Shown here piece by piece: positions 1-64,000 of a DNA stretch of 64,000 nt. A program made the translations under genes and the position numbers. The stretch is from Eledone cirrhosa. Taxonomy: Eukaryota. The stretch covers positions 36,642,001 through 36,706,000 of the forward strand of contig OZ024743.1 in assembly GCA_964016885.1 (NCBI GenBank), read 5' to 3'. The notes beneath the pieces are model-generated. The model did not search any database. It was not told where the DNA came from and saw nothing but the letters and a program-made list of their open reading frames with translations. Position 1 is the first letter of the stretch. Each line of letters opens with the position of its first letter.

Positions 1-361
1 ATCAGCGAAGATTCTTATGTTGCTGTGTTTGATGATGTCAGTAATGTCATTAATGTAGATGATGAAAAGAAATGGGCCTAACACAGTGCCTTGTGGGACG
101 CCACTGCTGACTTTGGCAGGGCTTGACTTTACTCCTTCGACTACAACATGTTGGGTTCTGTCTGTGAGGAAACATTTGATCCACTGTAGTAGCTTTCCAG
201 AGACACCAATATTGGGTATTCTTTTTCAGTAGAATCTTATGATGAACCCTGTCAAAGGCCTTGCTGAAATCAAGATAGATGACATCAGTGTTGGAGCTCT
301 CTCCCAAGGCTCTCAAAACATCGTTAAAGTGATGCAGGAGCTGCGTTAGGCAGTCCCTTCC
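1..361 (-). pseudogene. Non-LTR retrotransposon reverse transcriptase fragment (CR1/L2/Jockey-group), frameshifted
   Basis: Minus strand reads [25 protein letters not shown] and, after a frameshift, [27 protein letters not shown] (RT motifs). It runs off the window edge and abuts (TA)n at 362. Confidence 0.85.
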
Positions 362-373
362 ATATATATATAT

Positions 374-422
<49 letters not shown>

Positions 423-514
423 TTTATACGTCTGTATACATATATTATGTAATATATATATGTGTGTGTGTGTGCGTGTGTGTGCGTATGTGTGTATGTA
501 TGTATACGTCCATA

Positions 515-610
<96 letters not shown>

Positions 611-641
611 TATATATGCATATGTATATATATATATTTAC

Positions 642-672
<31 letters not shown>

Positions 673-735
673 TATAATCAAGGTTTAGCAAATAAGATAA
701 AGTTTCAAAATAAATTTTTAAAAATTAACTTTACT

Positions 736-780
<45 letters not shown>

Positions 781-830
781 CATATGTATAGTAATTGTAT
801 ATATACCTATATATATATAGTGTCATTTCT
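362..830. repeat. (TA)n/(TG)n microsatellite block
   Basis: Direct inspection; source of the spurious YI/CV ORFs. Confidence 0.95.
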
Positions 831-904
831 ATAATATGAAGAGTGTGTTTAACTCCAACACACTCTAGTATTTCAATTCTTATATATATATATATATATA
901 TATA

Positions 905-1075
905 CAAGTGGAAGCTTAGTAAAATCGGAGCTTTGGCTGTGGCCAAGCAAAGCCGACATACAATAAGGAATGAGTAGCAAAGCACTCAATCGGGGTAGGT
1001 CCTTAGAGTAATAACATTACGGTAGGCAAAACCCAACCATACAATACCAAAAACAACGAAAGAACTAATCAGGAG
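905..1075. repeat. Dispersed repeat between (TA)n tracts, related to 21051-21190
   Basis: Both start right after (TA)n and share ttagta..gagctttgg/gaagctctgg..gccaagc..tagagt(a/t)ataacattacg. Confidence 0.45.
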
Positions 1076-1114
1076 GTATATATACATATATATATATATA
1101 TACACCCACATACA

Positions 1115-1185
<71 letters not shown>

Positions 1186-1340
1186 ATATACTGTATATAT
1201 ATGTATATATACAGATATATGTATATATATAAATATTTCCAAGAGATGTTAACATGAATGGACCTATCATTTTTATCTAAAGACATTTTTTTCCAATTCC
1301 ATCCCGCCCGTCGCCTCAGTCTATCTTATTTCTCATTCTT

Positions 1341-1378
1341 TCTTTCTGATGAAGCACTAGCGTCCGAAACGTCAAGAC
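1341..1378 (+). ncRNA. Minimal/degenerate type I hammerhead ribozyme motif
   Basis: CTGATGA at 1346-1352, then GAAAC-GTC (palindromic ACGT stem III). Stem I is only 3 bp (ttt/aag) and stem II is weak. Confidence 0.45.
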
Positions 1379-1540
1379 CCTCTTCCTGCTATATCAAGCG
1401 TTAACCTAATATATCCCTTCCATATACGGTATACGATTGTGTTGTTATTCCTGTTTACCTTTTACATGTATATAAATATCTATCTATATATTTATGTATA
1501 TATATATATATATACATATATGTGCATTTACATATATGTG

Positions 1541-1587
<47 letters not shown>

Positions 1588-1634
1588 TGGTGTGTGTGTA
1601 TGTGTGTATAAATACATATATATATATATATTTA

Positions 1635-1697
<63 letters not shown>

Positions 1698-1762
1698 GTG
1701 AGGGTTTTTTTTACAAAATGAAAAACAACCGAGATGTCCTACACGAGTGAAAGTATAAAGAA

Positions 1763-2037
1763 AAAAAGATGAAATCGAAAATGCAAATGTAGTCTTATTT
1801 TTTTTTTAAATATATATATTTATTTGGTTCCTTTACCAGTTTCGCAGTTCTTCTGCTTTGCAAAAGTAGAGTTGAGATGGAAGGTCTGTGGTTTTTCTCA
1901 CATATGAGAAAAACCACAGACCCTCCATCTCAACTCACCTTTTGAAAAGTAGAAGAACTGCGAAACCGGTAAAGGAACCAAATAAATATATATATTTTTT
2001 TTAAAAATAAGACTCCAGTTGCATTTTCGATTTCATC

Positions 2038-2042
<5 letters not shown>
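1763..2042. repeat. ~280 bp imperfect fold-back palindrome ending in (TA)n, with a degenerate hammerhead motif in each arm
   Basis: Arms are reverse-complementary around ctca-cata-tgag (~1902). The right arm has cctt-TTGAAAA-gtag..ctgc-GAAA-ccgg-TA-aagg (1938-1975), then aataaa. Confidence 0.8.
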
Positions 2043-2120
<78 letters not shown>

Positions 2121-2128
<8 letters not shown>

Positions 2129-2450
2129 AGATCAAAAGATGGTTAAAGGAGTTCAATGTATTTTATTATGCGCATTTCAAAAACAAACATCATCATGCAA
2201 TAATATTTGTGTTTTCATCAGATAAAACAGGAGAACATGATATGAAGGCTAAAAAACACTTGTGGATAGTGCAGTTTTAAATCAACATATCATAAACTGC
2301 ACTATCCACAAGTGTTTTTTAGCCTTCATATCATGTTCTCCTGTTTTATCTGATGAAAACACAAATATTATTGCATGATGATGTTTGTTTTTGAAATGCG
2401 CATAATAAAATACATTGAACTCCTTTAACCATCTTTTGATCTTATATTAT
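2121..2450. repeat. ~330 bp near-perfect fold-back palindrome next to (TA)n (putative Penelope-like pLTR inverted pair)
   Basis: 2121-2277 is the reverse complement of 2294-2450, with a 16-nt spacer. Confidence 0.9.
2344..2410 (+). ncRNA. Type I hammerhead ribozyme (mirror copy on the minus strand at ~2161-2227)
   Basis: Stem I ttttat/ataaaa, core CTGATGA 2350-2356, stem II aaacacaaa..tttgtttt, GAAA 2393-2396, stem III with palindromic GCGC loop, predicted cleavage after AUA at 2404. Confidence 0.75.
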
Positions 2451-2536
2451 GCATACTCCAGTCCTACAAACTGTAGAGTGCTTCTTATCCGATATCTGCA
2501 TTGCTTTATTGTACTACAATAAAACTCACCTCCTAC

Positions 2537-3430
<894 letters not shown>

Positions 3431-3580
3431 TGCATATATGTGCATGCAATCATGCATACATACATGTGAACATAAATACGCATTAAAACAGTATGAGAAA
3501 GGCATGAGACACTCAGAGAGGGGGGTGGGGTAAAGAAAAAATGAAAAAAGTAGAAACCAATATATTGAATATATATATAT

Positions 3581-3615
<35 letters not shown>

Positions 3616-3679
3616 CATATATATATATATATATATATATACTTGAAAAATTGTTAGGTGGATGATTGCCGAATAAAGA

Positions 3680-3720
3680 GAGAGAGGAAGAGGGAGAGAC
3701 GGGGATAGATAGATGGATAG

Positions 3721-3798
<78 letters not shown>

Positions 3799-3940
3799 AG
3801 GATAAGGGTGAGTGAGAGAAAGAGAGAGAGAGAGATTGAAAAATAAGAGTGAGTGAGAGAAAGGGAGAGAGAGAGAGAACGGGAGAGAGAGGGGGAGAGG
3901 GGGGGTGAGATTGAAGGATAAGAGTGAGTGAAAGAGAGAA

Positions 3941-4001
<61 letters not shown>

Positions 4002-4072
4002 GAGAGAGAGAGGGGGGAGATTGAAGGATAAGAGTGAGAGAGAGAGAGAGAGAGAGAGGGGGAGATTGAAGG

Positions 4073-4116
<44 letters not shown>

Positions 4117-4419
4117 TCGGTGTAAAGTTTGTGTGATGTAGCTGAGGTTGTATTTTGAATGGATGAAAAGCTGAGTCTGTTTAGGAAGTGTAACGGAAGC
4201 ATTGCATGGCGTCATACCATCAAGACGTCATAAAGAAATACTGTTTGGACTACTGACATCAAAGCACTCTCTCTTGCCGCCTACCCACCCCCTCTCTCTC
4301 GCTCTTTATCTCTTTGTCTCTCTCTCTCTCTCTTTGTCTTTCTGTCTCTCTCTCTTTTTCTTTCTCTCTCTCTCTTTCTATCTCTCTCTCTCTTTCTCCC
4401 TCTCTTTTCTCTTCTCTCG

Positions 4420-4461
<42 letters not shown>

Positions 4462-4726
4462 CTCTCTCTCTTTCTCGCTCTTTCTTTCTCCTCTCTCTCT
4501 TTCTCACTCTCTCTTTCTCCTTCTCTCTCTATTTCTCTCTTGCTTTTTTTTATCTCTCTCTCTTTGTCTTTCTTCATGTTTATCTCTCTCTCTTTCATTC
4601 TCTCTCTCTCCCTCCCTCTCGTTCTCTCGTTCTCTCTCTCTTTATTCTCAGACTTTTCCCCTTTCTCTATCTCTGACTTACTCTCTCACTTTATCTCCCT
4701 CTTTTTCTTTTTTAAACTCTTAGTCT

Positions 4727-4775
<49 letters not shown>

Positions 4776-5200
4776 GTGTTTATGTATCTTTTTCTTTGTG
4801 CGTGTGTATGTATGTATGTGTATGTATATATCTATGTGTCTGTGTGTATGTATGTGTGTGTGTGTGTATGTGTGTGTGTGTGTATGTGTTTGTGTGTGTG
4901 TGTGCGTGCGTGTTTGTGTATATATACACTCGTCTCCCTCTCTTTTTTCTCTCCTTCATAACTTTTCTTCCTATTTTCCCTTTCTCTCCTTCTTTTTCCC
5001 TTCACCATTTGCTCCTTCTCTCTTTTCCTTTTTCTATCTATCCTCCCCCCTCTCTCACTCTATCTATCTACCAATCAATGTATCTATTTATCTATCTCTT
5101 TTACCCCTCTCTCTCTCCCTCTCTCTATCTATCTATCTATCAATCTATCTATTTATCTAACCCTTTGTTTCCTTCCCTCCCTCTCTCTCTCTCTATTTAA
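3680..5200. repeat. (GA)n/(TC)n/(TG)n low-complexity region including ~60-bp GA-rich units with gagattgaaggataagag
   Basis: Direct inspection; the motif recurs at ~3835, 3908, 4018 and 4063. Confidence 0.9.
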
Positions 5201-5859
5201 CTACCTAACAACCTATCTGACTAACTATATGTCTCTCTCTATCTTTTACTCTCTTGCTCCTCTCCATGTCTTTGTTTCTCTCATACAACTCTCTTTCTAT
5301 TTCTTATACCACTTTAACCTTATGCCCCCCTCCCCCACGCCCTTTCTTATTTAGTTTTTCTCCTCCTCTTCAACTTTTCTTTTTCTTATCTTCTTTTGTT
5401 TCCTTCTCTTACATGTCTTTCCTTTCTACTTTCTCTCTTCTTTCTTCTTTTGTTTTCTCTTTTTCTTCCCTCTTCACTATTTATTCTTTCTTTCTCTTTA
5501 TCTTTCTCATTGATACTCTATTTCTCCCATGTCTTCATCCGATCCTGACTGACTCATCCTTCTCTTTTTCTTACTACTTCTTCTTAGTCACAGCAAAAAT
5601 AAGGGGAAGCAACCGACAACGTTGTTTCTCGCTTGTTGGCAGTTGTCAAAGCTGTAAATCCACCTAGTTTCCGCTGAGACAAAAATAAACTAGAATCTGA
5701 TAGATTTCTCGCCTATGTATATGAGCTGATGAAGCTCATTTGTATACGAAGCAGTAGCCGGAAATACTTAAATTTAAAACAATTAGTAATGGTTCTCCAA
5801 CATAGCATTATACACATATATGTACCTGTTGCATACAGGATGTTTGTGAAAAACATTAG

Positions 5860-6075
5860 TGTATGTGTGGCGACGCATTGTGTCATTGAGCAAGATATTG
5901 TATTTCACGTTGCTCCAGTTTACTCAACCGTAGAATTGAGTTGCGACGTTACTGGTGCCAAGTTGCAACGGCCATTGCCTTTCGCTTGGACACCATCGGT
6001 GGCGTTAAGAGGGGAGACTGGTATGGTTGAGCGACTGCTGGTCTTCCACAAAACAACTTTGCCCAGACTTATACA
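5860..6075 (+). mobile_element. Degenerate CORE-type SINE fragment
   Basis: tgtgtcattgagcaagatattgtatttcacgttgctccagtttactca resembles the CORE-SINE core (tgtgtccttgagcaagacactt). Confidence 0.5.
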
Positions 6076-6094
6076 CACACACACATACACACAC

Positions 6095-6139
<45 letters not shown>

Positions 6140-6171
6140 TATATATATACAAATAATGAATCAAAACACAT

Positions 6172-6284
6172 AAAATATATTTAAAATGTTGTGTTACTCA
6201 ATAAGCAAGCTGAATAGACAATATCAAAATTGACATTGTCTATTGAGCTTGCTTAACGAGAAACACAAAATTCTAAACATATTT
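6172..6284. repeat. Degenerate ~110 bp palindrome between (TA)n tracts
   Basis: taagcaagctgaatagacaat..attgtctattgagcttgctta with complementary outer flanks. Confidence 0.65.
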
Positions 6285-6317
6285 GATATTATATATACAT
6301 GTATCTTTTTTGTTTGG

Positions 6318-6469
<152 letters not shown>

Positions 6470-6501
6470 ACACGGGTGTGTATGATTGTGTATAGATGAT
6501 T

Positions 6502-6883
6502 ATATTAATAAGAGGAATTCCAACTTTGTCTGATTTACTCGTTTTATTTACAATCCTTTAAAATTTATAATGGTATTATAATGAAATAGTATGGTAGAAT
6601 ATTAAATGTTAAATGTTAATTGAACAAGTACTTTCATTCTTTCGCAATCTTCAGGTTAATATTCAGTGGTGACAGTTAAGTTTGCAATTTTCAACTGTTG
6701 AAAATTGCAAACTTAACTGTCACCACTGAATATTAACCTGAAGATTGCGAAAGAATGAAAGTACTTGTTCAATTAACATTTAACATTTAATATTCTATCA
6801 TACTATTTCATTATAATACCATTATAAATTTTAAAGGATTGTAAATAAAACGAGTAAATCAGACAAAGTTGGAATTCCTCTTA

Positions 6884-6890
<7 letters not shown>
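6502..6890. repeat. ~390 bp near-perfect palindrome ending in (TA)n, with a hammerhead-like motif in each arm
   Basis: Arms are symmetric about T6696 (ttttcaac-t-gttgaaaa). Right arm reads aac-CTGAAGA(6738)-ttgcgaaagaat-GAAA-gtac-TT-gtt. Confidence 0.9.
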
Positions 6891-6921
<31 letters not shown>

Positions 6922-6927
6922 CATACA

Positions 6928-6993
<66 letters not shown>

Positions 6994-7029
6994 ATTACAT
7001 AAATGGAAAACTATATTTATAAAACCATA

Positions 7030-7096
7030 TTTATTTCATTATATATATTTCGGGGATATCATATTAACAATATGCTATGCCTTCATCAGACAAAAT
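7030..7096 (-). ncRNA. Degenerate hammerhead-like motif adjacent to (TA)n
   Basis: Minus strand: ttttgt-CTGATGA-agg..catattgttaatatg..ccc-GAAA-tatata.., followed by aataaa. Stem I is imperfect. Confidence 0.4.
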
Positions 7097-7463
7097 ACAA
7101 TATAAACAGTTTTATAGATAAATATATTCGACATACCGTAATAAACATCAACTTCATTTGAAGAGGTTCACTCTAGCAGTGAAAATACAGAGAGAAAGAA
7201 AGAGAGAGAGAAAAGAGGGAAATAAGAAAGAAAGAAAGACGAAACGAAGAAAAGGAAGAAAAAGAAGAAAAAGAAGAAATGCATGGGACAAAATAGAGAG
7301 ATGGAAAAAATAGATAAAGCGAAGAGCTTCATGTAAAGAGACCGAAAGAGATATATATATATATAGAGAGAGAGAGGAAATAGAGATAGATACATATATA
7401 AATATAGATATAGAAAAATTAGGTAGTGGGAGGTCATTTTGAGTAAGTGTATCAATGATGCAT

Positions 7464-7498
<35 letters not shown>

Positions 7499-8177
7499 GC
7501 TCAAGTATTAATGTAAGGGAGATATAGAGAGATATAGAGAGATATAGAGAGAGAAAAATTTAAAAATAGCCAGACATATTCGAGGCGTAGAAAACCCTAT
7601 GTTTTAATGTATTAGTATTTATAAAACTTACACTATATTGTAAATATCAGTATTCCTGAATGAAACAAGTATTCACAATGCGTGAAAATTCATTATCTTA
7701 TGTTTAGTTTTTAAAAAAAAAATTCATATGTCTATGTGAATCCAACTGATTCACTCCGCAAATTCAAAGTTACCGGAAAACATTCTCAATGTGGTATAAA
7801 CATTTGAGCGTATTATTATTCTTGCGATTACTCTACAAGATTATCTATCAAGCAGAAATAGAGAGCAGATTTCAATATACTAATCGAAAATATATATTAT
7901 ATTATAAGCAGAGATAACAATAATAATGATAATAAGTAAAAATATATAAAAATATATAAAAATATAAAAATATAGAATAGAAAACTAAAAAAGAATATTA
8001 CGAAAGAATATTACATAATAAAAATATTGCATATTAAAAATACTACGTATTAAAAATATTACGTATTAAAACTTTACATATAAAAATATTAAAAATAAAA
8101 ATAAAATAAAATAAAAAAAAAATAAAATAAAAATATAAAAATATTATAGAATACTACAATACTAAAAGAAATAACTT

Positions 8178-8210
<33 letters not shown>

Positions 8211-8214
<4 letters not shown>

Positions 8215-8402
8215 GTTTCTACTTTTGGCACAAGGCCACCAATTATCCCAGTACATTACTGGTACTTTATTTTATCAACCCCGTAAGGATGAAAGACAAA
8301 GTTAACCTCGGCGGGATTTGAACTCAGATCATAAAGGGCCGTAACTCTTTGCTGCAAAGCATGGCGTCCGACCCTCTACCAATACTGCCAATCGACCGCC
8401 CT
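8211..8402 (-). mobile_element. tRNA-derived SINE (family 1, Nin/Deu-like central domain)
   Basis: Minus strand has an A box (tggcagtattgg), a B box (gttcaaatcc), a ttcatccttacggggttgataaaataaagtaccagt domain and a 3' end gtagaaacaatt. Multiple copies occur in the window. Confidence 0.85.
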
Positions 8403-9104
8403 TGATGATATGATGGCGATGACTTCGATACGAAGCTACATAAAGTTTAGGTCTTTTTCGCCTTCTGTTACACTGACGCTGGTGACTGATGTGACCTATC
8501 CGAAAACAGGTCACATCGGCTGCGGGGAAATATCTATGTTGTGCTTGGCTCCGCTCTAATACAGCCCTTTCGTCATGCTCTCCTCTTCCAGGCTGACACG
8601 ATGGTTTTGCTAAAATGTAGCTCAAAGCATTGCGATCAACAATCTGAGTGTGCTGGCTTGTCTAAAAAATTATTAGACAGGTTTTCCAGTACTCCTCGCT
8701 ATATTGTTATCTTTTGCTCTGGTAGCGGCTCGTTTGTCCACCCCTTTCGCTTGCCTTGTGTTGTATGTGGTCCTAGATATGTGAATTACCTGCTTGTGTA
8801 TTTTTTCTTTTGCTTTTTTCCATTCCTTTTCCTTTATAGCAGAAAAACCACACTCGGGTGGTTTTCTGCTAGCATGTGTAGTGTGTATATTGATACTATA
8901 AACAAATATATATGCATGTACATATGATACATAAAATAAAATCGTAATTGACAATATACACAGAAATTGAACGAAGTCTATGTTACACTGTCTTCTGTAA
9001 TCAGTAAAGTAATCCATGATACATTTAAAAAAAGACGATATTATATATAAACTGCATTAGGAGAAAATTAGCGACGGAAATAAGTGTTATAATATAACGG
9101 CCGC

Positions 9105-9527
9105 TAACCGGAAGTGTTGCCATTTGAAAATTTTAAAGAAGTGAATCTTTAAATAAGCTATAAAATATATTTAAATAAGCTATAAAATATATTTAATCAA
9201 TGGCCTCGAAATTTAGCACATAAATTATGTAATATTCATTCATTATTCATTCAAAGTAAAGGGCGGGGAATTTGCAGTATCGGTAGAGGCTCGGACATGC
9301 TTTCCAGCATAGTTACGTCCCTTTATGATCTGAGTTCAAATCCCGCCGAGGTTAACTTTGCCTTTCATCCATACGGGGTCAATAAAATAAAGTACCAGTA
9401 ATGTACTGGGTAATTGCTGGCCTTGTGCCAAAAGTAGAAACAATTATTTATTCAAACTAATCCAACTTATTTTACAAACGGGGTAAAAAAATATATTCTG
9501 GACGCAGTCCCGCACTCCTTTCTTTAA
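9105..9527. repeat. Dispersed repeat (possible TTAA-ended MITE end) interrupted by a SINE; paralog at 10577-10781
   Basis: accggaagt..aaagtgaatct..acataaattatgtaatattca..tccaacttatttta..ctttaa occurs at both loci. Confidence 0.6.
9260..9445 (+). mobile_element. tRNA-derived SINE (family 1) with ~18-bp target site duplication
   Basis: A and B boxes present. Flanked by attattcattcaaagtaa (9242-9259) and attatttattcaaactaa (9443-9460). Confidence 0.85.
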
Positions 9528-9540
9528 TATAGTTAAGATT

Positions 9541-10059
9541 ATACTAGCCGAATTACCCGCGCCTTGCTGCGTTTCACACATTTTTTTGTAAGAAATGGTG
9601 ATTGATTTTAAATCAGTGATATAATTTTTGGAGAAAAACTGCATTTCAATATCACTCAATGTAAAATGTAATACATGAAAAATTGGAAAACATTTTTTTT
9701 TTTTTTTGTAATATATCAAATCAAAATTACATTATTAAATCTTATTATATTTTGTTTCTTGTAAATATTTATTTTTCAAAATATCAATTCAAAACTTTTG
9801 TGTATAGGCATCATATCTTGTCATTTACCTATGGTTTAAATTTCATATAAATTGAAGGGAAACAATTTTCAGCGGGGGTTTGTGCCCCTCGAGGTACCCT
9901 TTGGTTAAAATGAAATATACTTATCTAAGTACCCTGGGCAATGTAGTTTCAGAATATATATGGTTATGGGGATCTAATTCCAAAACCATAGGAGGAGTTC
10001 GTGAACAAACAAACAAACAAACAAACCGACAGGAACTACAACTTTATATATATATAGAT
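9541..10059 (+). mobile_element. Putative non-autonomous Helitron/Helentron-like element
   Basis: 5' atactagc..tacccgcgcc, subterminal (aaac)n tract and 3' tttatatatatatagat, an architecture typical of Lep1/DINE-like elements. Confidence 0.45.
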
Positions 10060-10273
10060 TTTTTTTATCTTTTCATTCTGTAAACATTATATTATTATAT
10101 TTTTTACACAACTCTGAATAAACCTGTAACAACAAAGGAGTTTTAAAAAAAGTTAAACTGTGTTGATAAGAATAAATAAATAAAAAGTTTAACCTTCATT
10201 TCACCCTCCCAAATTCATCGAACGCTGCTATCATGCTGTGTGTGATTGTATGTGTATGTGTGTGTTCGTGTAA

Positions 10274-10364
<91 letters not shown>

Positions 10365-10407
10365 TATATATGTATTTGCGTGAAAGTATGTGTATTTGTG
10401 TGAAAAA

Positions 10408-10472
<65 letters not shown>

Positions 10473-10576
10473 ATGTGTGTGTGTGTGTGTATCACATAGT
10501 CACTCTCTCAGCATTTCTCTTTCTTTCTCGCTCTGTCTATATATATATGGTAGTTGAAGTGGTGGTGGTGACGATA

Positions 10577-10781
10577 TACCGGAAGTATTGAAATTTGAAA
10601 CTTTTTAAAAAAGTGAATCTTGAAATAAGCAATAAAATTATTTATGTTTAATCAAGTGTTACGAAATGTAGTACATAAATTATGTAATATTCATTTATTA
10701 TTTATTCAAAGTAATCCAACTTATTTTACTAACGGGATAAAAAAATATATAAACAGGACAGTCTTACACTTCTCCCTTTAA
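10577..10781. repeat. Paralog of the 9105-9527 repeat lacking the SINE (empty site)
   Basis: Single copy of attatttattcaaagtaa joined directly to tccaac; ends ccctttaa. Confidence 0.6.
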
Positions 10782-12733
10782 ACTGAAGTTTGTGTTTGAT
10801 TTAAATAGCGTCTGATTATAGATCTCTATATGGAAAGAAGGATGAATAGTCAATTAGCCGTGAAACATGTAAAAGCAATCTTTTGATTTTCTGTATACAA
10901 AGAGAATAACATTTTTTCATATTTGTTTATATGTTTACAGTGAGGCTTATAAACTGTACATTAATTTCATATGAATTATACATACATACACACACAACCA
11001 TACATGCGCATTGATAAATTCATGCATATAGAGATAGATGAATCTACACGAGATTCTACTGCAGCTATAAATACTTTGTAATCTGTTCTGTTTGAAAGTT
11101 TTGTCTATAGAAGTCAATAAAACATTTCATGAATTAAACCGCGATTTAAACTCACTAGTTTCTTAGGTTATTTTAACTTCAACTTAATTCACTAAAAGCT
11201 CCAATCATTGATATGGAATATGAAATACGACCCGAAAGATTCAATGTAATACCAACAAGCTCGTGGGGCACCGCTTGCTTTTAACCATTATTGTTTTAAG
11301 GAGTGGACACACTGGGGGTCCATCGGATCTTAGAGCCTAATGTGTGTAAGCTGTAGTTGCGTATTGGTCAAAGGCTTAGTATAAGGCTACGTTTATACAC
11401 ACTACACAGTATACGGCTACATTCGAAAGAACTAGCAACTCTTATCTATGACGCCGATCAAATACTGTTTCAGCAGAAAATTTCGAAATTATTCTCAGTA
11501 TCTTATGTACTATGAAGTCATTTGTAGTCTAAATTCTAAATACCACTTTCATTTGGCGGGCCAATGAGGTCAAATTGTGAGACAAGCCCGCAGCTCGCAA
11601 ACAACTGATCAGGAAGTTTGTGAAATAATACTGAATTGACTAATGAAAAGCGAAATACTGATAAAGGATATTAGAATAGGCCGTGATAACGTAATCGACA
11701 AACAGCGCCAGAGGCAACACTTAATTAGCTTGTGAAAAGCGATAACATAACAATGAAAAAAAAAACATAAATTAAAAAAATAAAAGCAAACCAAAACAAA
11801 TGACATCTTGGATATAATAGCGACGAAAAGGACAACAACCAATGATTAACAAATGAAACGACGACAACAGTAAGCAGTGCTTTAATAAAGCAGTTTAGTG
11901 AACGAGTGATGGGACCAATAGCCATGCACAAAAGAAACAACCAGCTTCTATGCATATAAAACAAGCTTAGAATACCACAAGAAATAATTAGCTTGATGAT
12001 CGCAGTGACCTGAAACTAGGAACGGGAAAATAAAATTCAATATATTAATTTTGAAGATAGTTCCTTGTTTGAAGTGAAATTAGAACAAATTTTCATGTAA
12101 CTCATATAACTAAAATATCTGTTGTAATATAACATGAAAAGATTACCATGAAAACTACAAGTATAACACTCCGACAAATGATGACACTATACCGTCAGCA
12201 TGAGACTGTACACCAGAAATATTCCCCTGAGTCAACATATACAGTGTTGCAGAGGACGAACCTTGCTAGATTCCGAGGTCAGAACAGCAATGTGTGTGGA
12301 TATGTATGTTAGAACTAAATACAAACCGAAATTAAATTCGTTGTACATCAGCTAACATACGACACTGAATCCAGTTCATATTGAAACCAGAGTTGTGACA
12401 CGTGTTATGACAACATAAACACCAGCAAAAATATAACCAGTTGCGTCCTTTGTTATTGGAAGGATATAAGCGGCTCATAACGACACATGTTAAAAAATAC
12501 ATAATATCAGCACAGATATAATATTGAAAATGAAACTTTGTAAATCTACCCAGTGCTAAAACCAGTCAGTAAAAAAAGACAAACTAGATAACCATGATTC
12601 TTTCTTCAGGCCCCTCCCCAATCTCTTGTAAAAAACACATAGTATATCTTATTTTGTATGAACTAATTTCGTCGCTCTGTAAAATGCCATGTATATGTAG
12701 AAGAACATTAGGTGTATATTCAACTATTATTTT

Positions 12734-12819
<86 letters not shown>

Positions 12820-13014
12820 ATAACGAAGGGAGTGTGGTAAGGAACCAGATGGACCATAACGCACCAGAGTACTCAATACTTAGGGTAGTAGAGTGGGTAT
12901 ATATATATAGGAAAAGAGTCAGGACTCTTTTCCTATTACCCACTCTACTACCCAGTATCGAGTACTCTGGTGCGTTATGGTCCATCTGGTTCCTTACCAC
13001 ACTTCCTTCGTTAT
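12820..13014. repeat. ~195 bp fold-back palindrome embedded in (TA)n; same family as 21357-21545
   Basis: Arms are symmetric about gaaaagagtc-ag-gactcttttc (12911-12932). Confidence 0.9.
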
Positions 13015-13031
13015 ATATATATATATATATA

Positions 13032-13077
13032 TTGTCAGATGACCCTGTGACAAACAGGCGAAACTCCAGAGTAACAA
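13032..13077 (+). ncRNA. Type I hammerhead-like motif (core variant CAGAUGA) starting at (TA)n
   Basis: Stem I ttgt/acaa, stem II cctgt/acagg, GAAA, stem III ctc/gag, GUA cleavage triplet. Confidence 0.6.
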
Positions 13078-13161
13078 GGCTCACTATTTAGCCTTACTAA
13101 ATAGAATATTAAAACTTTACTTCCGTATTGAGTACTCTTTTCTCTCAGCAGTCAACTAAAT

Positions 13162-13215
<54 letters not shown>

Positions 13216-13447
13216 AGAGAGAGAGAGAGGGGGGGAAGGAGGGAAGAGATATGGCAAAGTGAGAAAAGCGATAGAGAAAAAGAGAGGAAGCATAAACTTA
13301 ACTATTAAACAGACCACCACACCGCAACATCCTTCACTTCACGCCATTTCTAATTCTCCAGACTATCTTAAATAATATATTATCTCAAAAGTCAAGCACT
13401 CCTTCACATATACAAACACACACACGTATACATACATACATACATAA

Positions 13448-13554
<107 letters not shown>

Positions 13555-13899
13555 ACACATGTATGTACGTCCCTTGCAATGACTCTAATACACTTGACAG
13601 TCAACCCCGTGGACGTGCCACACCATACAAGTAAAATGAAATGTCATGGTGTTTGTGGTGGGGAGGATGTCTGTCTATGTTGAGAAGGGGAGTAGAGGTA
13701 CTTGGCAAATATTTGGGTTACAATCACCGACACTATATACCGCCATTAATGGATCCTCCACCGGTTTCGACGAGGAGCAACTCATGAATTAACGTGTAAA
13801 TGGCTGAGTTTTCTACATTCACCTCTACTCTTAACGTAAATCCCAAGTCGAATCAACATGTTACAATGCTGGACCTTTGAATTACAACTACAATCCATC

Positions 13900-14040
13900 C
13901 GACGGGTTTCCATACAGTTTCCATCTACTCAGTTTCACTCGCAAGTCTTGGATTGAGCTGAAGCTTATGTAAAGTTTCATGCACAAGACGCCACGCGGTG
14001 ATATCAAACCCGAGACTTATTAAGCACTCAAGTTTGCCTG
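13900..14040 (-). mobile_element. Degenerate CORE-type SINE (family 2)
   Basis: Similar to 20382-20550 (gggtttccatacagtttccatctac..cactcgcaag..aacccgag). Confidence 0.5.
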
Positions 14041-15520
14041 CACCCACGTAACTTCATTAAACCATTGCTAGACGCCACCATCATCTGAATCATCGAAGGA
14101 ACATTTGCGTGGTCACTCTACCTGTTAGAAATAGCTACCAACCCCGTCCCCTCAAACTACACCGTACTGTCTTAAAAAAGGACAGGCTGGATAACGAGAT
14201 CCAGGGTTTCCCTTCGTATGGGGAAAAGACAGGATGGGTACCGCTGGAGCATTTTGATTATAAAGCAATGCACATATTTTATTTTATTTGTCTTGAATTC
14301 CTTGGCAGATGAATAGTTTTCAAAACATTTGAAGAAGTTACCTGCAACCTACTTTAGGTTAATTTTGCTTCATATTTCATTTATATAAACCTTCAGAAAC
14401 AAAGCATATCCATCTGTGATTGCTGTAGATCTCTCCCCTTGTGTAATCTTACTTAAATTATGGTATGATTCCAAATTAGAAAAACGCAAGCAAATAACAA
14501 TACAGAATATCATACAAGCATACCAACCTTTAAAAACCCAAACGAGGAGTACCATGAAAAAAGGTGACTCAGAACGGGGAGAAATAAGGCAAAATGGGGA
14601 GACTTTACATAATGAAAGTTATAGCCATTTTCACAAGAGAAGACATCACTCACCCACCCCCAACTGGGTGAGAGATCTCCCCGTCCGAGGGAGAGAGTTG
14701 ACAGGTCTGATCATAATAATTCCACAGAACCAAGCTGAAGACGTTTAGTATTCTGAATATGAAGAATTTGTTTAAACTCCACGCTTCTTAATGACTTTAT
14801 AGATGATGCATTTATTAGACTTCATATATAATAAATTAAAAGGCTTTTGATGGAATATCTGCTAAAACTAGTCCAGTTCAACCATAGACTCGTTGCCCAG
14901 TCACTATCCAGGACAGAAATGTGTTTAAAAATACTCTCTTCTCTCCGGAATTAGTTTACTTCGGACAACACTATCTAATATGACCGCCCTTCTTTCTTTT
15001 TAAAGATGATATTCAGATTAGGGAGATATTTGGCTGCTTCTTCTAGTATGTAGAGGGACATCGATGAGCAGAGGTCCCCAAAGGTGTAAATATCGATCCA
15101 CCAGCGATGAATGTCGATTGAAATTTTGAATCAGAATCTGAAATTTGTATAAAAAATTAAATTATCTAAAATAGTACAGTAAAATTCAACTTGCTTATAC
15201 AGGTCTATAATATATAATTATATTGGTCTCTGATTCCCTAACGACGTATATTTCGAAGAATTCCAATGGTTAGTTAGCCAATCTAGAAAATCTCCCCTCC
15301 CTTCCACTTCAATTCATCCATTTAAACTTCGGAGAAGTTTTCCTCATTCCTTCACATACGCCATGACTATCACTATCAATTTTAACGACTAAGGTTCAAT
15401 CATAAATGAAGATTAATGTTTACATAGATTTTAGATATATATTAATAGACTTACAAAAATAACATAAGCCAACTCAAAATATTAAGTCTTCAGTGACGTC
15501 ACAGTGCCATTAGCAATAAA

Positions 15521-15960
15521 TAATTGTTTCTACTTTTGGCACAAGGCCAACAGTTACCCCAGTGCATTACTGGTACTTTATTTTATCGACCACGTAAGGA
15601 AGAAAGGCAAAGTTAACTTCGGCGGGATTTGAATTCAGTAAAGGGCCGAACTCTATGCTGCAAAGCATGGCGTCCGACTCTCTACCGATACTGCCACTCC
15701 ACCCCCCTATACTACCATAAATAATTATTTCTAGTATAGGCACAAGGCCAACAGTTTGGAGGTAAAGGGAAATCGATTCAATCTACCTTTTTACGTTACT
15801 GGTACTTTACTTTATCGACCCCGTATGGCAAAGCTAACTTTGGCGGGATATAGGCACAAGGTTTTACATTTCTGTTAATTGGTAGTTTATTTTAATTACC
15901 TCGGAAGAATGAAAAGCAAAGTTGACTTCGGCGGGATTCAATCTTAGAATGTAAAGGAAC
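15521..15960 (-). mobile_element. Cluster of family 1 SINE copies and fragments
   Basis: One near-full copy at 15521-15708, then partial copies with ggtactttattttatcgacc..ggcaaagttaacttcggcgggatt. Confidence 0.75.
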
Positions 15961-16103
15961 ATAACTAAATACTGCAAAGTATTTTGACCGTCTTTGATGT
16001 TGTGTAGCTCTGGGTCAGATTTGGGTTGGGCAGACTTATATCCAAGGACATTTTAGCTATGACCATCCCTTTTATTTGGGCATACGCTATCTGAAACAAC
16101 ATT

Positions 16104-16104
<1 letters not shown>

Positions 16105-16150
<46 letters not shown>
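16105..16150. repeat. (GATA)n microsatellite
   Basis: Direct inspection; it abuts the 3' end of a Tx1-like fragment. Confidence 0.95.
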
Positions 16151-16740
16151 TGTTTCTTTATTAGCCACAGATGCACAAAAGAAGGGGACAAATACAAAGG
16201 GGGAAGTTTACATACAATAAAAATGTGTAAAATATTATCACAAATGCAATTGAAAAGTTAATCGATTTTCCCCAATAGGGAGAGACATTTCATATGGGTA
16301 ACACATACCCCCGAAAAAATGTGCCACCCTCATCTCCAGGAGTACGAAGAGTTTGTACCCCTTTCCTCTCTTCCTCCTTTTCCTCAACCTACAGGCTGAT
16401 ATAGAGAGAAGGCCCATTCACTCGGGCCATTCTCGCCACTTTCACCCACCTTTCATAAAACTTGCTGGGGTACAACACCTCTCTCTCCATCCTGATTCTT
16501 CTTCCAAAGTGGTATTTGAAAAAAAGAATCAGTTGTTGGCCGGAGAGAAAGGTGTCTGACCTCAGCCCCTTTAACCTCGTCCACCATACAATCTCTTTCG
16601 CCATAGCTATCACACAAAGAAAAACCGCCTCTCCTTCGTTTTTGAAGGGGGGTGGCAGTTTGATCGCGACAATGGACTCGGTGGTCAACCGGATTGGTCC
16701 CACCAGCGACAATAGTCGTTCTACATAGCCCCACAGGTCG
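16151..16740 (-). mobile_element. 5'-truncated Tx1-like non-LTR element (sister family B) in (GATA)n
   Basis: Encodes EGEAVFLCVIAMAKEIVWWTRLKGL..ERWVKVARMARVNGPSLYISL*, homologous to the array ORF2 C-terminus. Its 3' end ctgtggctaataaagaaac is followed by (ATCT)n. Confidence 0.85.
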
Positions 16741-16748
16741 AGATAGAT

Positions 16749-17003
16749 ATATTTCTTTATTTGCCACAAGGGCGCACAAGAAAAGGGGACAAAACAAAGA
16801 CACATGCCGGGGATTTTACATACAGTCGTGTAAAATATTGAAACAAACAAATTGAACAATCGAAATCCCCAACAGGGGTGAGGCGTCACAAATGGGTTGT
16901 TTAAAACCCCATCGATAGAACAACCCTCAACTTCAGGAGCGTGTTGTGCAAGTGCTCCTTTCTTCCTCTTGCTCTCTTCTTCAACCTACAGGTTTATATA
17001 CAG
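16749..17003 (-). mobile_element. Second, shorter 5'-truncated Tx1-like 3' stub stacked in the (GATA)n tract
   Basis: Last codons LYINL* plus 3' UTR ending cccttgtggcaaataaagaaat, then atatctatct; GATA-like repeats at 17001-17030. Confidence 0.75.
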
Positions 17004-17649
17004 ATAGGTAGTTGGATAAATAGATAGATAAATTGTATGCTGTTTATGTTATGTACACACACACACACACACACATAAACACACACATACACACATGCAC
17101 ACACACACACACATGCACACACACATACACACATGCACACACACGCACGCACACAGCGAAAACGTTTATACCCATATATAAGTGTATATATACAGACATA
17201 GATATCTATTAGTATAAAGATGCTGATGTTAATGCAGTATTGTTGTTGGTGTTATTGTAAGTAGTGGTTGCGGTGATGTAGGTTGTGTTGGTAGTAGGGG
17301 GAGGGCTGTGTTGGTAGTGGGTGGCGGGGTGATGATGGTTGCAGAACGCAGAACTTATATTGCTGTTTAATTCGATTATTTGATACCTTGGTGGGCCATT
17401 TCTACATCATTTCACATGTCATGCATAATTACTTCACAACCAATTACAACACTTCCTTCATAGTGTCAAACGTGTCTAGCTCATCTTTACAACGGTGCCC
17501 TTAGCACTCCACCGAACTGTCACTCTATTACACACACACACACATACATATATATACATATATATATACATATATATATATATATACAGACACACAGACA
17601 CACGCGCGTAGAATTTGAAAATATAGTCGCCACAATACAGATAATTATA

Positions 17650-17835
17650 ATAATTGTTTCTACTTTTTACACAACGCCAATAATTACCCCAGTGCATTAC
17701 TGGTACTTTATTTTATCGACCCCATAAGGATGAAAGGCAAAGTTAACCTCGGCGGGATTTGAACGTAAAGGGCCATAATTCTATGCTGCAAAGAATGGTG
17801 TCTGACGCTCTACCGATACTGCCAATCCATCACCC
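17650..17835 (-). mobile_element. tRNA-derived SINE (family 1)
   Basis: Same A/B boxes, central domain and tail as 8211-8402. Confidence 0.8.
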
Positions 17836-17928
17836 AGTTAATTATGATAATAGTTAATAACTATACATCATAGTTGAACAAATCGATTGTAGAACCTCTG
17901 GAAATATAAATAAAAAGTGGATAGAAAG

Positions 17929-18000
17929 AAGTTAGGGTAATTGAACCATGCACCTCTCATGTGCCGGGCGAACGCGTTTAACCATTATGCCAATTGGCCC
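17929..18000 (-). pseudogene. tRNA-like sequence (tRNA pseudogene or SINE head)
   Basis: gggccaattggcataatggttaaacgcg..ggttcaattacc gives A box and B box spacing, but the acceptor stem is not intact. Confidence 0.45.
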
Positions 18001-18712
18001 CTGGTCGCTAATTACCGGCGTTTGTAATTTTCAGAAGAGAGAGAGTGTGTGTGTCTGTGTGTCTGTGTGTGTGTACGTCGGTGTCTGAGTGTAACTTTCG
18101 CCGATATCGGTTGAAGTTGTACACACCGACGAAATAATCAATAAACCGGTGCTTTCCAACAGAAATAGCTTCTACAAACACTCCATTGCCTTTCTCGTCA
18201 TTGGATATATTTAAATCAGAAATTGGCCTATAACCCCAGTTATAGGGGTATTGTTAGAACCCTATACCAACGACGTTATTGTTCACAAAATGCAAGGCAT
18301 AGAATTTACTAAAAATAAAAAATAAATAATAACATGTCTCCTTCATTATGAATGTTATAAAACTAATTAAAACGATAGAAGAGAACAAGTGAGATATTCA
18401 TCCTACAAAAAGAACTAATTTGATGAGAAAAGATAATTAAATAAATAAAAGAGTGGATACCTTTAATCCTTCAGCCTTCACCCAATATATTATTCGATCT
18501 CGTCTACTTGTATTTTAGATTTTACTAACTTTAGAATTGGAGACAGCTCTACGTTCTTGAGAAATAGAATCTCATTGTAAAGTTTTACAATCTTTTCATC
18601 TTTTATTCTATCAAATAATATAACTTACATTTTTAAAATATATATTTTATTAGTAGATCTTATAATTTGGACATTTAATGGCCTATAACTCAAATAAATA
18701 TATACATATACA

Positions 18713-18950
18713 TCAGCAGAGCTTGGGTTGGTCACCGAATGCACCAAGTTGCCGCTGGAGAAAGTGTCACTGCATGTAGCATCCCAGATGAGGGGTTTAC
18801 CACCATGGAACGGGAAGATCGTCATGCCGCCTGGCCTTTTGCCGTCTGGCCTTTTGCCGTTCCATAGGTCCAGTCCCACCGGCTCGAGCTGGGAGGGAAA
18901 GCCTGCAGCATTCAAGCCATGCTTTATGACATCAAATGTGGATGCAGCAT
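18713..18950 (-). pseudogene. RLE-endonuclease fragment of a CRE-like non-LTR retrotransposon
   Basis: DVIKHGLNAAGFPSQLEP..GKRPDG..MTIFPFHGGKPLIWDATCSDT matches the RPDGxT..WDxTxxD pattern; it has a 15-bp internal duplication (GKRPD/GKRPG). Confidence 0.7.
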
Positions 18951-19344
18951 AGGCAAATGGTTAAAAAGTTCGATCCTACTACGTGGCAACAAAGGAAAGT
19001 GTCATTTGCCAAACCCTTGGATCGATCCATGTATTATGAGTGAAATTGGAGACGAAAACTGTTTGGAAGCTTATCGGATGGACGTCACAGGGTTATCTTT
19101 GTCACACACAAAATGTGTCACTCTGAATCTCACTGAGAACTACTGTAAGGATACACGTGTCTGGAATTCTAAAGACAAATACATGGAACATTCTTGAATG
19201 TATTTCTTATCCATCACTGGGTTTAACACCACCATCTGGCTCTTGAGTACCCTTAGTGGAGTCAACCTTATGACAAGCATTCAGACTAAGTATTTGATTT
19301 GGGGGGTGTCTCCCACTCGTTGCCTGCTATTAATACCTGCTCAG

Positions 19345-19550
19345 GTTGGTGGATTGGTAGTATCGGTAGACCGCTGGACAACATGCTTCGCGGCATAGAG
19401 TTACGACCCTTTACGTTCAAATCTCGCCGTGGATAGCTTTGCCTTTCATTCTTATGGGGTCGTTAATAAAGTCCAGTAACTACTAGGATGGATTTAATCG
19501 ACTTTCCTTTCTCCCCAAATTCTGGCCTTGTACCTAAAGTAGAAACAATT
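19345..19550 (+). mobile_element. tRNA-derived SINE (family 1, diverged)
   Basis: ttggtagtatcggtag A box, gttcaaatct B box, tail aaagtagaaacaatt. Confidence 0.7.
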
Positions 19551-19986
19551 ATATATCTGCTCTACCATGACTGACATTTAGTTAAAAAAATAACAAAAAC
19601 AACTTTTCTAAACGTGCTTTTATTCTTAGTTTCAGTCATTAAGATGCGGTCATACTGGGGCACCACTCTGAATGGATTTAGCCGATTATATCGACCTAGA
19701 AATAAAGTACCAGTAAGTATATATCAGTAAGTACATATCGACCTAGAAATAAAGTACCAGTAAGTACTGGGGTGGATTTAATCGACTTTCCCCTCCCCTT
19801 CAAATTGTTGGCCTTGTGACTAAAGTAGAAACAATTGTATACCTGTTCTACCATGACTGACATTAGTTTTAAAAAAACAGCAAGAACAACTTTTCTAAAC
19901 ATGCTTTTATTCTTGGTTTCAGTCATTAAAATGCGGTCATGTTGGGGCACCACTCTGAATGGATTTAGCCGATCATATCGTCCTAG
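19490..19986 (+). repeat. Local ~290-bp-period direct duplication including a SINE 3' end
   Basis: 19490-19698 and 19775-19986 are similar; tcgacctagaaataaagtaccagtaagta is also duplicated at the junction. Confidence 0.75.
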
Positions 19987-20184
19987 GTGTTTATATTTTC
20001 AACTTTGATACTTACTTTAGCGGTCTTTTTTTTTAAATTCTTTTGTAGAATCGCAAAGTTAAACTCAAAGAACTGATAGCCACAAAGCTGTTCTAACAAC
20101 TCTGCCAATTCGTCGCCTATTTTCGGACTTAAAAGATAGCAAATTACCAAGGAATTCACACACACACACATATATGTATGTATG

Positions 20185-20220
<36 letters not shown>

Positions 20221-20223
<3 letters not shown>

Positions 20224-20266
20224 ACTAGAGCTGATAATTTCTCCTGAATGAAACAGTTCTAGTCCT
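20221..20266 (+). ncRNA. Degenerate hammerhead-like motif starting at (TA)n
   Basis: aggactaga/tctagtcct stem enclosing CTGATAA..GAAA; core and stem III are damaged. Confidence 0.35.
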
Positions 20267-20349
20267 GTAGAAACAATTTCTATATTAAATATCTATGTAT
20301 TGAGTACCTTATTTACTGTGGTTACCCCCGATTGAACCCGGGACAAACT

Positions 20350-20380
<31 letters not shown>

Positions 20381-20381
20381 T

Positions 20382-20550
20382 ACGGGCTTCCGTACACTTT
20401 CCGTCAACAAAATTACACTCACGGGGCATTGGTCAACCCATGACTATTATAGAAGAGAAGACACTCGTGCGAGATAATGTGCTCTGTGACTGAACCCGAA
20501 GTCACGTAACTGCGAAGCTAATTCCTCAATAATACAGCCATGTCTGTGTC
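20382..20550 (-). mobile_element. Degenerate CORE-type tRNA-derived SINE (family 2)
   Basis: Minus strand has ggctgtattattgagg..gggttcagtcac (B-box-like) followed by the SINE body. Confidence 0.55.
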
Positions 20551-20614
20551 TAGTTATTTACGAAATTTTGGTAATTTATGATATTTTAAGTTAGAAAATA
20601 GGTGACGAATTTAC

Positions 20615-20725
20615 AGAGTTGTTAGAACGTCGGGTAGAACGTCCGGCTATCTGCCCTTTGAGTTTAAATCCCACCGAGGTCAACTTTGTCCTTCGTCTTT
20701 TCGAGGTCGATAAATAAAGTACCAG
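20615..20725 (+). mobile_element. Partial family 1 SINE
   Basis: gagtttaaatcccaccgaggtcaactttg..gaggtcgataaataaagtaccag. Confidence 0.6.
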
Positions 20726-21006
20726 ACTTTCTCACTTCTCCTCGTCTCTCTTTCTCCCTCACTCCCCACGCCACGTCTCTAATTCTCACTCTCTCTCTCT
20801 TGTTCTCTCTCTCTCTCCCATCTCTCTCCCTTCCTCCCCCCTCTCTCTCCCGCTCTCTCTACTGGAAGAAATCGTGTGTGTTTAAAGTGCCCAGACATAC
20901 CGTATGTCACAACGGTGTCCCTACAACTCCATATGAAGCTATGAGTCCATACAAAGTCAGAAAATAGTGTAATACCTCAGCCAAGTTTGTGCAGCGAGTT
21001 TGTACA

Positions 21007-21055
<49 letters not shown>

Positions 21056-21356
21056 TAGTACAACATCATCGAAGCTCTGGTTGCAGCCAAGCTAACGAAT
21101 GCAATCTCGGTGTATTACCCTAGAGTTATAACATTACGTTTAGACAGCGACCGATAGACGGGCCGCAGTGACCATAGCGACGAAAAAAACTGAACTCAGG
21201 AAACAATTTTGACTGACCTGGACCATCGCGTCGACATCATACACAACGCATGATATATACCATATAATATACATCACATATAATATATAACATCTCCGCT
21301 AGGTTTCTGTAAATCCGAAATCGACAAAATCCACTTGCAGGGGTCTATATATATAC

Positions 21357-21539
21357 AAAGGTGTGGTAAGATACCAGGTGGACCATAACGCACCAGAGTA
21401 CTCGATACTTAGGGTAATAGAGTGTGTAATAGGAAAAGAGTCAGGACCCCGACGGCTGAGCTCCGGCGGTTTCGACACCTAGATTCGGATCTAGCTGTCG
21501 AAACGACCGGAGCTCAGCCGTCGGGGTCCTGACTCTTTT

Positions 21540-21545
<6 letters not shown>
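21357..21545. repeat. Asymmetric fold-back of the 12820-13014 family, flanked by TA runs
   Basis: The long left arm matches 12830-12920. Hairpin ataggaaaagagtcaggacc..ctagat-tcgg-atctag..ggtcctgactcttttcctat is centred at ~21487. Confidence 0.85.
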
Positions 21546-21574
<29 letters not shown>

Positions 21575-21612
21575 TTGCGAGGTTTTTGATATGAAATCGT
21601 GTGTCGAAACAA

Positions 21613-21870
21613 ATATTGTTATACTTGGGGAGGATCATATTTGTGTAATAATATTGCCAGAATTAATAACAGAACACACTCACTGTTTGGTTGGTTTTCG
21701 CTTCTGTGTCTTTTATATCGGTAATTTAATTTATTCGGTCCTCAATGTTGCCATTGACTGACCAACGGTCAAAAATAATACAGATACAATATAGACACAA
21801 ACACATATATATAGTTTATCAAAGTTCTTTCGTTACACATCTGCAACATCGTCAGTGGTGCTATTGTTTC
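21613..21870 (-). repeat. Left inverted terminal repeat (3' pLTR) of the Penelope-like element, hammerhead core on the minus strand
   Basis: Reverse complement contains CTGACGA-tgttgcagatgtgtaac-GAAA-gaac-TT. Confidence 0.8.
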
Positions 21871-21899
21871 TGTTATGTATGTTGTTGTTATGTTTCTGC

Positions 21900-23340
21900 A
21901 AGTACCCACTGTACATCCTATGCTATAGACTACGTTTCTAGTTTTACAGTTTATCCGGGGGTTTACTCACTCTACATATGATACATTTCCTATTAGTACA
22001 GTGGGTTTTCTTAAAAGGGTAGGTTTTGCTGATCAGGGATTTTATGGTGGTTTCTGGCTTTTCTACCACCTTAATCTTTAAGTGGGTCTTTCTCAGGGCC
22101 TTTCTACACTGGTTAGCTAATTTCCCTCTAGGGGTGCGTCCACAAACATGACACTCTGGTATCTCTGGTTGTCGTACCATGAGGTGGCTTTCCCTATCTT
22201 ATGTCTAGTCCTATCTAAGCTATTCCATGATTTGCTCCTGTATAATGGGCAAATTCCTTTCATGCCCAGTTCTATGAGAGTCTTATACTTCTCCGTGGCT
22301 CCTTCGTATACTCTGATTATGTCTCTTTGGTTGTAACCAGAGAACTGCATGCGGTTGATGAAGTGTTGGATGTGTCTTTCCATTTCTGTTGAGTCGCACA
22401 TGCGGGACACGTTCTTCATCACTCGTACCAAGTCTGCGATCAGAATATTAAACTTAGCACTACTGGACATTGCTGAGTTTTTGAGTATCAGGTATTTGGA
22501 GGCCATGGGTTTAGCATAGTGTGAGTGGAGAATTTGGGCTCTCTCGTCTATAGCGTTAATCCAGAGTTCCGTGTCTAATACAGGTAGTCTATTGTTAGGG
22601 TGTTTGGAAGGGTAGTCGATAGTTACAGTTATACTCTGGTGTATGGAATTAGCTATCTGCTGGATGCTTTCCATTGTGCTACGTTCTAAATCAAACTTGT
22701 TAGTGCTCTCTTGTGGGGATGTCCTTATTACTATATTGATGTCGTCTACGTAACGAGAGTACATGATGAGGTCTATGGATCTCTCATCAATGAGATCTTT
22801 GAGTCTCCTTTCCCACCATACCATAAAAAGGTTGGCAACGTCACCAGCTATGCTGACGCCAATGGCTGCTCCCTCATTTTGGGTGTAAATCTTCTCGTTG
22901 AACTTGAATATGTGGCTCTTTAGGGTAGTTTTGATACTAGCCCCTATTGCGTGTGCGACCATTTTTCTTACCTGATCATTGTTTTGGGGGGTCCGTATAG
23001 CCTTGGTCCACCCAATCCACCTTCCCATGGGAGTCTTTTTTGCCACTGAGGTTATGGTGGGGCGTCTACCTCTTATGGGTCTACTGGGGCAGAAACGTCT
23101 AAGGTCATGGCTGTCTAGGTAGTCAGTGTCGTAGGTAAGTCTAAGTAGGAGGCTCAGTTCGTCTGTGTCGACGTCGCAGAACTCCACCTCACTCTCAATG
23201 ATCATCTCCACACATTTTTCCACAGCAAAATCAATCTTAATGGATGGGTACAGTGATACCACATCCATGCTGCCTATTATGCAGTTGGATAGGTTCCTGT
23301 TTTTGTTGCACTCACTGATTCTGCTGAGGAGGTCCTCTGT
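21900..23340 (-). pseudogene. Penelope-like reverse transcriptase (ORF 22117-23268) with frameshifted linker and N-terminal GIY-YIG remnant
   Basis: SMDVVSLYPSI, QNEGAAIG..ANLFM, YSRYVDDI and LPVLD motifs; then CTNRKCIIC and, in another frame, NCKTRNVVYSIGC. The rest of the endonuclease is missing. Confidence 0.85.
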
Positions 23341-23605
23341 ACTGTACTGTCCTCTGTACTGTCACATACATCTGGGGACATAAATACATACACAAGCACA
23401 ATAACAACAAACACATATAAACACACACTAGTAAACTAAGATAGAATACATTAACCAATACACAGTCACTCAAACAAGAACACACATCAAACAAAATACT
23501 ATACACACACGCAAACGCATGCGCAGAGAAGACAAAAAAAAACAAAACAAATAAATAAATAAACAGACTAAATAAAGATGGCGTAAGCATACAATGCAAC
23601 GGGAG

Positions 23606-23862
23606 GAAACATAATAGCAACACTGACGATGTTGCAGATGTGCAACGAAAGAACTTTGATAGACTATATATATGTGTTTGTGTCTATATTGTATCTGTAT
23701 TTTTGACCGTTGGTCAGTCAATGGCAACATTGAAGACCGAATAAATTAAATTAACCGATATAAAAGACACAGAAGCGAAAACCAACCTAACAGTGAGTGT
23801 GTTCTGTTATTAATTCTGGCAATATTATTACACAAATATGATCCTCCCCAAGTATAACAATA
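23606..23862 (+). repeat. Right inverted terminal repeat with hammerhead core
   Basis: CTGACGA 23623-23629, stem II gttgca/tgcaac, GAAA 23647-23650; ends at (TA)n. Confidence 0.8.
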
Positions 23863-23908
23863 TATATATATATATATATATATACAGAGAGAGAGAGGGA
23901 GGGAGAGA

Positions 23909-23989
<81 letters not shown>

Positions 23990-24080
23990 AATCGAAATAA
24001 AAACATGTCAATTTCGTTGTACTGTAAAAGCTGAATGGAATTAAGATTCGAAAAAACCCGTTCCAGATCTCACTTAATCA

Positions 24081-24636
24081 AGAATATTACAGAAAAGAAA
24101 ATAATTATGTAATGTAATACATATGACAGGTACAAAAGCAATCAGGATATAGAAAAATATTACTTACATTACTTATACCTACAGTAATCTTATAGAGCTG
24201 TTTCAAGTCTCAAAGAAAAACATCCACAAATTACCATGTTTGATATTACCAAGGTAGAACTAATGGACTTCAAGACAGAGATTCTCTTCAGTCTTTGAAC
24301 TAGTACCACAAAATATAATTTGTCCATTGGTAGACCAATTGAATAACTGACTTGCAGCTGTATCAATATCGACAAATGACACCACACTGGAATGGCATCA
24401 TATGGACAATTAAATGTTGATGAAAGAGCTACAAATAGCTCAACTCATTCAAATAGAGCAGCTCACCCAAAATATAGGAGCAGTATATAAAAATAAAACC
24501 ATCTCGATTTCGGTGTTCAGCAAAGCTCAATAGAAGTAAGATTTATATATATAGAAGAATATTACAAGAATATTACAAAAAACAAAATATTTATGTAATG
24601 TAATACATATGACAGGTACAAAAGCAATCAGAATAT
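24081..24636 (+). repeat. ~70-bp direct repeats (24081-24151, 24567-24636) flanking ~415 bp of unexplained sequence
   Basis: ttatgtaatgtaatacatatgacaggtacaaaagcaatcag occurs twice. Confidence 0.7.
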
Positions 24637-24642
24637 ACGTGT

Positions 24643-24872
<230 letters not shown>

Positions 24873-24982
24873 AAATAACTTTCTACTTAAATCAACAGAA
24901 TTTTCTAGTGAATAAATTAAATGCTGACCTATTGAACCCCACTTCCATCTTCACCACCTCACCTTCATAAACAAATATATAA

Positions 24983-25073
24983 TTTTCGGCGGAAGCAAGG
25001 GAGTACGTGGCTCTGATGAATGCCAACCACCATGAAACAGACTGTCAGCTTCTCTCCCTTCTTTCGCCGAAAA
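24983..25073 (+). ncRNA. Type I hammerhead ribozyme with long stem I
   Basis: ttttcggcggaag-aagggag-ggct pairs with agct-ctccctt-ctttcgccgaaaa. CTGATGA 25013-25019, stem II atg/cat, GAAA 25034-25037, stem III cag/ctg, GUC cleavage after 25046. Confidence 0.8.
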
Positions 25074-25213
25074 GAAGTAAGTGACATAGTCACTACTTTA
25101 AAACTCATAGTATGGGTCTTCTAAATGTTTTTAATTAAACATACGGTATATTGCCAAATATACTATACATATATTCATGTATACGTCACTATTTCAGAAC
25201 ACCAGTCCTAATA

Positions 25214-25252
<39 letters not shown>

Positions 25253-25619
25253 AAGTGATCGAGAATGTGTCTTTGTTCCCAATTCTTTATGATGACCCAG
25301 CCAGCTGAATTCGTATATTTTATAACTTTTATAGCTTTATAGCAAACTAATCTCAATTCATTGCGATTTAGTGCAATTTTTTCAAACGTTTGTGTAGGAA
25401 TCTTAGTCGTTTTCAGATTAACTTTCAGCTTGTCCTTGTACTTCAGCTATGGACTTTAAAAATTCTATTGTCACTCATTCTGATGATATGACCAATTTAT
25501 TTTAATTGGGATTGCAAAAGAAAGGATTCAATGCCATCAATTCTACATTTAGAAAAGAGGTCAATATTCTAAATTTTATCATTTAAGTTTTAACAACAAA
25601 TGGTCCGCAGACGTCGCTA

Positions 25620-27420
25620 ATGAAAGCCGTTTGCCGAAAGCATTTATAGCTTTAACTATACGGTTGACTATTTCACCAAAAGGCACTTGAGTTCACTGTG
25701 CTCCACAGATATGTAAAATACTCTACATATTTCAGGTTTTTCCACCAATGAGGGCGGGAGACGTAGGGAAATGATAAACTAGTTGTTTTATACCTCTGAT
25801 TTGCTCAAGGGGTGGGCCTTGGTTAGTAGACAACTTTAATCTGTTTAATACTGACGATGAGAGTGAAAACTTTACTTGCATTAAAGAATCAATTAACAAG
25901 CTCTTTGGCTTCTTTGATAGATGTTGCAACAAGTGCTGCAGCAACAGCAAACAAGAGGTCCCACATCTTGACCATTTGGCCAAGTGTTTTATCTTTAAAT
26001 CGCTGGTGATTGAAAAGGCCGCCACTGATACAGAATAAGAATTGAACATCTGAATCGAAGTCGCCATAATGATGGTACAGTATGACTTTAAAAAAACGCA
26101 AATAGAACTATGGCCATGGTGTAACCTTGTTTTGTGCTTTGCGAATCGTCGAAAGATTGTGAAAGTTCACTATCTGATGTTTTCATTCTTGAATAAAAGG
26201 AAATAATGACATTTAGAATTGTATCAGGTATACCAACTATTATTAACACTGTTCAGAGAGAATTTCTCTTGACGAAGTGAAAGCATAATATCAATGGTAC
26301 CGCGGCCTGATCTAGAACCACATTGTGACTCTGGATGGATGTCATCAATAATCTGCTTAATTATCCTAAGAATTACCCTTGCTAGGATTTTACCTACGGT
26401 AAACGGGAGAGAGATACTGTGTGAGTACACTTTTCTCAACTTGACTTTGAAGAAATACTTGATGGATACATCTTTGTATTTCTCTGTAATATACCCAAAT
26501 ATCTAAATGATTTCAAAGAGCTCAAAAGGCATTTGCGCCAGCTTATTATCGTTTTATTTGACGAATTCGTGCTTTGTGAGATTACATTTTCTTTATAGCA
26601 CCTTGGACTTCATTTAAACAAAGTTCAAGGAACAACTCCAGGATTTCTGGTCTTTGAGGGATGAAACCAAGTACATTATTACTAATGACAAAAGTTAGAG
26701 TTAAGAACAACCTCGATCTATTTCCTCCATCGAGAACAAATACGAGTCTAGTCATTAGATGAGAGAACGAGAGACGAACCGCTTTCCTAAGTGCCAAACA
26801 CCTTTTTGAGACGTGTAGAAAGATTTTGTTGTCTTTGTTTGCTGCTGCCTAGAGTTTAGTAACTTTAGATGATCACCAAGAGTCCTTCATTCTCTTGAGG
26901 TCAGTTTGTTTCGGGCATTCTTTGTAGGCACGCTTTTCGATGGTGGAGTTCTTATCATTGATACAAGGCTTATGTGAATGATGAATCTTTTTGATAAGCT
27001 GTTGAATATCTGCGTTATCATCAAAGCAATCCTAATGCTTCCGCACAGGGAGGCCTGATGCCTCCAAAGGAATGTTACATGTGATATTTCTTAGGGATTT
27101 CGAAGATGATTCGATATAATCAGTTATCTGTACTGAATCAAGAGAGATTTCAAGTTGATCAAATAATTATTTCTTTGTATGGTTGGATTTCAATGAGAAA
27201 ATGTTGATGTGCTTTGGGATCAGAGTTGGTTATACGCTTCATTTGAGCCACGCGAAAGGAAGCTTCACAACAAAAAAAGAGCGTGGTCTGAAGATAACAG
27301 GTACTGTGGAAGGAACAGGTGATATTAAAGTCCTTCACATCAAACTGCTTTGTGATTATGTAATCAACCATGCCATGTTAGACGTGTGGAAAAGCAGTTT
27401 GATTACCCCCATAATAGTAA
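25620..27420 (-). pseudogene. Heavily decayed RTE-like LINE (APE C-terminus to RT)
   Basis: Fragments DYIITKQ..DVKD, LNEVQGAIKKM, ISLP..VGKILARVIL, and HPESQCGSRSGRGTIDIMLSLRQ in order, with many stops and frameshifts. Confidence 0.7.
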
Positions 27421-27442
27421 ATTAATCACACACACACACCAG

Positions 27443-27637
27443 TATCGGTAGAGGGTCGGACGCCATGCTTTGCAGCAAAAAGTTACGTTATGGTCTCTCA
27501 GTTCAAATCCCGCCGAGATAAACTTTGCCTTTCATCCTTACGGGTCGCTAAAATAAAGTACCAGTAATACACTGGGATAATTGCTCGCCTTGTGCCAAAA
27601 GTAGAAACAATTATTATTATTGTTATTATTATTATTG
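27443..27637 (+). mobile_element. Family 1 SINE whose tail extends into (ATT)n at the start of the retrotransposon nest
   Basis: B box gttcaaatcc, tail gtagaaacaattattattattgttattattattatt. Confidence 0.85.
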
Positions 27638-28485
27638 TTCTTTCAGTCTCAGTCATTGATGTTATTTAACTGGAAAGTTTGTTGAAATGAATATCAAACC
27701 GCTACCTGCAGCCTCAGATATTCAGGACGTATCGGAGGGTTCTTGCTGTTCCCAGCAAACATGCCTTTTGAAGTGTTCCAAAAAGCGGGCTGGACTAATC
27801 TTCTTTAACCACCATTGGAAACTCTTTGAGATAGTACCTAGTGCGCCTATGACAATCGGGACCACTTTGACTTCATGGCAGTTCCAAATCCTTTTTACCT
27901 CCCACTTTAAGTCCTGGTATCGGTTAATTTTCTCCCTCTCCTTTTCTTTCACTCTCGTGTCAAATGGGTAGGCTACATCTACAATCAGGTACGATCTATT
28001 TTCCTTGTCCAAAACCACCAGGTCAGGCCTATTGTGTTCCAGTTTCTTGTCCGTCTGTATCCTAAAATCCCATAGCACCTTCACCTGATCGTTTTCTATC
28101 ACCGACTCTGGCTTATGCTCATACCACCTCTCAGAATGTGGTAAATTGTTTACTTTGCATTGGTGCCAGTGAATCACCCTGCCTATCACATAATGTCTCC
28201 AGCCTTTATAGTGAGTCTGGGCTAGGTGTTTACACTCGGATACAATGTGAGCCACAGTCGCCTCTCTCTCCCCACAGATCCTACACAGTGGGCTAGCATC
28301 CTCCTTGTAAATATGGTGTTTCACCCACTTCGTTCTGAGGGCCTGCTCTTGCGCAGCCATTAGCATTCCTTCTGTAGCCTTTTTAAGGTCTCCTCTTTTT
28401 AACCAGTTCCATGTCTGTGGATCTCTAAATTCAGTTTTCTTAAAGAAGGTACTATGAAGGGATTTTTCATGAAGGTTGATCTTCT
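27638..28485 (-). mobile_element. 5'-truncated R4/Dong-like element (family A variant), flanked by (ATT)n on both sides
   Basis: ORF 27722-28366 has a CCHC-like knuckle and RPD..D RLE motif and closely matches the C-terminus of 29067-32459, with a terminal frameshift and the same 3' UTR. Confidence 0.9.
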
Positions 28486-28497
28486 ATTATTATTATT

Positions 28498-28738
28498 ACT
28501 GAGTATGTGTCTGTAAATTAAAGGTGGAAAACTGGGAGAGGGTACTTGCCCTGATGGTCAAGGTCACTGTGGCTTTTTAATGGGCTTTCTTCACGAATGT
28601 CCCTCGAAAGTATTGGGGAATTTTTCATTGTTATTTTTTTGTTACATCCTCTGTTTTTGTTTTTTTACACGTCCCGTATTGTCCTGTACTGTCCTTAATA
28701 TCTACTTTATGTAAACCCTTGTGGTTAATAAAGAAAGC
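28498..28738 (+). mobile_element. 5'-truncated, diverged 3' stub of the Tx1-like array family
   Basis: Matches 42893-43170 (taaaggtggaaaactgggagaggg..cccttgtggttaataaagaaa); followed by (ATT)n. Confidence 0.85.
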
Positions 28739-28752
28739 ATTATTATTATTAT

Positions 28753-28941
28753 AGGGTCACTGTGGTCTTTTAATGGGCTTTCTCCACAAATGTCCCTCGG
28801 AAGTCTCCCCCCTATTGGGGAATTTTTCTTTGTTATTTTATTACATCCTCTGTTTTTTACACGCAGAAATGCCCATTTGTACCGTCCTGTACTGTCCTTA
28901 ATGTCTACTTTATGTAAACCCTTGTGGTTAATAAAGAAAAA
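28753..28941 (+). mobile_element. Second 5'-truncated 3' stub of the Tx1-like array family
   Basis: Matches the 3' UTR from agggtca onward; followed by (ATT)n at 28942-28992. Confidence 0.85.
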
Positions 28942-28983
<42 letters not shown>

Positions 28984-28992
28984 GTTGTTATT

Positions 28993-31900
28993 CCTTGAAT
29001 CTCAGTCATTGATGTTGGTTAACTGGAAAGTCCGTTGGATTGAATATCAAGCCACTACCTGCAGCCTCAGATATTCAGGACGTATCGGAGGGTTCTTGCT
29101 GTTCCAAGAAAGCATGCCTTTTGAAGCGTTCCAAAAAGCGTGAAGGGGCCGATTTTCTTTAACCATCCCTGGAAACTTTTGGAGATAGTCCCCAGTGCGC
29201 CTATGACAATCGGGATCACTTTGACTTCATGGCAGTTCCAAATCCTTTTCACCTCCCACTTTAGGTCCTGGTATCGGTTAATTTTCTCCCTCTCCTTCTC
29301 TTGCACTCTCGTGTCGAACGGGCAGGCCACATCCACAATCAGACACGATCTTTTTTCTTTGTCCACAACCACCAGGTCAGGTCTATTGTGTTCCAGTTTT
29401 TTGTCCGTCTGTATCCTAAAATCCCACAGCACCTTCACCTGATTGTTCTCCATCACCGCCTCTGGCCTATGCTCATACCATTTCTCAGAATGTGGTAAAT
29501 TGTTTACTTTGCACAGGTGCCAGTGGATCACCCTGCCCATCACATCGTGTCTCCAGCCCTTATAGTGGGTCTGGGCTAGGTGTTTACACTCGGACACAAT
29601 GTGAGCCACAGTCTCCTCTCTCTCTCCACAGATCCTGCACAGTGGGCTAGCCTCCTCCTTGTAGATATGGTGCTTCAACCACTTCGTTTTGAGGGCCTGC
29701 TCCTGCGCAGCTATTAGCATTCCTTCTGTAGCCTTTTTGAGGTCTCCTCTTCTCAACCAGTTCCATGTCTGTGGATCTCTAAATTCAGTTTTCTCAAAGA
29801 AGGTACTATGAAGGGATTTTCCCTTAAGGCTGCTCTTCCTCCTTGATGTTATTTCCTCCTTGGACATCCCCTGGCCTACTGTCCCCTCCTTCAGTACAGT
29901 GCTGAGCATTGGCTCCTTACTATAGGTCACGTATTTGTATAGGTTGTTTTTCTCCATCTGAACACAGTCCTCTATGCTGATAAGACCTCTTCCACCCTCA
30001 GATCTCCTTAGGTAGAGTCTATCGACATCACTCCTCTTGTGGAACATGTTGTAGATAGTCAATAGCTTCCTAGTCTTCCTATCCATTTCTTTTTGTTCAG
30101 CAACATTCCATCTCAGAATTCCCGCACTGTACCTAATAATAGACACAGCTCGGGAATTTACTGCGCTTATGGCATTTCTGCTGTTCAGATGTAACTTCAA
30201 TACGCTCCTTACTCTCCGAATGTATTCAGTTCTTAACAATTTCTTCATTTTTTTGTTCTTTATGTCATCAGCCTCCAGAACGCCCAAATACTTGTATCCT
30301 TCCTCAGAGTCAATTTCCTTTATCATCTCACCTGTTGGTATCTGGATCCCGTTACTTCTGCTCAACCTACCCCTCTTCATCACAATGACTCCACATTTAC
30401 CAATACCAAACTGCATACATATATCACTGCTGAAAATACGGACAGTGTCAACAAGCACATCCAACTCCTTCTCACTTTTCCCGAAGAGCTTAAGATCGTC
30501 CATGAAGAGGAGGTGATTGATGGTAAGCTCTCCCCTTCCCAACTTGTATCCTGCTCTCACTTTTCGCAGCATAATGGTCAAGGGCATCAGGGCAAGGACA
30601 AACAACAGAGGGGACAGGCTATCTCCCTGGAAGATACCTCTCTTGATCTTCACGCTTCCCAAGGATACTCCAGTTGATGTCAACTCTGTCTCCCAGGACC
30701 CCATACTCCTGCCTAGCAACTGTCTGATGTTATCTGCCACCCTGAAGATCTCCAGGCTTTTGGTGATCCAGGAATGAGGCACCATGTCAAATGCCTTTCT
30801 GTAGTCTATCCATCCCATGGCAAGATCAGTGTGTCTCCTCCTGCAATTCCCCATTACCATCTTATCAATAAGTAACTGGTCCTTTGTACCACGTGACTTC
30901 TTTCGGCATCCTTTCTGTTCGTCCGGTAACAAGTTGTTTGTGTGGAGGTGATGGTAGATTTCCTCAGACACAATGCTCGTCAACAGTTTCCACATTACGG
31001 ACAGACATGTGATAGGTCTATAGTTGGTAACATCATTACCCTTGATTCGGTCTTTCATTATCAGAACTGTGGTACCTTTTGTCAACCACTCTGGCACCTC
31101 ACCCGACACCAAGCAGTCATTGAACATGGCCGTCAGCTTCGGGTGGAGGGATGTTAAATGTTTAATCCAATACCCCTGCACACCATCTGGGCCTGGTGAT
31201 TTCCAGTTGGTTAGTTTTTTGGCCTGCCCCTTAAGAGTTTCAACTGTGATACTCAAATCAGTTTGTTGTTGTGCCTGCTCACCGATCTCCCTCTGTACTG
31301 TCTCAATCCACCCTGCCTGGGCATTGTGTCTAACATCCTGCTCCCATATTCCTCTCCAAAATGTTTTAGTTTGCTCCGCCCCAGGGATCAAGTCGTTGCC
31401 TCTTTCTTTCCCCTCAAGCTGTCCAAACAGCATCTTCTGGTTGTTGTCGAACATGCGGTTCTGTTTATACTGACTGACTCTGTTCTCGTATCGCCTGATT
31501 TTTGCACTCTTTGCTACAATGCGTTGCTTCAGTTCCTCTATGATAATATTTAGCTTTTTCCTCCTAGTTTTGTATTTTATTTCCAGTCTATTTTTAGTGC
31601 CTATGTTTTTTAGTGTCCCATTCAGTAGTGACTCAAGCTTTCCTATGTCATTTCTCATTTCCCCGATTTGCCCACTCAGTCGCTTCTTCCACCACGGCTC
31701 TGCTCTTTCTTGTCTGTTGTATCCTCTCGCTTTTATACCAAGTAGTTTCCTCACCGTATTTGCTGTTGCTTTGAGGATATTGTTGCACTGGTGAAGGCTC
31801 CTCGCCTCAAGGTATGGGATGACTTTGTTTACCTTAGCTGTTGTTTCTTTTAACTTTTTCCTGTCTACAAATCTTAGGTTCATAGGTCTCCCACTATCAT

Positions 31901-32747
31901 TGTTCAATTCATCTACCACTAAATTTAGGATGTCAACCGAATCTTGTCCTAGCCCGTCAGCATTTATCTCCTCAGTGGCCGTATCTCTGTTCCAGGTATT
32001 ATTTATCTCAGTATTCAGATCATTGTCTGCTTCGGGTGGTTCCTCCGTTCTCAGGACCTCTTCACCTTCATTTCCCACTGGCTCGCTTGTCTGGCATACT
32101 ACACCCGCCATCTCCAAGCCATTCTCTCTGCTCAGTTCCTCCAGTTCCAGCTCGCTTATCCATCCATTAGTTCTTATTACCCGAGCCTGCCCGGCCAATT
32201 TTTGTTCATCTAATTTAAATAAACCAATCTCGTTCCAGATGTTATGCATCCGTCTCCTGTAGCCCCTCTCCTTGGGGTTACTTTTCAGGTAACATTGCAT
32301 AACAGTTCTATTCAATTCTTTCGTCCAGTTGGTTCTGGCCCCTTTCCTTCTTCTCCTTCCTCCAACATCAGCAGTATTTGGTTGACAGTCAGGTTCCTGC
32401 TGCTGAGCCAGGGGGCACCTGTTGGGTGAGAGTCTGTCACATGACGTTCTAGTCTCCATTTCACCGTTATTCGAACTGTTTGTGTTCGATATTTAAACAC
32501 TCTTATCGAGGATTGGCGAATGTATGGTTACATATCCATCTGTGGATCCGCCATTCCACTTGGCCCTTGTGTGGCATTATCACCACGCTGTATACGAACA
32601 CACATAAACAAACAAACACACGGGCAGAAAGGGCCCCAAAAATGAATAAGCATAAGTTTCATTGTAATGTAGTGTTCGAATGTCTGACTTAGTTTTTGTT
32701 TTTTTAGTTTTAGTTTTCCCCCCCTCTTCTCTGTCCGTCCGCCTGCT
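28993..32747 (-). mobile_element. Full-length R4/Dong-like RLE non-LTR retrotransposon (family A) in a (TAA)n target
   Basis: Single intact ORF, ~290-nt 5' UTR, ~75-nt 3' UTR, with (TAA)n in element sense at both ends. Confidence 0.9.
29067..32459 (-). CDS. R4/Dong-like polyprotein: RT, CCHC knuckle, restriction-like endonuclease (1130 aa)
   Basis: KSPGPDG, NYRPITCL, WIDYRKAFD, GIFQGDSLSP, LFMDDLKL, CRICGEREETVAHIVSEC, RHD, RPDLVVVD..VDVACP..KINRY; no APE domain. Confidence 0.93.
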   Translation of the reverse strand: METRTSCDRLSPNRCPLAQQQEPDCQPNTADVGGRRRRKGARTNWTKELNRTVMQCYLKSNPKERGYRRRMHNIWNEIGLFKLDEQKLAGQARVIRTNGWISELELEELSRENGLEMAGVVCQTSEPVGNEGEEVLRTEEPPEADNDLNTEINNTWNRDTATEEINADGLGQDSVDILNLVVDELNNDSGRPMNLRFVDRKKLKETTAKVNKVIPYLEARSLHQCNNILKATANTVRKLLGIKARGYNRQERAEPWWKKRLSGQIGEMRNDIGKLESLLNGTLKNIGTKNRLEIKYKTRRKKLNIIIEELKQRIVAKSAKIRRYENRVSQYKQNRMFDNNQKMLFGQLEGKERGNDLIPGAEQTKTFWRGIWEQDVRHNAQAGWIETVQREIGEQAQQQTDLSITVETLKGQAKKLTNWKSPGPDGVQGYWIKHLTSLHPKLTAMFNDCLVSGEVPEWLTKGTTVLIMKDRIKGNDVTNYRPITCLSVMWKLLTSIVSEEIYHHLHTNNLLPDEQKGCRKKSRGTKDQLLIDKMVMGNCRRRHTDLAMGWIDYRKAFDMVPHSWITKSLEIFRVADNIRQLLGRSMGSWETELTSTGVSLGSVKIKRGIFQGDSLSPLLFVLALMPLTIMLRKVRAGYKLGRGELTINHLLFMDDLKLFGKSEKELDVLVDTVRIFSSDICMQFGIGKCGVIVMKRGRLSRSNGIQIPTGEMIKEIDSEEGYKYLGVLEADDIKNKKMKKLLRTEYIRRVRSVLKLHLNSRNAISAVNSRAVSIIRYSAGILRWNVAEQKEMDRKTRKLLTIYNMFHKRSDVDRLYLRRSEGGRGLISIEDCVQMEKNNLYKYVTYSKEPMLSTVLKEGTVGQGMSKEEITSRRKSSLKGKSLHSTFFEKTEFRDPQTWNWLRRGDLKKATEGMLIAAQEQALKTKWLKHHIYKEEASPLCRICGEREETVAHIVSECKHLAQTHYKGWRHDVMGRVIHWHLCKVNNLPHSEKWYEHRPEAVMENNQVKVLWDFRIQTDKKLEHNRPDLVVVDKEKRSCLIVDVACPFDTRVQEKEREKINRYQDLKWEVKRIWNCHEVKVIPIVIGALGTISKSFQGWLKKIGPFTLFGTLQKACFLGTARTLRYVLNI

Positions 32748-32775
32748 TATCATTATTATTATTATTATTATTATT

Positions 32776-35700
32776 TGCATTTATCTTGCTTTATGTTTAT
32801 ACGAGTTATCACCAAGTCACAACCAGTGACCTCAAGAGACAACAAGGTCCGCCATGTTCAAGAAAGAACACACATATTCACACATGCATCCTTAGTGTTT
32901 AGACTTGTGATGTACTTATATTGACAGGATCTTCCTTAGTATATGGGCAGTTCCCATTAGTACTATCTTTTGTATTTCTCCTATAGGCGGGTTTCCTGGG
33001 ATTTGCGATAAGTAGTCGTTAGACCCCTTAGGTATCATTCCCAGAGCGCCTACAACCACTGGTATTGTTTTAGTTCTCAATTTCCACATTTTTCCAATTT
33101 CTATCTCCAGGTCCTTATACTTGCTCAATTTTTCAAATGTTTTTATAGATACATTCTTGTCTATTGGAACAGACATATCAATTAGCAGGCATACCCTCCT
33201 TTGAAAGTCCTTCAATATTATATCAGGTCTATTTGCATCTATTTTTCGGTCTGTTTGGATGCTAAAGTTCCACAAGATTGAGATGTGATCTTTTTCAAGT
33301 ATGGGAGGTGGTTGATGCTCCCACCAATTCTTTTGATGGGACAGGTCAAAATGCTTGCACATTATCCAATGTATGTATTGTGCAGCTCTGTCATGCCTGT
33401 TTAGGTATTCGGTTGGAGCTATAGGACTGCACATTGAAATTATATGGTCAATGGTCTCTGGTTGTTTTTTGCATACACGGCATAATGGGCTGCACCCATT
33501 TTTTATTATGTTGGCTTGGTAATTTTTTGTTGGCAGACACTGATCTTGTGCGGATATAATCAGTCCTTCAGTCTCCGATTTCAGTCCAGAGGATGCCAAC
33601 CACTGATGGGTTAAAGTTTTGTCAACATCAGGATTGTTAGCTCGCTCTGGGTATTTTCCATACAGAGGCTTTTCTTGCCATTTCTTAGCCAGTTTCTGTA
33701 GCAGTTCTTTCTTTGCAGTTACTTTTACCTGCTTTGCTTTTTCTGTGTTTTCCATTTCAGCAGTAAATGGGACTTCTGAAATTTGTAGTCCATTACTGTA
33801 TCTTTGTGCATCTTTTGTAATGGAATATGATCTTTTGGTGCTTTCGTGTTTCAAAACGAGTTTGATCATCCAATCATGTGATTCCCTTAGATATGTGGAT
33901 AATCCAATTGTTGCAGTTTTCAACGCAATGTCTAACTGGATTAACCCACGTCCTCCTTCTTTCCTAGGGAGATATATTCTATCTATGTCTGCCTTAGGGT
34001 GATGCATTCTGTGCATGGTTAAGAATTTTCGGATTTTTGTATCGAGCCTACGGATCTCTGTGCTTGACCAGTTGATGACATTGTAACTGTAGGTTACTAC
34101 TGGTATGGCAAGCGTGTTTATGGCATCGATCCTATTCCTTGCATTCAATTCCGTTCTTAAGATTGCTCTGACTCTGCGGTAACATTCCTTCCTTATGCTT
34201 TCCCTCATTGTCGAGTGCTTGATTCCGTCTCCTTCACAAACACCTAGATATTTGTAAGTTTGTTCTTGATCAAGCTCTCTTATCACGTTCCCCCGATCAA
34301 GATTAATGTCTGAACTCTTCAGCAGCTTTCCTCTGGTGAACGTTGCTTTGGCGCATTTATCCAGTCCAAACTCCATTTTAATGTCATCACTGAACTGCTT
34401 CACAGTGGATAATAGCCCTTGCAATTGTTCATCATTTTTTGCAAATAGTTTCAGGTCATCCATGTAGAACAGGTGATTAATGGTTTTGTCATAGACTCTA
34501 TATCCATGTTTTGTTTCATTGAGCATTTTACTTAATGGTATAAGTGCGATGCAGAATAAAAGCGGTGATAAAGAGTCACCCTGAAAAATTCCACAATTAA
34601 TGTTAACTTCTCCAGCTTCCAGTGATTTTGTTTCACTATTCAAAAGGAGTGTCGTTCTCCATGTCCTCATACTGAATGACAAAAACCTCCTGATAACGGG
34701 GGATATTTTGAAAATCTCTAAACATTTTTCAATCCAACTGTGTGGCAAACTATCAAATGCTTTTTTATAATCTATCCAAGCAATCGATAGATTTTTGTGT
34801 CTATTATGACAATCTTCCAGTATCATTTTGTTAACCAGAAGCTGATCCTTACAGCCATATGAGCCTCGTTTACACCCTTTCTGCTCAATGGGAAATAGGT
34901 CATTTGTTATCAGGTGGTCATATGTGTATTCAGTTAGGACTGATGTTAAAATTTTATACATTGTGGTCAAGCAGGTTATCGGTCTGTAATTTTTGGGATT
35001 GTTTGTCTCATCATTCTTCGGTAGCAGGAATGTAATGCCGTTAACTAGCCATGATGGTATCTTTTCTGGCTCCTTAACTATTTCATTGTAAAGTTGGGCT
35101 AACAGCTCATGAGACTCTGTGAAGGCATTTATCCAAAAGTTTTGTATTTTGTCTTTTCCTGGGGATTTCCATTTGCTGGTTTTTCTTAGAGCCAAGCGCA
35201 GCTGTTCAACTGTTATATTTTCCCATGTTTGTTCTTCAAGGTGAGCTGTTTCTTTCATTTGTCTGTCTATCCATGGGGCATGTATGTTATGAACTTTTTC
35301 TTCGGCCCAGATCTTTTCCCAGAATTCTTGCACTTCCTCCTTGGGTGGTATTGATTTAGCAGTTATTGTTGACTTACCAATTTTTCTGTAGAAGTTTCTT
35401 TGGTTGTTTTTGAACATATTATTGTCCTTATAGAATCTAGATCGTTTTTCAAAGCGCCTTATACGAGCAGCTTTGGCCGACACTTTTTGCTTGATTGTTT
35501 CTATCAGCATGTCTATGTCACATGTTGATCTTATACTGTACTTTTTTTTCAATTTTCTAAGTTTAGTTTGTTTAACATGTTCACCTACTTTATAGTTTGT
35601 TAAAATTTCTATGTCAGATCGGAGAAGGTTTATTTGGCGATTGATGTTATCTTGCCAAGTAGATTTCTTGTGGGAATTCCTTTGTTTTTTCATCTTCACT

Positions 35701-36750
35701 CCACATAAGTGAGTGGTGACTTTAGCCGATGCATAATAGAGATGATTTAAGTCAGTAATGCTTAGTTTGTTTGTGATGATAATGTTTTTGAGAATTATGT
35801 TTGTCTTGTGTATTATCTTTTGGTTCTGTTTGGAGTTCTGGATCTTAGGGAGGGTGTCTCGTTCCCCCATGTCAGATTCTTTCATTTTCATCCATTCGAT
35901 CATAATTTCATCCTTCAAGTTGGCAAGTTCATTCTCATTCATTTCTTTATCATTTACGATCTCATTATTTTCATTTGGAGTTTCATCCTGAGCATGCACT
36001 CCCTCCACTTTTTCGCTCCTTTCTTTAATTTGTTCTGTTGCCAGTGATTCCGCCCCAACTCTGGGATTCGAAGTGTTACAGTTTACCTCGTTTTCACTGA
36101 CACATGCTTCATTTTCCCTTCGCTGACTTTGTGCTACTAGCTTGATCTGATCAATTTCTATATCAGTTAGTAACTTTTTTCTTACAATATTTCTTCGTAT
36201 ATTGGCTAGTTTGTTACTGTCAATATAGCCTCTGTTTTCGGGATGTTTCTTTTTCCAGTTGATATATGTTTGCTCTGTATTCGATGTATTTGATGGGTAG
36301 TACATGGCAGTGTAGAAAGCCTCAAGGACTTCTTTATTATCTTCCCTTGACCATTTTTCTCTCTTTTTCTTTGGATTTCTTGGTGGTGAGCATGGAGGGC
36401 CAACAGTAGGAGTATTCCGGTTATGGGAGGTCTCCAGCTCCGAAGTGATGGGAAGGTTTGAACCATTAGCTGATTTTTCGACCCCAGTCTGGTTCCTCTC
36501 TGAGGGACGCGGCCCTTTTTTACCCGGGTGACGGCCAATCCGGTATGAGATTTTATCATTAGACATCTACTTTATTTTGTCGCGTTTTATCCTTATCCGC
36601 CAAGGGGTAATCTTTTCGTGTTACCACTTCTAGAACGAGTGTCAACCAAGACTAGAGGGGTCGTTCTCCCCTAGAGACATGGCTATTCCCCGCCGGCCGC
36701 CATCCCGGTATCTCTTGGTCACGGGGTTTTCTTTTTGTTGTTTTTTTTAA
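32776..36750 (-). mobile_element. Full-length R4/Dong-like RLE non-LTR retrotransposon (family B), tandem with family A
   Basis: Single intact ORF; separated from element A only by (ATT)n at 32748-32775; short TAA-like repeat at the 5' flank (36751-36762). Confidence 0.9.
32916..36566 (-). CDS. R4/Dong-like polyprotein: RT, CCHC knuckle, restriction-like endonuclease (1216 aa)
   Basis: KSPGKD, NYRPITCL, WIDYKKAFD, GIFQGDSLSP, FYMDDLKL, CRVCKKQPETIDHIISMC, RHD, RPDIILKD..IDMSVP..KLSKY. Confidence 0.93.
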   Translation of the reverse strand: MSNDKISYRIGRHPGKKGPRPSERNQTGVEKSANGSNLPITSELETSHNRNTPTVGPPCSPPRNPKKKREKWSREDNKEVLEAFYTAMYYPSNTSNTEQTYINWKKKHPENRGYIDSNKLANIRRNIVRKKLLTDIEIDQIKLVAQSQRRENEACVSENEVNCNTSNPRVGAESLATEQIKERSEKVEGVHAQDETPNENNEIVNDKEMNENELANLKDEIMIEWMKMKESDMGERDTLPKIQNSKQNQKIIHKTNIILKNIIITNKLSITDLNHLYYASAKVTTHLCGVKMKKQRNSHKKSTWQDNINRQINLLRSDIEILTNYKVGEHVKQTKLRKLKKKYSIRSTCDIDMLIETIKQKVSAKAARIRRFEKRSRFYKDNNMFKNNQRNFYRKIGKSTITAKSIPPKEEVQEFWEKIWAEEKVHNIHAPWIDRQMKETAHLEEQTWENITVEQLRLALRKTSKWKSPGKDKIQNFWINAFTESHELLAQLYNEIVKEPEKIPSWLVNGITFLLPKNDETNNPKNYRPITCLTTMYKILTSVLTEYTYDHLITNDLFPIEQKGCKRGSYGCKDQLLVNKMILEDCHNRHKNLSIAWIDYKKAFDSLPHSWIEKCLEIFKISPVIRRFLSFSMRTWRTTLLLNSETKSLEAGEVNINCGIFQGDSLSPLLFCIALIPLSKMLNETKHGYRVYDKTINHLFYMDDLKLFAKNDEQLQGLLSTVKQFSDDIKMEFGLDKCAKATFTRGKLLKSSDINLDRGNVIRELDQEQTYKYLGVCEGDGIKHSTMRESIRKECYRRVRAILRTELNARNRIDAINTLAIPVVTYSYNVINWSSTEIRRLDTKIRKFLTMHRMHHPKADIDRIYLPRKEGGRGLIQLDIALKTATIGLSTYLRESHDWMIKLVLKHESTKRSYSITKDAQRYSNGLQISEVPFTAEMENTEKAKQVKVTAKKELLQKLAKKWQEKPLYGKYPERANNPDVDKTLTHQWLASSGLKSETEGLIISAQDQCLPTKNYQANIIKNGCSPLCRVCKKQPETIDHIISMCSPIAPTEYLNRHDRAAQYIHWIMCKHFDLSHQKNWWEHQPPPILEKDHISILWNFSIQTDRKIDANRPDIILKDFQRRVCLLIDMSVPIDKNVSIKTFEKLSKYKDLEIEIGKMWKLRTKTIPVVVGALGMIPKGSNDYLSQIPGNPPIGEIQKIVLMGTAHILRKILSI

Positions 36751-37095
36751 ATTGTTATTATCATGAGTGGTTCCTTAATGTGAGCATTGCGTGGCTTAAG
36801 AATGAAATTATTAATAATTGTCTCCACTCCAGGCCAGCAATCACCCAGTGCATTACAATAATATAATATACTTTTTGTTGTAGTTGGCTGTTATTGCTGC
36901 TGGCTATGTCGGTGGTGGTGCCGGGGCTTTTTATATTGTTGGTGAGGAAGGGGTGAGCCAGCAGTCCCATAATTGTTGATGTAGACATTTGTCCGTGGCA
37001 AGGTTACCAAGTCAATCTATTTATATCTTTTGCTAGCCTCTCTCTTGTCTAGTGCTACCACCACCTTCCCTTTTCTCTCACAAGTTAACAGGGGA

Positions 37096-37143
<48 letters not shown>
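37096..37143. repeat. (ATT)16 tract preceding the Tx1-like array
   Basis: Direct count. Confidence 0.95.
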
Positions 37144-37356
37144 GAATGCCATGGTTGACGGAGGTTCGGCTCTGTAAGGTATAGTAATTTTTAACCGTTA
37201 AAACAATTGTAAATTGTTTAAAACTTGAACCAAATTGTTGATAAAGACACCCTCCTCCTCGTGAGAGGGGTCTTTCTGTCCGTTATTTGGCCCTTCGGGG
37301 TTAAATAACCAGTTATTGGGGTTTTGTACCCAAAATTTCATTTTAAACAAAAAAAC

Positions 37357-39453
37357 ATGGCTACGAAAAAGAAATTTCATACGTCACTCCCACTCATTCC
37401 GTCTTCTTCTTCCTCAATCATCACTACAGCAGAGAGAAGATTGTCTCTCTCCCTCCCTTCTTTAAATGTGTCTCTCTCCCTCCCTTCTCTTTCGCAAGCG
37501 ACGAAAGAAAAGAAAAGTCTCGTGCAAAGCGTGCAAGGTTTCTCCACGACCACGACGACAGCGACGAAACAGGTGTGCGGGAAATACGAAAACCCAGTTC
37601 ATTCGTATGACGTTAGGAATAATAGCAGTAGCAGCCGTAATAACAACAGCAACAGTGACAATGAAAACAACAGTAGCAGCCGCAACAGCATCACCAGCAG
37701 CATAAACAACAACAGCATTAGCAGCAGCAACACCAACAACAACCACAGCAACAGCGGCGGAGGCAGTAGTCGTAGTACCTGCAGCAACAACAAAAGTACC
37801 AGCAGCTCTGACGACAACAACAACAGCAGAGAAAAACCAATCTCATTTGCAGGTATTGCGAAAAACTTGGAAACAATCCTCATAACAAATGAGGAATTAG
37901 AGGAAGCGAAGAAGATGGTTACAAAGAACGGACACCGAGCAATCTGCAAGGCAGCGAAAAATTTTTTCGGAACCCAAGAGCACTGTACGGTCACGTACCG
38001 TACAGTAAGTACAAAATCCCGTAGGGTGGAAAGAGCCACAGAGGCCCAAATACAAAAAGCCTTGGGGTCTGTGTGGCAGCGGAAAACGCACATCACCCGA
38101 GGCAAAAAATATGCCACCGTAGACGTACTTTTTGCCACACCCCAGGAGGCAAAGGCCCAATCAGTAGTGACCCTAAGGAGCGAGGAAATGGTGTTGGTGC
38201 CCTCCTACTGTGGGCAAAAAATTGTGAGGGTCAAACTGACCCACGTCCCCCCCGGAATGACCCCTTCTTGGCTGGCCGCGTCTGTCCTCGTCGGAATCGA
38301 GGACAAAACAACTGTACTGCAAGTACAGAAAAAAGTAAGAGAAGATTGGGTCGGCTCCTCCATTGAGATGCTAATCCAAACCAACCAGGAGTGCATCGAA
38401 GCTATCCCGGATGTGATAGACTTCGATAACGGCACTCAACTGCCCATAAGTGTTGAGGGCAAACGCCCGAAATGCTTTCGCTGTGGATCGAAGACTCACC
38501 TCAGGGCCTTCTGCAACGAGAAGACCCTGAGAAAGGAGAAAACCCCCCTCCTTCCGAATCCGGCTCCACGGCTACCAGCAACAGGACAAGCGGCAACCAG
38601 GAACGATAGGCCCGTGGCACCCATACCCACTCCACGGAAATCAAAAACAGCAGCAGCAGTGGAAATACTAACAACAACAACAGCAATACCAAATGCAGCT
38701 GCAACAGAGACTCCAGTGCAAACATCACCAACAACAACAAGTGAAAGAGTGGAGTTGGTACCCCTCCCCGACCTCACAGAATCAGACATGGAGTGTGAGG
38801 TGGGAGAGAGATGGCAAAAGGTCGTAAGAAGGCACAAACGCAGAAGCAGCGCATCGTCGCCTTTGAAAAGGGAGGAAAGAAATGAGAAAAGGGTAAAGTC
38901 TACTGCAAAGAGACCCACAGCAGCAACAACACCAACACCATCACCACCCACACTAGCGCCACCATCACCACCGGCGACAACCCCACCGCCAACAACACCT
39001 TCAACACCACCACCACAAGCACCAACATCGCAAACACAACAACAAAACACACACACCCAGCAACAACGACAAGAAAATAGCAGAACCACACCCCACCCCC
39101 AGAAAAACAAATGCACGGCAATAAATACACACAACAAGAAACTAATGACTTACATAATTGAACACACAGACATTTCACAACAGGACTACATAATACCAGC
39201 ACCAATCAAAACGCCAACTAACATAAGACTGCTAAAAATAGCACAGAAACAATACACAAACATTAAAACGAAATTCCCCAACGCAGTTGGTGATTTCAGG
39301 GACCTAGGAGGAACCATCAATCGAAGAGTATACTCAGACATTCTCTTAGAAGAGCCGACGACCAGCCGAAGGGACGATTCAACGGTCCCTTCACCAGACG
39401 ATCAAGTGAAAAGGGATGTAAAAACCATCCCTCCTCTACCAAAAGTACGGTAA
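37357..39453 (+). CDS. Tx1-like ORF1 (Gag-like, CCHC zinc knuckle), copy 1
   Basis: First ATG at 37357 (MATKKK); CFRCGSKTHLRAFC knuckle; N/S-rich and P/T-rich low-complexity tracts. Confidence 0.88.
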   Translation: MATKKKFHTSLPLIPSSSSSIITTAERRLSLSLPSLNVSLSLPSLSQATKEKKSLVQSVQGFSTTTTTATKQVCGKYENPVHSYDVRNNSSSSRNNNSNSDNENNSSSRNSITSSINNNSISSSNTNNNHSNSGGGSSRSTCSNNKSTSSSDDNNNSREKPISFAGIAKNLETILITNEELEEAKKMVTKNGHRAICKAAKNFFGTQEHCTVTYRTVSTKSRRVERATEAQIQKALGSVWQRKTHITRGKKYATVDVLFATPQEAKAQSVVTLRSEEMVLVPSYCGQKIVRVKLTHVPPGMTPSWLAASVLVGIEDKTTVLQVQKKVREDWVGSSIEMLIQTNQECIEAIPDVIDFDNGTQLPISVEGKRPKCFRCGSKTHLRAFCNEKTLRKEKTPLLPNPAPRLPATGQAATRNDRPVAPIPTPRKSKTAAAVEILTTTTAIPNAAATETPVQTSPTTTSERVELVPLPDLTESDMECEVGERWQKVVRRHKRRSSASSPLKREERNEKRVKSTAKRPTAATTPTPSPPTLAPPSPPATTPPPTTPSTPPPQAPTSQTQQQNTHTQQQRQENSRTTPHPQKNKCTAINTHNKKLMTYIIEHTDISQQDYIIPAPIKTPTNIRLLKIAQKQYTNIKTKFPNAVGDFRDLGGTINRRVYSDILLEEPTTSRRDDSTVPSPDDQVKRDVKTIPPLPKVR

Positions 39454-39488
39454 GTGGTCTTTCCCATCTTTTCCACTCTATTTTAAAC

Positions 39489-42400
39489 ATGACCTCACTC
39501 AGAATAGGCAGCATAAATGCGCGTGGCTTGGGATCGTCATGGAAGCAGGGTCACCTGCTCAACGACCTCAGGTCACTAAACATAGATGTAGTGGCCATCA
39601 GCGAGACCAGAATCTCCGAAGCACGGGCCTTCGTACCGATCTTCGGCGGCTACGATGTGTACGCATCTCCCAGCCGTCCTGGATCGGGTGGAGGAGTTGC
39701 TGTGCTTTTTCGGAGAGGTTTGGATCTCGCCATACGGGCCATCTTCCTGGACCCAGAGGGTAAGCTGGTGGTGCTGGACGTGACCAGCGGAGACGGGCAA
39801 GCTTTCAGGCTAGTGGCCGTCTATGCCCCGACAGGAGCAGGGCGGCCTGATTTCTTCCGGCGTCTGGAGACCTTTCTTGGAACGTCCCGCTCTTTAGTGT
39901 TAGTGGGCGACTGGAACGGGATCTTAGATGCACGCTGGGACTGTGTGGGATTAGCGGATAGGGGTGGAGGGTGCAAGAGCCTCACCAACCTGCTCAGGCG
40001 TTTTGAACTGTCTGACAGGTACCGATTGGATTTCCCGAATGTGCCAATGTGGACTTGGACAAACCGCATAGGGTCATCCAGATCATATCTAGATAGAGTA
40101 TTTTGTAGGGAAATAGATAGGTCTAGCATAGGCTGTCCACAATTCAAGATAGTCAGCTACACGGACCACAAATTCGTGATCTGTGTGCTTGACTTAGATA
40201 GGCTTCATAGACGAGGACCCGGCTACTGGAAGCTAAACGCGTCCTTACCAGCGCGCAAGGCCTACAGAGACCGGATTAGCGAACTAGTTAAGCGGGCGTT
40301 GACGGGGGCCATCGTCAACAACAAGTGGTGGTTTGCTCTGAAAAGAGCGATTAGAATAGAATCGATTAGGTTTAGTAAGGCTTTAGCAATAGAGAAAAAT
40401 AGAGCAGAGGGAGAACTAGTTAGAAAATTAGACGAGGCGCTTAGCAAAGGCATTGCGACCGACGTGCTTGCGGCGAAATTGGCCCTTGACCAATTCTTCA
40501 ATGCAAAGCACGAAGGCTGCGTTGTCAGAGCTAGGGTGCGTGCTCTCAGACACGAGGGGACGAAAGCCGTTCAATGGGCCCGAGTGGCGGAGGCGCGTCG
40601 TGGCAACAAAGCCACGATCCGGTCTTTGGTGGACCACGACGGGCGCATGCTACTCGATCCCGGGCAAATGTGTGAAGCTTTTCAGCGACACTTCGCTCAG
40701 CTGTTCGGGGGCAGCGGGGGGCCGGGTAGAGGGATGGACTTTAGTGTCTACCTCGACGGGCTGCCGCGGCTCTCGGCCACTGAGGCGAGGTGTTGCGAAA
40801 AGCCGATAACAGCCGCTGAAGTACGGGAGGCAATGACTGGCTGCACAAGGGGTAAATCGCCTGGTTTGGATGGTCTGCCCTATGAACTTTACGTACAGAT
40901 GCCAGACTTGTTCGGAGGCCTCTTGGCGGACGTCTACTGCAACTGGCAACAGAACGGGAGAATTCCCAGTTCTGTGAGCCGAGGAGCGGTGGCACTGCTG
41001 AGAAAGGATCCGAACAAGGGGGATAACATAGACAATTTCCGGCCCATAACTCTGCTAAACACAGAGTTTAAGATTTTGGCCAAGGTGCTAGCAAAGAGGT
41101 TGGCGCTTGTCGTTGGTGGTCTGGTGGGAGAGGCGCAGACATGCGCCATTCCCGACAGATCCATCCACGACAACCTCCACCTCATGCGATACATCGTAGA
41201 GAGGGTAGCTAGGGAACCTGGCACGGGTGGGTCCTTGATCAATTTAGATCAGTCGAAAGCTTTCGATAGGGTCGACCATCGTTACCTAGCGGCAGTCCTG
41301 AGGGCGGCTGGCTTTGGGCCCGTCTTCAGAGGCTGGATCGCTGCCATGCACAGCGACATCTGCTCTGTGGTGAGAGTGAACGGTCACCTGTCGGAACCGT
41401 TCAACATCATGCGCTCGGTCCGCCAAGGATGTCCCCTCTCGTCCCTCTTGTACGTATTGACTCTCGAGCCATTACTGCACAAACTGGAGACGTTGAGGGG
41501 AGTCCCGCGCGAACTAGGATGCGGAAGATCCGTGTCAGCATATGCGGACGATGTCACCGTAGTGGTGTCGAACGCCAAACACATCGAGGCGATCGGCACT
41601 ACACTAAGAGAATACGAAGCGGTGACAGGAGCAATGATCAACCAGGAAAAGTCAGTGGGCCTGCAGCTCGGCACCTGGAGAGGCAGGTCCATGCCGTCCA
41701 ACAGCGTCGTCGGGCGCTGGACGGACGGACCGGTTAAATTGCTAGGGGTCTGGTTCGGTCCGGACCTCCAGACGGACAAAAACTGGGACGAGGTGACGAG
41801 CAGGGTGGCTTCTCTCACCCAGAAATGGGCGGAGAGGAAGCTATCCCTGAAAGGTCGAGCGGAGGTGGCTAACGCGTACATCGCGTCTGTCATCTGCTAC
41901 CGCCTAACCGTCGTACCTTGTCCTAAGCCTCGCCTGACTGCGCTGGAGCGTTTGCTCTTTCGCTTTTTGTGGAAGGGACGTGCTCCGATGGTCAGGCGGT
42001 CCATCTGTTGTCAACACCCGCTACGTGGAGGGCTGGGCATGCCGTGGCTGATGATGCGCAGGCACGCGCTCAGGCTACGACATCTCCACCTCTTCCTCGA
42101 AGGTGATCAGGTGTGGTCGCCGTTTGCTAGACGCGTTTTTTCCCAGCTCGTTTCCTTGACGGAGCTGCAGTCCTGGGTCAAGCGAAGACCGAGAGGGAGC
42201 GCCTGGAGACTGGAATGTCTTCAGGCGCTCACAGCCCTCGACCAATCGGGCAATGTGATCGGTGGAAACTCCACCTCGGCGTTCTATAGAGGATTAGTGG
42301 AGGGGAAGAGCGACGACGTACTTGGGGAAACTCTAGGCGTCGACGAAAATCAACTAGCCAATCTCTTCGGAAGAACTTTCGGGCCAGGGCCTATGGACAA

Positions 42401-42908
42401 CTTCCAGAAATCTCTGGCCTGGCAGTGCTACCGAGGAGCCTTGCCAGTTCGGGATAAACTCTACAGGCATGGAGGTGCCGTCAGCCGGGCATGTCCGAGA
42501 TGCGCGCAGGGCGACGAAACCGTCCTGCACGCACTCGTCCAGTGTCCGAAAATTGCTGACTTGTGGGTTTATGTCGAACACCTGCTGTCGCGTTTAGGAC
42601 GGATCCAGCTATCATCTGAGTCCATCGTGAGGATTGCCCCGCCCTCCTCCTTTAGCCGGGAAGGGCAGGCAGTTTTTATCTGTCTGGTGGCCATGGCGAA
42701 AGAGATAGTATGGTGGACACGTTTGAAAGGGCTGAAGACGAGCACTTACCTCTTCGGTGATGCTCTGATTGACTTTTTCAAATTTCATTTGAAAAGGAAA
42801 ATCAGAGTAGAGAGGGAAGTGCTCTCTTCCCAGCATTTTGTTGAAAGATGGGTGAGAGAAGCAAGAATGGCCCGAGTGAATGGGCCGACTCTGAGTATAT
42901 ATCTGTAA
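39489..42908 (+). CDS. Tx1-like ORF2: APE endonuclease, RT, C-terminal CCHC (1139 aa), copy 1
   Basis: NARGL, SET, VYAP, GDWN, YLDR, TDH (APE); KSPGLDG, DQSKAFD, QGCPLS, YADD (RT); CPRC..ETVLHALVQC. Confidence 0.95.
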   Translation: MTSLRIGSINARGLGSSWKQGHLLNDLRSLNIDVVAISETRISEARAFVPIFGGYDVYASPSRPGSGGGVAVLFRRGLDLAIRAIFLDPEGKLVVLDVTSGDGQAFRLVAVYAPTGAGRPDFFRRLETFLGTSRSLVLVGDWNGILDARWDCVGLADRGGGCKSLTNLLRRFELSDRYRLDFPNVPMWTWTNRIGSSRSYLDRVFCREIDRSSIGCPQFKIVSYTDHKFVICVLDLDRLHRRGPGYWKLNASLPARKAYRDRISELVKRALTGAIVNNKWWFALKRAIRIESIRFSKALAIEKNRAEGELVRKLDEALSKGIATDVLAAKLALDQFFNAKHEGCVVRARVRALRHEGTKAVQWARVAEARRGNKATIRSLVDHDGRMLLDPGQMCEAFQRHFAQLFGGSGGPGRGMDFSVYLDGLPRLSATEARCCEKPITAAEVREAMTGCTRGKSPGLDGLPYELYVQMPDLFGGLLADVYCNWQQNGRIPSSVSRGAVALLRKDPNKGDNIDNFRPITLLNTEFKILAKVLAKRLALVVGGLVGEAQTCAIPDRSIHDNLHLMRYIVERVAREPGTGGSLINLDQSKAFDRVDHRYLAAVLRAAGFGPVFRGWIAAMHSDICSVVRVNGHLSEPFNIMRSVRQGCPLSSLLYVLTLEPLLHKLETLRGVPRELGCGRSVSAYADDVTVVVSNAKHIEAIGTTLREYEAVTGAMINQEKSVGLQLGTWRGRSMPSNSVVGRWTDGPVKLLGVWFGPDLQTDKNWDEVTSRVASLTQKWAERKLSLKGRAEVANAYIASVICYRLTVVPCPKPRLTALERLLFRFLWKGRAPMVRRSICCQHPLRGGLGMPWLMMRRHALRLRHLHLFLEGDQVWSPFARRVFSQLVSLTELQSWVKRRPRGSAWRLECLQALTALDQSGNVIGGNSTSAFYRGLVEGKSDDVLGETLGVDENQLANLFGRTFGPGPMDNFQKSLAWQCYRGALPVRDKLYRHGGAVSRACPRCAQGDETVLHALVQCPKIADLWVYVEHLLSRLGRIQLSSESIVRIAPPSSFSREGQAVFICLVAMAKEIVWWTRLKGLKTSTYLFGDALIDFFKFHLKRKIRVEREVLSSQHFVERWVREARMARVNGPTLSIYL

Positions 42909-43168
42909 ACTAAAGGTGGAAAACTGGGAGAGGGCACTTGCCTTGGTGGTCAGGGTCATTGTGGCTTTTTACTGGGCTTTCTCCACAAATGTCCCTCCGA
43001 AGTCTGCCCCCTATTGGGGAATTTTTCATTGTTATTTTCATTGTTATTTTTGTTACATCCTCTGTTTTTGTTTTTTTACACGCAGAAATGCCCATTTGTA
43101 CCGTCCTGCATTGTCCTGCACTGTCCTTAATGTCTACTTTATGTAAACCCTTGTGGTTAATAAAGAAA

Positions 43169-43203
<35 letters not shown>

Positions 43204-43416
43204 GAATGCCATGGTTGACGGAGGTTCGGCTCTGTAAGGTATAGTAATTTTTAACCGTTAAAACAATTGTAAATTGTTTAAAACTTGAACCAAATTGTTG
43301 ATAAAGACACCCTCCTCCTCGTGAGAGGGGTCTTTCTGTCCGTTATTTGGCCCTTCGGGGTTAAATAACCAGTTATTGGGGTTTTGTACCCAAAATTTCA
43401 TTTTAAACAAAAAAAC

Positions 43417-45513
43417 ATGGCTACGAAAAAGAAATTTCATACGTCACTCCCACTCATTCCGTCTTCTTCTTCCTCAATCATCACTACAGCAGAGAGAAGA
43501 TTGTCTCTCTCCCTCCCTTCTTTAAATGTGTCTCTCTCCCTCCCTTCTCTTTCGCAAGCGACGAAAGAAAAGAAAAGTCTCGTGCAAAGCGTGCAAGGTT
43601 TCTCCACGACCACGACGACAGCGACGAAACAGGTGTGCGGGAAATACGAAAACCCAGTTCATTCGTATGACGTTAGGAATAATAGCAGTAGCAGCCGTAA
43701 TAACAACAGCAACAGTGACAATGAAAACAACAGTAGCAGCCGCAACAGCATCACCAGCAGCATAAACAACAACAGCATTAGCAGCAGCAACACCAACAAC
43801 AACCACAGCAACAGCGGCGGAGGCAGTAGTCGTAGTACCTGCAGCAACAACAAAAGTACCAGCAGCTCTGACGACAACAACAACAGCAGAGAAAAACCAA
43901 TCTCATTTGCAGGTATTGCGAAAAACTTGGAAACAATCCTCATAACAAATGAGGAATTAGAGGAAGCGAAGAAGATGGTTACAAAGAACGGACACCGAGC
44001 AATCTGCAAGGCAGCGAAAAATTTTTTCGGAACCCAAGAGCACTGTACGGTCACGTACCGTACAGTAAGTACAAAATCCCGTAGGGTGGAAAGAGCCACA
44101 GAGGCCCAAATACAAAAAGCCTTGGGGTCTGTGTGGCAGCGGAAAACGCACATCACCCGAGGCAAAAAATATGCCACCGTAGACGTACTTTTTGCCACAC
44201 CCCAGGAGGCAAAGGCCCAATCAGTAGTGACCCTAAGGAGCGAGGAAATGGTGTTGGTGCCCTCCTACTGTGGGCAAAAAATTGTGAGGGTCAAACTGAC
44301 CCACGTCCCCCCCGGAATGACCCCTTCTTGGCTGGCCGCGTCTGTCCTCGTCGGAATCGAGGACAAAACAACTGTACTGCAAGTACAGAAAAAAGTAAGA
44401 GAAGATTGGGTCGGCTCCTCCATTGAGATGCTAATCCAAACCAACCAGGAGTGCATCGAAGCTATCCCGGATGTGATAGACTTCGATAACGGCACTCAAC
44501 TGCCCATAAGTGTTGAGGGCAAACGCCCGAAATGCTTTCGCTGTGGATCGAAGACTCACCTCAGGGCCTTCTGCAACGAGAAGACCCTGAGAAAGGAGAA
44601 AACCCCCCTCCTTCCGAATCCGGCTCCACGGCTACCAGCAACAGGACAAGCGGCAACCAGGAACGATAGGCCCGTGGCACCCATACCCACTCCACGGAAA
44701 TCAAAAACAGCAGCAGCAGTGGAAATACTAACAACAACAACAGCAATACCAAATGCAGCTGCAACAGAGACTCCAGTGCAAACATCACCAACAACAACAA
44801 GTGAAAGAGTGGAGTTGGTACCCCTCCCCGACCTCACAGAATCAGACATGGAGTGTGAGGTGGGAGAGAGATGGCAAAAGGTCGTAAGAAGGCACAAACG
44901 CAGAAGCAGCGCATCGTCGCCTTTGAAAAGGGAGGAAAGAAATGAGAAAAGGGTAAAGTCTACTGCAAAGAGACCCACAGCAGCAACAACACCAACACCA
45001 TCACCACCCACACTAGCGCCACCATCACCACCGGCGACAACCCCACCGCCAACAACACCTTCAACACCACCACCACAAGCACCAACATCGCAAACACAAC
45101 AACAAAACACACACACCCAGCAACAACGACAAGAAAATAGCAGAACCACACCCCACCCCCAGAAAAACAAATGCACGGCAATAAATACACACAACAAGAA
45201 ACTAATGACTTACATAATTGAACACACAGACATTTCACAACAGGACTACATAATACCAGCACCAATCAAAACGCCAACTAACATAAGACTGCTAAAAATA
45301 GCACAGAAACAATACACAAACATTAAAACGAAATTCCCCAACGCAGTTGGTGATTTCAGGGACCTAGGAGGAACCATCAATCGAAGAGTATACTCAGACA
45401 TTCTCTTAGAAGAGCCGACGACCAGCCGAAGGGACGATTCAACGGTCCCTTCACCAGACGATCAAGTGAAAAGGGATGTAAAAACCATCCCTCCTCTACC
45501 AAAAGTACGGTAA
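43417..45513 (+). CDS. Tx1-like ORF1, copy 2
   Basis: Translation identical to copy 1. Confidence 0.88.
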   Translation: MATKKKFHTSLPLIPSSSSSIITTAERRLSLSLPSLNVSLSLPSLSQATKEKKSLVQSVQGFSTTTTTATKQVCGKYENPVHSYDVRNNSSSSRNNNSNSDNENNSSSRNSITSSINNNSISSSNTNNNHSNSGGGSSRSTCSNNKSTSSSDDNNNSREKPISFAGIAKNLETILITNEELEEAKKMVTKNGHRAICKAAKNFFGTQEHCTVTYRTVSTKSRRVERATEAQIQKALGSVWQRKTHITRGKKYATVDVLFATPQEAKAQSVVTLRSEEMVLVPSYCGQKIVRVKLTHVPPGMTPSWLAASVLVGIEDKTTVLQVQKKVREDWVGSSIEMLIQTNQECIEAIPDVIDFDNGTQLPISVEGKRPKCFRCGSKTHLRAFCNEKTLRKEKTPLLPNPAPRLPATGQAATRNDRPVAPIPTPRKSKTAAAVEILTTTTAIPNAAATETPVQTSPTTTSERVELVPLPDLTESDMECEVGERWQKVVRRHKRRSSASSPLKREERNEKRVKSTAKRPTAATTPTPSPPTLAPPSPPATTPPPTTPSTPPPQAPTSQTQQQNTHTQQQRQENSRTTPHPQKNKCTAINTHNKKLMTYIIEHTDISQQDYIIPAPIKTPTNIRLLKIAQKQYTNIKTKFPNAVGDFRDLGGTINRRVYSDILLEEPTTSRRDDSTVPSPDDQVKRDVKTIPPLPKVR

Positions 45514-45548
45514 GTGGTCTTTCCCATCTTTTCCACTCTATTTTAAAC

Positions 45549-48500
45549 ATGACCTCACTCAGAATAGGCAGCATAAATGCGCGTGGCTTGGGATCGTCAT
45601 GGAAGCAGGGTCACCTGCTCAACGACCTCAGGTCACTAAACATAGATGTAGTGGCCATCAGCGAGACCAGAATCTCCGAAGCACGGGCCTTCGTACCGAT
45701 CTTCGGCGGCTACGATGTGTACGCATCTCCCAGCCGTCCTGGATCGGGTGGAGGAGTTGCTGTGCTTTTTCGGAGAGGTTTGGATCTCGCCATACGGGCC
45801 ATCTTCCTGGACCCAGAGGGTAAGCTGGTGGTGCTGGACGTGACCAGCGGAGACGGGCAAGCTTTCAGGCTAGTGGCCGTCTATGCCCCGACAGGAGCAG
45901 GGCGGCCTGATTTCTTCCGGCGTCTGGAGACCTTTCTTGGAACGTCCCGCTCTTTAGTGTTAGTGGGCGACTAGAACGGGATCTTAGATGCACGCTGGGA
46001 CTGTGTGGGATTAGCGGATAGGGGTGGAGGGTGCAAGAGCCTCACCAACCTGCTCAGGCGTTTTGAACTGTATGACAGGTACCGATTGGATTTCCCGAAT
46101 GTGCCAATGTGGACTTGGACAAACCGCATAGGGTCATCCAGATCATATCTAGATAGAGTATTTTGTAGGGAAATAGATAGGTCTAGCATAGGCTGTCCAC
46201 AATTCAAGATAGTCAGCTACACGGACCACAAATTCGTGATCTGTGTGCTTGACTTAGATAGGCTTCATAGACGAGGACCCGGCTACTGGAAGCTAAACGC
46301 GTCCTTACCAGCGCGCAAGGCCTACAGAGACCGGATTAGCGAACTAGTTAAGCGGGCGTTGACGGGGGCCATCGTCAACAACAAGTGGTGGTTTGCTCTG
46401 AAAAGAGCAATTAGAATAGAGTCCATTAGGTTTAGTAAGGCTTTAGCAATAGAGAAAAATAGAGCAGAGGGAGAACTAGTTAGAAAATTAGACGAGGCGC
46501 TTAGCAAAGGCATTGCGACCGACGTGCTTGCGGCGAAATTGGCCCTTGACCAATTCTTCAATGCAAAGCACGAAGGCTGCGTTGTCAGAGCTAGGGTGCG
46601 TGCTCTCAGACACGAGGGGACGAAAGCCGTTCAATGGGCCCGAGTGGCGGAGGCGCGTCGTGGCAACAAAGCCACGATCCGGTCTTTGGTGGACCACGAC
46701 GGGCGCATGCTACTCGATCCCGGGCAAATGTGTGAAGCTTTTCAGCGACACTTCGCTCAGCTGTTCGGGGGCAGCGGGGGGCCGGGTAGAGGGATGGACT
46801 TTAGTGTCTACCTCGACGGACTGCCGTGGCTCTCGGCCACTGAGGCGGAGTGTTGCGAAAAGCCGATAACAGCCGCTGAAGTAAGGGAGGCAATGACTGG
46901 CTGCACAAGGGGTAAATCGCCTGGTTTGGATGGTCTGCCCTATGAACTTTACGTACAGATGCCAGACTTGTTCGGAGGCCTCTTGGCGGACGTCTACTGC
47001 AACTGGCAACAGAACGGGAGAATTCCCAGTTCTGTGAGCCGAGGAGCGGTGGCACTGCTGAGAAAGGATCCGAACAAGGGGGATAACATAGACAATTTCC
47101 GGCCCATAACTCTGCTAAACACAGAGTTTAAGATTTTGGCCAAGGTGCTAGCAAAGAGGTTGGCGCTTGTCGTTGGTGGTCTGGTGGGAGAGGCGCAGAC
47201 ATGCGCCATTCCCGACAGATCCATCCACGACAACCTCCACCTCATGCGATACATCGTAGAGAGGGTAGCTAGGGAACCTGGCACGGGTGGGTCCTTGATC
47301 AATTTAGATCAGTCGAAAGCTTTCGATAGGGTCGACCATTGTTACCTAGCGGCAGTCCTGAGGGCGGCTGGCTTTGGGCCCGTCTTCAGAGGCTGGATCG
47401 CTGCCATGCACAGCGACATCTGCTCTGTGGTGAGAGTGAACGGTCACCTGTCGGAACCGTTCAACATCATGCGCTCGGTCCGCCAAGGATGTCCCCTCTC
47501 GTCCCTCTTGTACGTATTGACTCTCGAGCCATTACTGCACAAACTGGAGACGTTGAGGGGAGTCCCGCGCGAACTAGGATGCGGAAGATCCGTGTCAGCA
47601 TATGCGGACGATGTCACCGTAGTGGTGTCGAACGCCAAACACATCGAGGCGATCGGCACTACACTAAGAGAATACGAAGCAGTGACAGGAGCAATGATCA
47701 ACCAGGAAAAGTCAGTGGGCCTGCAGCTCGGCACCTGGAGAGGCAGGTCCATGCCGTCCAACAGCGTCGTCGGGCGCTGGACGGACGGACCGGTTAAATT
47801 GCTAGGGGTCTGGTTCGGTCCGGACCTCCAGACGGACAAAAACTGGGACGAGGTGACGAGCAGGGTGGCTTCTCTCACCCAGAAATGGGCGGAGAGGAAG
47901 CTATCCCTGAAAGGTCGAGCGGAGGTGGCTAACGCGTACATCGCGTCTGTCATCTGCTACCGCCTAACCGTCGTACCTTGTCCTAAGCCTCGCCTGACTG
48001 CGCTGGAGCGTTTGCTCTTTCGCTTTTTGTGGAAGGGACGTGCTCCGATGGTCAGGCGGTCCATCTGTTGTCAACACCCGCTACGTGGAGGGCTGGGCAT
48101 GCCGTGGCTGATGATGCGCAGGCACGCGCTCAGGCTACGACATCTCCACCTCTTCCTCGACGGTGATCAGGTGTGGTCGCCGTTTGCTAGACGCGTTTTT
48201 CCCCAGCTCGTTTCCTTGACGGAGCTGCAGTCCTGGGTCAAGCGAAGACCGAGAGGGAGCGCCTGGAGACTGGAATGTCTTCAGGCGCTCACAGCCCTCG
48301 ACCAATCGGGCAATGTGATCGGTGGAAACTCCACCTCGGCGTTCTATAGAGGATTAGTGGAGGGGAAGAGCGACGACGTACTTGGGGAAACTCTAGGCGT
48401 CGACGAAAATCAACTAGCCAATCTCTTCGGAAGAACCTTCGGGCCAGGGCCTATGGACAACTTCCAGAAATCTCTGGCCTGGCAGTGCTACCGAGGAGCC

Positions 48501-48968
48501 TTGCCAGTTCGGGATAAACTCTACAGGCATGGAGGTGCCGTCAGCCGGGCATGTCCGAGATGCGCGCAGGGCGACGAAACCGTCCTGCACGCACTCGTCC
48601 AGTGTCCGAAAATTGCTGACTTGTGGGTTTATGTCGAACACCTGCTGTCGCGTTTAGGACGGATCCAGCTATCATCTGAGTCTATCGTGAGGATTGCCCC
48701 GCCCTCCTCCTTTAGCCGGGAAGGGCAGGCAGTTTTTATCTGTCTGGTGGCCATGGCGAAAGAGATAGTATGGTGGACACGTTTGAAAGGGCTGAAGACG
48801 AGCACTTACCTCTTCGGTGATGCTCTGATTGACTTTTTCAAATTTCATTTGAAAAGGAAAATCAGAGTAGAGAAGGAAGTGCTCTCTTCCCAGCATTTTG
48901 TTGAAAGATGGGTGAGAGAAGCAAGAATGGCCCGAGTGAATGGGCCGACTCTGAGTATATATCTGTAA
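45549..48968 (+). pseudogene. Tx1-like ORF2 copy 2, interrupted by TGG>TAG at codon 142 in the APE domain
   Basis: Stop at 45972-45974; the rest is open in frame to 48968. Confidence 0.92.
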
Positions 48969-49229
48969 ACTAAAGGTGGAAAACTGGGAGAGGGCACTTG
49001 CCTTGGTGGTCAGGGTCATTGTGGCTTTTTACTGGGCTTTCTCCACAAATGTCCCTCCGAAGTCTCCCCCCTATTGGGGAATTTTTCATTGTTATTTTCA
49101 TTGTTATTTTTGTTACATCCTCTATTTTTGTTTTTTTTACACGCAGAAATGCCCATTTGTACCGTCCTGCATTGTCCTGCACTGTCCTTAATGTCTACTT
49201 TATGTAAACCCTTGTGGTTAATAAAGAAA

Positions 49230-49276
<47 letters not shown>

Positions 49277-49489
49277 GAATGCCATGGTTGACGGAGGTTC
49301 GGCTCTGTAAGGTATAGTAATTTTTAACCGTTAAAACAATTGTAAATTGTTTAAAACTTGAACCAAATTGTTGATAAAGACACCCTCCTCCTCGTGAGAG
49401 GGGTCTTTCTGTCCGTTATTTGGCCCTTCGGGGTTAAATAACCAGTTATTGGGGTTTTGTACCCAAAATTTCATTTTAAACAAAAAAAC

Positions 49490-51586
49490 ATGGCTACGAA
49501 AAAGAAATTTCATACGTCACTCCCACTCATTCCGTCTTCTTCTTCCTCAATCATCACTACAGCAGAGAGAAGATTGTCTCTCTCCCTCCCTTCTTTAAAT
49601 GTGTCTCTCTCCCTCCCTTCTCTTTCGCAAGCGACGAAAGAAAAGAAAAGTCTCGTGCAAAGCGTGCAAGGTTTCTCCACGACCACGACGACAGCGACGA
49701 AACAGGTGTGCGGGAAATACGAAAACCCAGTTCATTCGTATGACGTTAGGAATAATAGCAGTAGCAGCCGTAATAACAACAGCAACAGTGACAATGAAAA
49801 CAACAGTAGCAGCCGCAACAGCATCACCAGCAGCATAAACAACAACAGCATTAGCAGCAGCAACACCAACAACAACCACAGCAACAGCGGCGGAGGCAGT
49901 AGTCGTAGTACCTGCAGCAACAACAAAAGTACCAGCAGCTCTGACGACAACAACAACAGCAGAGAAAAACCAATCTCATTTGCAGGTATTGCGAAAAACT
50001 TGGAAACAATCCTCATAACAAATGAGGAATTAGAGGAAGCGAAGAAGATGGTTACAAAGAACGGACACCGAGCAATCTGCAAGGCAGCGAAAAAATTTTT
50101 CGGAACCCAAGAGCACTGTACGGTCACGTACCGTACAGTAAGTACAAAATCCCGTAGGGTGGAAAGAGCCACAGAGGCCCAAATACAAAAAGCCTTGGGG
50201 TCTGTGTGGCAGCGGAAAACGCACATCACCCGAGGCAAAAAATATGCCACCGTAGACGTACTTTTTGCCACACCCCAGGAGGCAAAGGCCCAATCAGTAG
50301 TGACCCTAAGGAGCGAGGAAATGGTGTTGGTGCCCTCCTACTGTGGGCAAAAAATTGTGAGGGTCAAACTGACCCACGTCCCCCCCGGAATGACCCCTTC
50401 TTGGCTGGCCGCGTCTGTCCTCGTCGGAATCGAGGACAAAACAACTGTACTGCAAGTACAGAAAAAAGTAAGAGAAGATTGGGTCGGCTCCTCCATTGAG
50501 ATGCTAATCCAAACCAACCAGGAGTGCATCGAAGCTATCCCGGATGTGATAGACTTCGATAACGGCACTCAACTGCCCATAAGTGTTGAGGGCAAACGCC
50601 CGAAATGCTTTCGCTGTGGATCGAAGACTCACCTCAGGGCCTTCTGCAACGAGAAGACCCTGAGAAAGGAGAAAACCCCCCTCCTTCCGAATCCGGCTCC
50701 ACGGCTACCAGCAACAGGACAAGCGGCAACCAGGAACGATAGGCCCGTGGCACCCATACCCACTCCACGGAAATCAAAAACAGCAGCAGCAGTGGAAATA
50801 CTAACAACAACAACAGCAATACCAAATGCAGCTGCAACAGAGACTCCAGTGCAAACATCACCAACAACAACAAGTGAAAGAGTGGAGTTGGTACCCCTCC
50901 CCGACCTCACAGAATCAGACATGGAGTGTGAGGTGGGAGAGAGATGGCAAAAGGTCGTAAGAAGGCACAAACGCAGAAGCAGCGCATCGTCGCCTTTGAA
51001 AAGGGAGGAAAGAAATGAGAAAAGGGTAAAGTCTACTGCAAAGAGACCCACAGCAGCAACAACACCAACACCATCACCACCCACACTAGCGCCACCATCA
51101 CCACCGGCGACAACCCCACCGCCAACAACACCTTCAACACCACCACCACAAGCACCAACATCGCAAACACAACAACAAAACACACACACCCAGCAACAAC
51201 GACAAGAAAATAGCAGAACCACACCCCACCCCCAGAAAAACAAATGCACGGCAATAAATACACACAACAAGAAACTAATGACTTACATAATTGAACACAC
51301 AGACATTTCACAACAGGACTACATAATACCAGCACCAATCAAAACGCCAACTAACATAAGACTGCTAAAAATAGCACAGAAACAATACACAAACATTAAA
51401 ACGAAATTCCCCAACGCAGTTGGTGATTTCAGGGACCTAGGAGGAACCATCAATCGAAGAGTATACTCAGACATTCTCTTAGAAGAGCCGACGACCAGCC
51501 GAAGGGACGATTCAACGGTCCCTTCACCAGACGATCAAGTGAAAAGGGATGTAAAAACCATCCCTCCTCTACCAAAAGTACGGTAA
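49490..51586 (+). CDS. Tx1-like ORF1, copy 3
   Basis: One visible substitution (AAKKFF vs AAKNFF). Confidence 0.88.
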   Translation: MATKKKFHTSLPLIPSSSSSIITTAERRLSLSLPSLNVSLSLPSLSQATKEKKSLVQSVQGFSTTTTTATKQVCGKYENPVHSYDVRNNSSSSRNNNSNSDNENNSSSRNSITSSINNNSISSSNTNNNHSNSGGGSSRSTCSNNKSTSSSDDNNNSREKPISFAGIAKNLETILITNEELEEAKKMVTKNGHRAICKAAKKFFGTQEHCTVTYRTVSTKSRRVERATEAQIQKALGSVWQRKTHITRGKKYATVDVLFATPQEAKAQSVVTLRSEEMVLVPSYCGQKIVRVKLTHVPPGMTPSWLAASVLVGIEDKTTVLQVQKKVREDWVGSSIEMLIQTNQECIEAIPDVIDFDNGTQLPISVEGKRPKCFRCGSKTHLRAFCNEKTLRKEKTPLLPNPAPRLPATGQAATRNDRPVAPIPTPRKSKTAAAVEILTTTTAIPNAAATETPVQTSPTTTSERVELVPLPDLTESDMECEVGERWQKVVRRHKRRSSASSPLKREERNEKRVKSTAKRPTAATTPTPSPPTLAPPSPPATTPPPTTPSTPPPQAPTSQTQQQNTHTQQQRQENSRTTPHPQKNKCTAINTHNKKLMTYIIEHTDISQQDYIIPAPIKTPTNIRLLKIAQKQYTNIKTKFPNAVGDFRDLGGTINRRVYSDILLEEPTTSRRDDSTVPSPDDQVKRDVKTIPPLPKVR

Positions 51587-51621
51587 GTGGTCTTTCCCAT
51601 CTTTTCCACTCTATTTTAAAC

Positions 51622-54600
51622 ATGACCTCACTCAGAATAGGCAGCATAAATGCGCGTGGCTTGGGATCGTCATGGAAGCAGGGTCACCTGCTCAACGACC
51701 TCAGGTCACTAAACATAGATGTAGTGGCCATCAGCGAGACCAGAATCTCCGAAGCACGGGCCTTCGTACCGATCTTCGGCGGCTACGATGTGTACGCATC
51801 TCCCAGCCGTCCTGGATCGGGTGGAGGAGTTGCTGTGCTTTTTCGGAGAGGTTTGGATCTCGCCATACGGGCCATCTTCCTGGACCCAGAGGGTAAGCTG
51901 GTGGTGCTGGACGTGACCAGCGGAGACGGGCAAGCTTTCAGGCTAGTGGCCGTCTATGCCCCGACAGGAGCAGGGCGGCCTGATTTCTTCCGGCGTCTGG
52001 AGACCTTTCTTGGAACGTCCCGCTCTTTAGTGTTAGTGGGCGACTGGAACGGGATCTTAGATGCACGCTGGGACTGTGTGGGATTAGCGGATAGGGGTGG
52101 AGGGTGCAAGAGCCTCACCAACCTGCTCAGGCGTTTTGAACTGTCTGACAGGTACCGATTGGATTTCCCGAATGTGCCAATGTGGACTTGGACAAACCGC
52201 ATAGGGTCATCCAGATCATATCTAGATAGAGTATTTTGTAGGGAAATAGATAGGTCTAGCATAGGCTGTCCACAATTCAAGATAGTCAGCTACACGGACC
52301 ACAAATTCGTGACCTGTGTGCTTGACTTAGATAGGCTTCATAGACGAGGACCCGGCTACTGGAAGCTAAACGCGTCCTTACCAGCGCGCAAGGCCTACAG
52401 AGACCGGATTAGCGAACTAGTTAAGCGGGCGTTGACGGGGGCCATCGTCAACAACAAGTGGTGGTTTGCTCTGAAAAGAGCGATTAGAATAGAATCGATT
52501 AGGTTTAGTAAGGCTTTAGCAATAGAGAAAAATAGAGCAGAGGGAGAACTAGTTAGAAAATTAGACGAGGCGCTTAGCAAAGGCATTGCGACCGACGTGC
52601 TTGCGGCGAAATTGGCCCTTGACCAATTCTTCAATGCAAAGCACGAAGGCTGCGTTGTCAGAGCTAGGGTGCGTGCTCTCAGACACGAGGGGACGAAAGC
52701 CGTTCAATGGGCCCGAGTGGCGGAGGCGCGTCGTGGCAACAAAGCCACGATCCGGTCTTTGGTGGACCACGACGGGCGCATGCTACTCGATCCCGGGCAA
52801 ATGTGTGAAGCTTTTCAGCGACACTTCGCTCAGCTGTTCGGGGGCAGCGGGGGGCCGGGTAGAGGGATGGACTTTAGTGTCTACCTCGACGGGCTGCCGC
52901 GGCTCTCGGCCACTGAGGCGAGGTGTTGCGAAAAGCCGATAACAGCCGCTGAAGTACGGGAGGCAATGACTGGCTGCACAAGGGGTAAATCGCCTGGTTT
53001 GGATGGTCTGCCCTATGAACTTTACGTACAGATGCCAGACTTGTTCGGAGGCCTCTTGGCGGACGTCTACTGCAACTGGCAACAGAACGGGAGAATTCCC
53101 AGTTCTGTGAGCCGAGGAGCGGTGGCACTGCTGAGAAAGGATCCGAACAAGGGGGATAACATAGACAATTTCCGGCCCATAACTCTGCTAAACACAGAGT
53201 TTAAGATTTTGGCCAAGGTGCTAGCAAAGAGGTTGGCGCTTGTCGTTGGTGGTCTGGTGGGAGAGGCGCAGACATGCGCCATTCCCGACAGATCCATCCA
53301 CGACAACCTCCACCTCATGCGATACATCGTAGAGAGGGTAGCTAGGGAACCTGGCACGGGTGGGTCCTTGATCAATTTAGATCAGTCGAAAGCTTTCGAT
53401 AGGGTCGACCATCGTTACCTAGCGGCAGTCCTGAGGGCGGCTGGCTTTGGGCCCGTCTTCAGAGGCTGGATCGCTGCCATGCACAGCGACATCTGCTCTG
53501 TGGTGAGAGTGAACGGTCACCTGTCGGAACCGTTCAACATCATGCGCTCGGTCCGCCAAGGATGTCCCCTCTCGTCCCTCTTGTACGTATTGACTCTCGA
53601 GCCATTACTGCACAAACTGGAGACGTTGAGGGGAGTCCCGCGCGAACTAGGATGCGGAAGATCCGTGTCAGCATATGCGGACGATGTCACCGTAGTGGTG
53701 TCGAACGCCAAACACATCGAGGCGATCGGCACTACACTAAGAGAATACGAAGCGGTGACAGGAGCAATGATCAACCAGGAAAAGTCAGTGGGCCTGCAGC
53801 TCGGCACCTGGAGAGGCAGGTCCATGCCGTCCAACAGCGTCGTCGGGCGCTGGACGGACGGACCGGTTAAATTGCTAGGGGTCTGGTTCGGTCCGGACCT
53901 CCAGACGGACAAAAACTGGGACGAGGTGACGAGCAGGGTGGCTTCTCTCACCCAGAAATGGGCGGAGAGGAAGCTATCCCTGAAAGGTCGAGCGGAGGTG
54001 GCTAACGCGTACATCGCGTCTGTCATCTGCTACCGCCTAACCGTCGTACCTTGTCCTAAGCCTCGCCTGACTGCGCTGGAGCGTTTGCTCTTTCGCTTTT
54101 TGTGGAAGGGACGTGCTCCGATGGTCAGGCGGTCCATCTGTTGTCAACACCCGCTACGTGGAGGGCTGGGCATGCCGTGGCTGATGATGCGCAGGCACGC
54201 GCTCAGGCTACGACATCTCCACCTCTTCCTCGACGGTGATCAGGTGTGGTCGCCGTTTGCTAGACGCGTTTTTCCCCAGCTCGTTTCCTTGACGGAGCTG
54301 CAGTCCTGGGTCAAGCGAAGACCGAGAGGGAGCGCCTGGAGACTGGAATGTCTTCAGGCGCTCACAGCCCTCGACCAATCGGGCAATGTGATCGGTGGAA
54401 ACTCCACCTCGGCGTTCTATAGAGGATTAGTGGAGGGGAAGAGCGACGACGTACTTGGGGAAACTCTAGGCGTCGACGAAAATCAACTAGCCAATCTCTT
54501 CGGAAGAACTTTCGGGCCAGGGCCTATGGACAACTTCCAGAAATCTCTGGCCTGGCAGTGCTACCGAGGAGCCTTGCCAGTTCGGGATAAACTCTACAGG

Positions 54601-55041
54601 CATGGAGGTGCCGTCAGCCGGGCATGTCCGAGATGCGCGCAGGGCGACGAAACCGTCCTGCACGCACTCGTCCAGTGTCCGAAAATTGCTGACTTGTGGG
54701 TTTATGTCGAACACCTGCTGTCGCGTTTAGGACGGATCCAGCTATCATCTGAGTCTATCGTGAGGATTGCCCCGCCCTCCTCCTTTAGCCGGGAAGGGCA
54801 GGCAGTTTTTATCTGTCTGGTGGCCATGGCGAAAGAGATAGTATGGTGGACACGTTTGAAAGGGCTGAAGACGAGCACTTACCTCTTCGGTGATGCTCTG
54901 ATTGACTTTTTCAAATTTCATTTGAAAAGGAAAATCAGAGTAGAGAAGGAAGTGCTCTCTTCCCAGCATTTTGTTGAAAGATGGGTGAGAGAAGCAAGAA
55001 TGGCCCGAGTGAATGGGCCGACTCTGAGTATATATCTGTAA
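51622..55041 (+). CDS. Tx1-like ORF2 (APE, RT, CCHC; 1139 aa), copy 3, intact
   Basis: Same motifs as copy 1, no stop. Confidence 0.95.
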   Translation: MTSLRIGSINARGLGSSWKQGHLLNDLRSLNIDVVAISETRISEARAFVPIFGGYDVYASPSRPGSGGGVAVLFRRGLDLAIRAIFLDPEGKLVVLDVTSGDGQAFRLVAVYAPTGAGRPDFFRRLETFLGTSRSLVLVGDWNGILDARWDCVGLADRGGGCKSLTNLLRRFELSDRYRLDFPNVPMWTWTNRIGSSRSYLDRVFCREIDRSSIGCPQFKIVSYTDHKFVTCVLDLDRLHRRGPGYWKLNASLPARKAYRDRISELVKRALTGAIVNNKWWFALKRAIRIESIRFSKALAIEKNRAEGELVRKLDEALSKGIATDVLAAKLALDQFFNAKHEGCVVRARVRALRHEGTKAVQWARVAEARRGNKATIRSLVDHDGRMLLDPGQMCEAFQRHFAQLFGGSGGPGRGMDFSVYLDGLPRLSATEARCCEKPITAAEVREAMTGCTRGKSPGLDGLPYELYVQMPDLFGGLLADVYCNWQQNGRIPSSVSRGAVALLRKDPNKGDNIDNFRPITLLNTEFKILAKVLAKRLALVVGGLVGEAQTCAIPDRSIHDNLHLMRYIVERVAREPGTGGSLINLDQSKAFDRVDHRYLAAVLRAAGFGPVFRGWIAAMHSDICSVVRVNGHLSEPFNIMRSVRQGCPLSSLLYVLTLEPLLHKLETLRGVPRELGCGRSVSAYADDVTVVVSNAKHIEAIGTTLREYEAVTGAMINQEKSVGLQLGTWRGRSMPSNSVVGRWTDGPVKLLGVWFGPDLQTDKNWDEVTSRVASLTQKWAERKLSLKGRAEVANAYIASVICYRLTVVPCPKPRLTALERLLFRFLWKGRAPMVRRSICCQHPLRGGLGMPWLMMRRHALRLRHLHLFLDGDQVWSPFARRVFPQLVSLTELQSWVKRRPRGSAWRLECLQALTALDQSGNVIGGNSTSAFYRGLVEGKSDDVLGETLGVDENQLANLFGRTFGPGPMDNFQKSLAWQCYRGALPVRDKLYRHGGAVSRACPRCAQGDETVLHALVQCPKIADLWVYVEHLLSRLGRIQLSSESIVRIAPPSSFSREGQAVFICLVAMAKEIVWWTRLKGLKTSTYLFGDALIDFFKFHLKRKIRVEKEVLSSQHFVERWVREARMARVNGPTLSIYL

Positions 55042-55432
55042 ACTAAAGGTGGAAAACTGGGAGAGGGCACTTGCCTTGGTGGTCAGGGTCATTGTGGCTT
55101 TTTACTGGGCTTTCTCCACAAATGTCCCTCCGAAGTCTCCCCCCTATTGGGGAATTTTTCATTGTTATTTTCATTGTTATTTTTGTTACATCCTCTGTTT
55201 TTGTTTTTTTACACGCAGAAATGCCCATTTGTACCGTCCTGCATTGTCCTGCACTGTCCTTAATGTCTACTTTATGTAAACCCTTGTGGTTAATAAAGAA
55301 ATCATTGTTATTTTTGTTACATCCTCTGTTTTTGTTTTTTTACACGCAGAAATGCCCATTTGTACCGTCCTGCATTGTCCTGCACTGTCCTTAATGTCTA
55401 CTTTATGTAAACCCTTGTGGTTAATAAAGAAA

Positions 55433-55467
<35 letters not shown>

Positions 55468-55680
55468 GAATGCCATGGTTGACGGAGGTTCGGCTCTGTA
55501 AGGTATAGTAATTTTTAACCGTTAAAACAATTGTAAATTGTTTAAAACTTGAACCAAATTGTTGATAAAGACACCCTCCTCCTCGTGAGAGGGGTCTTTC
55601 TGTCCGTTATTTGGCCCTTCGGGGTTAAATAACCAGTTATTGGGGTTTTGTACCCAAAATTTCATTTTAAACAAAAAAAC

Positions 55681-57777
55681 ATGGCTACGAAAAAGAAATT
55701 TCATACGTCACTCCCACTCATTCCGTCTTCTTCTTCCTCAATCATCACTACAGCAGAGAGAAGATTGTCTCTCTCCCTCCCTTCTTTAAATGTGTCTCTC
55801 TCCCTCCCTTCTCTTTCGCAAGCGACGAAAGAAAAGAAAAGTCTCGTGCAAAGCGTGCAAGGTTTCTCCACGACCACGACGACAGCGACGAAACAGGTGT
55901 GCGGGAAATACGAAAACCCAGTTCATTCGTATGACGTTAGGAATAATAGCAGTAGCAGCCGTAATAACAACAGCAACAGTGACAATGAAAACAACAGTAG
56001 CAGCCGCAACAGCATCACCAGCAGCATAAACAACAACAGCATTAGCAGCAGCAACACCAACAACAACCACAGCAACAGCGGCGGAGGCAGTAGTCGTAGT
56101 ACCTGCAGCAACAACAAAAGTACCAGCAGCTCTGACGACAACAACAACAGCAGAGAAAAACCAATCTCATTTGCAGGTATTGCGAAAAACTTGGAAACAA
56201 TCCTCATAACAAATGAGGAATTAGAGGAAGCGAAGAAGATGGTGACAAAGAACGGACACCGAGCAATCTGCAAGGCAGCGAAAAATTTTTTCGGAACCCA
56301 AGAGCACTGTACGGTCACGTACCGTACAGTAAGTACAAAATCCCGTAGGGTGGAAAGAGCCACAGAGGCCCAAATACAAAAAGCCTTGGGGTCTGTGTGG
56401 CAGCGGAAAACGCACATCACCCGAGGCAAAAAATATGCCACCGTAGACGTACTTTTTGCCACACCCCAGGAGGCAAAGGCCCAATCAGTAGTGACCCTAA
56501 GGAGCGAGGAAATGGTGTTGGTGCCCTCCTACTGTGGGCAAAAAATTGTGAGGGTCAAACTGACCCACGTCCCCCCCGGAATGACCCCTTCTTGGCTGGC
56601 CGCGTCTGTCCTCGTCGGAATCGAGGACAAAACAACTGTACTGCAAGTACAGAAAAAAGTAAGAGAAGATTGGGTCGGCTCCTCCATTGAGATGCTAATC
56701 CAAACCAACCAGGAGTGCATCGAAGCTATCCCGGATGTGATAGACTTCGATAACGGCACTCAACTGCCCATAAGTGTTGAGGGCAAACGCCCGAAATGCT
56801 TTCGCTGTGGATCGAAGACTCACCTCAGGGCCTTCTGCAACGAGAAGACCCTGAGAAAGGAGAAAACCCCCCTCCTTCCGAATCCGGCTCCACGGCTACC
56901 AGCAACAGGACAAGCGGCAACCAGGAACGATAGGCCCGTGGCACCCATACCCACTCCACGGAAATCAAAAACAGCAGCAGCAGTGGAAATACTAACAACA
57001 ACAACAGCAATACCAAATGCAGCTGCAACAGAGACTCCAGTGCAAACATCACCAACAACAACAAGTGAAAGAGTGGAGTTGGTACCCCTCCCCGACCTCA
57101 CAGAATCAGACATGGAGTGTGAGGTGGGAGAGAGATGGCAAAAGGTCGTAAGAAGGCACAAACGCAGAAGCAGCGCATCGTCGCCTTTGAAAAGGGAGGA
57201 AAGAAATGAGAAAAGGGTAAAGTCTACTGCAAAGAGACCCACAGCAGCAACAACACCAACACCATCACCACCCACACTAGCGCCACCATCACCACCGGCG
57301 ACAACCCCACCGCCAACAACACCTTCAACACCACCACCACAAGCACCAACATCGCAAACACAACAACAAAACACACACACCCAGCAACAACGACAAGAAA
57401 ATAGCAGAACCACACCCCACCCCCAGAAAAACAAATGCACGGCAATAAATACACACAACAAGAAACTAATGACTTACATAATTGAACACACAGACATTTC
57501 ACAACAGGACTACATAATACCAGCACCAATCAAAACGCCAACTAACATAAGACTGCTAAAAATAGCACAGAAACAATACACAAACATTAAAACGAAATTC
57601 CCCAACGCAGTTGGTGATTTCAGGGACCTAGGAGGAACCATCAATCGAAGAGTATACTCAGACATTCTCTTAGAAGAGCCGACGACCAGCCGAAGGGACG
57701 ATTCAACGGTCCCTTCACCAGACGATCAAGTGAAAAGGGATGTAAAAACCATCCCTCCTCTACCAAAAGTACGGTAA
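55681..57777 (+). CDS. Tx1-like ORF1, copy 4
   Basis: Translation identical to copy 1. Confidence 0.88.
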   Translation: MATKKKFHTSLPLIPSSSSSIITTAERRLSLSLPSLNVSLSLPSLSQATKEKKSLVQSVQGFSTTTTTATKQVCGKYENPVHSYDVRNNSSSSRNNNSNSDNENNSSSRNSITSSINNNSISSSNTNNNHSNSGGGSSRSTCSNNKSTSSSDDNNNSREKPISFAGIAKNLETILITNEELEEAKKMVTKNGHRAICKAAKNFFGTQEHCTVTYRTVSTKSRRVERATEAQIQKALGSVWQRKTHITRGKKYATVDVLFATPQEAKAQSVVTLRSEEMVLVPSYCGQKIVRVKLTHVPPGMTPSWLAASVLVGIEDKTTVLQVQKKVREDWVGSSIEMLIQTNQECIEAIPDVIDFDNGTQLPISVEGKRPKCFRCGSKTHLRAFCNEKTLRKEKTPLLPNPAPRLPATGQAATRNDRPVAPIPTPRKSKTAAAVEILTTTTAIPNAAATETPVQTSPTTTSERVELVPLPDLTESDMECEVGERWQKVVRRHKRRSSASSPLKREERNEKRVKSTAKRPTAATTPTPSPPTLAPPSPPATTPPPTTPSTPPPQAPTSQTQQQNTHTQQQRQENSRTTPHPQKNKCTAINTHNKKLMTYIIEHTDISQQDYIIPAPIKTPTNIRLLKIAQKQYTNIKTKFPNAVGDFRDLGGTINRRVYSDILLEEPTTSRRDDSTVPSPDDQVKRDVKTIPPLPKVR

Positions 57778-57812
57778 GTGGTCTTTCCCATCTTTTCCAC
57801 TCTATTTTAAAC

Positions 57813-60800
57813 ATGACCTCACTCAGAATAGGCAGCATAAATGCGCGTGGCTTGGGATCGTCATGGAAGCAGGGTCACCTGCTCAACGACCTCAGGTCAC
57901 TAAACATAGATGTAGTGGCCATCAGCGAGACCAGAATCTCCGAAGCACGGGCCTTCGTACCGATCTTCGGCGGCTACGATGTGTACGCATCTCCCAGCCG
58001 TCCTGGATCGGGTGGAGGAGTTGCTGTGCTTTTTCGGAGAGGTTTGGATCTCGCCATACGGGCCATCTTCCTGGACCCAGAGGGTAAGCTGGTGGTGCTG
58101 GACGTGACCAGCGGAGACGGGCAAGCTTTCAGGCTAGTGGCCGTCTATGCCCCGACAGGAGCAGGGCGGCCTGATTTCTTCCGGCGTCTGGAGACCTTTC
58201 TTGGAACGTCCCGCTCTTTAGTGTTAGTGGGCGACTAGAACGGGATCTTAGATGCACGCTGGGACTGTGTGGGATTAGCGGATAGGGGTGGAGGGTGCAA
58301 GAGCCTCACCAACCTGCTCAGGCGTTTTGAACTGTATGACAGGTACCGATTGGATTTCCCGAATGTGCCAATGTGGACTTGGACAAACCGCATAGGGTCA
58401 TCCAGATCATATCTAGATAGAGTATTTTGTAGGGAAATAGATAGGTCTAGCATAGGCTGTCCACAATTCAAGATAGTCAGCTACACGGACCACAAATTCG
58501 TGATCTGTGTGCTTGACTTAGATAGGCTTCATAGACGAGGACCCGGCTACTGGAAGCTAAACGCGTCCTTACCAGCGCGCAAGGCCTACAGAGACCGGAT
58601 TAGCGAACTAGTTAAGCGGGCGTTGACGGGGGCCATCGTCAACAACAAGTGGTGGTTTGCTCTGAAAAGAGCAATTAGAATAGAGTCCATTAGGTTTAGT
58701 AAGGCTTTAGCAATAGAGAAAAATAGAGCAGAGGGAGAACTAGTTAGAAAATTAGACGAGGCGCTTAGCAAAGGCATTGCGACCGACGTGCTTGCGGCGA
58801 AATTGGCCCTTGACCAATTCTTCAATGCAAAGCACGAAGGCTGCGTTGTCAGAGCTAGGGTGCGTGCTCTCAGACACGAGGGGACGAAAGCCGTTCAATG
58901 GGCCCGAGTGGCGGAGGCGCGTCGTGGCAACAAAGCCACGATCCGGTCTTTGGTGGACCACGACGGGCGCATGCTACTCGATCCCGGGCAAATGTGTGAA
59001 GCTTTTCAGCGACACTTCGCTCAGCTGTTCGGGGGCAGCGGGGGGCCGGGTAGAGGGATGGACTTTAGTGTCTACCTCGACGGACTGCCGTGGCTCTCGG
59101 CCACTGAGGCGGAGTGTTGCGAAAAGCCGATAACAGCCGCTGAAGTAAGGGAGGCAATGACTGGCTGCACAAGGGGTAAATCGCCTGGTTTGGATGGTCT
59201 GCCCTATGAACTTTACGTACAGATGCCAGACTTGTTCGGAGGCCTCTTGGCGGACGTCTACTGCAACTGGCAACAGAACGGGAGAATTCCCAGTTCTGTG
59301 AGCCGAGGAGCGGTGGCACTGCTGAGAAAGGATCCGAACAAGGGGGATAACATAGACAATTTCCGGCCCATAACTCTGCTAAACACAGAGTTTAAGATTT
59401 TGGCCAAGGTGCTAGCAAAGAGGTTGGCGCTTGTCGTTGGTGGTCTGGTGGGAGAGGCGCAGACATGCGCCATTCCCGACAGATCCATCCACGATAACCT
59501 CCACCTCATGCGATACATCGTAGAGAGGGTAGCTAGGGAACCTGGCACGGGTGGGTCCTTGATCAATTTAGATCAGTCGAAAGCTTTCGATAGGGTCGAC
59601 CATCGTTACCTAGCGGCAGTCCTGAGGGCGGCTGGCTTTGGGCCCGTCTTCAGAGGCTGGATCGCTGCCATGCACAGCGACATCTGCTCTGTGGTGAGAG
59701 TGAACGGTCACCTGTCGGAACCGTTCAACATCATGCGCTCGGTCCGCCAAGGATGTCCCCTCTCGTCCCTCTTGTACGTATTGACTCTCGAGCCATTACT
59801 GCACAAACTGGAGACGTTGAGGGGAGTCCCGCGCGAACTAGGATGCGGAAGATCCGTGTCAGCATATGCGGACGATGTCACCGTAGTGGTGTCGAACGCC
59901 AAACACATCGAGGCGATCGGCACTACACTAAGAGAATACGAAGCGGTGACAGGAGCAATGATCAACCAGGAAAAGTCAGTGGGCCTGCAGCTCGGCACCT
60001 GGAGAGGCAGGTCCATGCCGTCCAACAGCGTCGTCGGGCGCTGGACGGACGGACCGGTTAAATTGCTAGGGGTCTGGTTCGGTCCGGACCTCCAGACGGA
60101 CAAAAACTGGGACGAGGTGACGAGCAGGGTGGCTTCTCTCACCCAGAAATGGGCGGAGAGGAAGCTATCCCTGAAAGGTCGAGCGGAGGTGGCTAACGCG
60201 TACATCGCGTCTGTCATCTGCTACCGCCTAACCGTCGTACCTTGTCCTAAGCCTCGCCTGACTGCGCTGGAGCGTTTGCTCTTTCGCTTTTTGTGGAAGG
60301 GACGTGCTCCGATGGTCAGGCGGTCCATCTGTTGTCAACACCCGCTACGTGGAGGGCTGGGCATGCCGTGGCTGATGATGCGCAGGCACGCGCTCAGGCT
60401 ACGACATCTCCACCTCTTCCTCGACGGTGATCAGGTGTGGTCGCCGTTTGCTAGACGCGTTTTTCCCCAGCTCGTTTCCTTGACGGAGCTGCAGTCCTGG
60501 GTCAAGCGAAGACCGAGAGGGAGCGCCTGGAGACTGGAATGTCTTCAGGCGCTCACAGCCCTCGACCAATCGGGCAATGTGATCGGTGGAAACTCCACCT
60601 CGGCGTTCTATAGAGGATTAGTGGAGGGGAAGAGCGACGACGTACTTGGGGAAACTCTAGGCGTCGACGAAAATCAACTAGCCAATCTCTTCGGAAGAAC
60701 TTTCGGGCCAGGGCCTATGGACAACTTCCAGAAATCTCTGGCCTGGCAGTGCTACCGAGGAGCCTTGCCAGTTCGGGATAAACTCTACAGGCATGGAGGT

Positions 60801-61232
60801 GCCGTCAGCCGGGCATGTCCGAGATGCGCGCAGGGCGACGAAACCGTCCTGCACGCACTCGTCCAGTGTCCGAAAATTGCTGACTTGTGGGTTTATGTCG
60901 AACACCTGCTGTCGCGTTTAGGACGGATCCAGTTATCATCTGAGTCTATCGTGAGGATTGCCCCGCCCTCCTCCTTTAGCCGGGAAGGGCAGGCAGTTTT
61001 TATCTGTCTGGTGGCCATGGCGAAAGAGATAGTATGGTGGACACGTTTGAAAGGGCTGAAGACGAGCACTTACCTCTTCGGTGATGCTCTGATTGACTTT
61101 TTCAAATTTCATTTGAAAAGGAAAATCAGAGTAGAGAAGGAAGTGCTCTCTTCCCAGCATTTTGTTGAAAGATGGGTGAGAGAAGCAAGAATGGCCCGAG
61201 TGAATGGGCCGACTCTGAGTATATATCTGTAA
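57813..61232 (+). pseudogene. Tx1-like ORF2 copy 4, interrupted by the same TGG>TAG stop
   Basis: Stop at 58236-58238. Confidence 0.92.
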
Positions 61233-61492
61233 ACTAAAGGTGGAAAACTGGGAGAGGGCACTTGCCTTGGTGGTCAGGGTCATTGTGGCTTTTTACTGGG
61301 CTTTCTCCACAAATGTCTCTCCGAAGTCTCCCCCCTATTGGGGAATTTTTCATTGTTATTTTCATTGTTATTTTTGTTACATCCTCTGTTTTTGTTTTTT
61401 TACACGCAGAAATGCCCATTTGTACCGTCCTGCATTGTCCTGCACTGTCCTTAATGTCTACTTTATGTAAACCCTTGTGGTTAATAAAGAAA

Positions 61493-61533
<41 letters not shown>

Positions 61534-64000
61534 GAATGCCATGGTTGACGGAGGTTCGGCTCTGTAAGGTATAGTAATTTTTAACCGTTAAAACAATTGT
61601 AAATTGTTTAAAACTTGAACCAAATTGTTGATAAAGACACCCTCCTCCTCGTGAGAGGGGTCTTTCTGTCCGTTATTTGGCCCTTCGGGGTTAAATAACC
61701 AGTTATTGGGGTTTTGTACCCAAAATTTCATTTTAAACAAAAAAACATGGCTACGAAAAAGAAATTTCATACGTCACTCCCACTCATTCCGTCTTCTTCT
61801 TCCTCAATCATCACTACAGCAGAGAGAAGATTGTCTCTCTCCCTCCCTTCTTTAAATGTGTCTCTCTCCCTCCCTTCTCTTTCGCAAGCGACGAAAGAAA
61901 AGAAAAGTCTCGTGCAAAGCGTGCAAGGTTTCTCCACGACCACGACGACAGCGACGAAACAGGTGTGCGGGAAATACGAAAACCCAGTTCATTCGTCTGA
62001 CGTTAGGAATAATAGCAGTAGCAGCCGTAATAACAACAGCAACAGTGACAATGAAAACAACAGTAGCAGCCGCAACAGCATCACCAGCAGCATAAACAAC
62101 AACAGCATTAGCAGCAGCAACACCAACAACAACCACAGCAACAGCGGCGGAGGCAGTAGTCGTAGTACCTGCAGCAACAACAAAAGTACCAGCAGCTCTG
62201 ACGACAACAACAACAGCAGAGAAAAACCAATCTCATTTGCAGGTATTGCGAAAAACTTGGAAACAATCCTCATAACAAATGAGGAATTAGAGGAAGCGAA
62301 GAAGATGGTGACAAAGAACGGACACCGAGCAATCTGTAAGGCAGCGAAAAATTTTTTCGAAACCCAAGAGCACTGTACGGTCACGTACCGTACAGTAAGT
62401 ACAAAATCCCGTAGGGTGGAAAGAGCCACAGAGGCCCAAATACAAAAAGCCTTGGGGTCTGTGTGGCAGCGGAAAACGCACATCACCCGAGGCAAAAAAT
62501 ATGCCACCGTAGACGTACTTTTTGCCACACCCCAGGAGGCAAAGGCCCAATCAGTAGTGACCCTAAGGAGCGAGGAAATGGTGTTGGTGCCCTCCTACTG
62601 TGGGCAAAAAATTGTGAGGGTCAAACTGACCCACGTCCCCCCCGGAATGACCCCTTCTTGGCTGGCCGCGTCTGTCCTCGTCGGAATCGAGGACAAAACA
62701 ACTGTACTGCAAGTACAGAAAAAAGTAAGAGAAGATTGGGTCGGCTCCTCCATTGAGATGCTAATCCAAACCAACCAGGAGTGCATCGAAGCTATCCCGG
62801 ATGTGATAGACTTCGATAACGGCACTCAACTGCCCATAAGTGTTGAGGGCAAACGCCCGAAATGCTTTCGCTGTGGATCGAAGACTCACCTCAGGGCCTT
62901 CTGCAACGAGAAGACCCTGAGAAAGGAGAAAACCCCCCTCCTTCCGAATCCGGCTCCACGGCTACCAGCAACAGGACAAGCGGCAACCAGGAACGATAGG
63001 CCCGTGGCACCCATACCCACTCCACGGAAATCAAAAACAGCAGCAGCAGTGGAAATACTAATAACAACAACAGCAATACCAAATGCAGCTGCAACAGAGA
63101 CTCCAGTGCAAACATCACCAACAACAACAAGTGAAAGAGTGGAGTTGGTACCCCTCCCCGACCTCACAGAATCAGACATGGAGTGTGAGGTGGGAGAGAG
63201 ATGGCAAAAGGTCGTAAGAAGGCACAAACGCAGAAGCAGCGCATCGTCGCCTTTGAAAAGGGAGGAAAGAAATGAGAAAAGGGTAAAGTCTACTGCAAAG
63301 AGACCCACAGCAGCAACAACACCAACACCATCACCACCCACACTAGCGCCACCATCACCACCGGCGACAACCCCACCGCCAACAACACCTTCAACACCAC
63401 CACCACAAGCACCAACATCGCAAACACAACAACAAAACACACACACCCAGCAACAACGACAAGAAAATAGCAGAACCACACCCCACCCCCAGAAAAACAA
63501 ATGCACGGCAATAAATACACACAACAAGAAACTAATGACTTACATAATTGAACACACAGACATTTCACAACAGGACTACATAATACCAGCACCAATCAAA
63601 ACGCCAACTAACATAAGACTGCTAAAAATAGCACAGAAACAATACACAAATATTAAAACGAAATTCCCCAACTCAGTTGGTGATTTCAGGGACCTAGGAG
63701 GAACCATCAATCGAAGAGTATACTCAGACATTCTCTTAGAAGAGCCGACGACCAGCCGAATGGACGATTCAACGGTCCCTTCACCAGACGATCAAGTGAA
63801 AAGGGATGTAAAAACCATCCCTCCTCTACCAAAAGTACGGTAAGTGGTCTTTCCCATCTTTTCCACTCTATTTTAAACATGACCTCACTCAGAATAGGCA
63901 GCATAAATGCGCGTGGCTTGGGGTCGTCATGGAAGCAGGGTCACCTGCTCAACGACCTCAGGTCACTAAACATAGATGTAGTGGCCATCAGCGAGACCAG
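61534..64000 (+). mobile_element. Tx1-like element copy 5 (cut by the window end)
   Basis: Same 5' end after (ATT)13; complete ORF1 and the start of ORF2 at 63879. Confidence 0.92.
61747..63843 (+). CDS. Tx1-like ORF1, copy 5
   Basis: Intact, with five visible private amino acid changes (Y>S, G>E, T>I, A>S, R>M). Confidence 0.88.
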   Translation: MATKKKFHTSLPLIPSSSSSIITTAERRLSLSLPSLNVSLSLPSLSQATKEKKSLVQSVQGFSTTTTTATKQVCGKYENPVHSSDVRNNSSSSRNNNSNSDNENNSSSRNSITSSINNNSISSSNTNNNHSNSGGGSSRSTCSNNKSTSSSDDNNNSREKPISFAGIAKNLETILITNEELEEAKKMVTKNGHRAICKAAKNFFETQEHCTVTYRTVSTKSRRVERATEAQIQKALGSVWQRKTHITRGKKYATVDVLFATPQEAKAQSVVTLRSEEMVLVPSYCGQKIVRVKLTHVPPGMTPSWLAASVLVGIEDKTTVLQVQKKVREDWVGSSIEMLIQTNQECIEAIPDVIDFDNGTQLPISVEGKRPKCFRCGSKTHLRAFCNEKTLRKEKTPLLPNPAPRLPATGQAATRNDRPVAPIPTPRKSKTAAAVEILITTTAIPNAAATETPVQTSPTTTSERVELVPLPDLTESDMECEVGERWQKVVRRHKRRSSASSPLKREERNEKRVKSTAKRPTAATTPTPSPPTLAPPSPPATTPPPTTPSTPPPQAPTSQTQQQNTHTQQQRQENSRTTPHPQKNKCTAINTHNKKLMTYIIEHTDISQQDYIIPAPIKTPTNIRLLKIAQKQYTNIKTKFPNSVGDFRDLGGTINRRVYSDILLEEPTTSRMDDSTVPSPDDQVKRDVKTIPPLPKVR

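Follow-up and report, generated by a model that had tools for sequence, protein, structure and literature searches.

Related Tx1-like LINE lineages of octopods have diverged in the microsatellite that they inhabit, and a single stretch of the Eledone cirrhosa genome (64,000 nucleotides of microsatellite-rich animal DNA, which we call the window) holds one locus from each side of that divergence. One lineage, family A, is associated with (ATT)n; the other, family B, is related to it yet, as judged by sequence comparison, distinct from it within the octopod Tx1 radiation, and lies in (ATCT)n, i.e. in GATA repeats when the opposite strand is read. We regard this target divergence as a real case, seen in the window at one locus per family, and the GATA repeat at the B locus looks like a target for insertion and not merely a tail.

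The B locus occupies the minus strand, where two 5'-truncated Tx1-type LINE copies, B1 and B2, stand head-to-tail, with (ATCT)n at either end of the pair and between its members. In the direction of the elements, the locus opens with a degenerate (ATCT)7 (17002..17029, 24 of 28 bases matching), which forms the 5' flank of B1; B1 itself (16749..17004) comprises the last ~6 ORF2 codons, a stop, a 3' UTR of ~240 nt, a terminal hairpin and AATAAAGAAA. An (ATCT)2 (16741..16748) separates it from B2, whose coding part (16389..16740) supplies 116 C-terminal ORF2 residues and is 5'-truncated at 16740, whose 3' UTR and terminus follow (16150..16388), and whose 3' flank is a perfect (ATCT)11 without poly(A) (16106..16149). 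Beyond both termini the sequence runs on as C/T-AT-(ATCT)n. The last TCT of the (ATCT)7 tract is common to the tract and to the start of B1 (17002-17004), likely a 3-nt overlap of the kind left at a microhomology junction, and inspection by eye revealed no target-site duplication outside the repeats at this locus. The sequence-only reading of this DNA had proposed two stacked truncated copies, both retaining the ORF2 C-terminus; the two copies are there, but the C-terminus (AMAKEIVWW..ARMARVNGP) is found in B2 only (16740-16150), B1 starting about six codons ahead of the ORF2 stop, and tblastn returns a single C-terminal match.

Are these ends genuine, and how young are the copies? At the 5' end of B2 (16739), 170 contigs of run X1 carry on with further ORF2 sequence (X1 and X2 are assemblies of two other organisms), which marks B2 as truly truncated there; in relatives of B1, the contig pieces stop at 17004. 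The 3' UTRs of B1 and B2 are 76% identical over aligned columns, and the two copies therefore represent two subfamilies, not one young family. In runs of related organisms, each B copy has many close matches and several apparently private changes among the 40 of 473 matches listed, for which reason B1 and B2 look like older insertions. Between 16405 and 16455, loose ends in X5, X1 and X2 belong to at least one further related family with another ORF2 end and UTR.

The 64-kb window contains 9 instances of the terminus TGTGG-NN-AATAAAGAA, where 0.04 would be expected; two are at the B locus and seven in family A, older copies included, which bears out the earlier claim that the 3' terminus is homologous to that of the family A array. 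The UTRs of B1 and B2 are homologous to the A UTR (z 8.6-9.3), and B2 is 64% identical to A at the protein level and 68% at the DNA level over 116 codons. In a 116-residue tree of 12 rows, obtained from a 23-row tree by dropping 11 rows that were shorter, redundant or more diverged, A, B2 and four relatives form one clade (100/99) against an outgroup at ~40%. Inside this clade the order is a polytomy, and a forced A+B pairing is not rejected (AU p=0.21); at the C-terminus, the relatives P0001, P0121 and P0122 match A at 75-76% identity, as against 64% for B2. In other words, of the "sister" families and the target "switch" first proposed, the common lineage stands, while neither the sister pairing, with other relatives nearer to A than B is, nor a switch in a given direction is established; B is homologous to A as claimed but consists of two subfamilies. 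Near the ORF2 end, ~22 nt of coding DNA (16408-16429, minus strand) are identical in B2 and the A units, which are 68% alike overall, and an RNA-level constraint possibly acts there.

Family A forms an array of head-to-tail repeats (37144..64000, plus strand) with four full units of ~6.03 kb and one cut by the window end, (ATT)11-16 standing before each. Its layout is that of Tx1-type elements, with an ORF1 and an ORF2 (39489..42908, plus strand; 1139 aa) in which Pfam recognizes an N-terminal APE, an RT and a C-terminal zinc finger. The ORF2 scores 326 bits (29% identity) against Xenopus Tx1L (P0092) and 181 bits against human L1 ORF2p, phmmer values that come from two different databases and express similarity only; on such similarity, family A may be filed with Tx1. 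The best named match of the array ORF2 is an Argonauta hians protein (69%). Two older 5'-truncated A copies (28499..28941, plus strand), 92-94% identical to an array unit and to each other, have (ATT)n on both sides. (ATT)n comes directly after six of the seven A-type termini, the other one being internal to a UTR duplication, so that the reported contrast between (ATCT)n after B and (ATT)n after the array element is confirmed. This duplication, 131 bp in tandem, affects the last part of the 3' UTR of unit 3 (55171-55450) and gives that unit two termini.

The array units alternate (37144-61494): units 1 and 3 have 7 differences and units 2 and 4 have 9, comparisons across these pairs give 16-20, and unit 5 is distinct. 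Units 2 and 4 have a common stop in the APE region, and units 1 and 3 have an intact ORF2. Units 3-4 are likely a DNA-level copy of units 1-2, made by a two-unit duplication, and the A copies therefore amount to about five events at one locus, not seven; a reading of the five array units as five independent insertions was rejected in view of the pairwise differences. The region 27440-64000 as a whole is one 36-kb (ATT)n nest that contains a SINE (plus strand), three R4/Dong-like elements (minus strand; one fragment and two with open frames of 1141 and 1216 residues) and, in the opposite orientation to the latter, two old and five young A copies (plus strand). The data suggest that ATT and GATA tracts are insertion hotspots in octopod genomes.

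What would send A to one repeat and B to another? We lean toward a mechanism in which the endonuclease leads and annealing of the RNA reinforces its choice, and we favor it over RNA-led targeting. The ORF2 protein would grip its RNA via the terminal hairpin; the APE would nick the purine-rich strand at 5'-AT/A-3', as AAT/AAT for A and as AGAT/AGAT for B; the bases around the AT/A core, likely read by a variable betaB6-betaB5 loop, would decide between ATT and ATCT; and the RNA would probably strengthen the choice by annealing to the primer with its last few repeat bases. Every insertion leaves repeat on both sides, and copies therefore stack. The nick is placed at AT/A because A, old A and B all allow a reading in which the repeat after the element begins with AT, the register of a nick being ambiguous inside a repeat. 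The hairpin, of four pairs with a C/T-T/C-TGT loop, lies directly ahead of AATAAAG in both A and B and has an equivalent in the local SINE; chosen by eye and followed through six related sequences, it has 20 of 24 cells paired, 3 of its 4 pairs altered on both sides and a covariation score that 0 of 500 shuffles reach, and its folding energy is unremarkable (z -0.2 to -1.5). SINE 3' ends with a Tx1-like terminal hairpin are located at 8234, 9422, 15545, 15746, 17675, 19527, 19813 and 27589; seven of the eight continue with ATTAT and none with (ATCT)n, and these SINEs were likely moved by family A-type proteins. For the specificity loop, alignment to the L1-EN loop-graft structures 2v0s/2v0r predicts residues 190-198 of A. 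Of the 7 relatives that cover the loop tip, 6 depart from A there, with nearly fixed anchors; on 5 sequences, 10 of 195 windows, this tip among them, are equally variable. According to PMC1950540, Tx1L-EN is sequence-specific and grafts of the betaB6-betaB5 loop alter nicking, but specificity does not move along with the graft as a module.

Could the RNA pick the target instead? Both endonucleases might nick AT/A loosely, with the repeat at the RNA 3' end selecting the site by primer pairing; that end repeat could come from read-through of the last landing site or from slippage, and a change of tail would then retarget an element without any change of protein. We consider this possible, if rather unlikely. 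It agrees with the finding that 8 of 8 repeat-flanked termini have no poly(A) between element and repeat, and with the AT/A core common to both targets; moreover, the literature describes target-like RNA ends that anneal in SART1 and R1Bm (PMC7265360) and mentions, for L1, that base pairing may help to determine the site as well (PMC1950540). However, PMC4494074 assigns the leading role in target choice to the endonuclease for this group, the betaB6-betaB5 loop varies among close relatives, and abundant (AT)n (2,486 position-strands in 1-27,400) is without a Tx1 copy; one SINE end runs into (AT)n. That octopod Tx1 elements, with a shared AT/A core and hairpin, retarget mainly via the repeat bases at the RNA 3' end, i.e. 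by RNA-programmed landing, strikes us as distinctly doubtful.

It is likely that B1 and B2 entered, by target-primed reverse transcription, a GATA microsatellite that was already in place. Contigs of the other assemblies speak for this: past the B1 terminus, X1 reads as GATA repeats in 184 contigs (agreement 0.54) and X2 in 9 (0.98), although among the 24 of 1,635 loose ends listed, none lies at the B1 terminus in X13 or in the best-matching X5. The opposing account, which we judge very improbable, is that B inserts without preference and makes its own GATA tail, a single template jump having produced the stack and the repeat ahead of B1 being there by chance. In favor of that account, the B2 5' flank is just two units long, GATA tracts are present elsewhere in the window, and the contigs of X1 and X2 report 3' ends only. 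The 5' flank of B1 argues against it; it cannot be a Tx1 tail because it follows no Tx1 end, it is more decayed (4 of 28 mismatches) than the perfect 3' (ATCT)11, and, of the 54,746 position-strands that 1-27,400 offers apart from the finding itself, 46 have an (ATCT)7-like tract, for a local chance of about 8e-4. A read joint in X13 (51 reads, 3 starts), in which a truncation at 16519 is joined to GATA-like DNA, is probably a second locus, with the proviso that at such likeness repeats alone can yield joints. Another X13 joint, 16762-17002 (47 reads), was set aside, as it includes only about 14 nt of element.

Repeats 5' of the element are seen in family A as well. All seven A 5' junctions are in (ATT)n, all in one nest, and two of these tracts adjoin the 5' end of an R4/Dong-like element, which makes them nobody's tail; (ATT)4 is found at 0 of 54,778 position-strands in 1-27,400. 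The repeat is present 5' of B1, of the first old A copy and of array unit 1, i.e. not just as a tail, and each motif is constant across diverged copies (B1 and B2, 76%; old and young A, 93%). A family is called microsatellite-specific in PMC4494074, as excerpted, if >20% of its copies are flanked by one motif; the counts in the window, from one locus each, are 2 of 2 for B and 7 of 7 for A-type copies. The sequence-only reading named two refuting conditions, random 5' flanks of B and equal use of both motifs by both families; within the window, on one locus per family, both checks went in its favor, and the proposal that related families use different motifs is supported. That a single promiscuous lineage inserts into any T-rich microsatellite, the A/B split being a small-sample effect, is extremely improbable; each family has one locus and A tails are known from this window only, but none of the 9 copies in the window sits on the motif of the other family (ATT holds neither of the 2 B copies, and ATCT none of the 7 A-type copies), and no ATT entry for B appears among the 24 of 1,635 loose ends listed.

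The principle that related Tx1 families occupy different microsatellites is already known; the (ATT)n and (ATCT)n targets were not found in print. Outside Tx1, Waldo and Mino belong to the R1 clade; like A and B, these elements and SART1/TRAS1 are related APE elements with different repeat targets, and they differ in clade (R1) and in host (insects). Waldo targets (ACAY)n and Mino (AC)n according to a passage of PMC3812793, and SART1/TRAS1 provide a precedent for annealing between RNA and target in the portion available of PMC7265360. Nearer at hand are Kibi on (TC)n and Koshi on (TTC)n of teleosts, and crocodilian Tx1 on (TTCC)n/(TTTC)n (passages of PMC4494074 and PMC3812793), which are also Tx1-type APE-RT LINEs with related families on different microsatellites. 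Unlike these, A and B have (ATT)n and (ATCT)n as targets, an octopod host and no poly(A) seen at the junctions; neither is in a (TC)n or (TTC)n target of the Kibi/Koshi type, a comparison of target descriptions. Xenopus Tx1L, nearer by score to the family A ORF2 than human L1 ORF2p is, differs in having the Tx1D transposon, and no microsatellite, as its target (PMC4494074). Dong, (TAA)n-specific in an excerpt of PMC3812793, has the same microsatellite as family A, and R4/Dong-like copies lie inside the A nest; it differs in the opposite orientation of these copies and in belonging to a restriction-like endonuclease clade (R4, from a passage of PMC4640811), its placement in R4 following the Dong-R4 label in part of PMC13282606. 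The microsatellite targets listed in the excerpt of PMC3812793 are ACAY, AC, TC, TTC and TAA, with GATA absent from that list; L1-Tx1 is listed as recently active in octopus, with no targets given, in the excerpt of PMC13282606; and the available portion of another octopus paper (PMC9115989) does not mention Tx1. We found no description in the literature of an ATT- or GATA-targeting cephalopod Tx1; Repbase, Dfam and Kojima & Fujiwara 2004 may list such targets.

How APE retrotransposons came to target microsatellites is, in the words available from PMC3812793, not well understood, and A and B plausibly provide a putative natural experiment for APE specificity, as had been suggested. A young A and a ~64%-alike relative, whose targets are one inserted base apart per unit (AAT versus AGAT), would form a compact pair for tests that tell endonuclease from RNA determinants, given an intact B, and for the engineering of site-specific integration. 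A long B protein with an endonuclease was not found in the window or in protein collections, where the best matches stand at 68-70%. Searches for close relatives gave 0 loci by C-terminal alignment in metagenome and viral contigs and, by RT alignment, 5 metagenome loci at 25-35%, with 0 in prokaryote genomes and 0 in plasmids. One of the metagenome relatives (L001, 35% identity) has a 3' end in which AATAAA is followed by a few A-rich bases and then by (TC)n, where the contig stops; this resembles the Kibi target.

Elsewhere in the window, a 414-residue frame on the minus strand (22117-23361) has a weak RT match and, by its motifs, looks Penelope-like. Near-perfect palindromes or long inverted repeats, 95-99% identical, are found at 6501-6891, 2121-2450 and 21613-23863, and these are probably MITE-like.

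Follow-up and report, generated by a model that had tools for sequence, protein, structure and literature searches.

How did two kinds of non-LTR retrotransposon come to occupy the (ATT)n runs of a single locus, each of them always in its own orientation? The locus lies in a stretch of 64,000 nucleotides from Eledone cirrhosa, here called the window, where 36 kb form a nest of three RLE-type pieces and eight APE-type pieces with 11 (ATT)n runs between them. We consider it probable that Dong-like RLE elements and an array-forming Tx1-like APE family inserted into ATT runs, in opposite orientations set by priming from the ends of their own RNAs, and that the array was later recombined.

Layout of the nest

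The re-mapped elements and runs (Table 1) agree with the order, strands and ATT separators described in an earlier, sequence-only reading of this DNA, including its clade-specific orientation. All RLE pieces (3/3) were found on the minus strand and all APE pieces (8/8) on the plus strand. By simple arithmetic, random orientation would give this with P ~0.008 for 3+5 independent events and ~0.03 for 3+3. From position 27610 on there are 11 ATT runs of at least three units, totalling 312 bp, and no plus-strand AAT run of that length; the first 27.6 kb of the window hold one run of each kind, 9 bp each.

Table 1. Elements and ATT runs mapped in the window.
Feature	Position	Strand	Remarks
Sister APE family, two tandem 5'-truncated stubs	16104-17004	-	70% nt identity
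SINE, dispersed family	27441-27609	+	short ATT tail; left border of nest
(ATT)n	27610-27639	+	tail-to-tail, SINE 3' end and RLE stub 3' end
RLE (Dong-like) stub, RLE1 family	27640-28485	-	5'-truncated; 90% identical to 3' 876 bp of RLE1
(ATT)4	28486-28497	+	head-to-head, RLE stub 5' end and APE stub A
APE 3' stub A	28499-28738	+	238 bases align with copy 1 at 93% identity
(ATT)4	28739-28750	+	ahead of APE stub B
APE 3' stub B	28753-28941	+	187 bases align with copy 1 at 96% identity
(ATT)14	28942-28983	+	behind APE stub B
RLE1, full-length RLE-type non-LTR retrotransposon	28984-32751	-	single open frame 29067-32492, 1141 aa
(ATT)8	32752-32775	+	between RLE1 5' end and RLE2 3' end
RLE2, second RLE family	32776-37095	-	ORF 32916-36563, 1215 aa; likely 5' extension included
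(ATT)16	37096-37143	+	head-to-head, RLE2 5' end and APE copy 1 5' end
APE copy 1	37144-43170	+	6027 bp; ORF1 37357-39453, ORF2 39489-42908, both open
APE copy 2	43204-49231	+	preceded by (ATT)11; ORF2 stop W142*
APE copy 3	49277-55303	+	preceded by (ATT)15; both ORFs open
Repeat of the final 131 bp of the APE element	55304-55434	+	exact, 0 mismatches
APE copy 4	55468-61494	+	preceded by (ATT)11; ORF2 stop W142*
APE copy 5	61534-64000	+	preceded by (ATT)13; cut by window end

At least four ATT units abut the 5' ends of 7/8 APE pieces, both old stubs included, and of 3/3 RLE pieces, RLE2 being counted only if the 330 bp discussed below are its UTR. Among seven visible APE 3' ends, six run into at least four ATT units and none into poly(A). 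The two head-to-head runs are flanked by 5' ends on both sides and must therefore be remnants of the target, with no element tail in them; the notion that the ATT runs are merely element tails was rejected on this ground. Since ATT is present on both sides of each insertion, the target is regenerated, as the sequence-only reading had held, and the nest does start at a SINE tail. Its observation that no element within the nest is interrupted by another also stood. Every junction lies at an ATT run except one, overlooked in that reading: the 131-bp repeat behind copy 3 is joined to that copy without an ATT run through a 10-of-11 microhomology.

Several further copies of the SINE occur in the window at 74-88% identity, and those at 15511 and 17640 likewise finish in a short ATT stretch. 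ARAGORN called no tRNA in the SINE. An Rfam search of 27300-43400 (E<=5) returned five weak matches, all far below the gathering score, and no ribozyme.

Two unrelated groups of elements

Judged by their predicted proteins, the minus-strand elements are RLE-type non-LTR retrotransposons. In the ORFs of RLE1 and RLE2, which are 35% identical in amino acids, RT is followed by C-terminal CCHC (C-X2-C..H-X4-C), RHD and RPD..D..K motifs, the last indicating an endonuclease of the PD..D/ExK type. RVT_1 was the sole core domain matched (E=3e-23 in RLE1), and Exo_endo_phos, the APE domain, was absent from both. RLE2 matched only R2 proteins in PDB, in an alignment spanning RT to RLE. Elements of the R4/Dong clade have one ORF, which lacks the N-terminal C2H2 zinc fingers of R2 and Utopia; a simple pattern search detected no such fingers in either RLE ORF. 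The Dong trait of (TAA)n on the sense strand was seen, at this one locus, at 3/3 of the 3' ends, and at 3/3 of the 5' ends if the 330 bp are RLE2 UTR. None of eight search matches was named R4 or Dong, and R4/Dong-like is used here as a label by likeness, not as a placement beside named R4, Dong or Rex6 sequences.

The segment of about 330 bp at 36765-37095, earlier read as other sequence, is likely the 5' extension of RLE2 and not host DNA. It was so assigned mainly because a single contig of read run X1 covers 35546-37042 unbranched, at depth 31. The same contig argues, not conclusively, against host DNA splitting the nest in two, an arrangement which we rejected. Counting against the assignment, the summed depth of run X5 drops from ~73,000 at 36741 to ~1,770 at 36994. 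Depth in this run climbs from 5' to 3' in both families, as expected with many 5'-truncated copies. Folding of 36610-36730 on the minus strand gave z=-0.51, which lends no support to a structured RNA at this place. The read data comprise 4 of 16 runs and the region 32450-43203, with ATT junctions, including 32739-32787, 37089-37149 and 43023-43054, left out; run X14 is RAD-seq and run X11 gave nine partial reads, which were uninformative.

The plus-strand family can be placed, from its predicted domains, in the L1 group (L1/Tx1). ORF1 of copy 1 has one CCHC knuckle, and ORF2 combines an N-terminal APE (Exo_endo_phos, E=7e-14) with RT (RVT_1) and a C-terminal cysteine or zinc motif (zf-RVT). 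The best PDB match of ORF2 was human L1 ORF2p (E=3e-52), with R2 at E=1e-21. The RT motifs presumably resemble those of Tx1. Protein and cluster searches with this family gave no match named Tx1 and the RT tree contains no named Tx1 row; Tx1-like is accordingly a label by likeness, not a grouping with Tx1L, Keno, Kibi or Koshi in a tree. Only generic RT/APE clusters were obtained from the ESM Atlas, and no relative was found in the viral contigs searched. From metagenome contigs, 80 loci were retained of 126 confirmed stretches, mostly partial and with best-segment identities of 23-42%. The RLE and APE groups share 23-26% identity, in the RT region only, and are unrelated; on this point and on the domains of both groups the sequence-only reading was borne out. 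The catalytic motifs of both endonuclease types appear intact.

By the criterion of PMC4494074, a Tx1 family counts as target-specific when one sequence type is found at >20% of its flanks genome-wide; the 7/8 APE 5' ends with ATT described above come from this locus only.

Relatedness of the full-length copies

The sequence-only reading counted five or more Tx1-like copies behind RLE2. Five were found, of which four are complete within the window. Probably they are not five independent insertions. Copies 1 and 3 differ at 7 sites and copies 2 and 4 at 9 (0.12-0.15% within pairs), and the other pairs among copies 1-4 at 16-20. Copies 2 and 4 have the ORF2 stop in common as well as an ATT spacer of 11 units ahead of them, and 10 sites of ABAB pattern lie all within 912 bp. 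The pairing and the common stop point to recombination, duplication or haplotype stitching, and five independent full-length insertions were rejected as the default reading. Over the first 2769 bp, copies 1-4 show 0-2 differences; copy 5 differs from them at 8-10 of 2467 sites. One indel separates copies 1-4 in 24 kb, besides the 131-bp repeat. Differences within pairs are concentrated in the 3' 2.3 kb (5/7 for copies 1 and 3, 8/9 for copies 2 and 4), for which reason simple dimer duplication followed by random mutation was rejected as a sufficient cause. Copies 1-3 carry T where 411/422 reads of run X14 carry G; the read runs are perhaps from another species or population, so the T may be less private than it seems. 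Recombination likely expanded or homogenised the full-length array at a later stage, and the earlier view of each copy as an insertion of its own is not established.

Relatives in the window and in another animal

The two stubs of the sister APE family in the window are bordered and separated by (TATC)n, not (ATT)n, and on the outermost 5' side lies a degenerate stretch of TATC without an APE copy upstream. A sister clade of the APE family was found in another animal (SH-aLRT 99 by a quick tree method), where it builds head-to-tail, family-pure arrays, long ones in an independent assembly. Head-to-tail arraying is thus a trait of this APE lineage. None of 51 junctions in these arrays (0/51) had a microsatellite spacer, from which it follows that the ATT preference is not lineage-wide and that arrays form without need of ATT; the earlier supposition of an ATT pad giving rise to the array is therefore not established. 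At four outer 3' ends of sister-clade arrays, AATAAA is still followed by 11-18 nt of the internal junction. Copies on different contigs have mostly 0-5, and up to 10, differences in 3420, and neighbours 4-7; this equal likeness favours repeated insertion over local duplication. RLE relatives in the same animal show the same polarity in 11/11 ATT/AAT runs at 4 loci.

Origin of the nest and its polarity

Target-primed reverse transcription (TPRT) is the established mechanism of such insertions. Its geometry, together with the fixed orientation, implies that priming uses the (AAT)n strand in the APE family and the (ATT)n strand in the RLE families. Since none of the seven visible 3' ends carries poly(A), the APE transcript would read beyond its own AATAAA into the flank and end in (AUU)n, and this RNA end would anneal to the nicked (AAT)n strand. 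Every ATT run could then become a target, SINE tails and the element's own spacer among them, and RLE elements would insert into the ATT spacers of the growing APE array. With the three RLE insertions taken out, one APE series remains, starting from the SINE tail. Some five insertions of the APE family (stub A, stub B, copy 5 and two founders of the array) plus three of RLE elements would be enough.

For the APE polarity we lean slightly towards tail-primer annealing over strand-specific nicking. The same polarity would result if the RNA 3' end paired with the nicked strand, an explanation that serves equally well; the strand specificity of the endonucleases, held in the sequence-only reading, is not established. 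Excerpts of the literature name primer-tail complementarity as a contributor to L1 site choice (PMC3649969) and propose primer-tail pairing for SART1 (PMC7265360); the same excerpt of PMC7265360 names the endonuclease as the primary determinant in TRAS1/SART1, which favours strand-specific nicking. The evidence on mechanism is from one locus.

The strict form of the sequence-only reading, in which each of the two endonucleases recognises both the sequence and one strand of the ATT/AAT duplex and all nest copies inserted separately, would agree with the exceptionless polarity, with the seemingly intact catalytic motifs, with the apparent supply of sister-clade arrays by a young genome-wide family and, as far as the excerpted sources go, with the altered targets after TRAS/SART endonuclease swaps (PMC7265360) and with tail-to-internal junctions, here of stubs A and B, as signs of insertion (PMC5932611). 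We find it unlikely, given the early stop, the 10-site tract and the 11-unit spacer common to copies 2 and 4, the rare allele common to copies 1-3, and the near identity of the first 2769 bp of copies 1-4 set against the distance of copy 5. It is no easier to believe that the RLE elements alone target TAA, the APE family merely ending in ATT and arraying on itself, so that RLE invasion of its tails makes the opposite orientation automatic. The single APE series left without RLE insertions, the spacer-free arrays of relatives, the published TAA targeting by Dong and the polarity of RLE relatives elsewhere all fit; yet the first APE piece, the 5'-truncated stub A, had to enter ATT repeats that extend the SINE tail and are not of APE origin, ATT runs of at least three units add up to 9 bp in the 27.6 kb before the nest, and no APE copy precedes the sister family's outermost TATC flank.

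That copies 1-2 and copies 3-4 are the two haplotypes of one shorter array, placed in series by the assembly so that the full-length count is inflated, seems very improbable. The ABAB pattern, the closeness of the paired copies and the equal spacers ahead of copies 2 and 4 would be explained by it, but not the near absence of indels among copies 1-4, the distinct copy 5 or the long arrays of related elements in an independent assembly; the stubs, RLE insertions and polarity are unaffected by it. The preferred reading thus stays insertion into ATT runs by own-RNA-end priming, followed by recombination.

Known systems and significance

The ingredients are each known, and the concept is less new than the sequence-only reading implied. 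Dong/Rex6 elements are, like the nest RLEs, single-ORF RLE-type elements with sense-strand (TAA)n at both ends, and in O. vulgaris Dong-R4 is abundant and young, with 1129 recent insertions in 5 families; the nest differs in having two families, 35% identical, in tandem within the spacers of another element's array. TRAS/SART of the R1 clade, on Bombyx telomeric repeats, likewise are two non-LTR families on one tandem repeat in opposite orientations and strands (PMC7265360, PMC10088271, in excerpt); there the two families are APE elements from a single clade and target (TTAGG)n at chromosome ends, whereas the nest unites RLE and APE lineages on a trinucleotide microsatellite. Keno (Tx1, APE) and Utopia (RLE) use one site in U2 snRNA genes, where identical 3' flanks mean the same orientation within a gene, in contrast to opposite orientations in a self-renewing repeat.

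Kibi, Koshi and the crocodilian TTCC/TTTC Tx1 families are also two-ORF APE elements flanked by microsatellites, the repeat unit varying by family. Microsatellite targets of Tx1 reported in the available source excerpts are TC, TTC, TTCC and TTTC, none of them given there as common with an RLE element; those of the nest families are ATT and TATC. In the Drosophila R1 array, too, repeated insertion at one site keeps the target, and head-to-tail arrays grow by unequal exchange, with an rDNA-duplication spacer and one family in place of a microsatellite spacer and three families (PMC5932611, in excerpt). Neither an ATT-targeting Tx1-like family nor an RLE/APE microsatellite nest of opposite orientations was found in the literature searched; Repbase, Dfam, Kojima and Fujiwara 2004, the PMC4494074 supplements, and the supplement and Zenodo library of PMC13282606 could describe either. 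The novelty is the combination of behaviours each already known in other elements.

If the polarity holds genome-wide, the two groups would be a natural pair of young elements whose frames are intact and whose endonuclease chemistries differ, acting on opposite strands of one three-base duplex; ATT and TATC would join the repeats that L1/Tx1-like elements are known to use, and the locus would show how microsatellites and SINE tails can grow into transposon hotspots of tens of kilobases. With this duplex as an uncomplicated substrate, one could ask which of the two, nicking or RNA-primer pairing, fixes target and orientation. A wider path from retrotransposon to satellite-like arrays is suggested by the arrays of the sister clade. 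More tentatively, and with considerable doubt, this L1/Tx1-like lineage may pick its target by the 10-20 RNA bases past the poly(A) signal, giving self-stacked, family-pure arrays like those of the sister clade and adopting a microsatellite where the read-through is one (ATT in the nest family, TATC in the sister family); with a Dong-like RLE on the other strand, self-renewing (ATT)n nests might then arise across octopod genomes. If such RNA-end matching is true, target specificity would shift by RNA inheritance, with the endonuclease unchanged.

Organization and polarity of the nest

The nest consists of retrotransposon pieces with (ATT)n between them. Its left part runs SINE, ATT, RLE stub (-), (ATT)4, APE stub A (+), (ATT)4, APE stub B (+), (ATT)14, and its middle RLE1 (-), (ATT)8, RLE2 (-), (ATT)16, APE copy 1 (+), where RLE denotes Dong/R4-like pieces with a restriction-like endonuclease and APE a Tx1-like two-ORF family. 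APE copies 1-5 (+) are preceded by 16, 11, 15, 11 and 13 ATT units, respectively, and copy 5 runs off the window end. All three RLE pieces lie on the minus strand and all eight APE pieces on the plus strand, which bears out the sequence-only reading of an ATT-separated nest with clade-specific orientation. The plus strand of the nest holds 11 (ATT) runs of at least three units and no such (AAT) run; the preceding 27.6 kb hold one of each. The nest is a real, clean feature, and it rests on one locus.

Coordinates of features in and around the nest
Feature	Position	Strand	Remark
Sister APE family	16104-17004	-	two tandem stubs
Penelope-like candidate	21613-23863
Inverted 260-bp repeats	21613-21870, 23606-23863		96%
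RT frame	22117-23361	-	414 aa; RVT_1, E=5e-6
Nest	27610 to window end
ATT run	28486-28497		flanked by two 5' ends
Degenerate AAT stretch	36754-36765
330-bp stretch	36765-37095	-
ATT run	37096-37143		flanked by two 5' ends
APE 5' UTR	37144-37360	+
131-bp repeat	55304-55434		exact repeat of APE 3' end, after copy 3

Since the repeat terminates every element, ATT runs at 3' ends prove nothing on targeting. The two runs that lie between 5' ends must be target remnants. Seven of the eight APE 5' ends adjoin at least (ATT)4, the exception being the 131-bp repeat, and stubs A and B, both old and both 5'-truncated, have (ATT)4 directly upstream. Six of seven visible APE 3' ends run into at least (ATT)4, five bases past AATAAA, and poly(A) was seen at none of the seven. 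The proposed renewal of the target by insertion thus held, ATT being left on both sides whichever mechanism picks the strand. At the junction of the 131-bp repeat, the tail and an ATT-like stretch inside the element share 10-of-11 microhomology; the repeat may reflect slippage or a very short insertion.

The sister family (70% nucleotide identity over 336 bp) has (TATC)n after each stub, and its first stub is preceded by a degenerate TATC run; this is a miniature nest on another microsatellite. With TATC on both sides there and ATT here, related families occupy different microsatellites, at one locus each. Elsewhere in the window, an RT frame sits between inverted repeats, by its look a putative Penelope-like element.

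Identity of the elements

The RLE1 and RLE2 proteins (35% identity) carry an RT followed by CCHC, RHD and RPD..D..K motifs, with no APE domain in either, and the PDB matches of RLE2 were R2 proteins only. In the APE family, ORF1 (698 aa) bears a single CCHC knuckle and ORF2 (1139 aa) combines APE, RT and a zinc motif. The nearest PDB structure to ORF2 is human L1 ORF2p; its nearest named relative comes from Argonauta hians (73% in RT), which makes an octopod origin of the window likely. Identity between RLE and APE proteins is 23-26%, confined to RT. The labels Dong/R4 and Tx1 are consistent with architecture and flanks rather than drawn from a named-reference phylogeny. Young Dong-R4 and L1-Tx1 copies are numerous in O. 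vulgaris, according to an excerpt of PMC13282606. The APE 5' UTR folds better than 200/200 shuffles (z=-2.9) and had no Rfam match; 5' UTRs of several families in G001, a bacterial MAG, show a similar-looking C-rich/G-rich hairpin.

Continuity, seeding and relatedness of the copies

What had been called ~330 bp of other sequence, between the RLE2 ORF and (ATT)16, is present but is probably the 5' end of RLE2. A single contig from read run X1 spans 35546-37042 unbroken at depth 31 (28 differences, 8 gaps), the listed RLE2 contigs having depths of 53-68 and the APE 5' contigs 43-44, and each of the three informative runs has a one-base insertion at 36994. The stretch would accordingly be a 5' end or extension of RLE2, which would make the nest continuous. 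Against the assignment, summed depth in run X5 falls from ~73,000 at 36741 to ~1,770 at 36994, and the reads of X14 (RAD-seq) in the stretch begin at one place. A weak 50-bp match to a SINE tail (score 52-54 vs a shuffle maximum of 48-51, 0/500, in a test run after the match had been seen) means that the stretch may be flank captured by a source copy, possibly through 5' transduction. The stretch ends at a degenerate AAT stretch. Within 32450-36750, the top 40 listed differences from other samples include 38 up to 36712, in RLE2 and the 5' end of RLE1; at most of these the window has G/C where the reads have A/T, the opposite of simple decay.

When the RLE pieces are removed, one APE series remains, beginning at the SINE tail, which makes the suggested seeding by a SINE plausible, but the first ATT run may be largely the RLE stub's own tail. 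Five Tx1-like copies were seen where five or more had been counted, the fifth cut, but their independence is doubtful. Copies 1 and 3 differ at 7 sites and copies 2 and 4 at 9, the remaining pairs at 16-20. Unit positions 2770-3681 contain ten ABAB sites (analytic P ~4e-7 for a span of this size), the first being the stop W142*, common to copies 2 and 4, and the ATT spacer is 11 units ahead of both. Copies 1-4 differ at 0-2 sites in the first 2769 bp, their differences other than the ABAB sites are concentrated in the 3' 2.3 kb, and copy 5 differs from copies 1-4 at 8-10 of 2467 sites. Five independent insertions would not be the default reading of this array. Such a pattern would be produced by duplication of a dimer, by gene conversion, by transposition of a read-through dimer or by stitched haplotypes; duplication alone leaves the 3' 2.3-kb clustering unexplained. 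Position 37920 is T in copies 1-3 and G in copies 4-5. G is also carried by 411/422 reads of X14 and by the entire depth of X5 and X1, runs from samples that may be other species or populations than the window.

Relatives in a bacterial assembly

Among ORF2 relatives whose DNA context is available, the nearest (41% identity) come from G001 contigs resembling animal DNA. G001 accounts for 41 of the 43 loci, and its relatives group with the window family at SH-aLRT 99 in a quick-method tree of 39 rows. The MAG stands in GTDB as 'uncultured Arenicella sp.' and has many animal-like contigs with long arrays of L1/Tx1-like elements, most of them intact (L081-L121, L134-L148); these contigs are likely host contamination. 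The head-to-tail arrays, seen for several families, are family-pure and repeat every 6.4-6.9 kb, and a microsatellite was found at 0/51 distinct junctions, located by one 3'-end motif and so missing junctions that lack it; arraying is thus a lineage trait independent of ATT. Twelve 3' ends lie in 15 fetched regions, and all four outer ones keep 11-18 nt of internal junction past AATAAA, then host-like DNA; the first 18 nt of one outer 5' end almost match those at the outer 3' end of its contig. At L115 one tail-to-internal junction is present twice, a DNA-level duplication. ORF2 copies are as alike between contigs as between neighbours (9 compared). The literature searched held no description of an array-forming lineage with a terminal redundancy of 11-18 nt. 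RLE relatives in G001 have (AAT)n on the sense strand in 11/11 runs at 4 loci (leaving out two repeats of L125), the polarity of the window. Another tandem unit is an RLE fragment bearing long (AAT)n runs, present three times with ~8.16-kb spacing (L125-L127, G001:C16).

Mechanism and precedents

Given target-primed reverse transcription, the orientations require that the (AAT)n strand serves as primer for the APE family and the (ATT)n strand for the RLE families. The strand may be chosen by the enzymes or by the RNA end. Excerpts of earlier work name the endonuclease as primary determinant in TRAS1/SART1, annealing contributing to initiation (PMC7265360), and have primer-tail complementarity contribute to L1 site choice (PMC3649969). 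For the APE family, the transcript may read through into the repeat and annealing of the RNA end would then set the strand. We lean towards this reading because of the missing poly(A), the ATT-vs-TATC switch between sisters and the short terminal redundancy of relatives. That target choice is itself inherited through the read-through end of the RNA is a bolder and rather doubtful extension.

As far as the consulted portions of the sources go, Dong inserts in TAA repeats (PMC3812793, PMC1635306), the former placing it among APE elements and the latter treating it as restriction-like, and Tx1 families target TC, TTC, TTCC and TTTC repeats (PMC4494074). A full-length Dong consensus from O. bimaculoides is given in PMC9115989, in the consulted portion of which no target analysis was found, nor anything on ATT-targeting Tx1 in that of PMC3747384. 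An ATT-targeting Tx1-like family or a mixed RLE/APE nest did not appear in the literature searched; Repbase, Dfam, Kojima and Fujiwara 2004 or supplements could hold one. Opposite orientations within a shared repeat are described for TRAS and SART, a common U2 site for Keno (APE) and Utopia (RLE) (PMC4640811), and R1 arrays are built by double insertion, then unequal exchange (PMC5932611). Each principle has its precedent; their combination in one nest seems undescribed.
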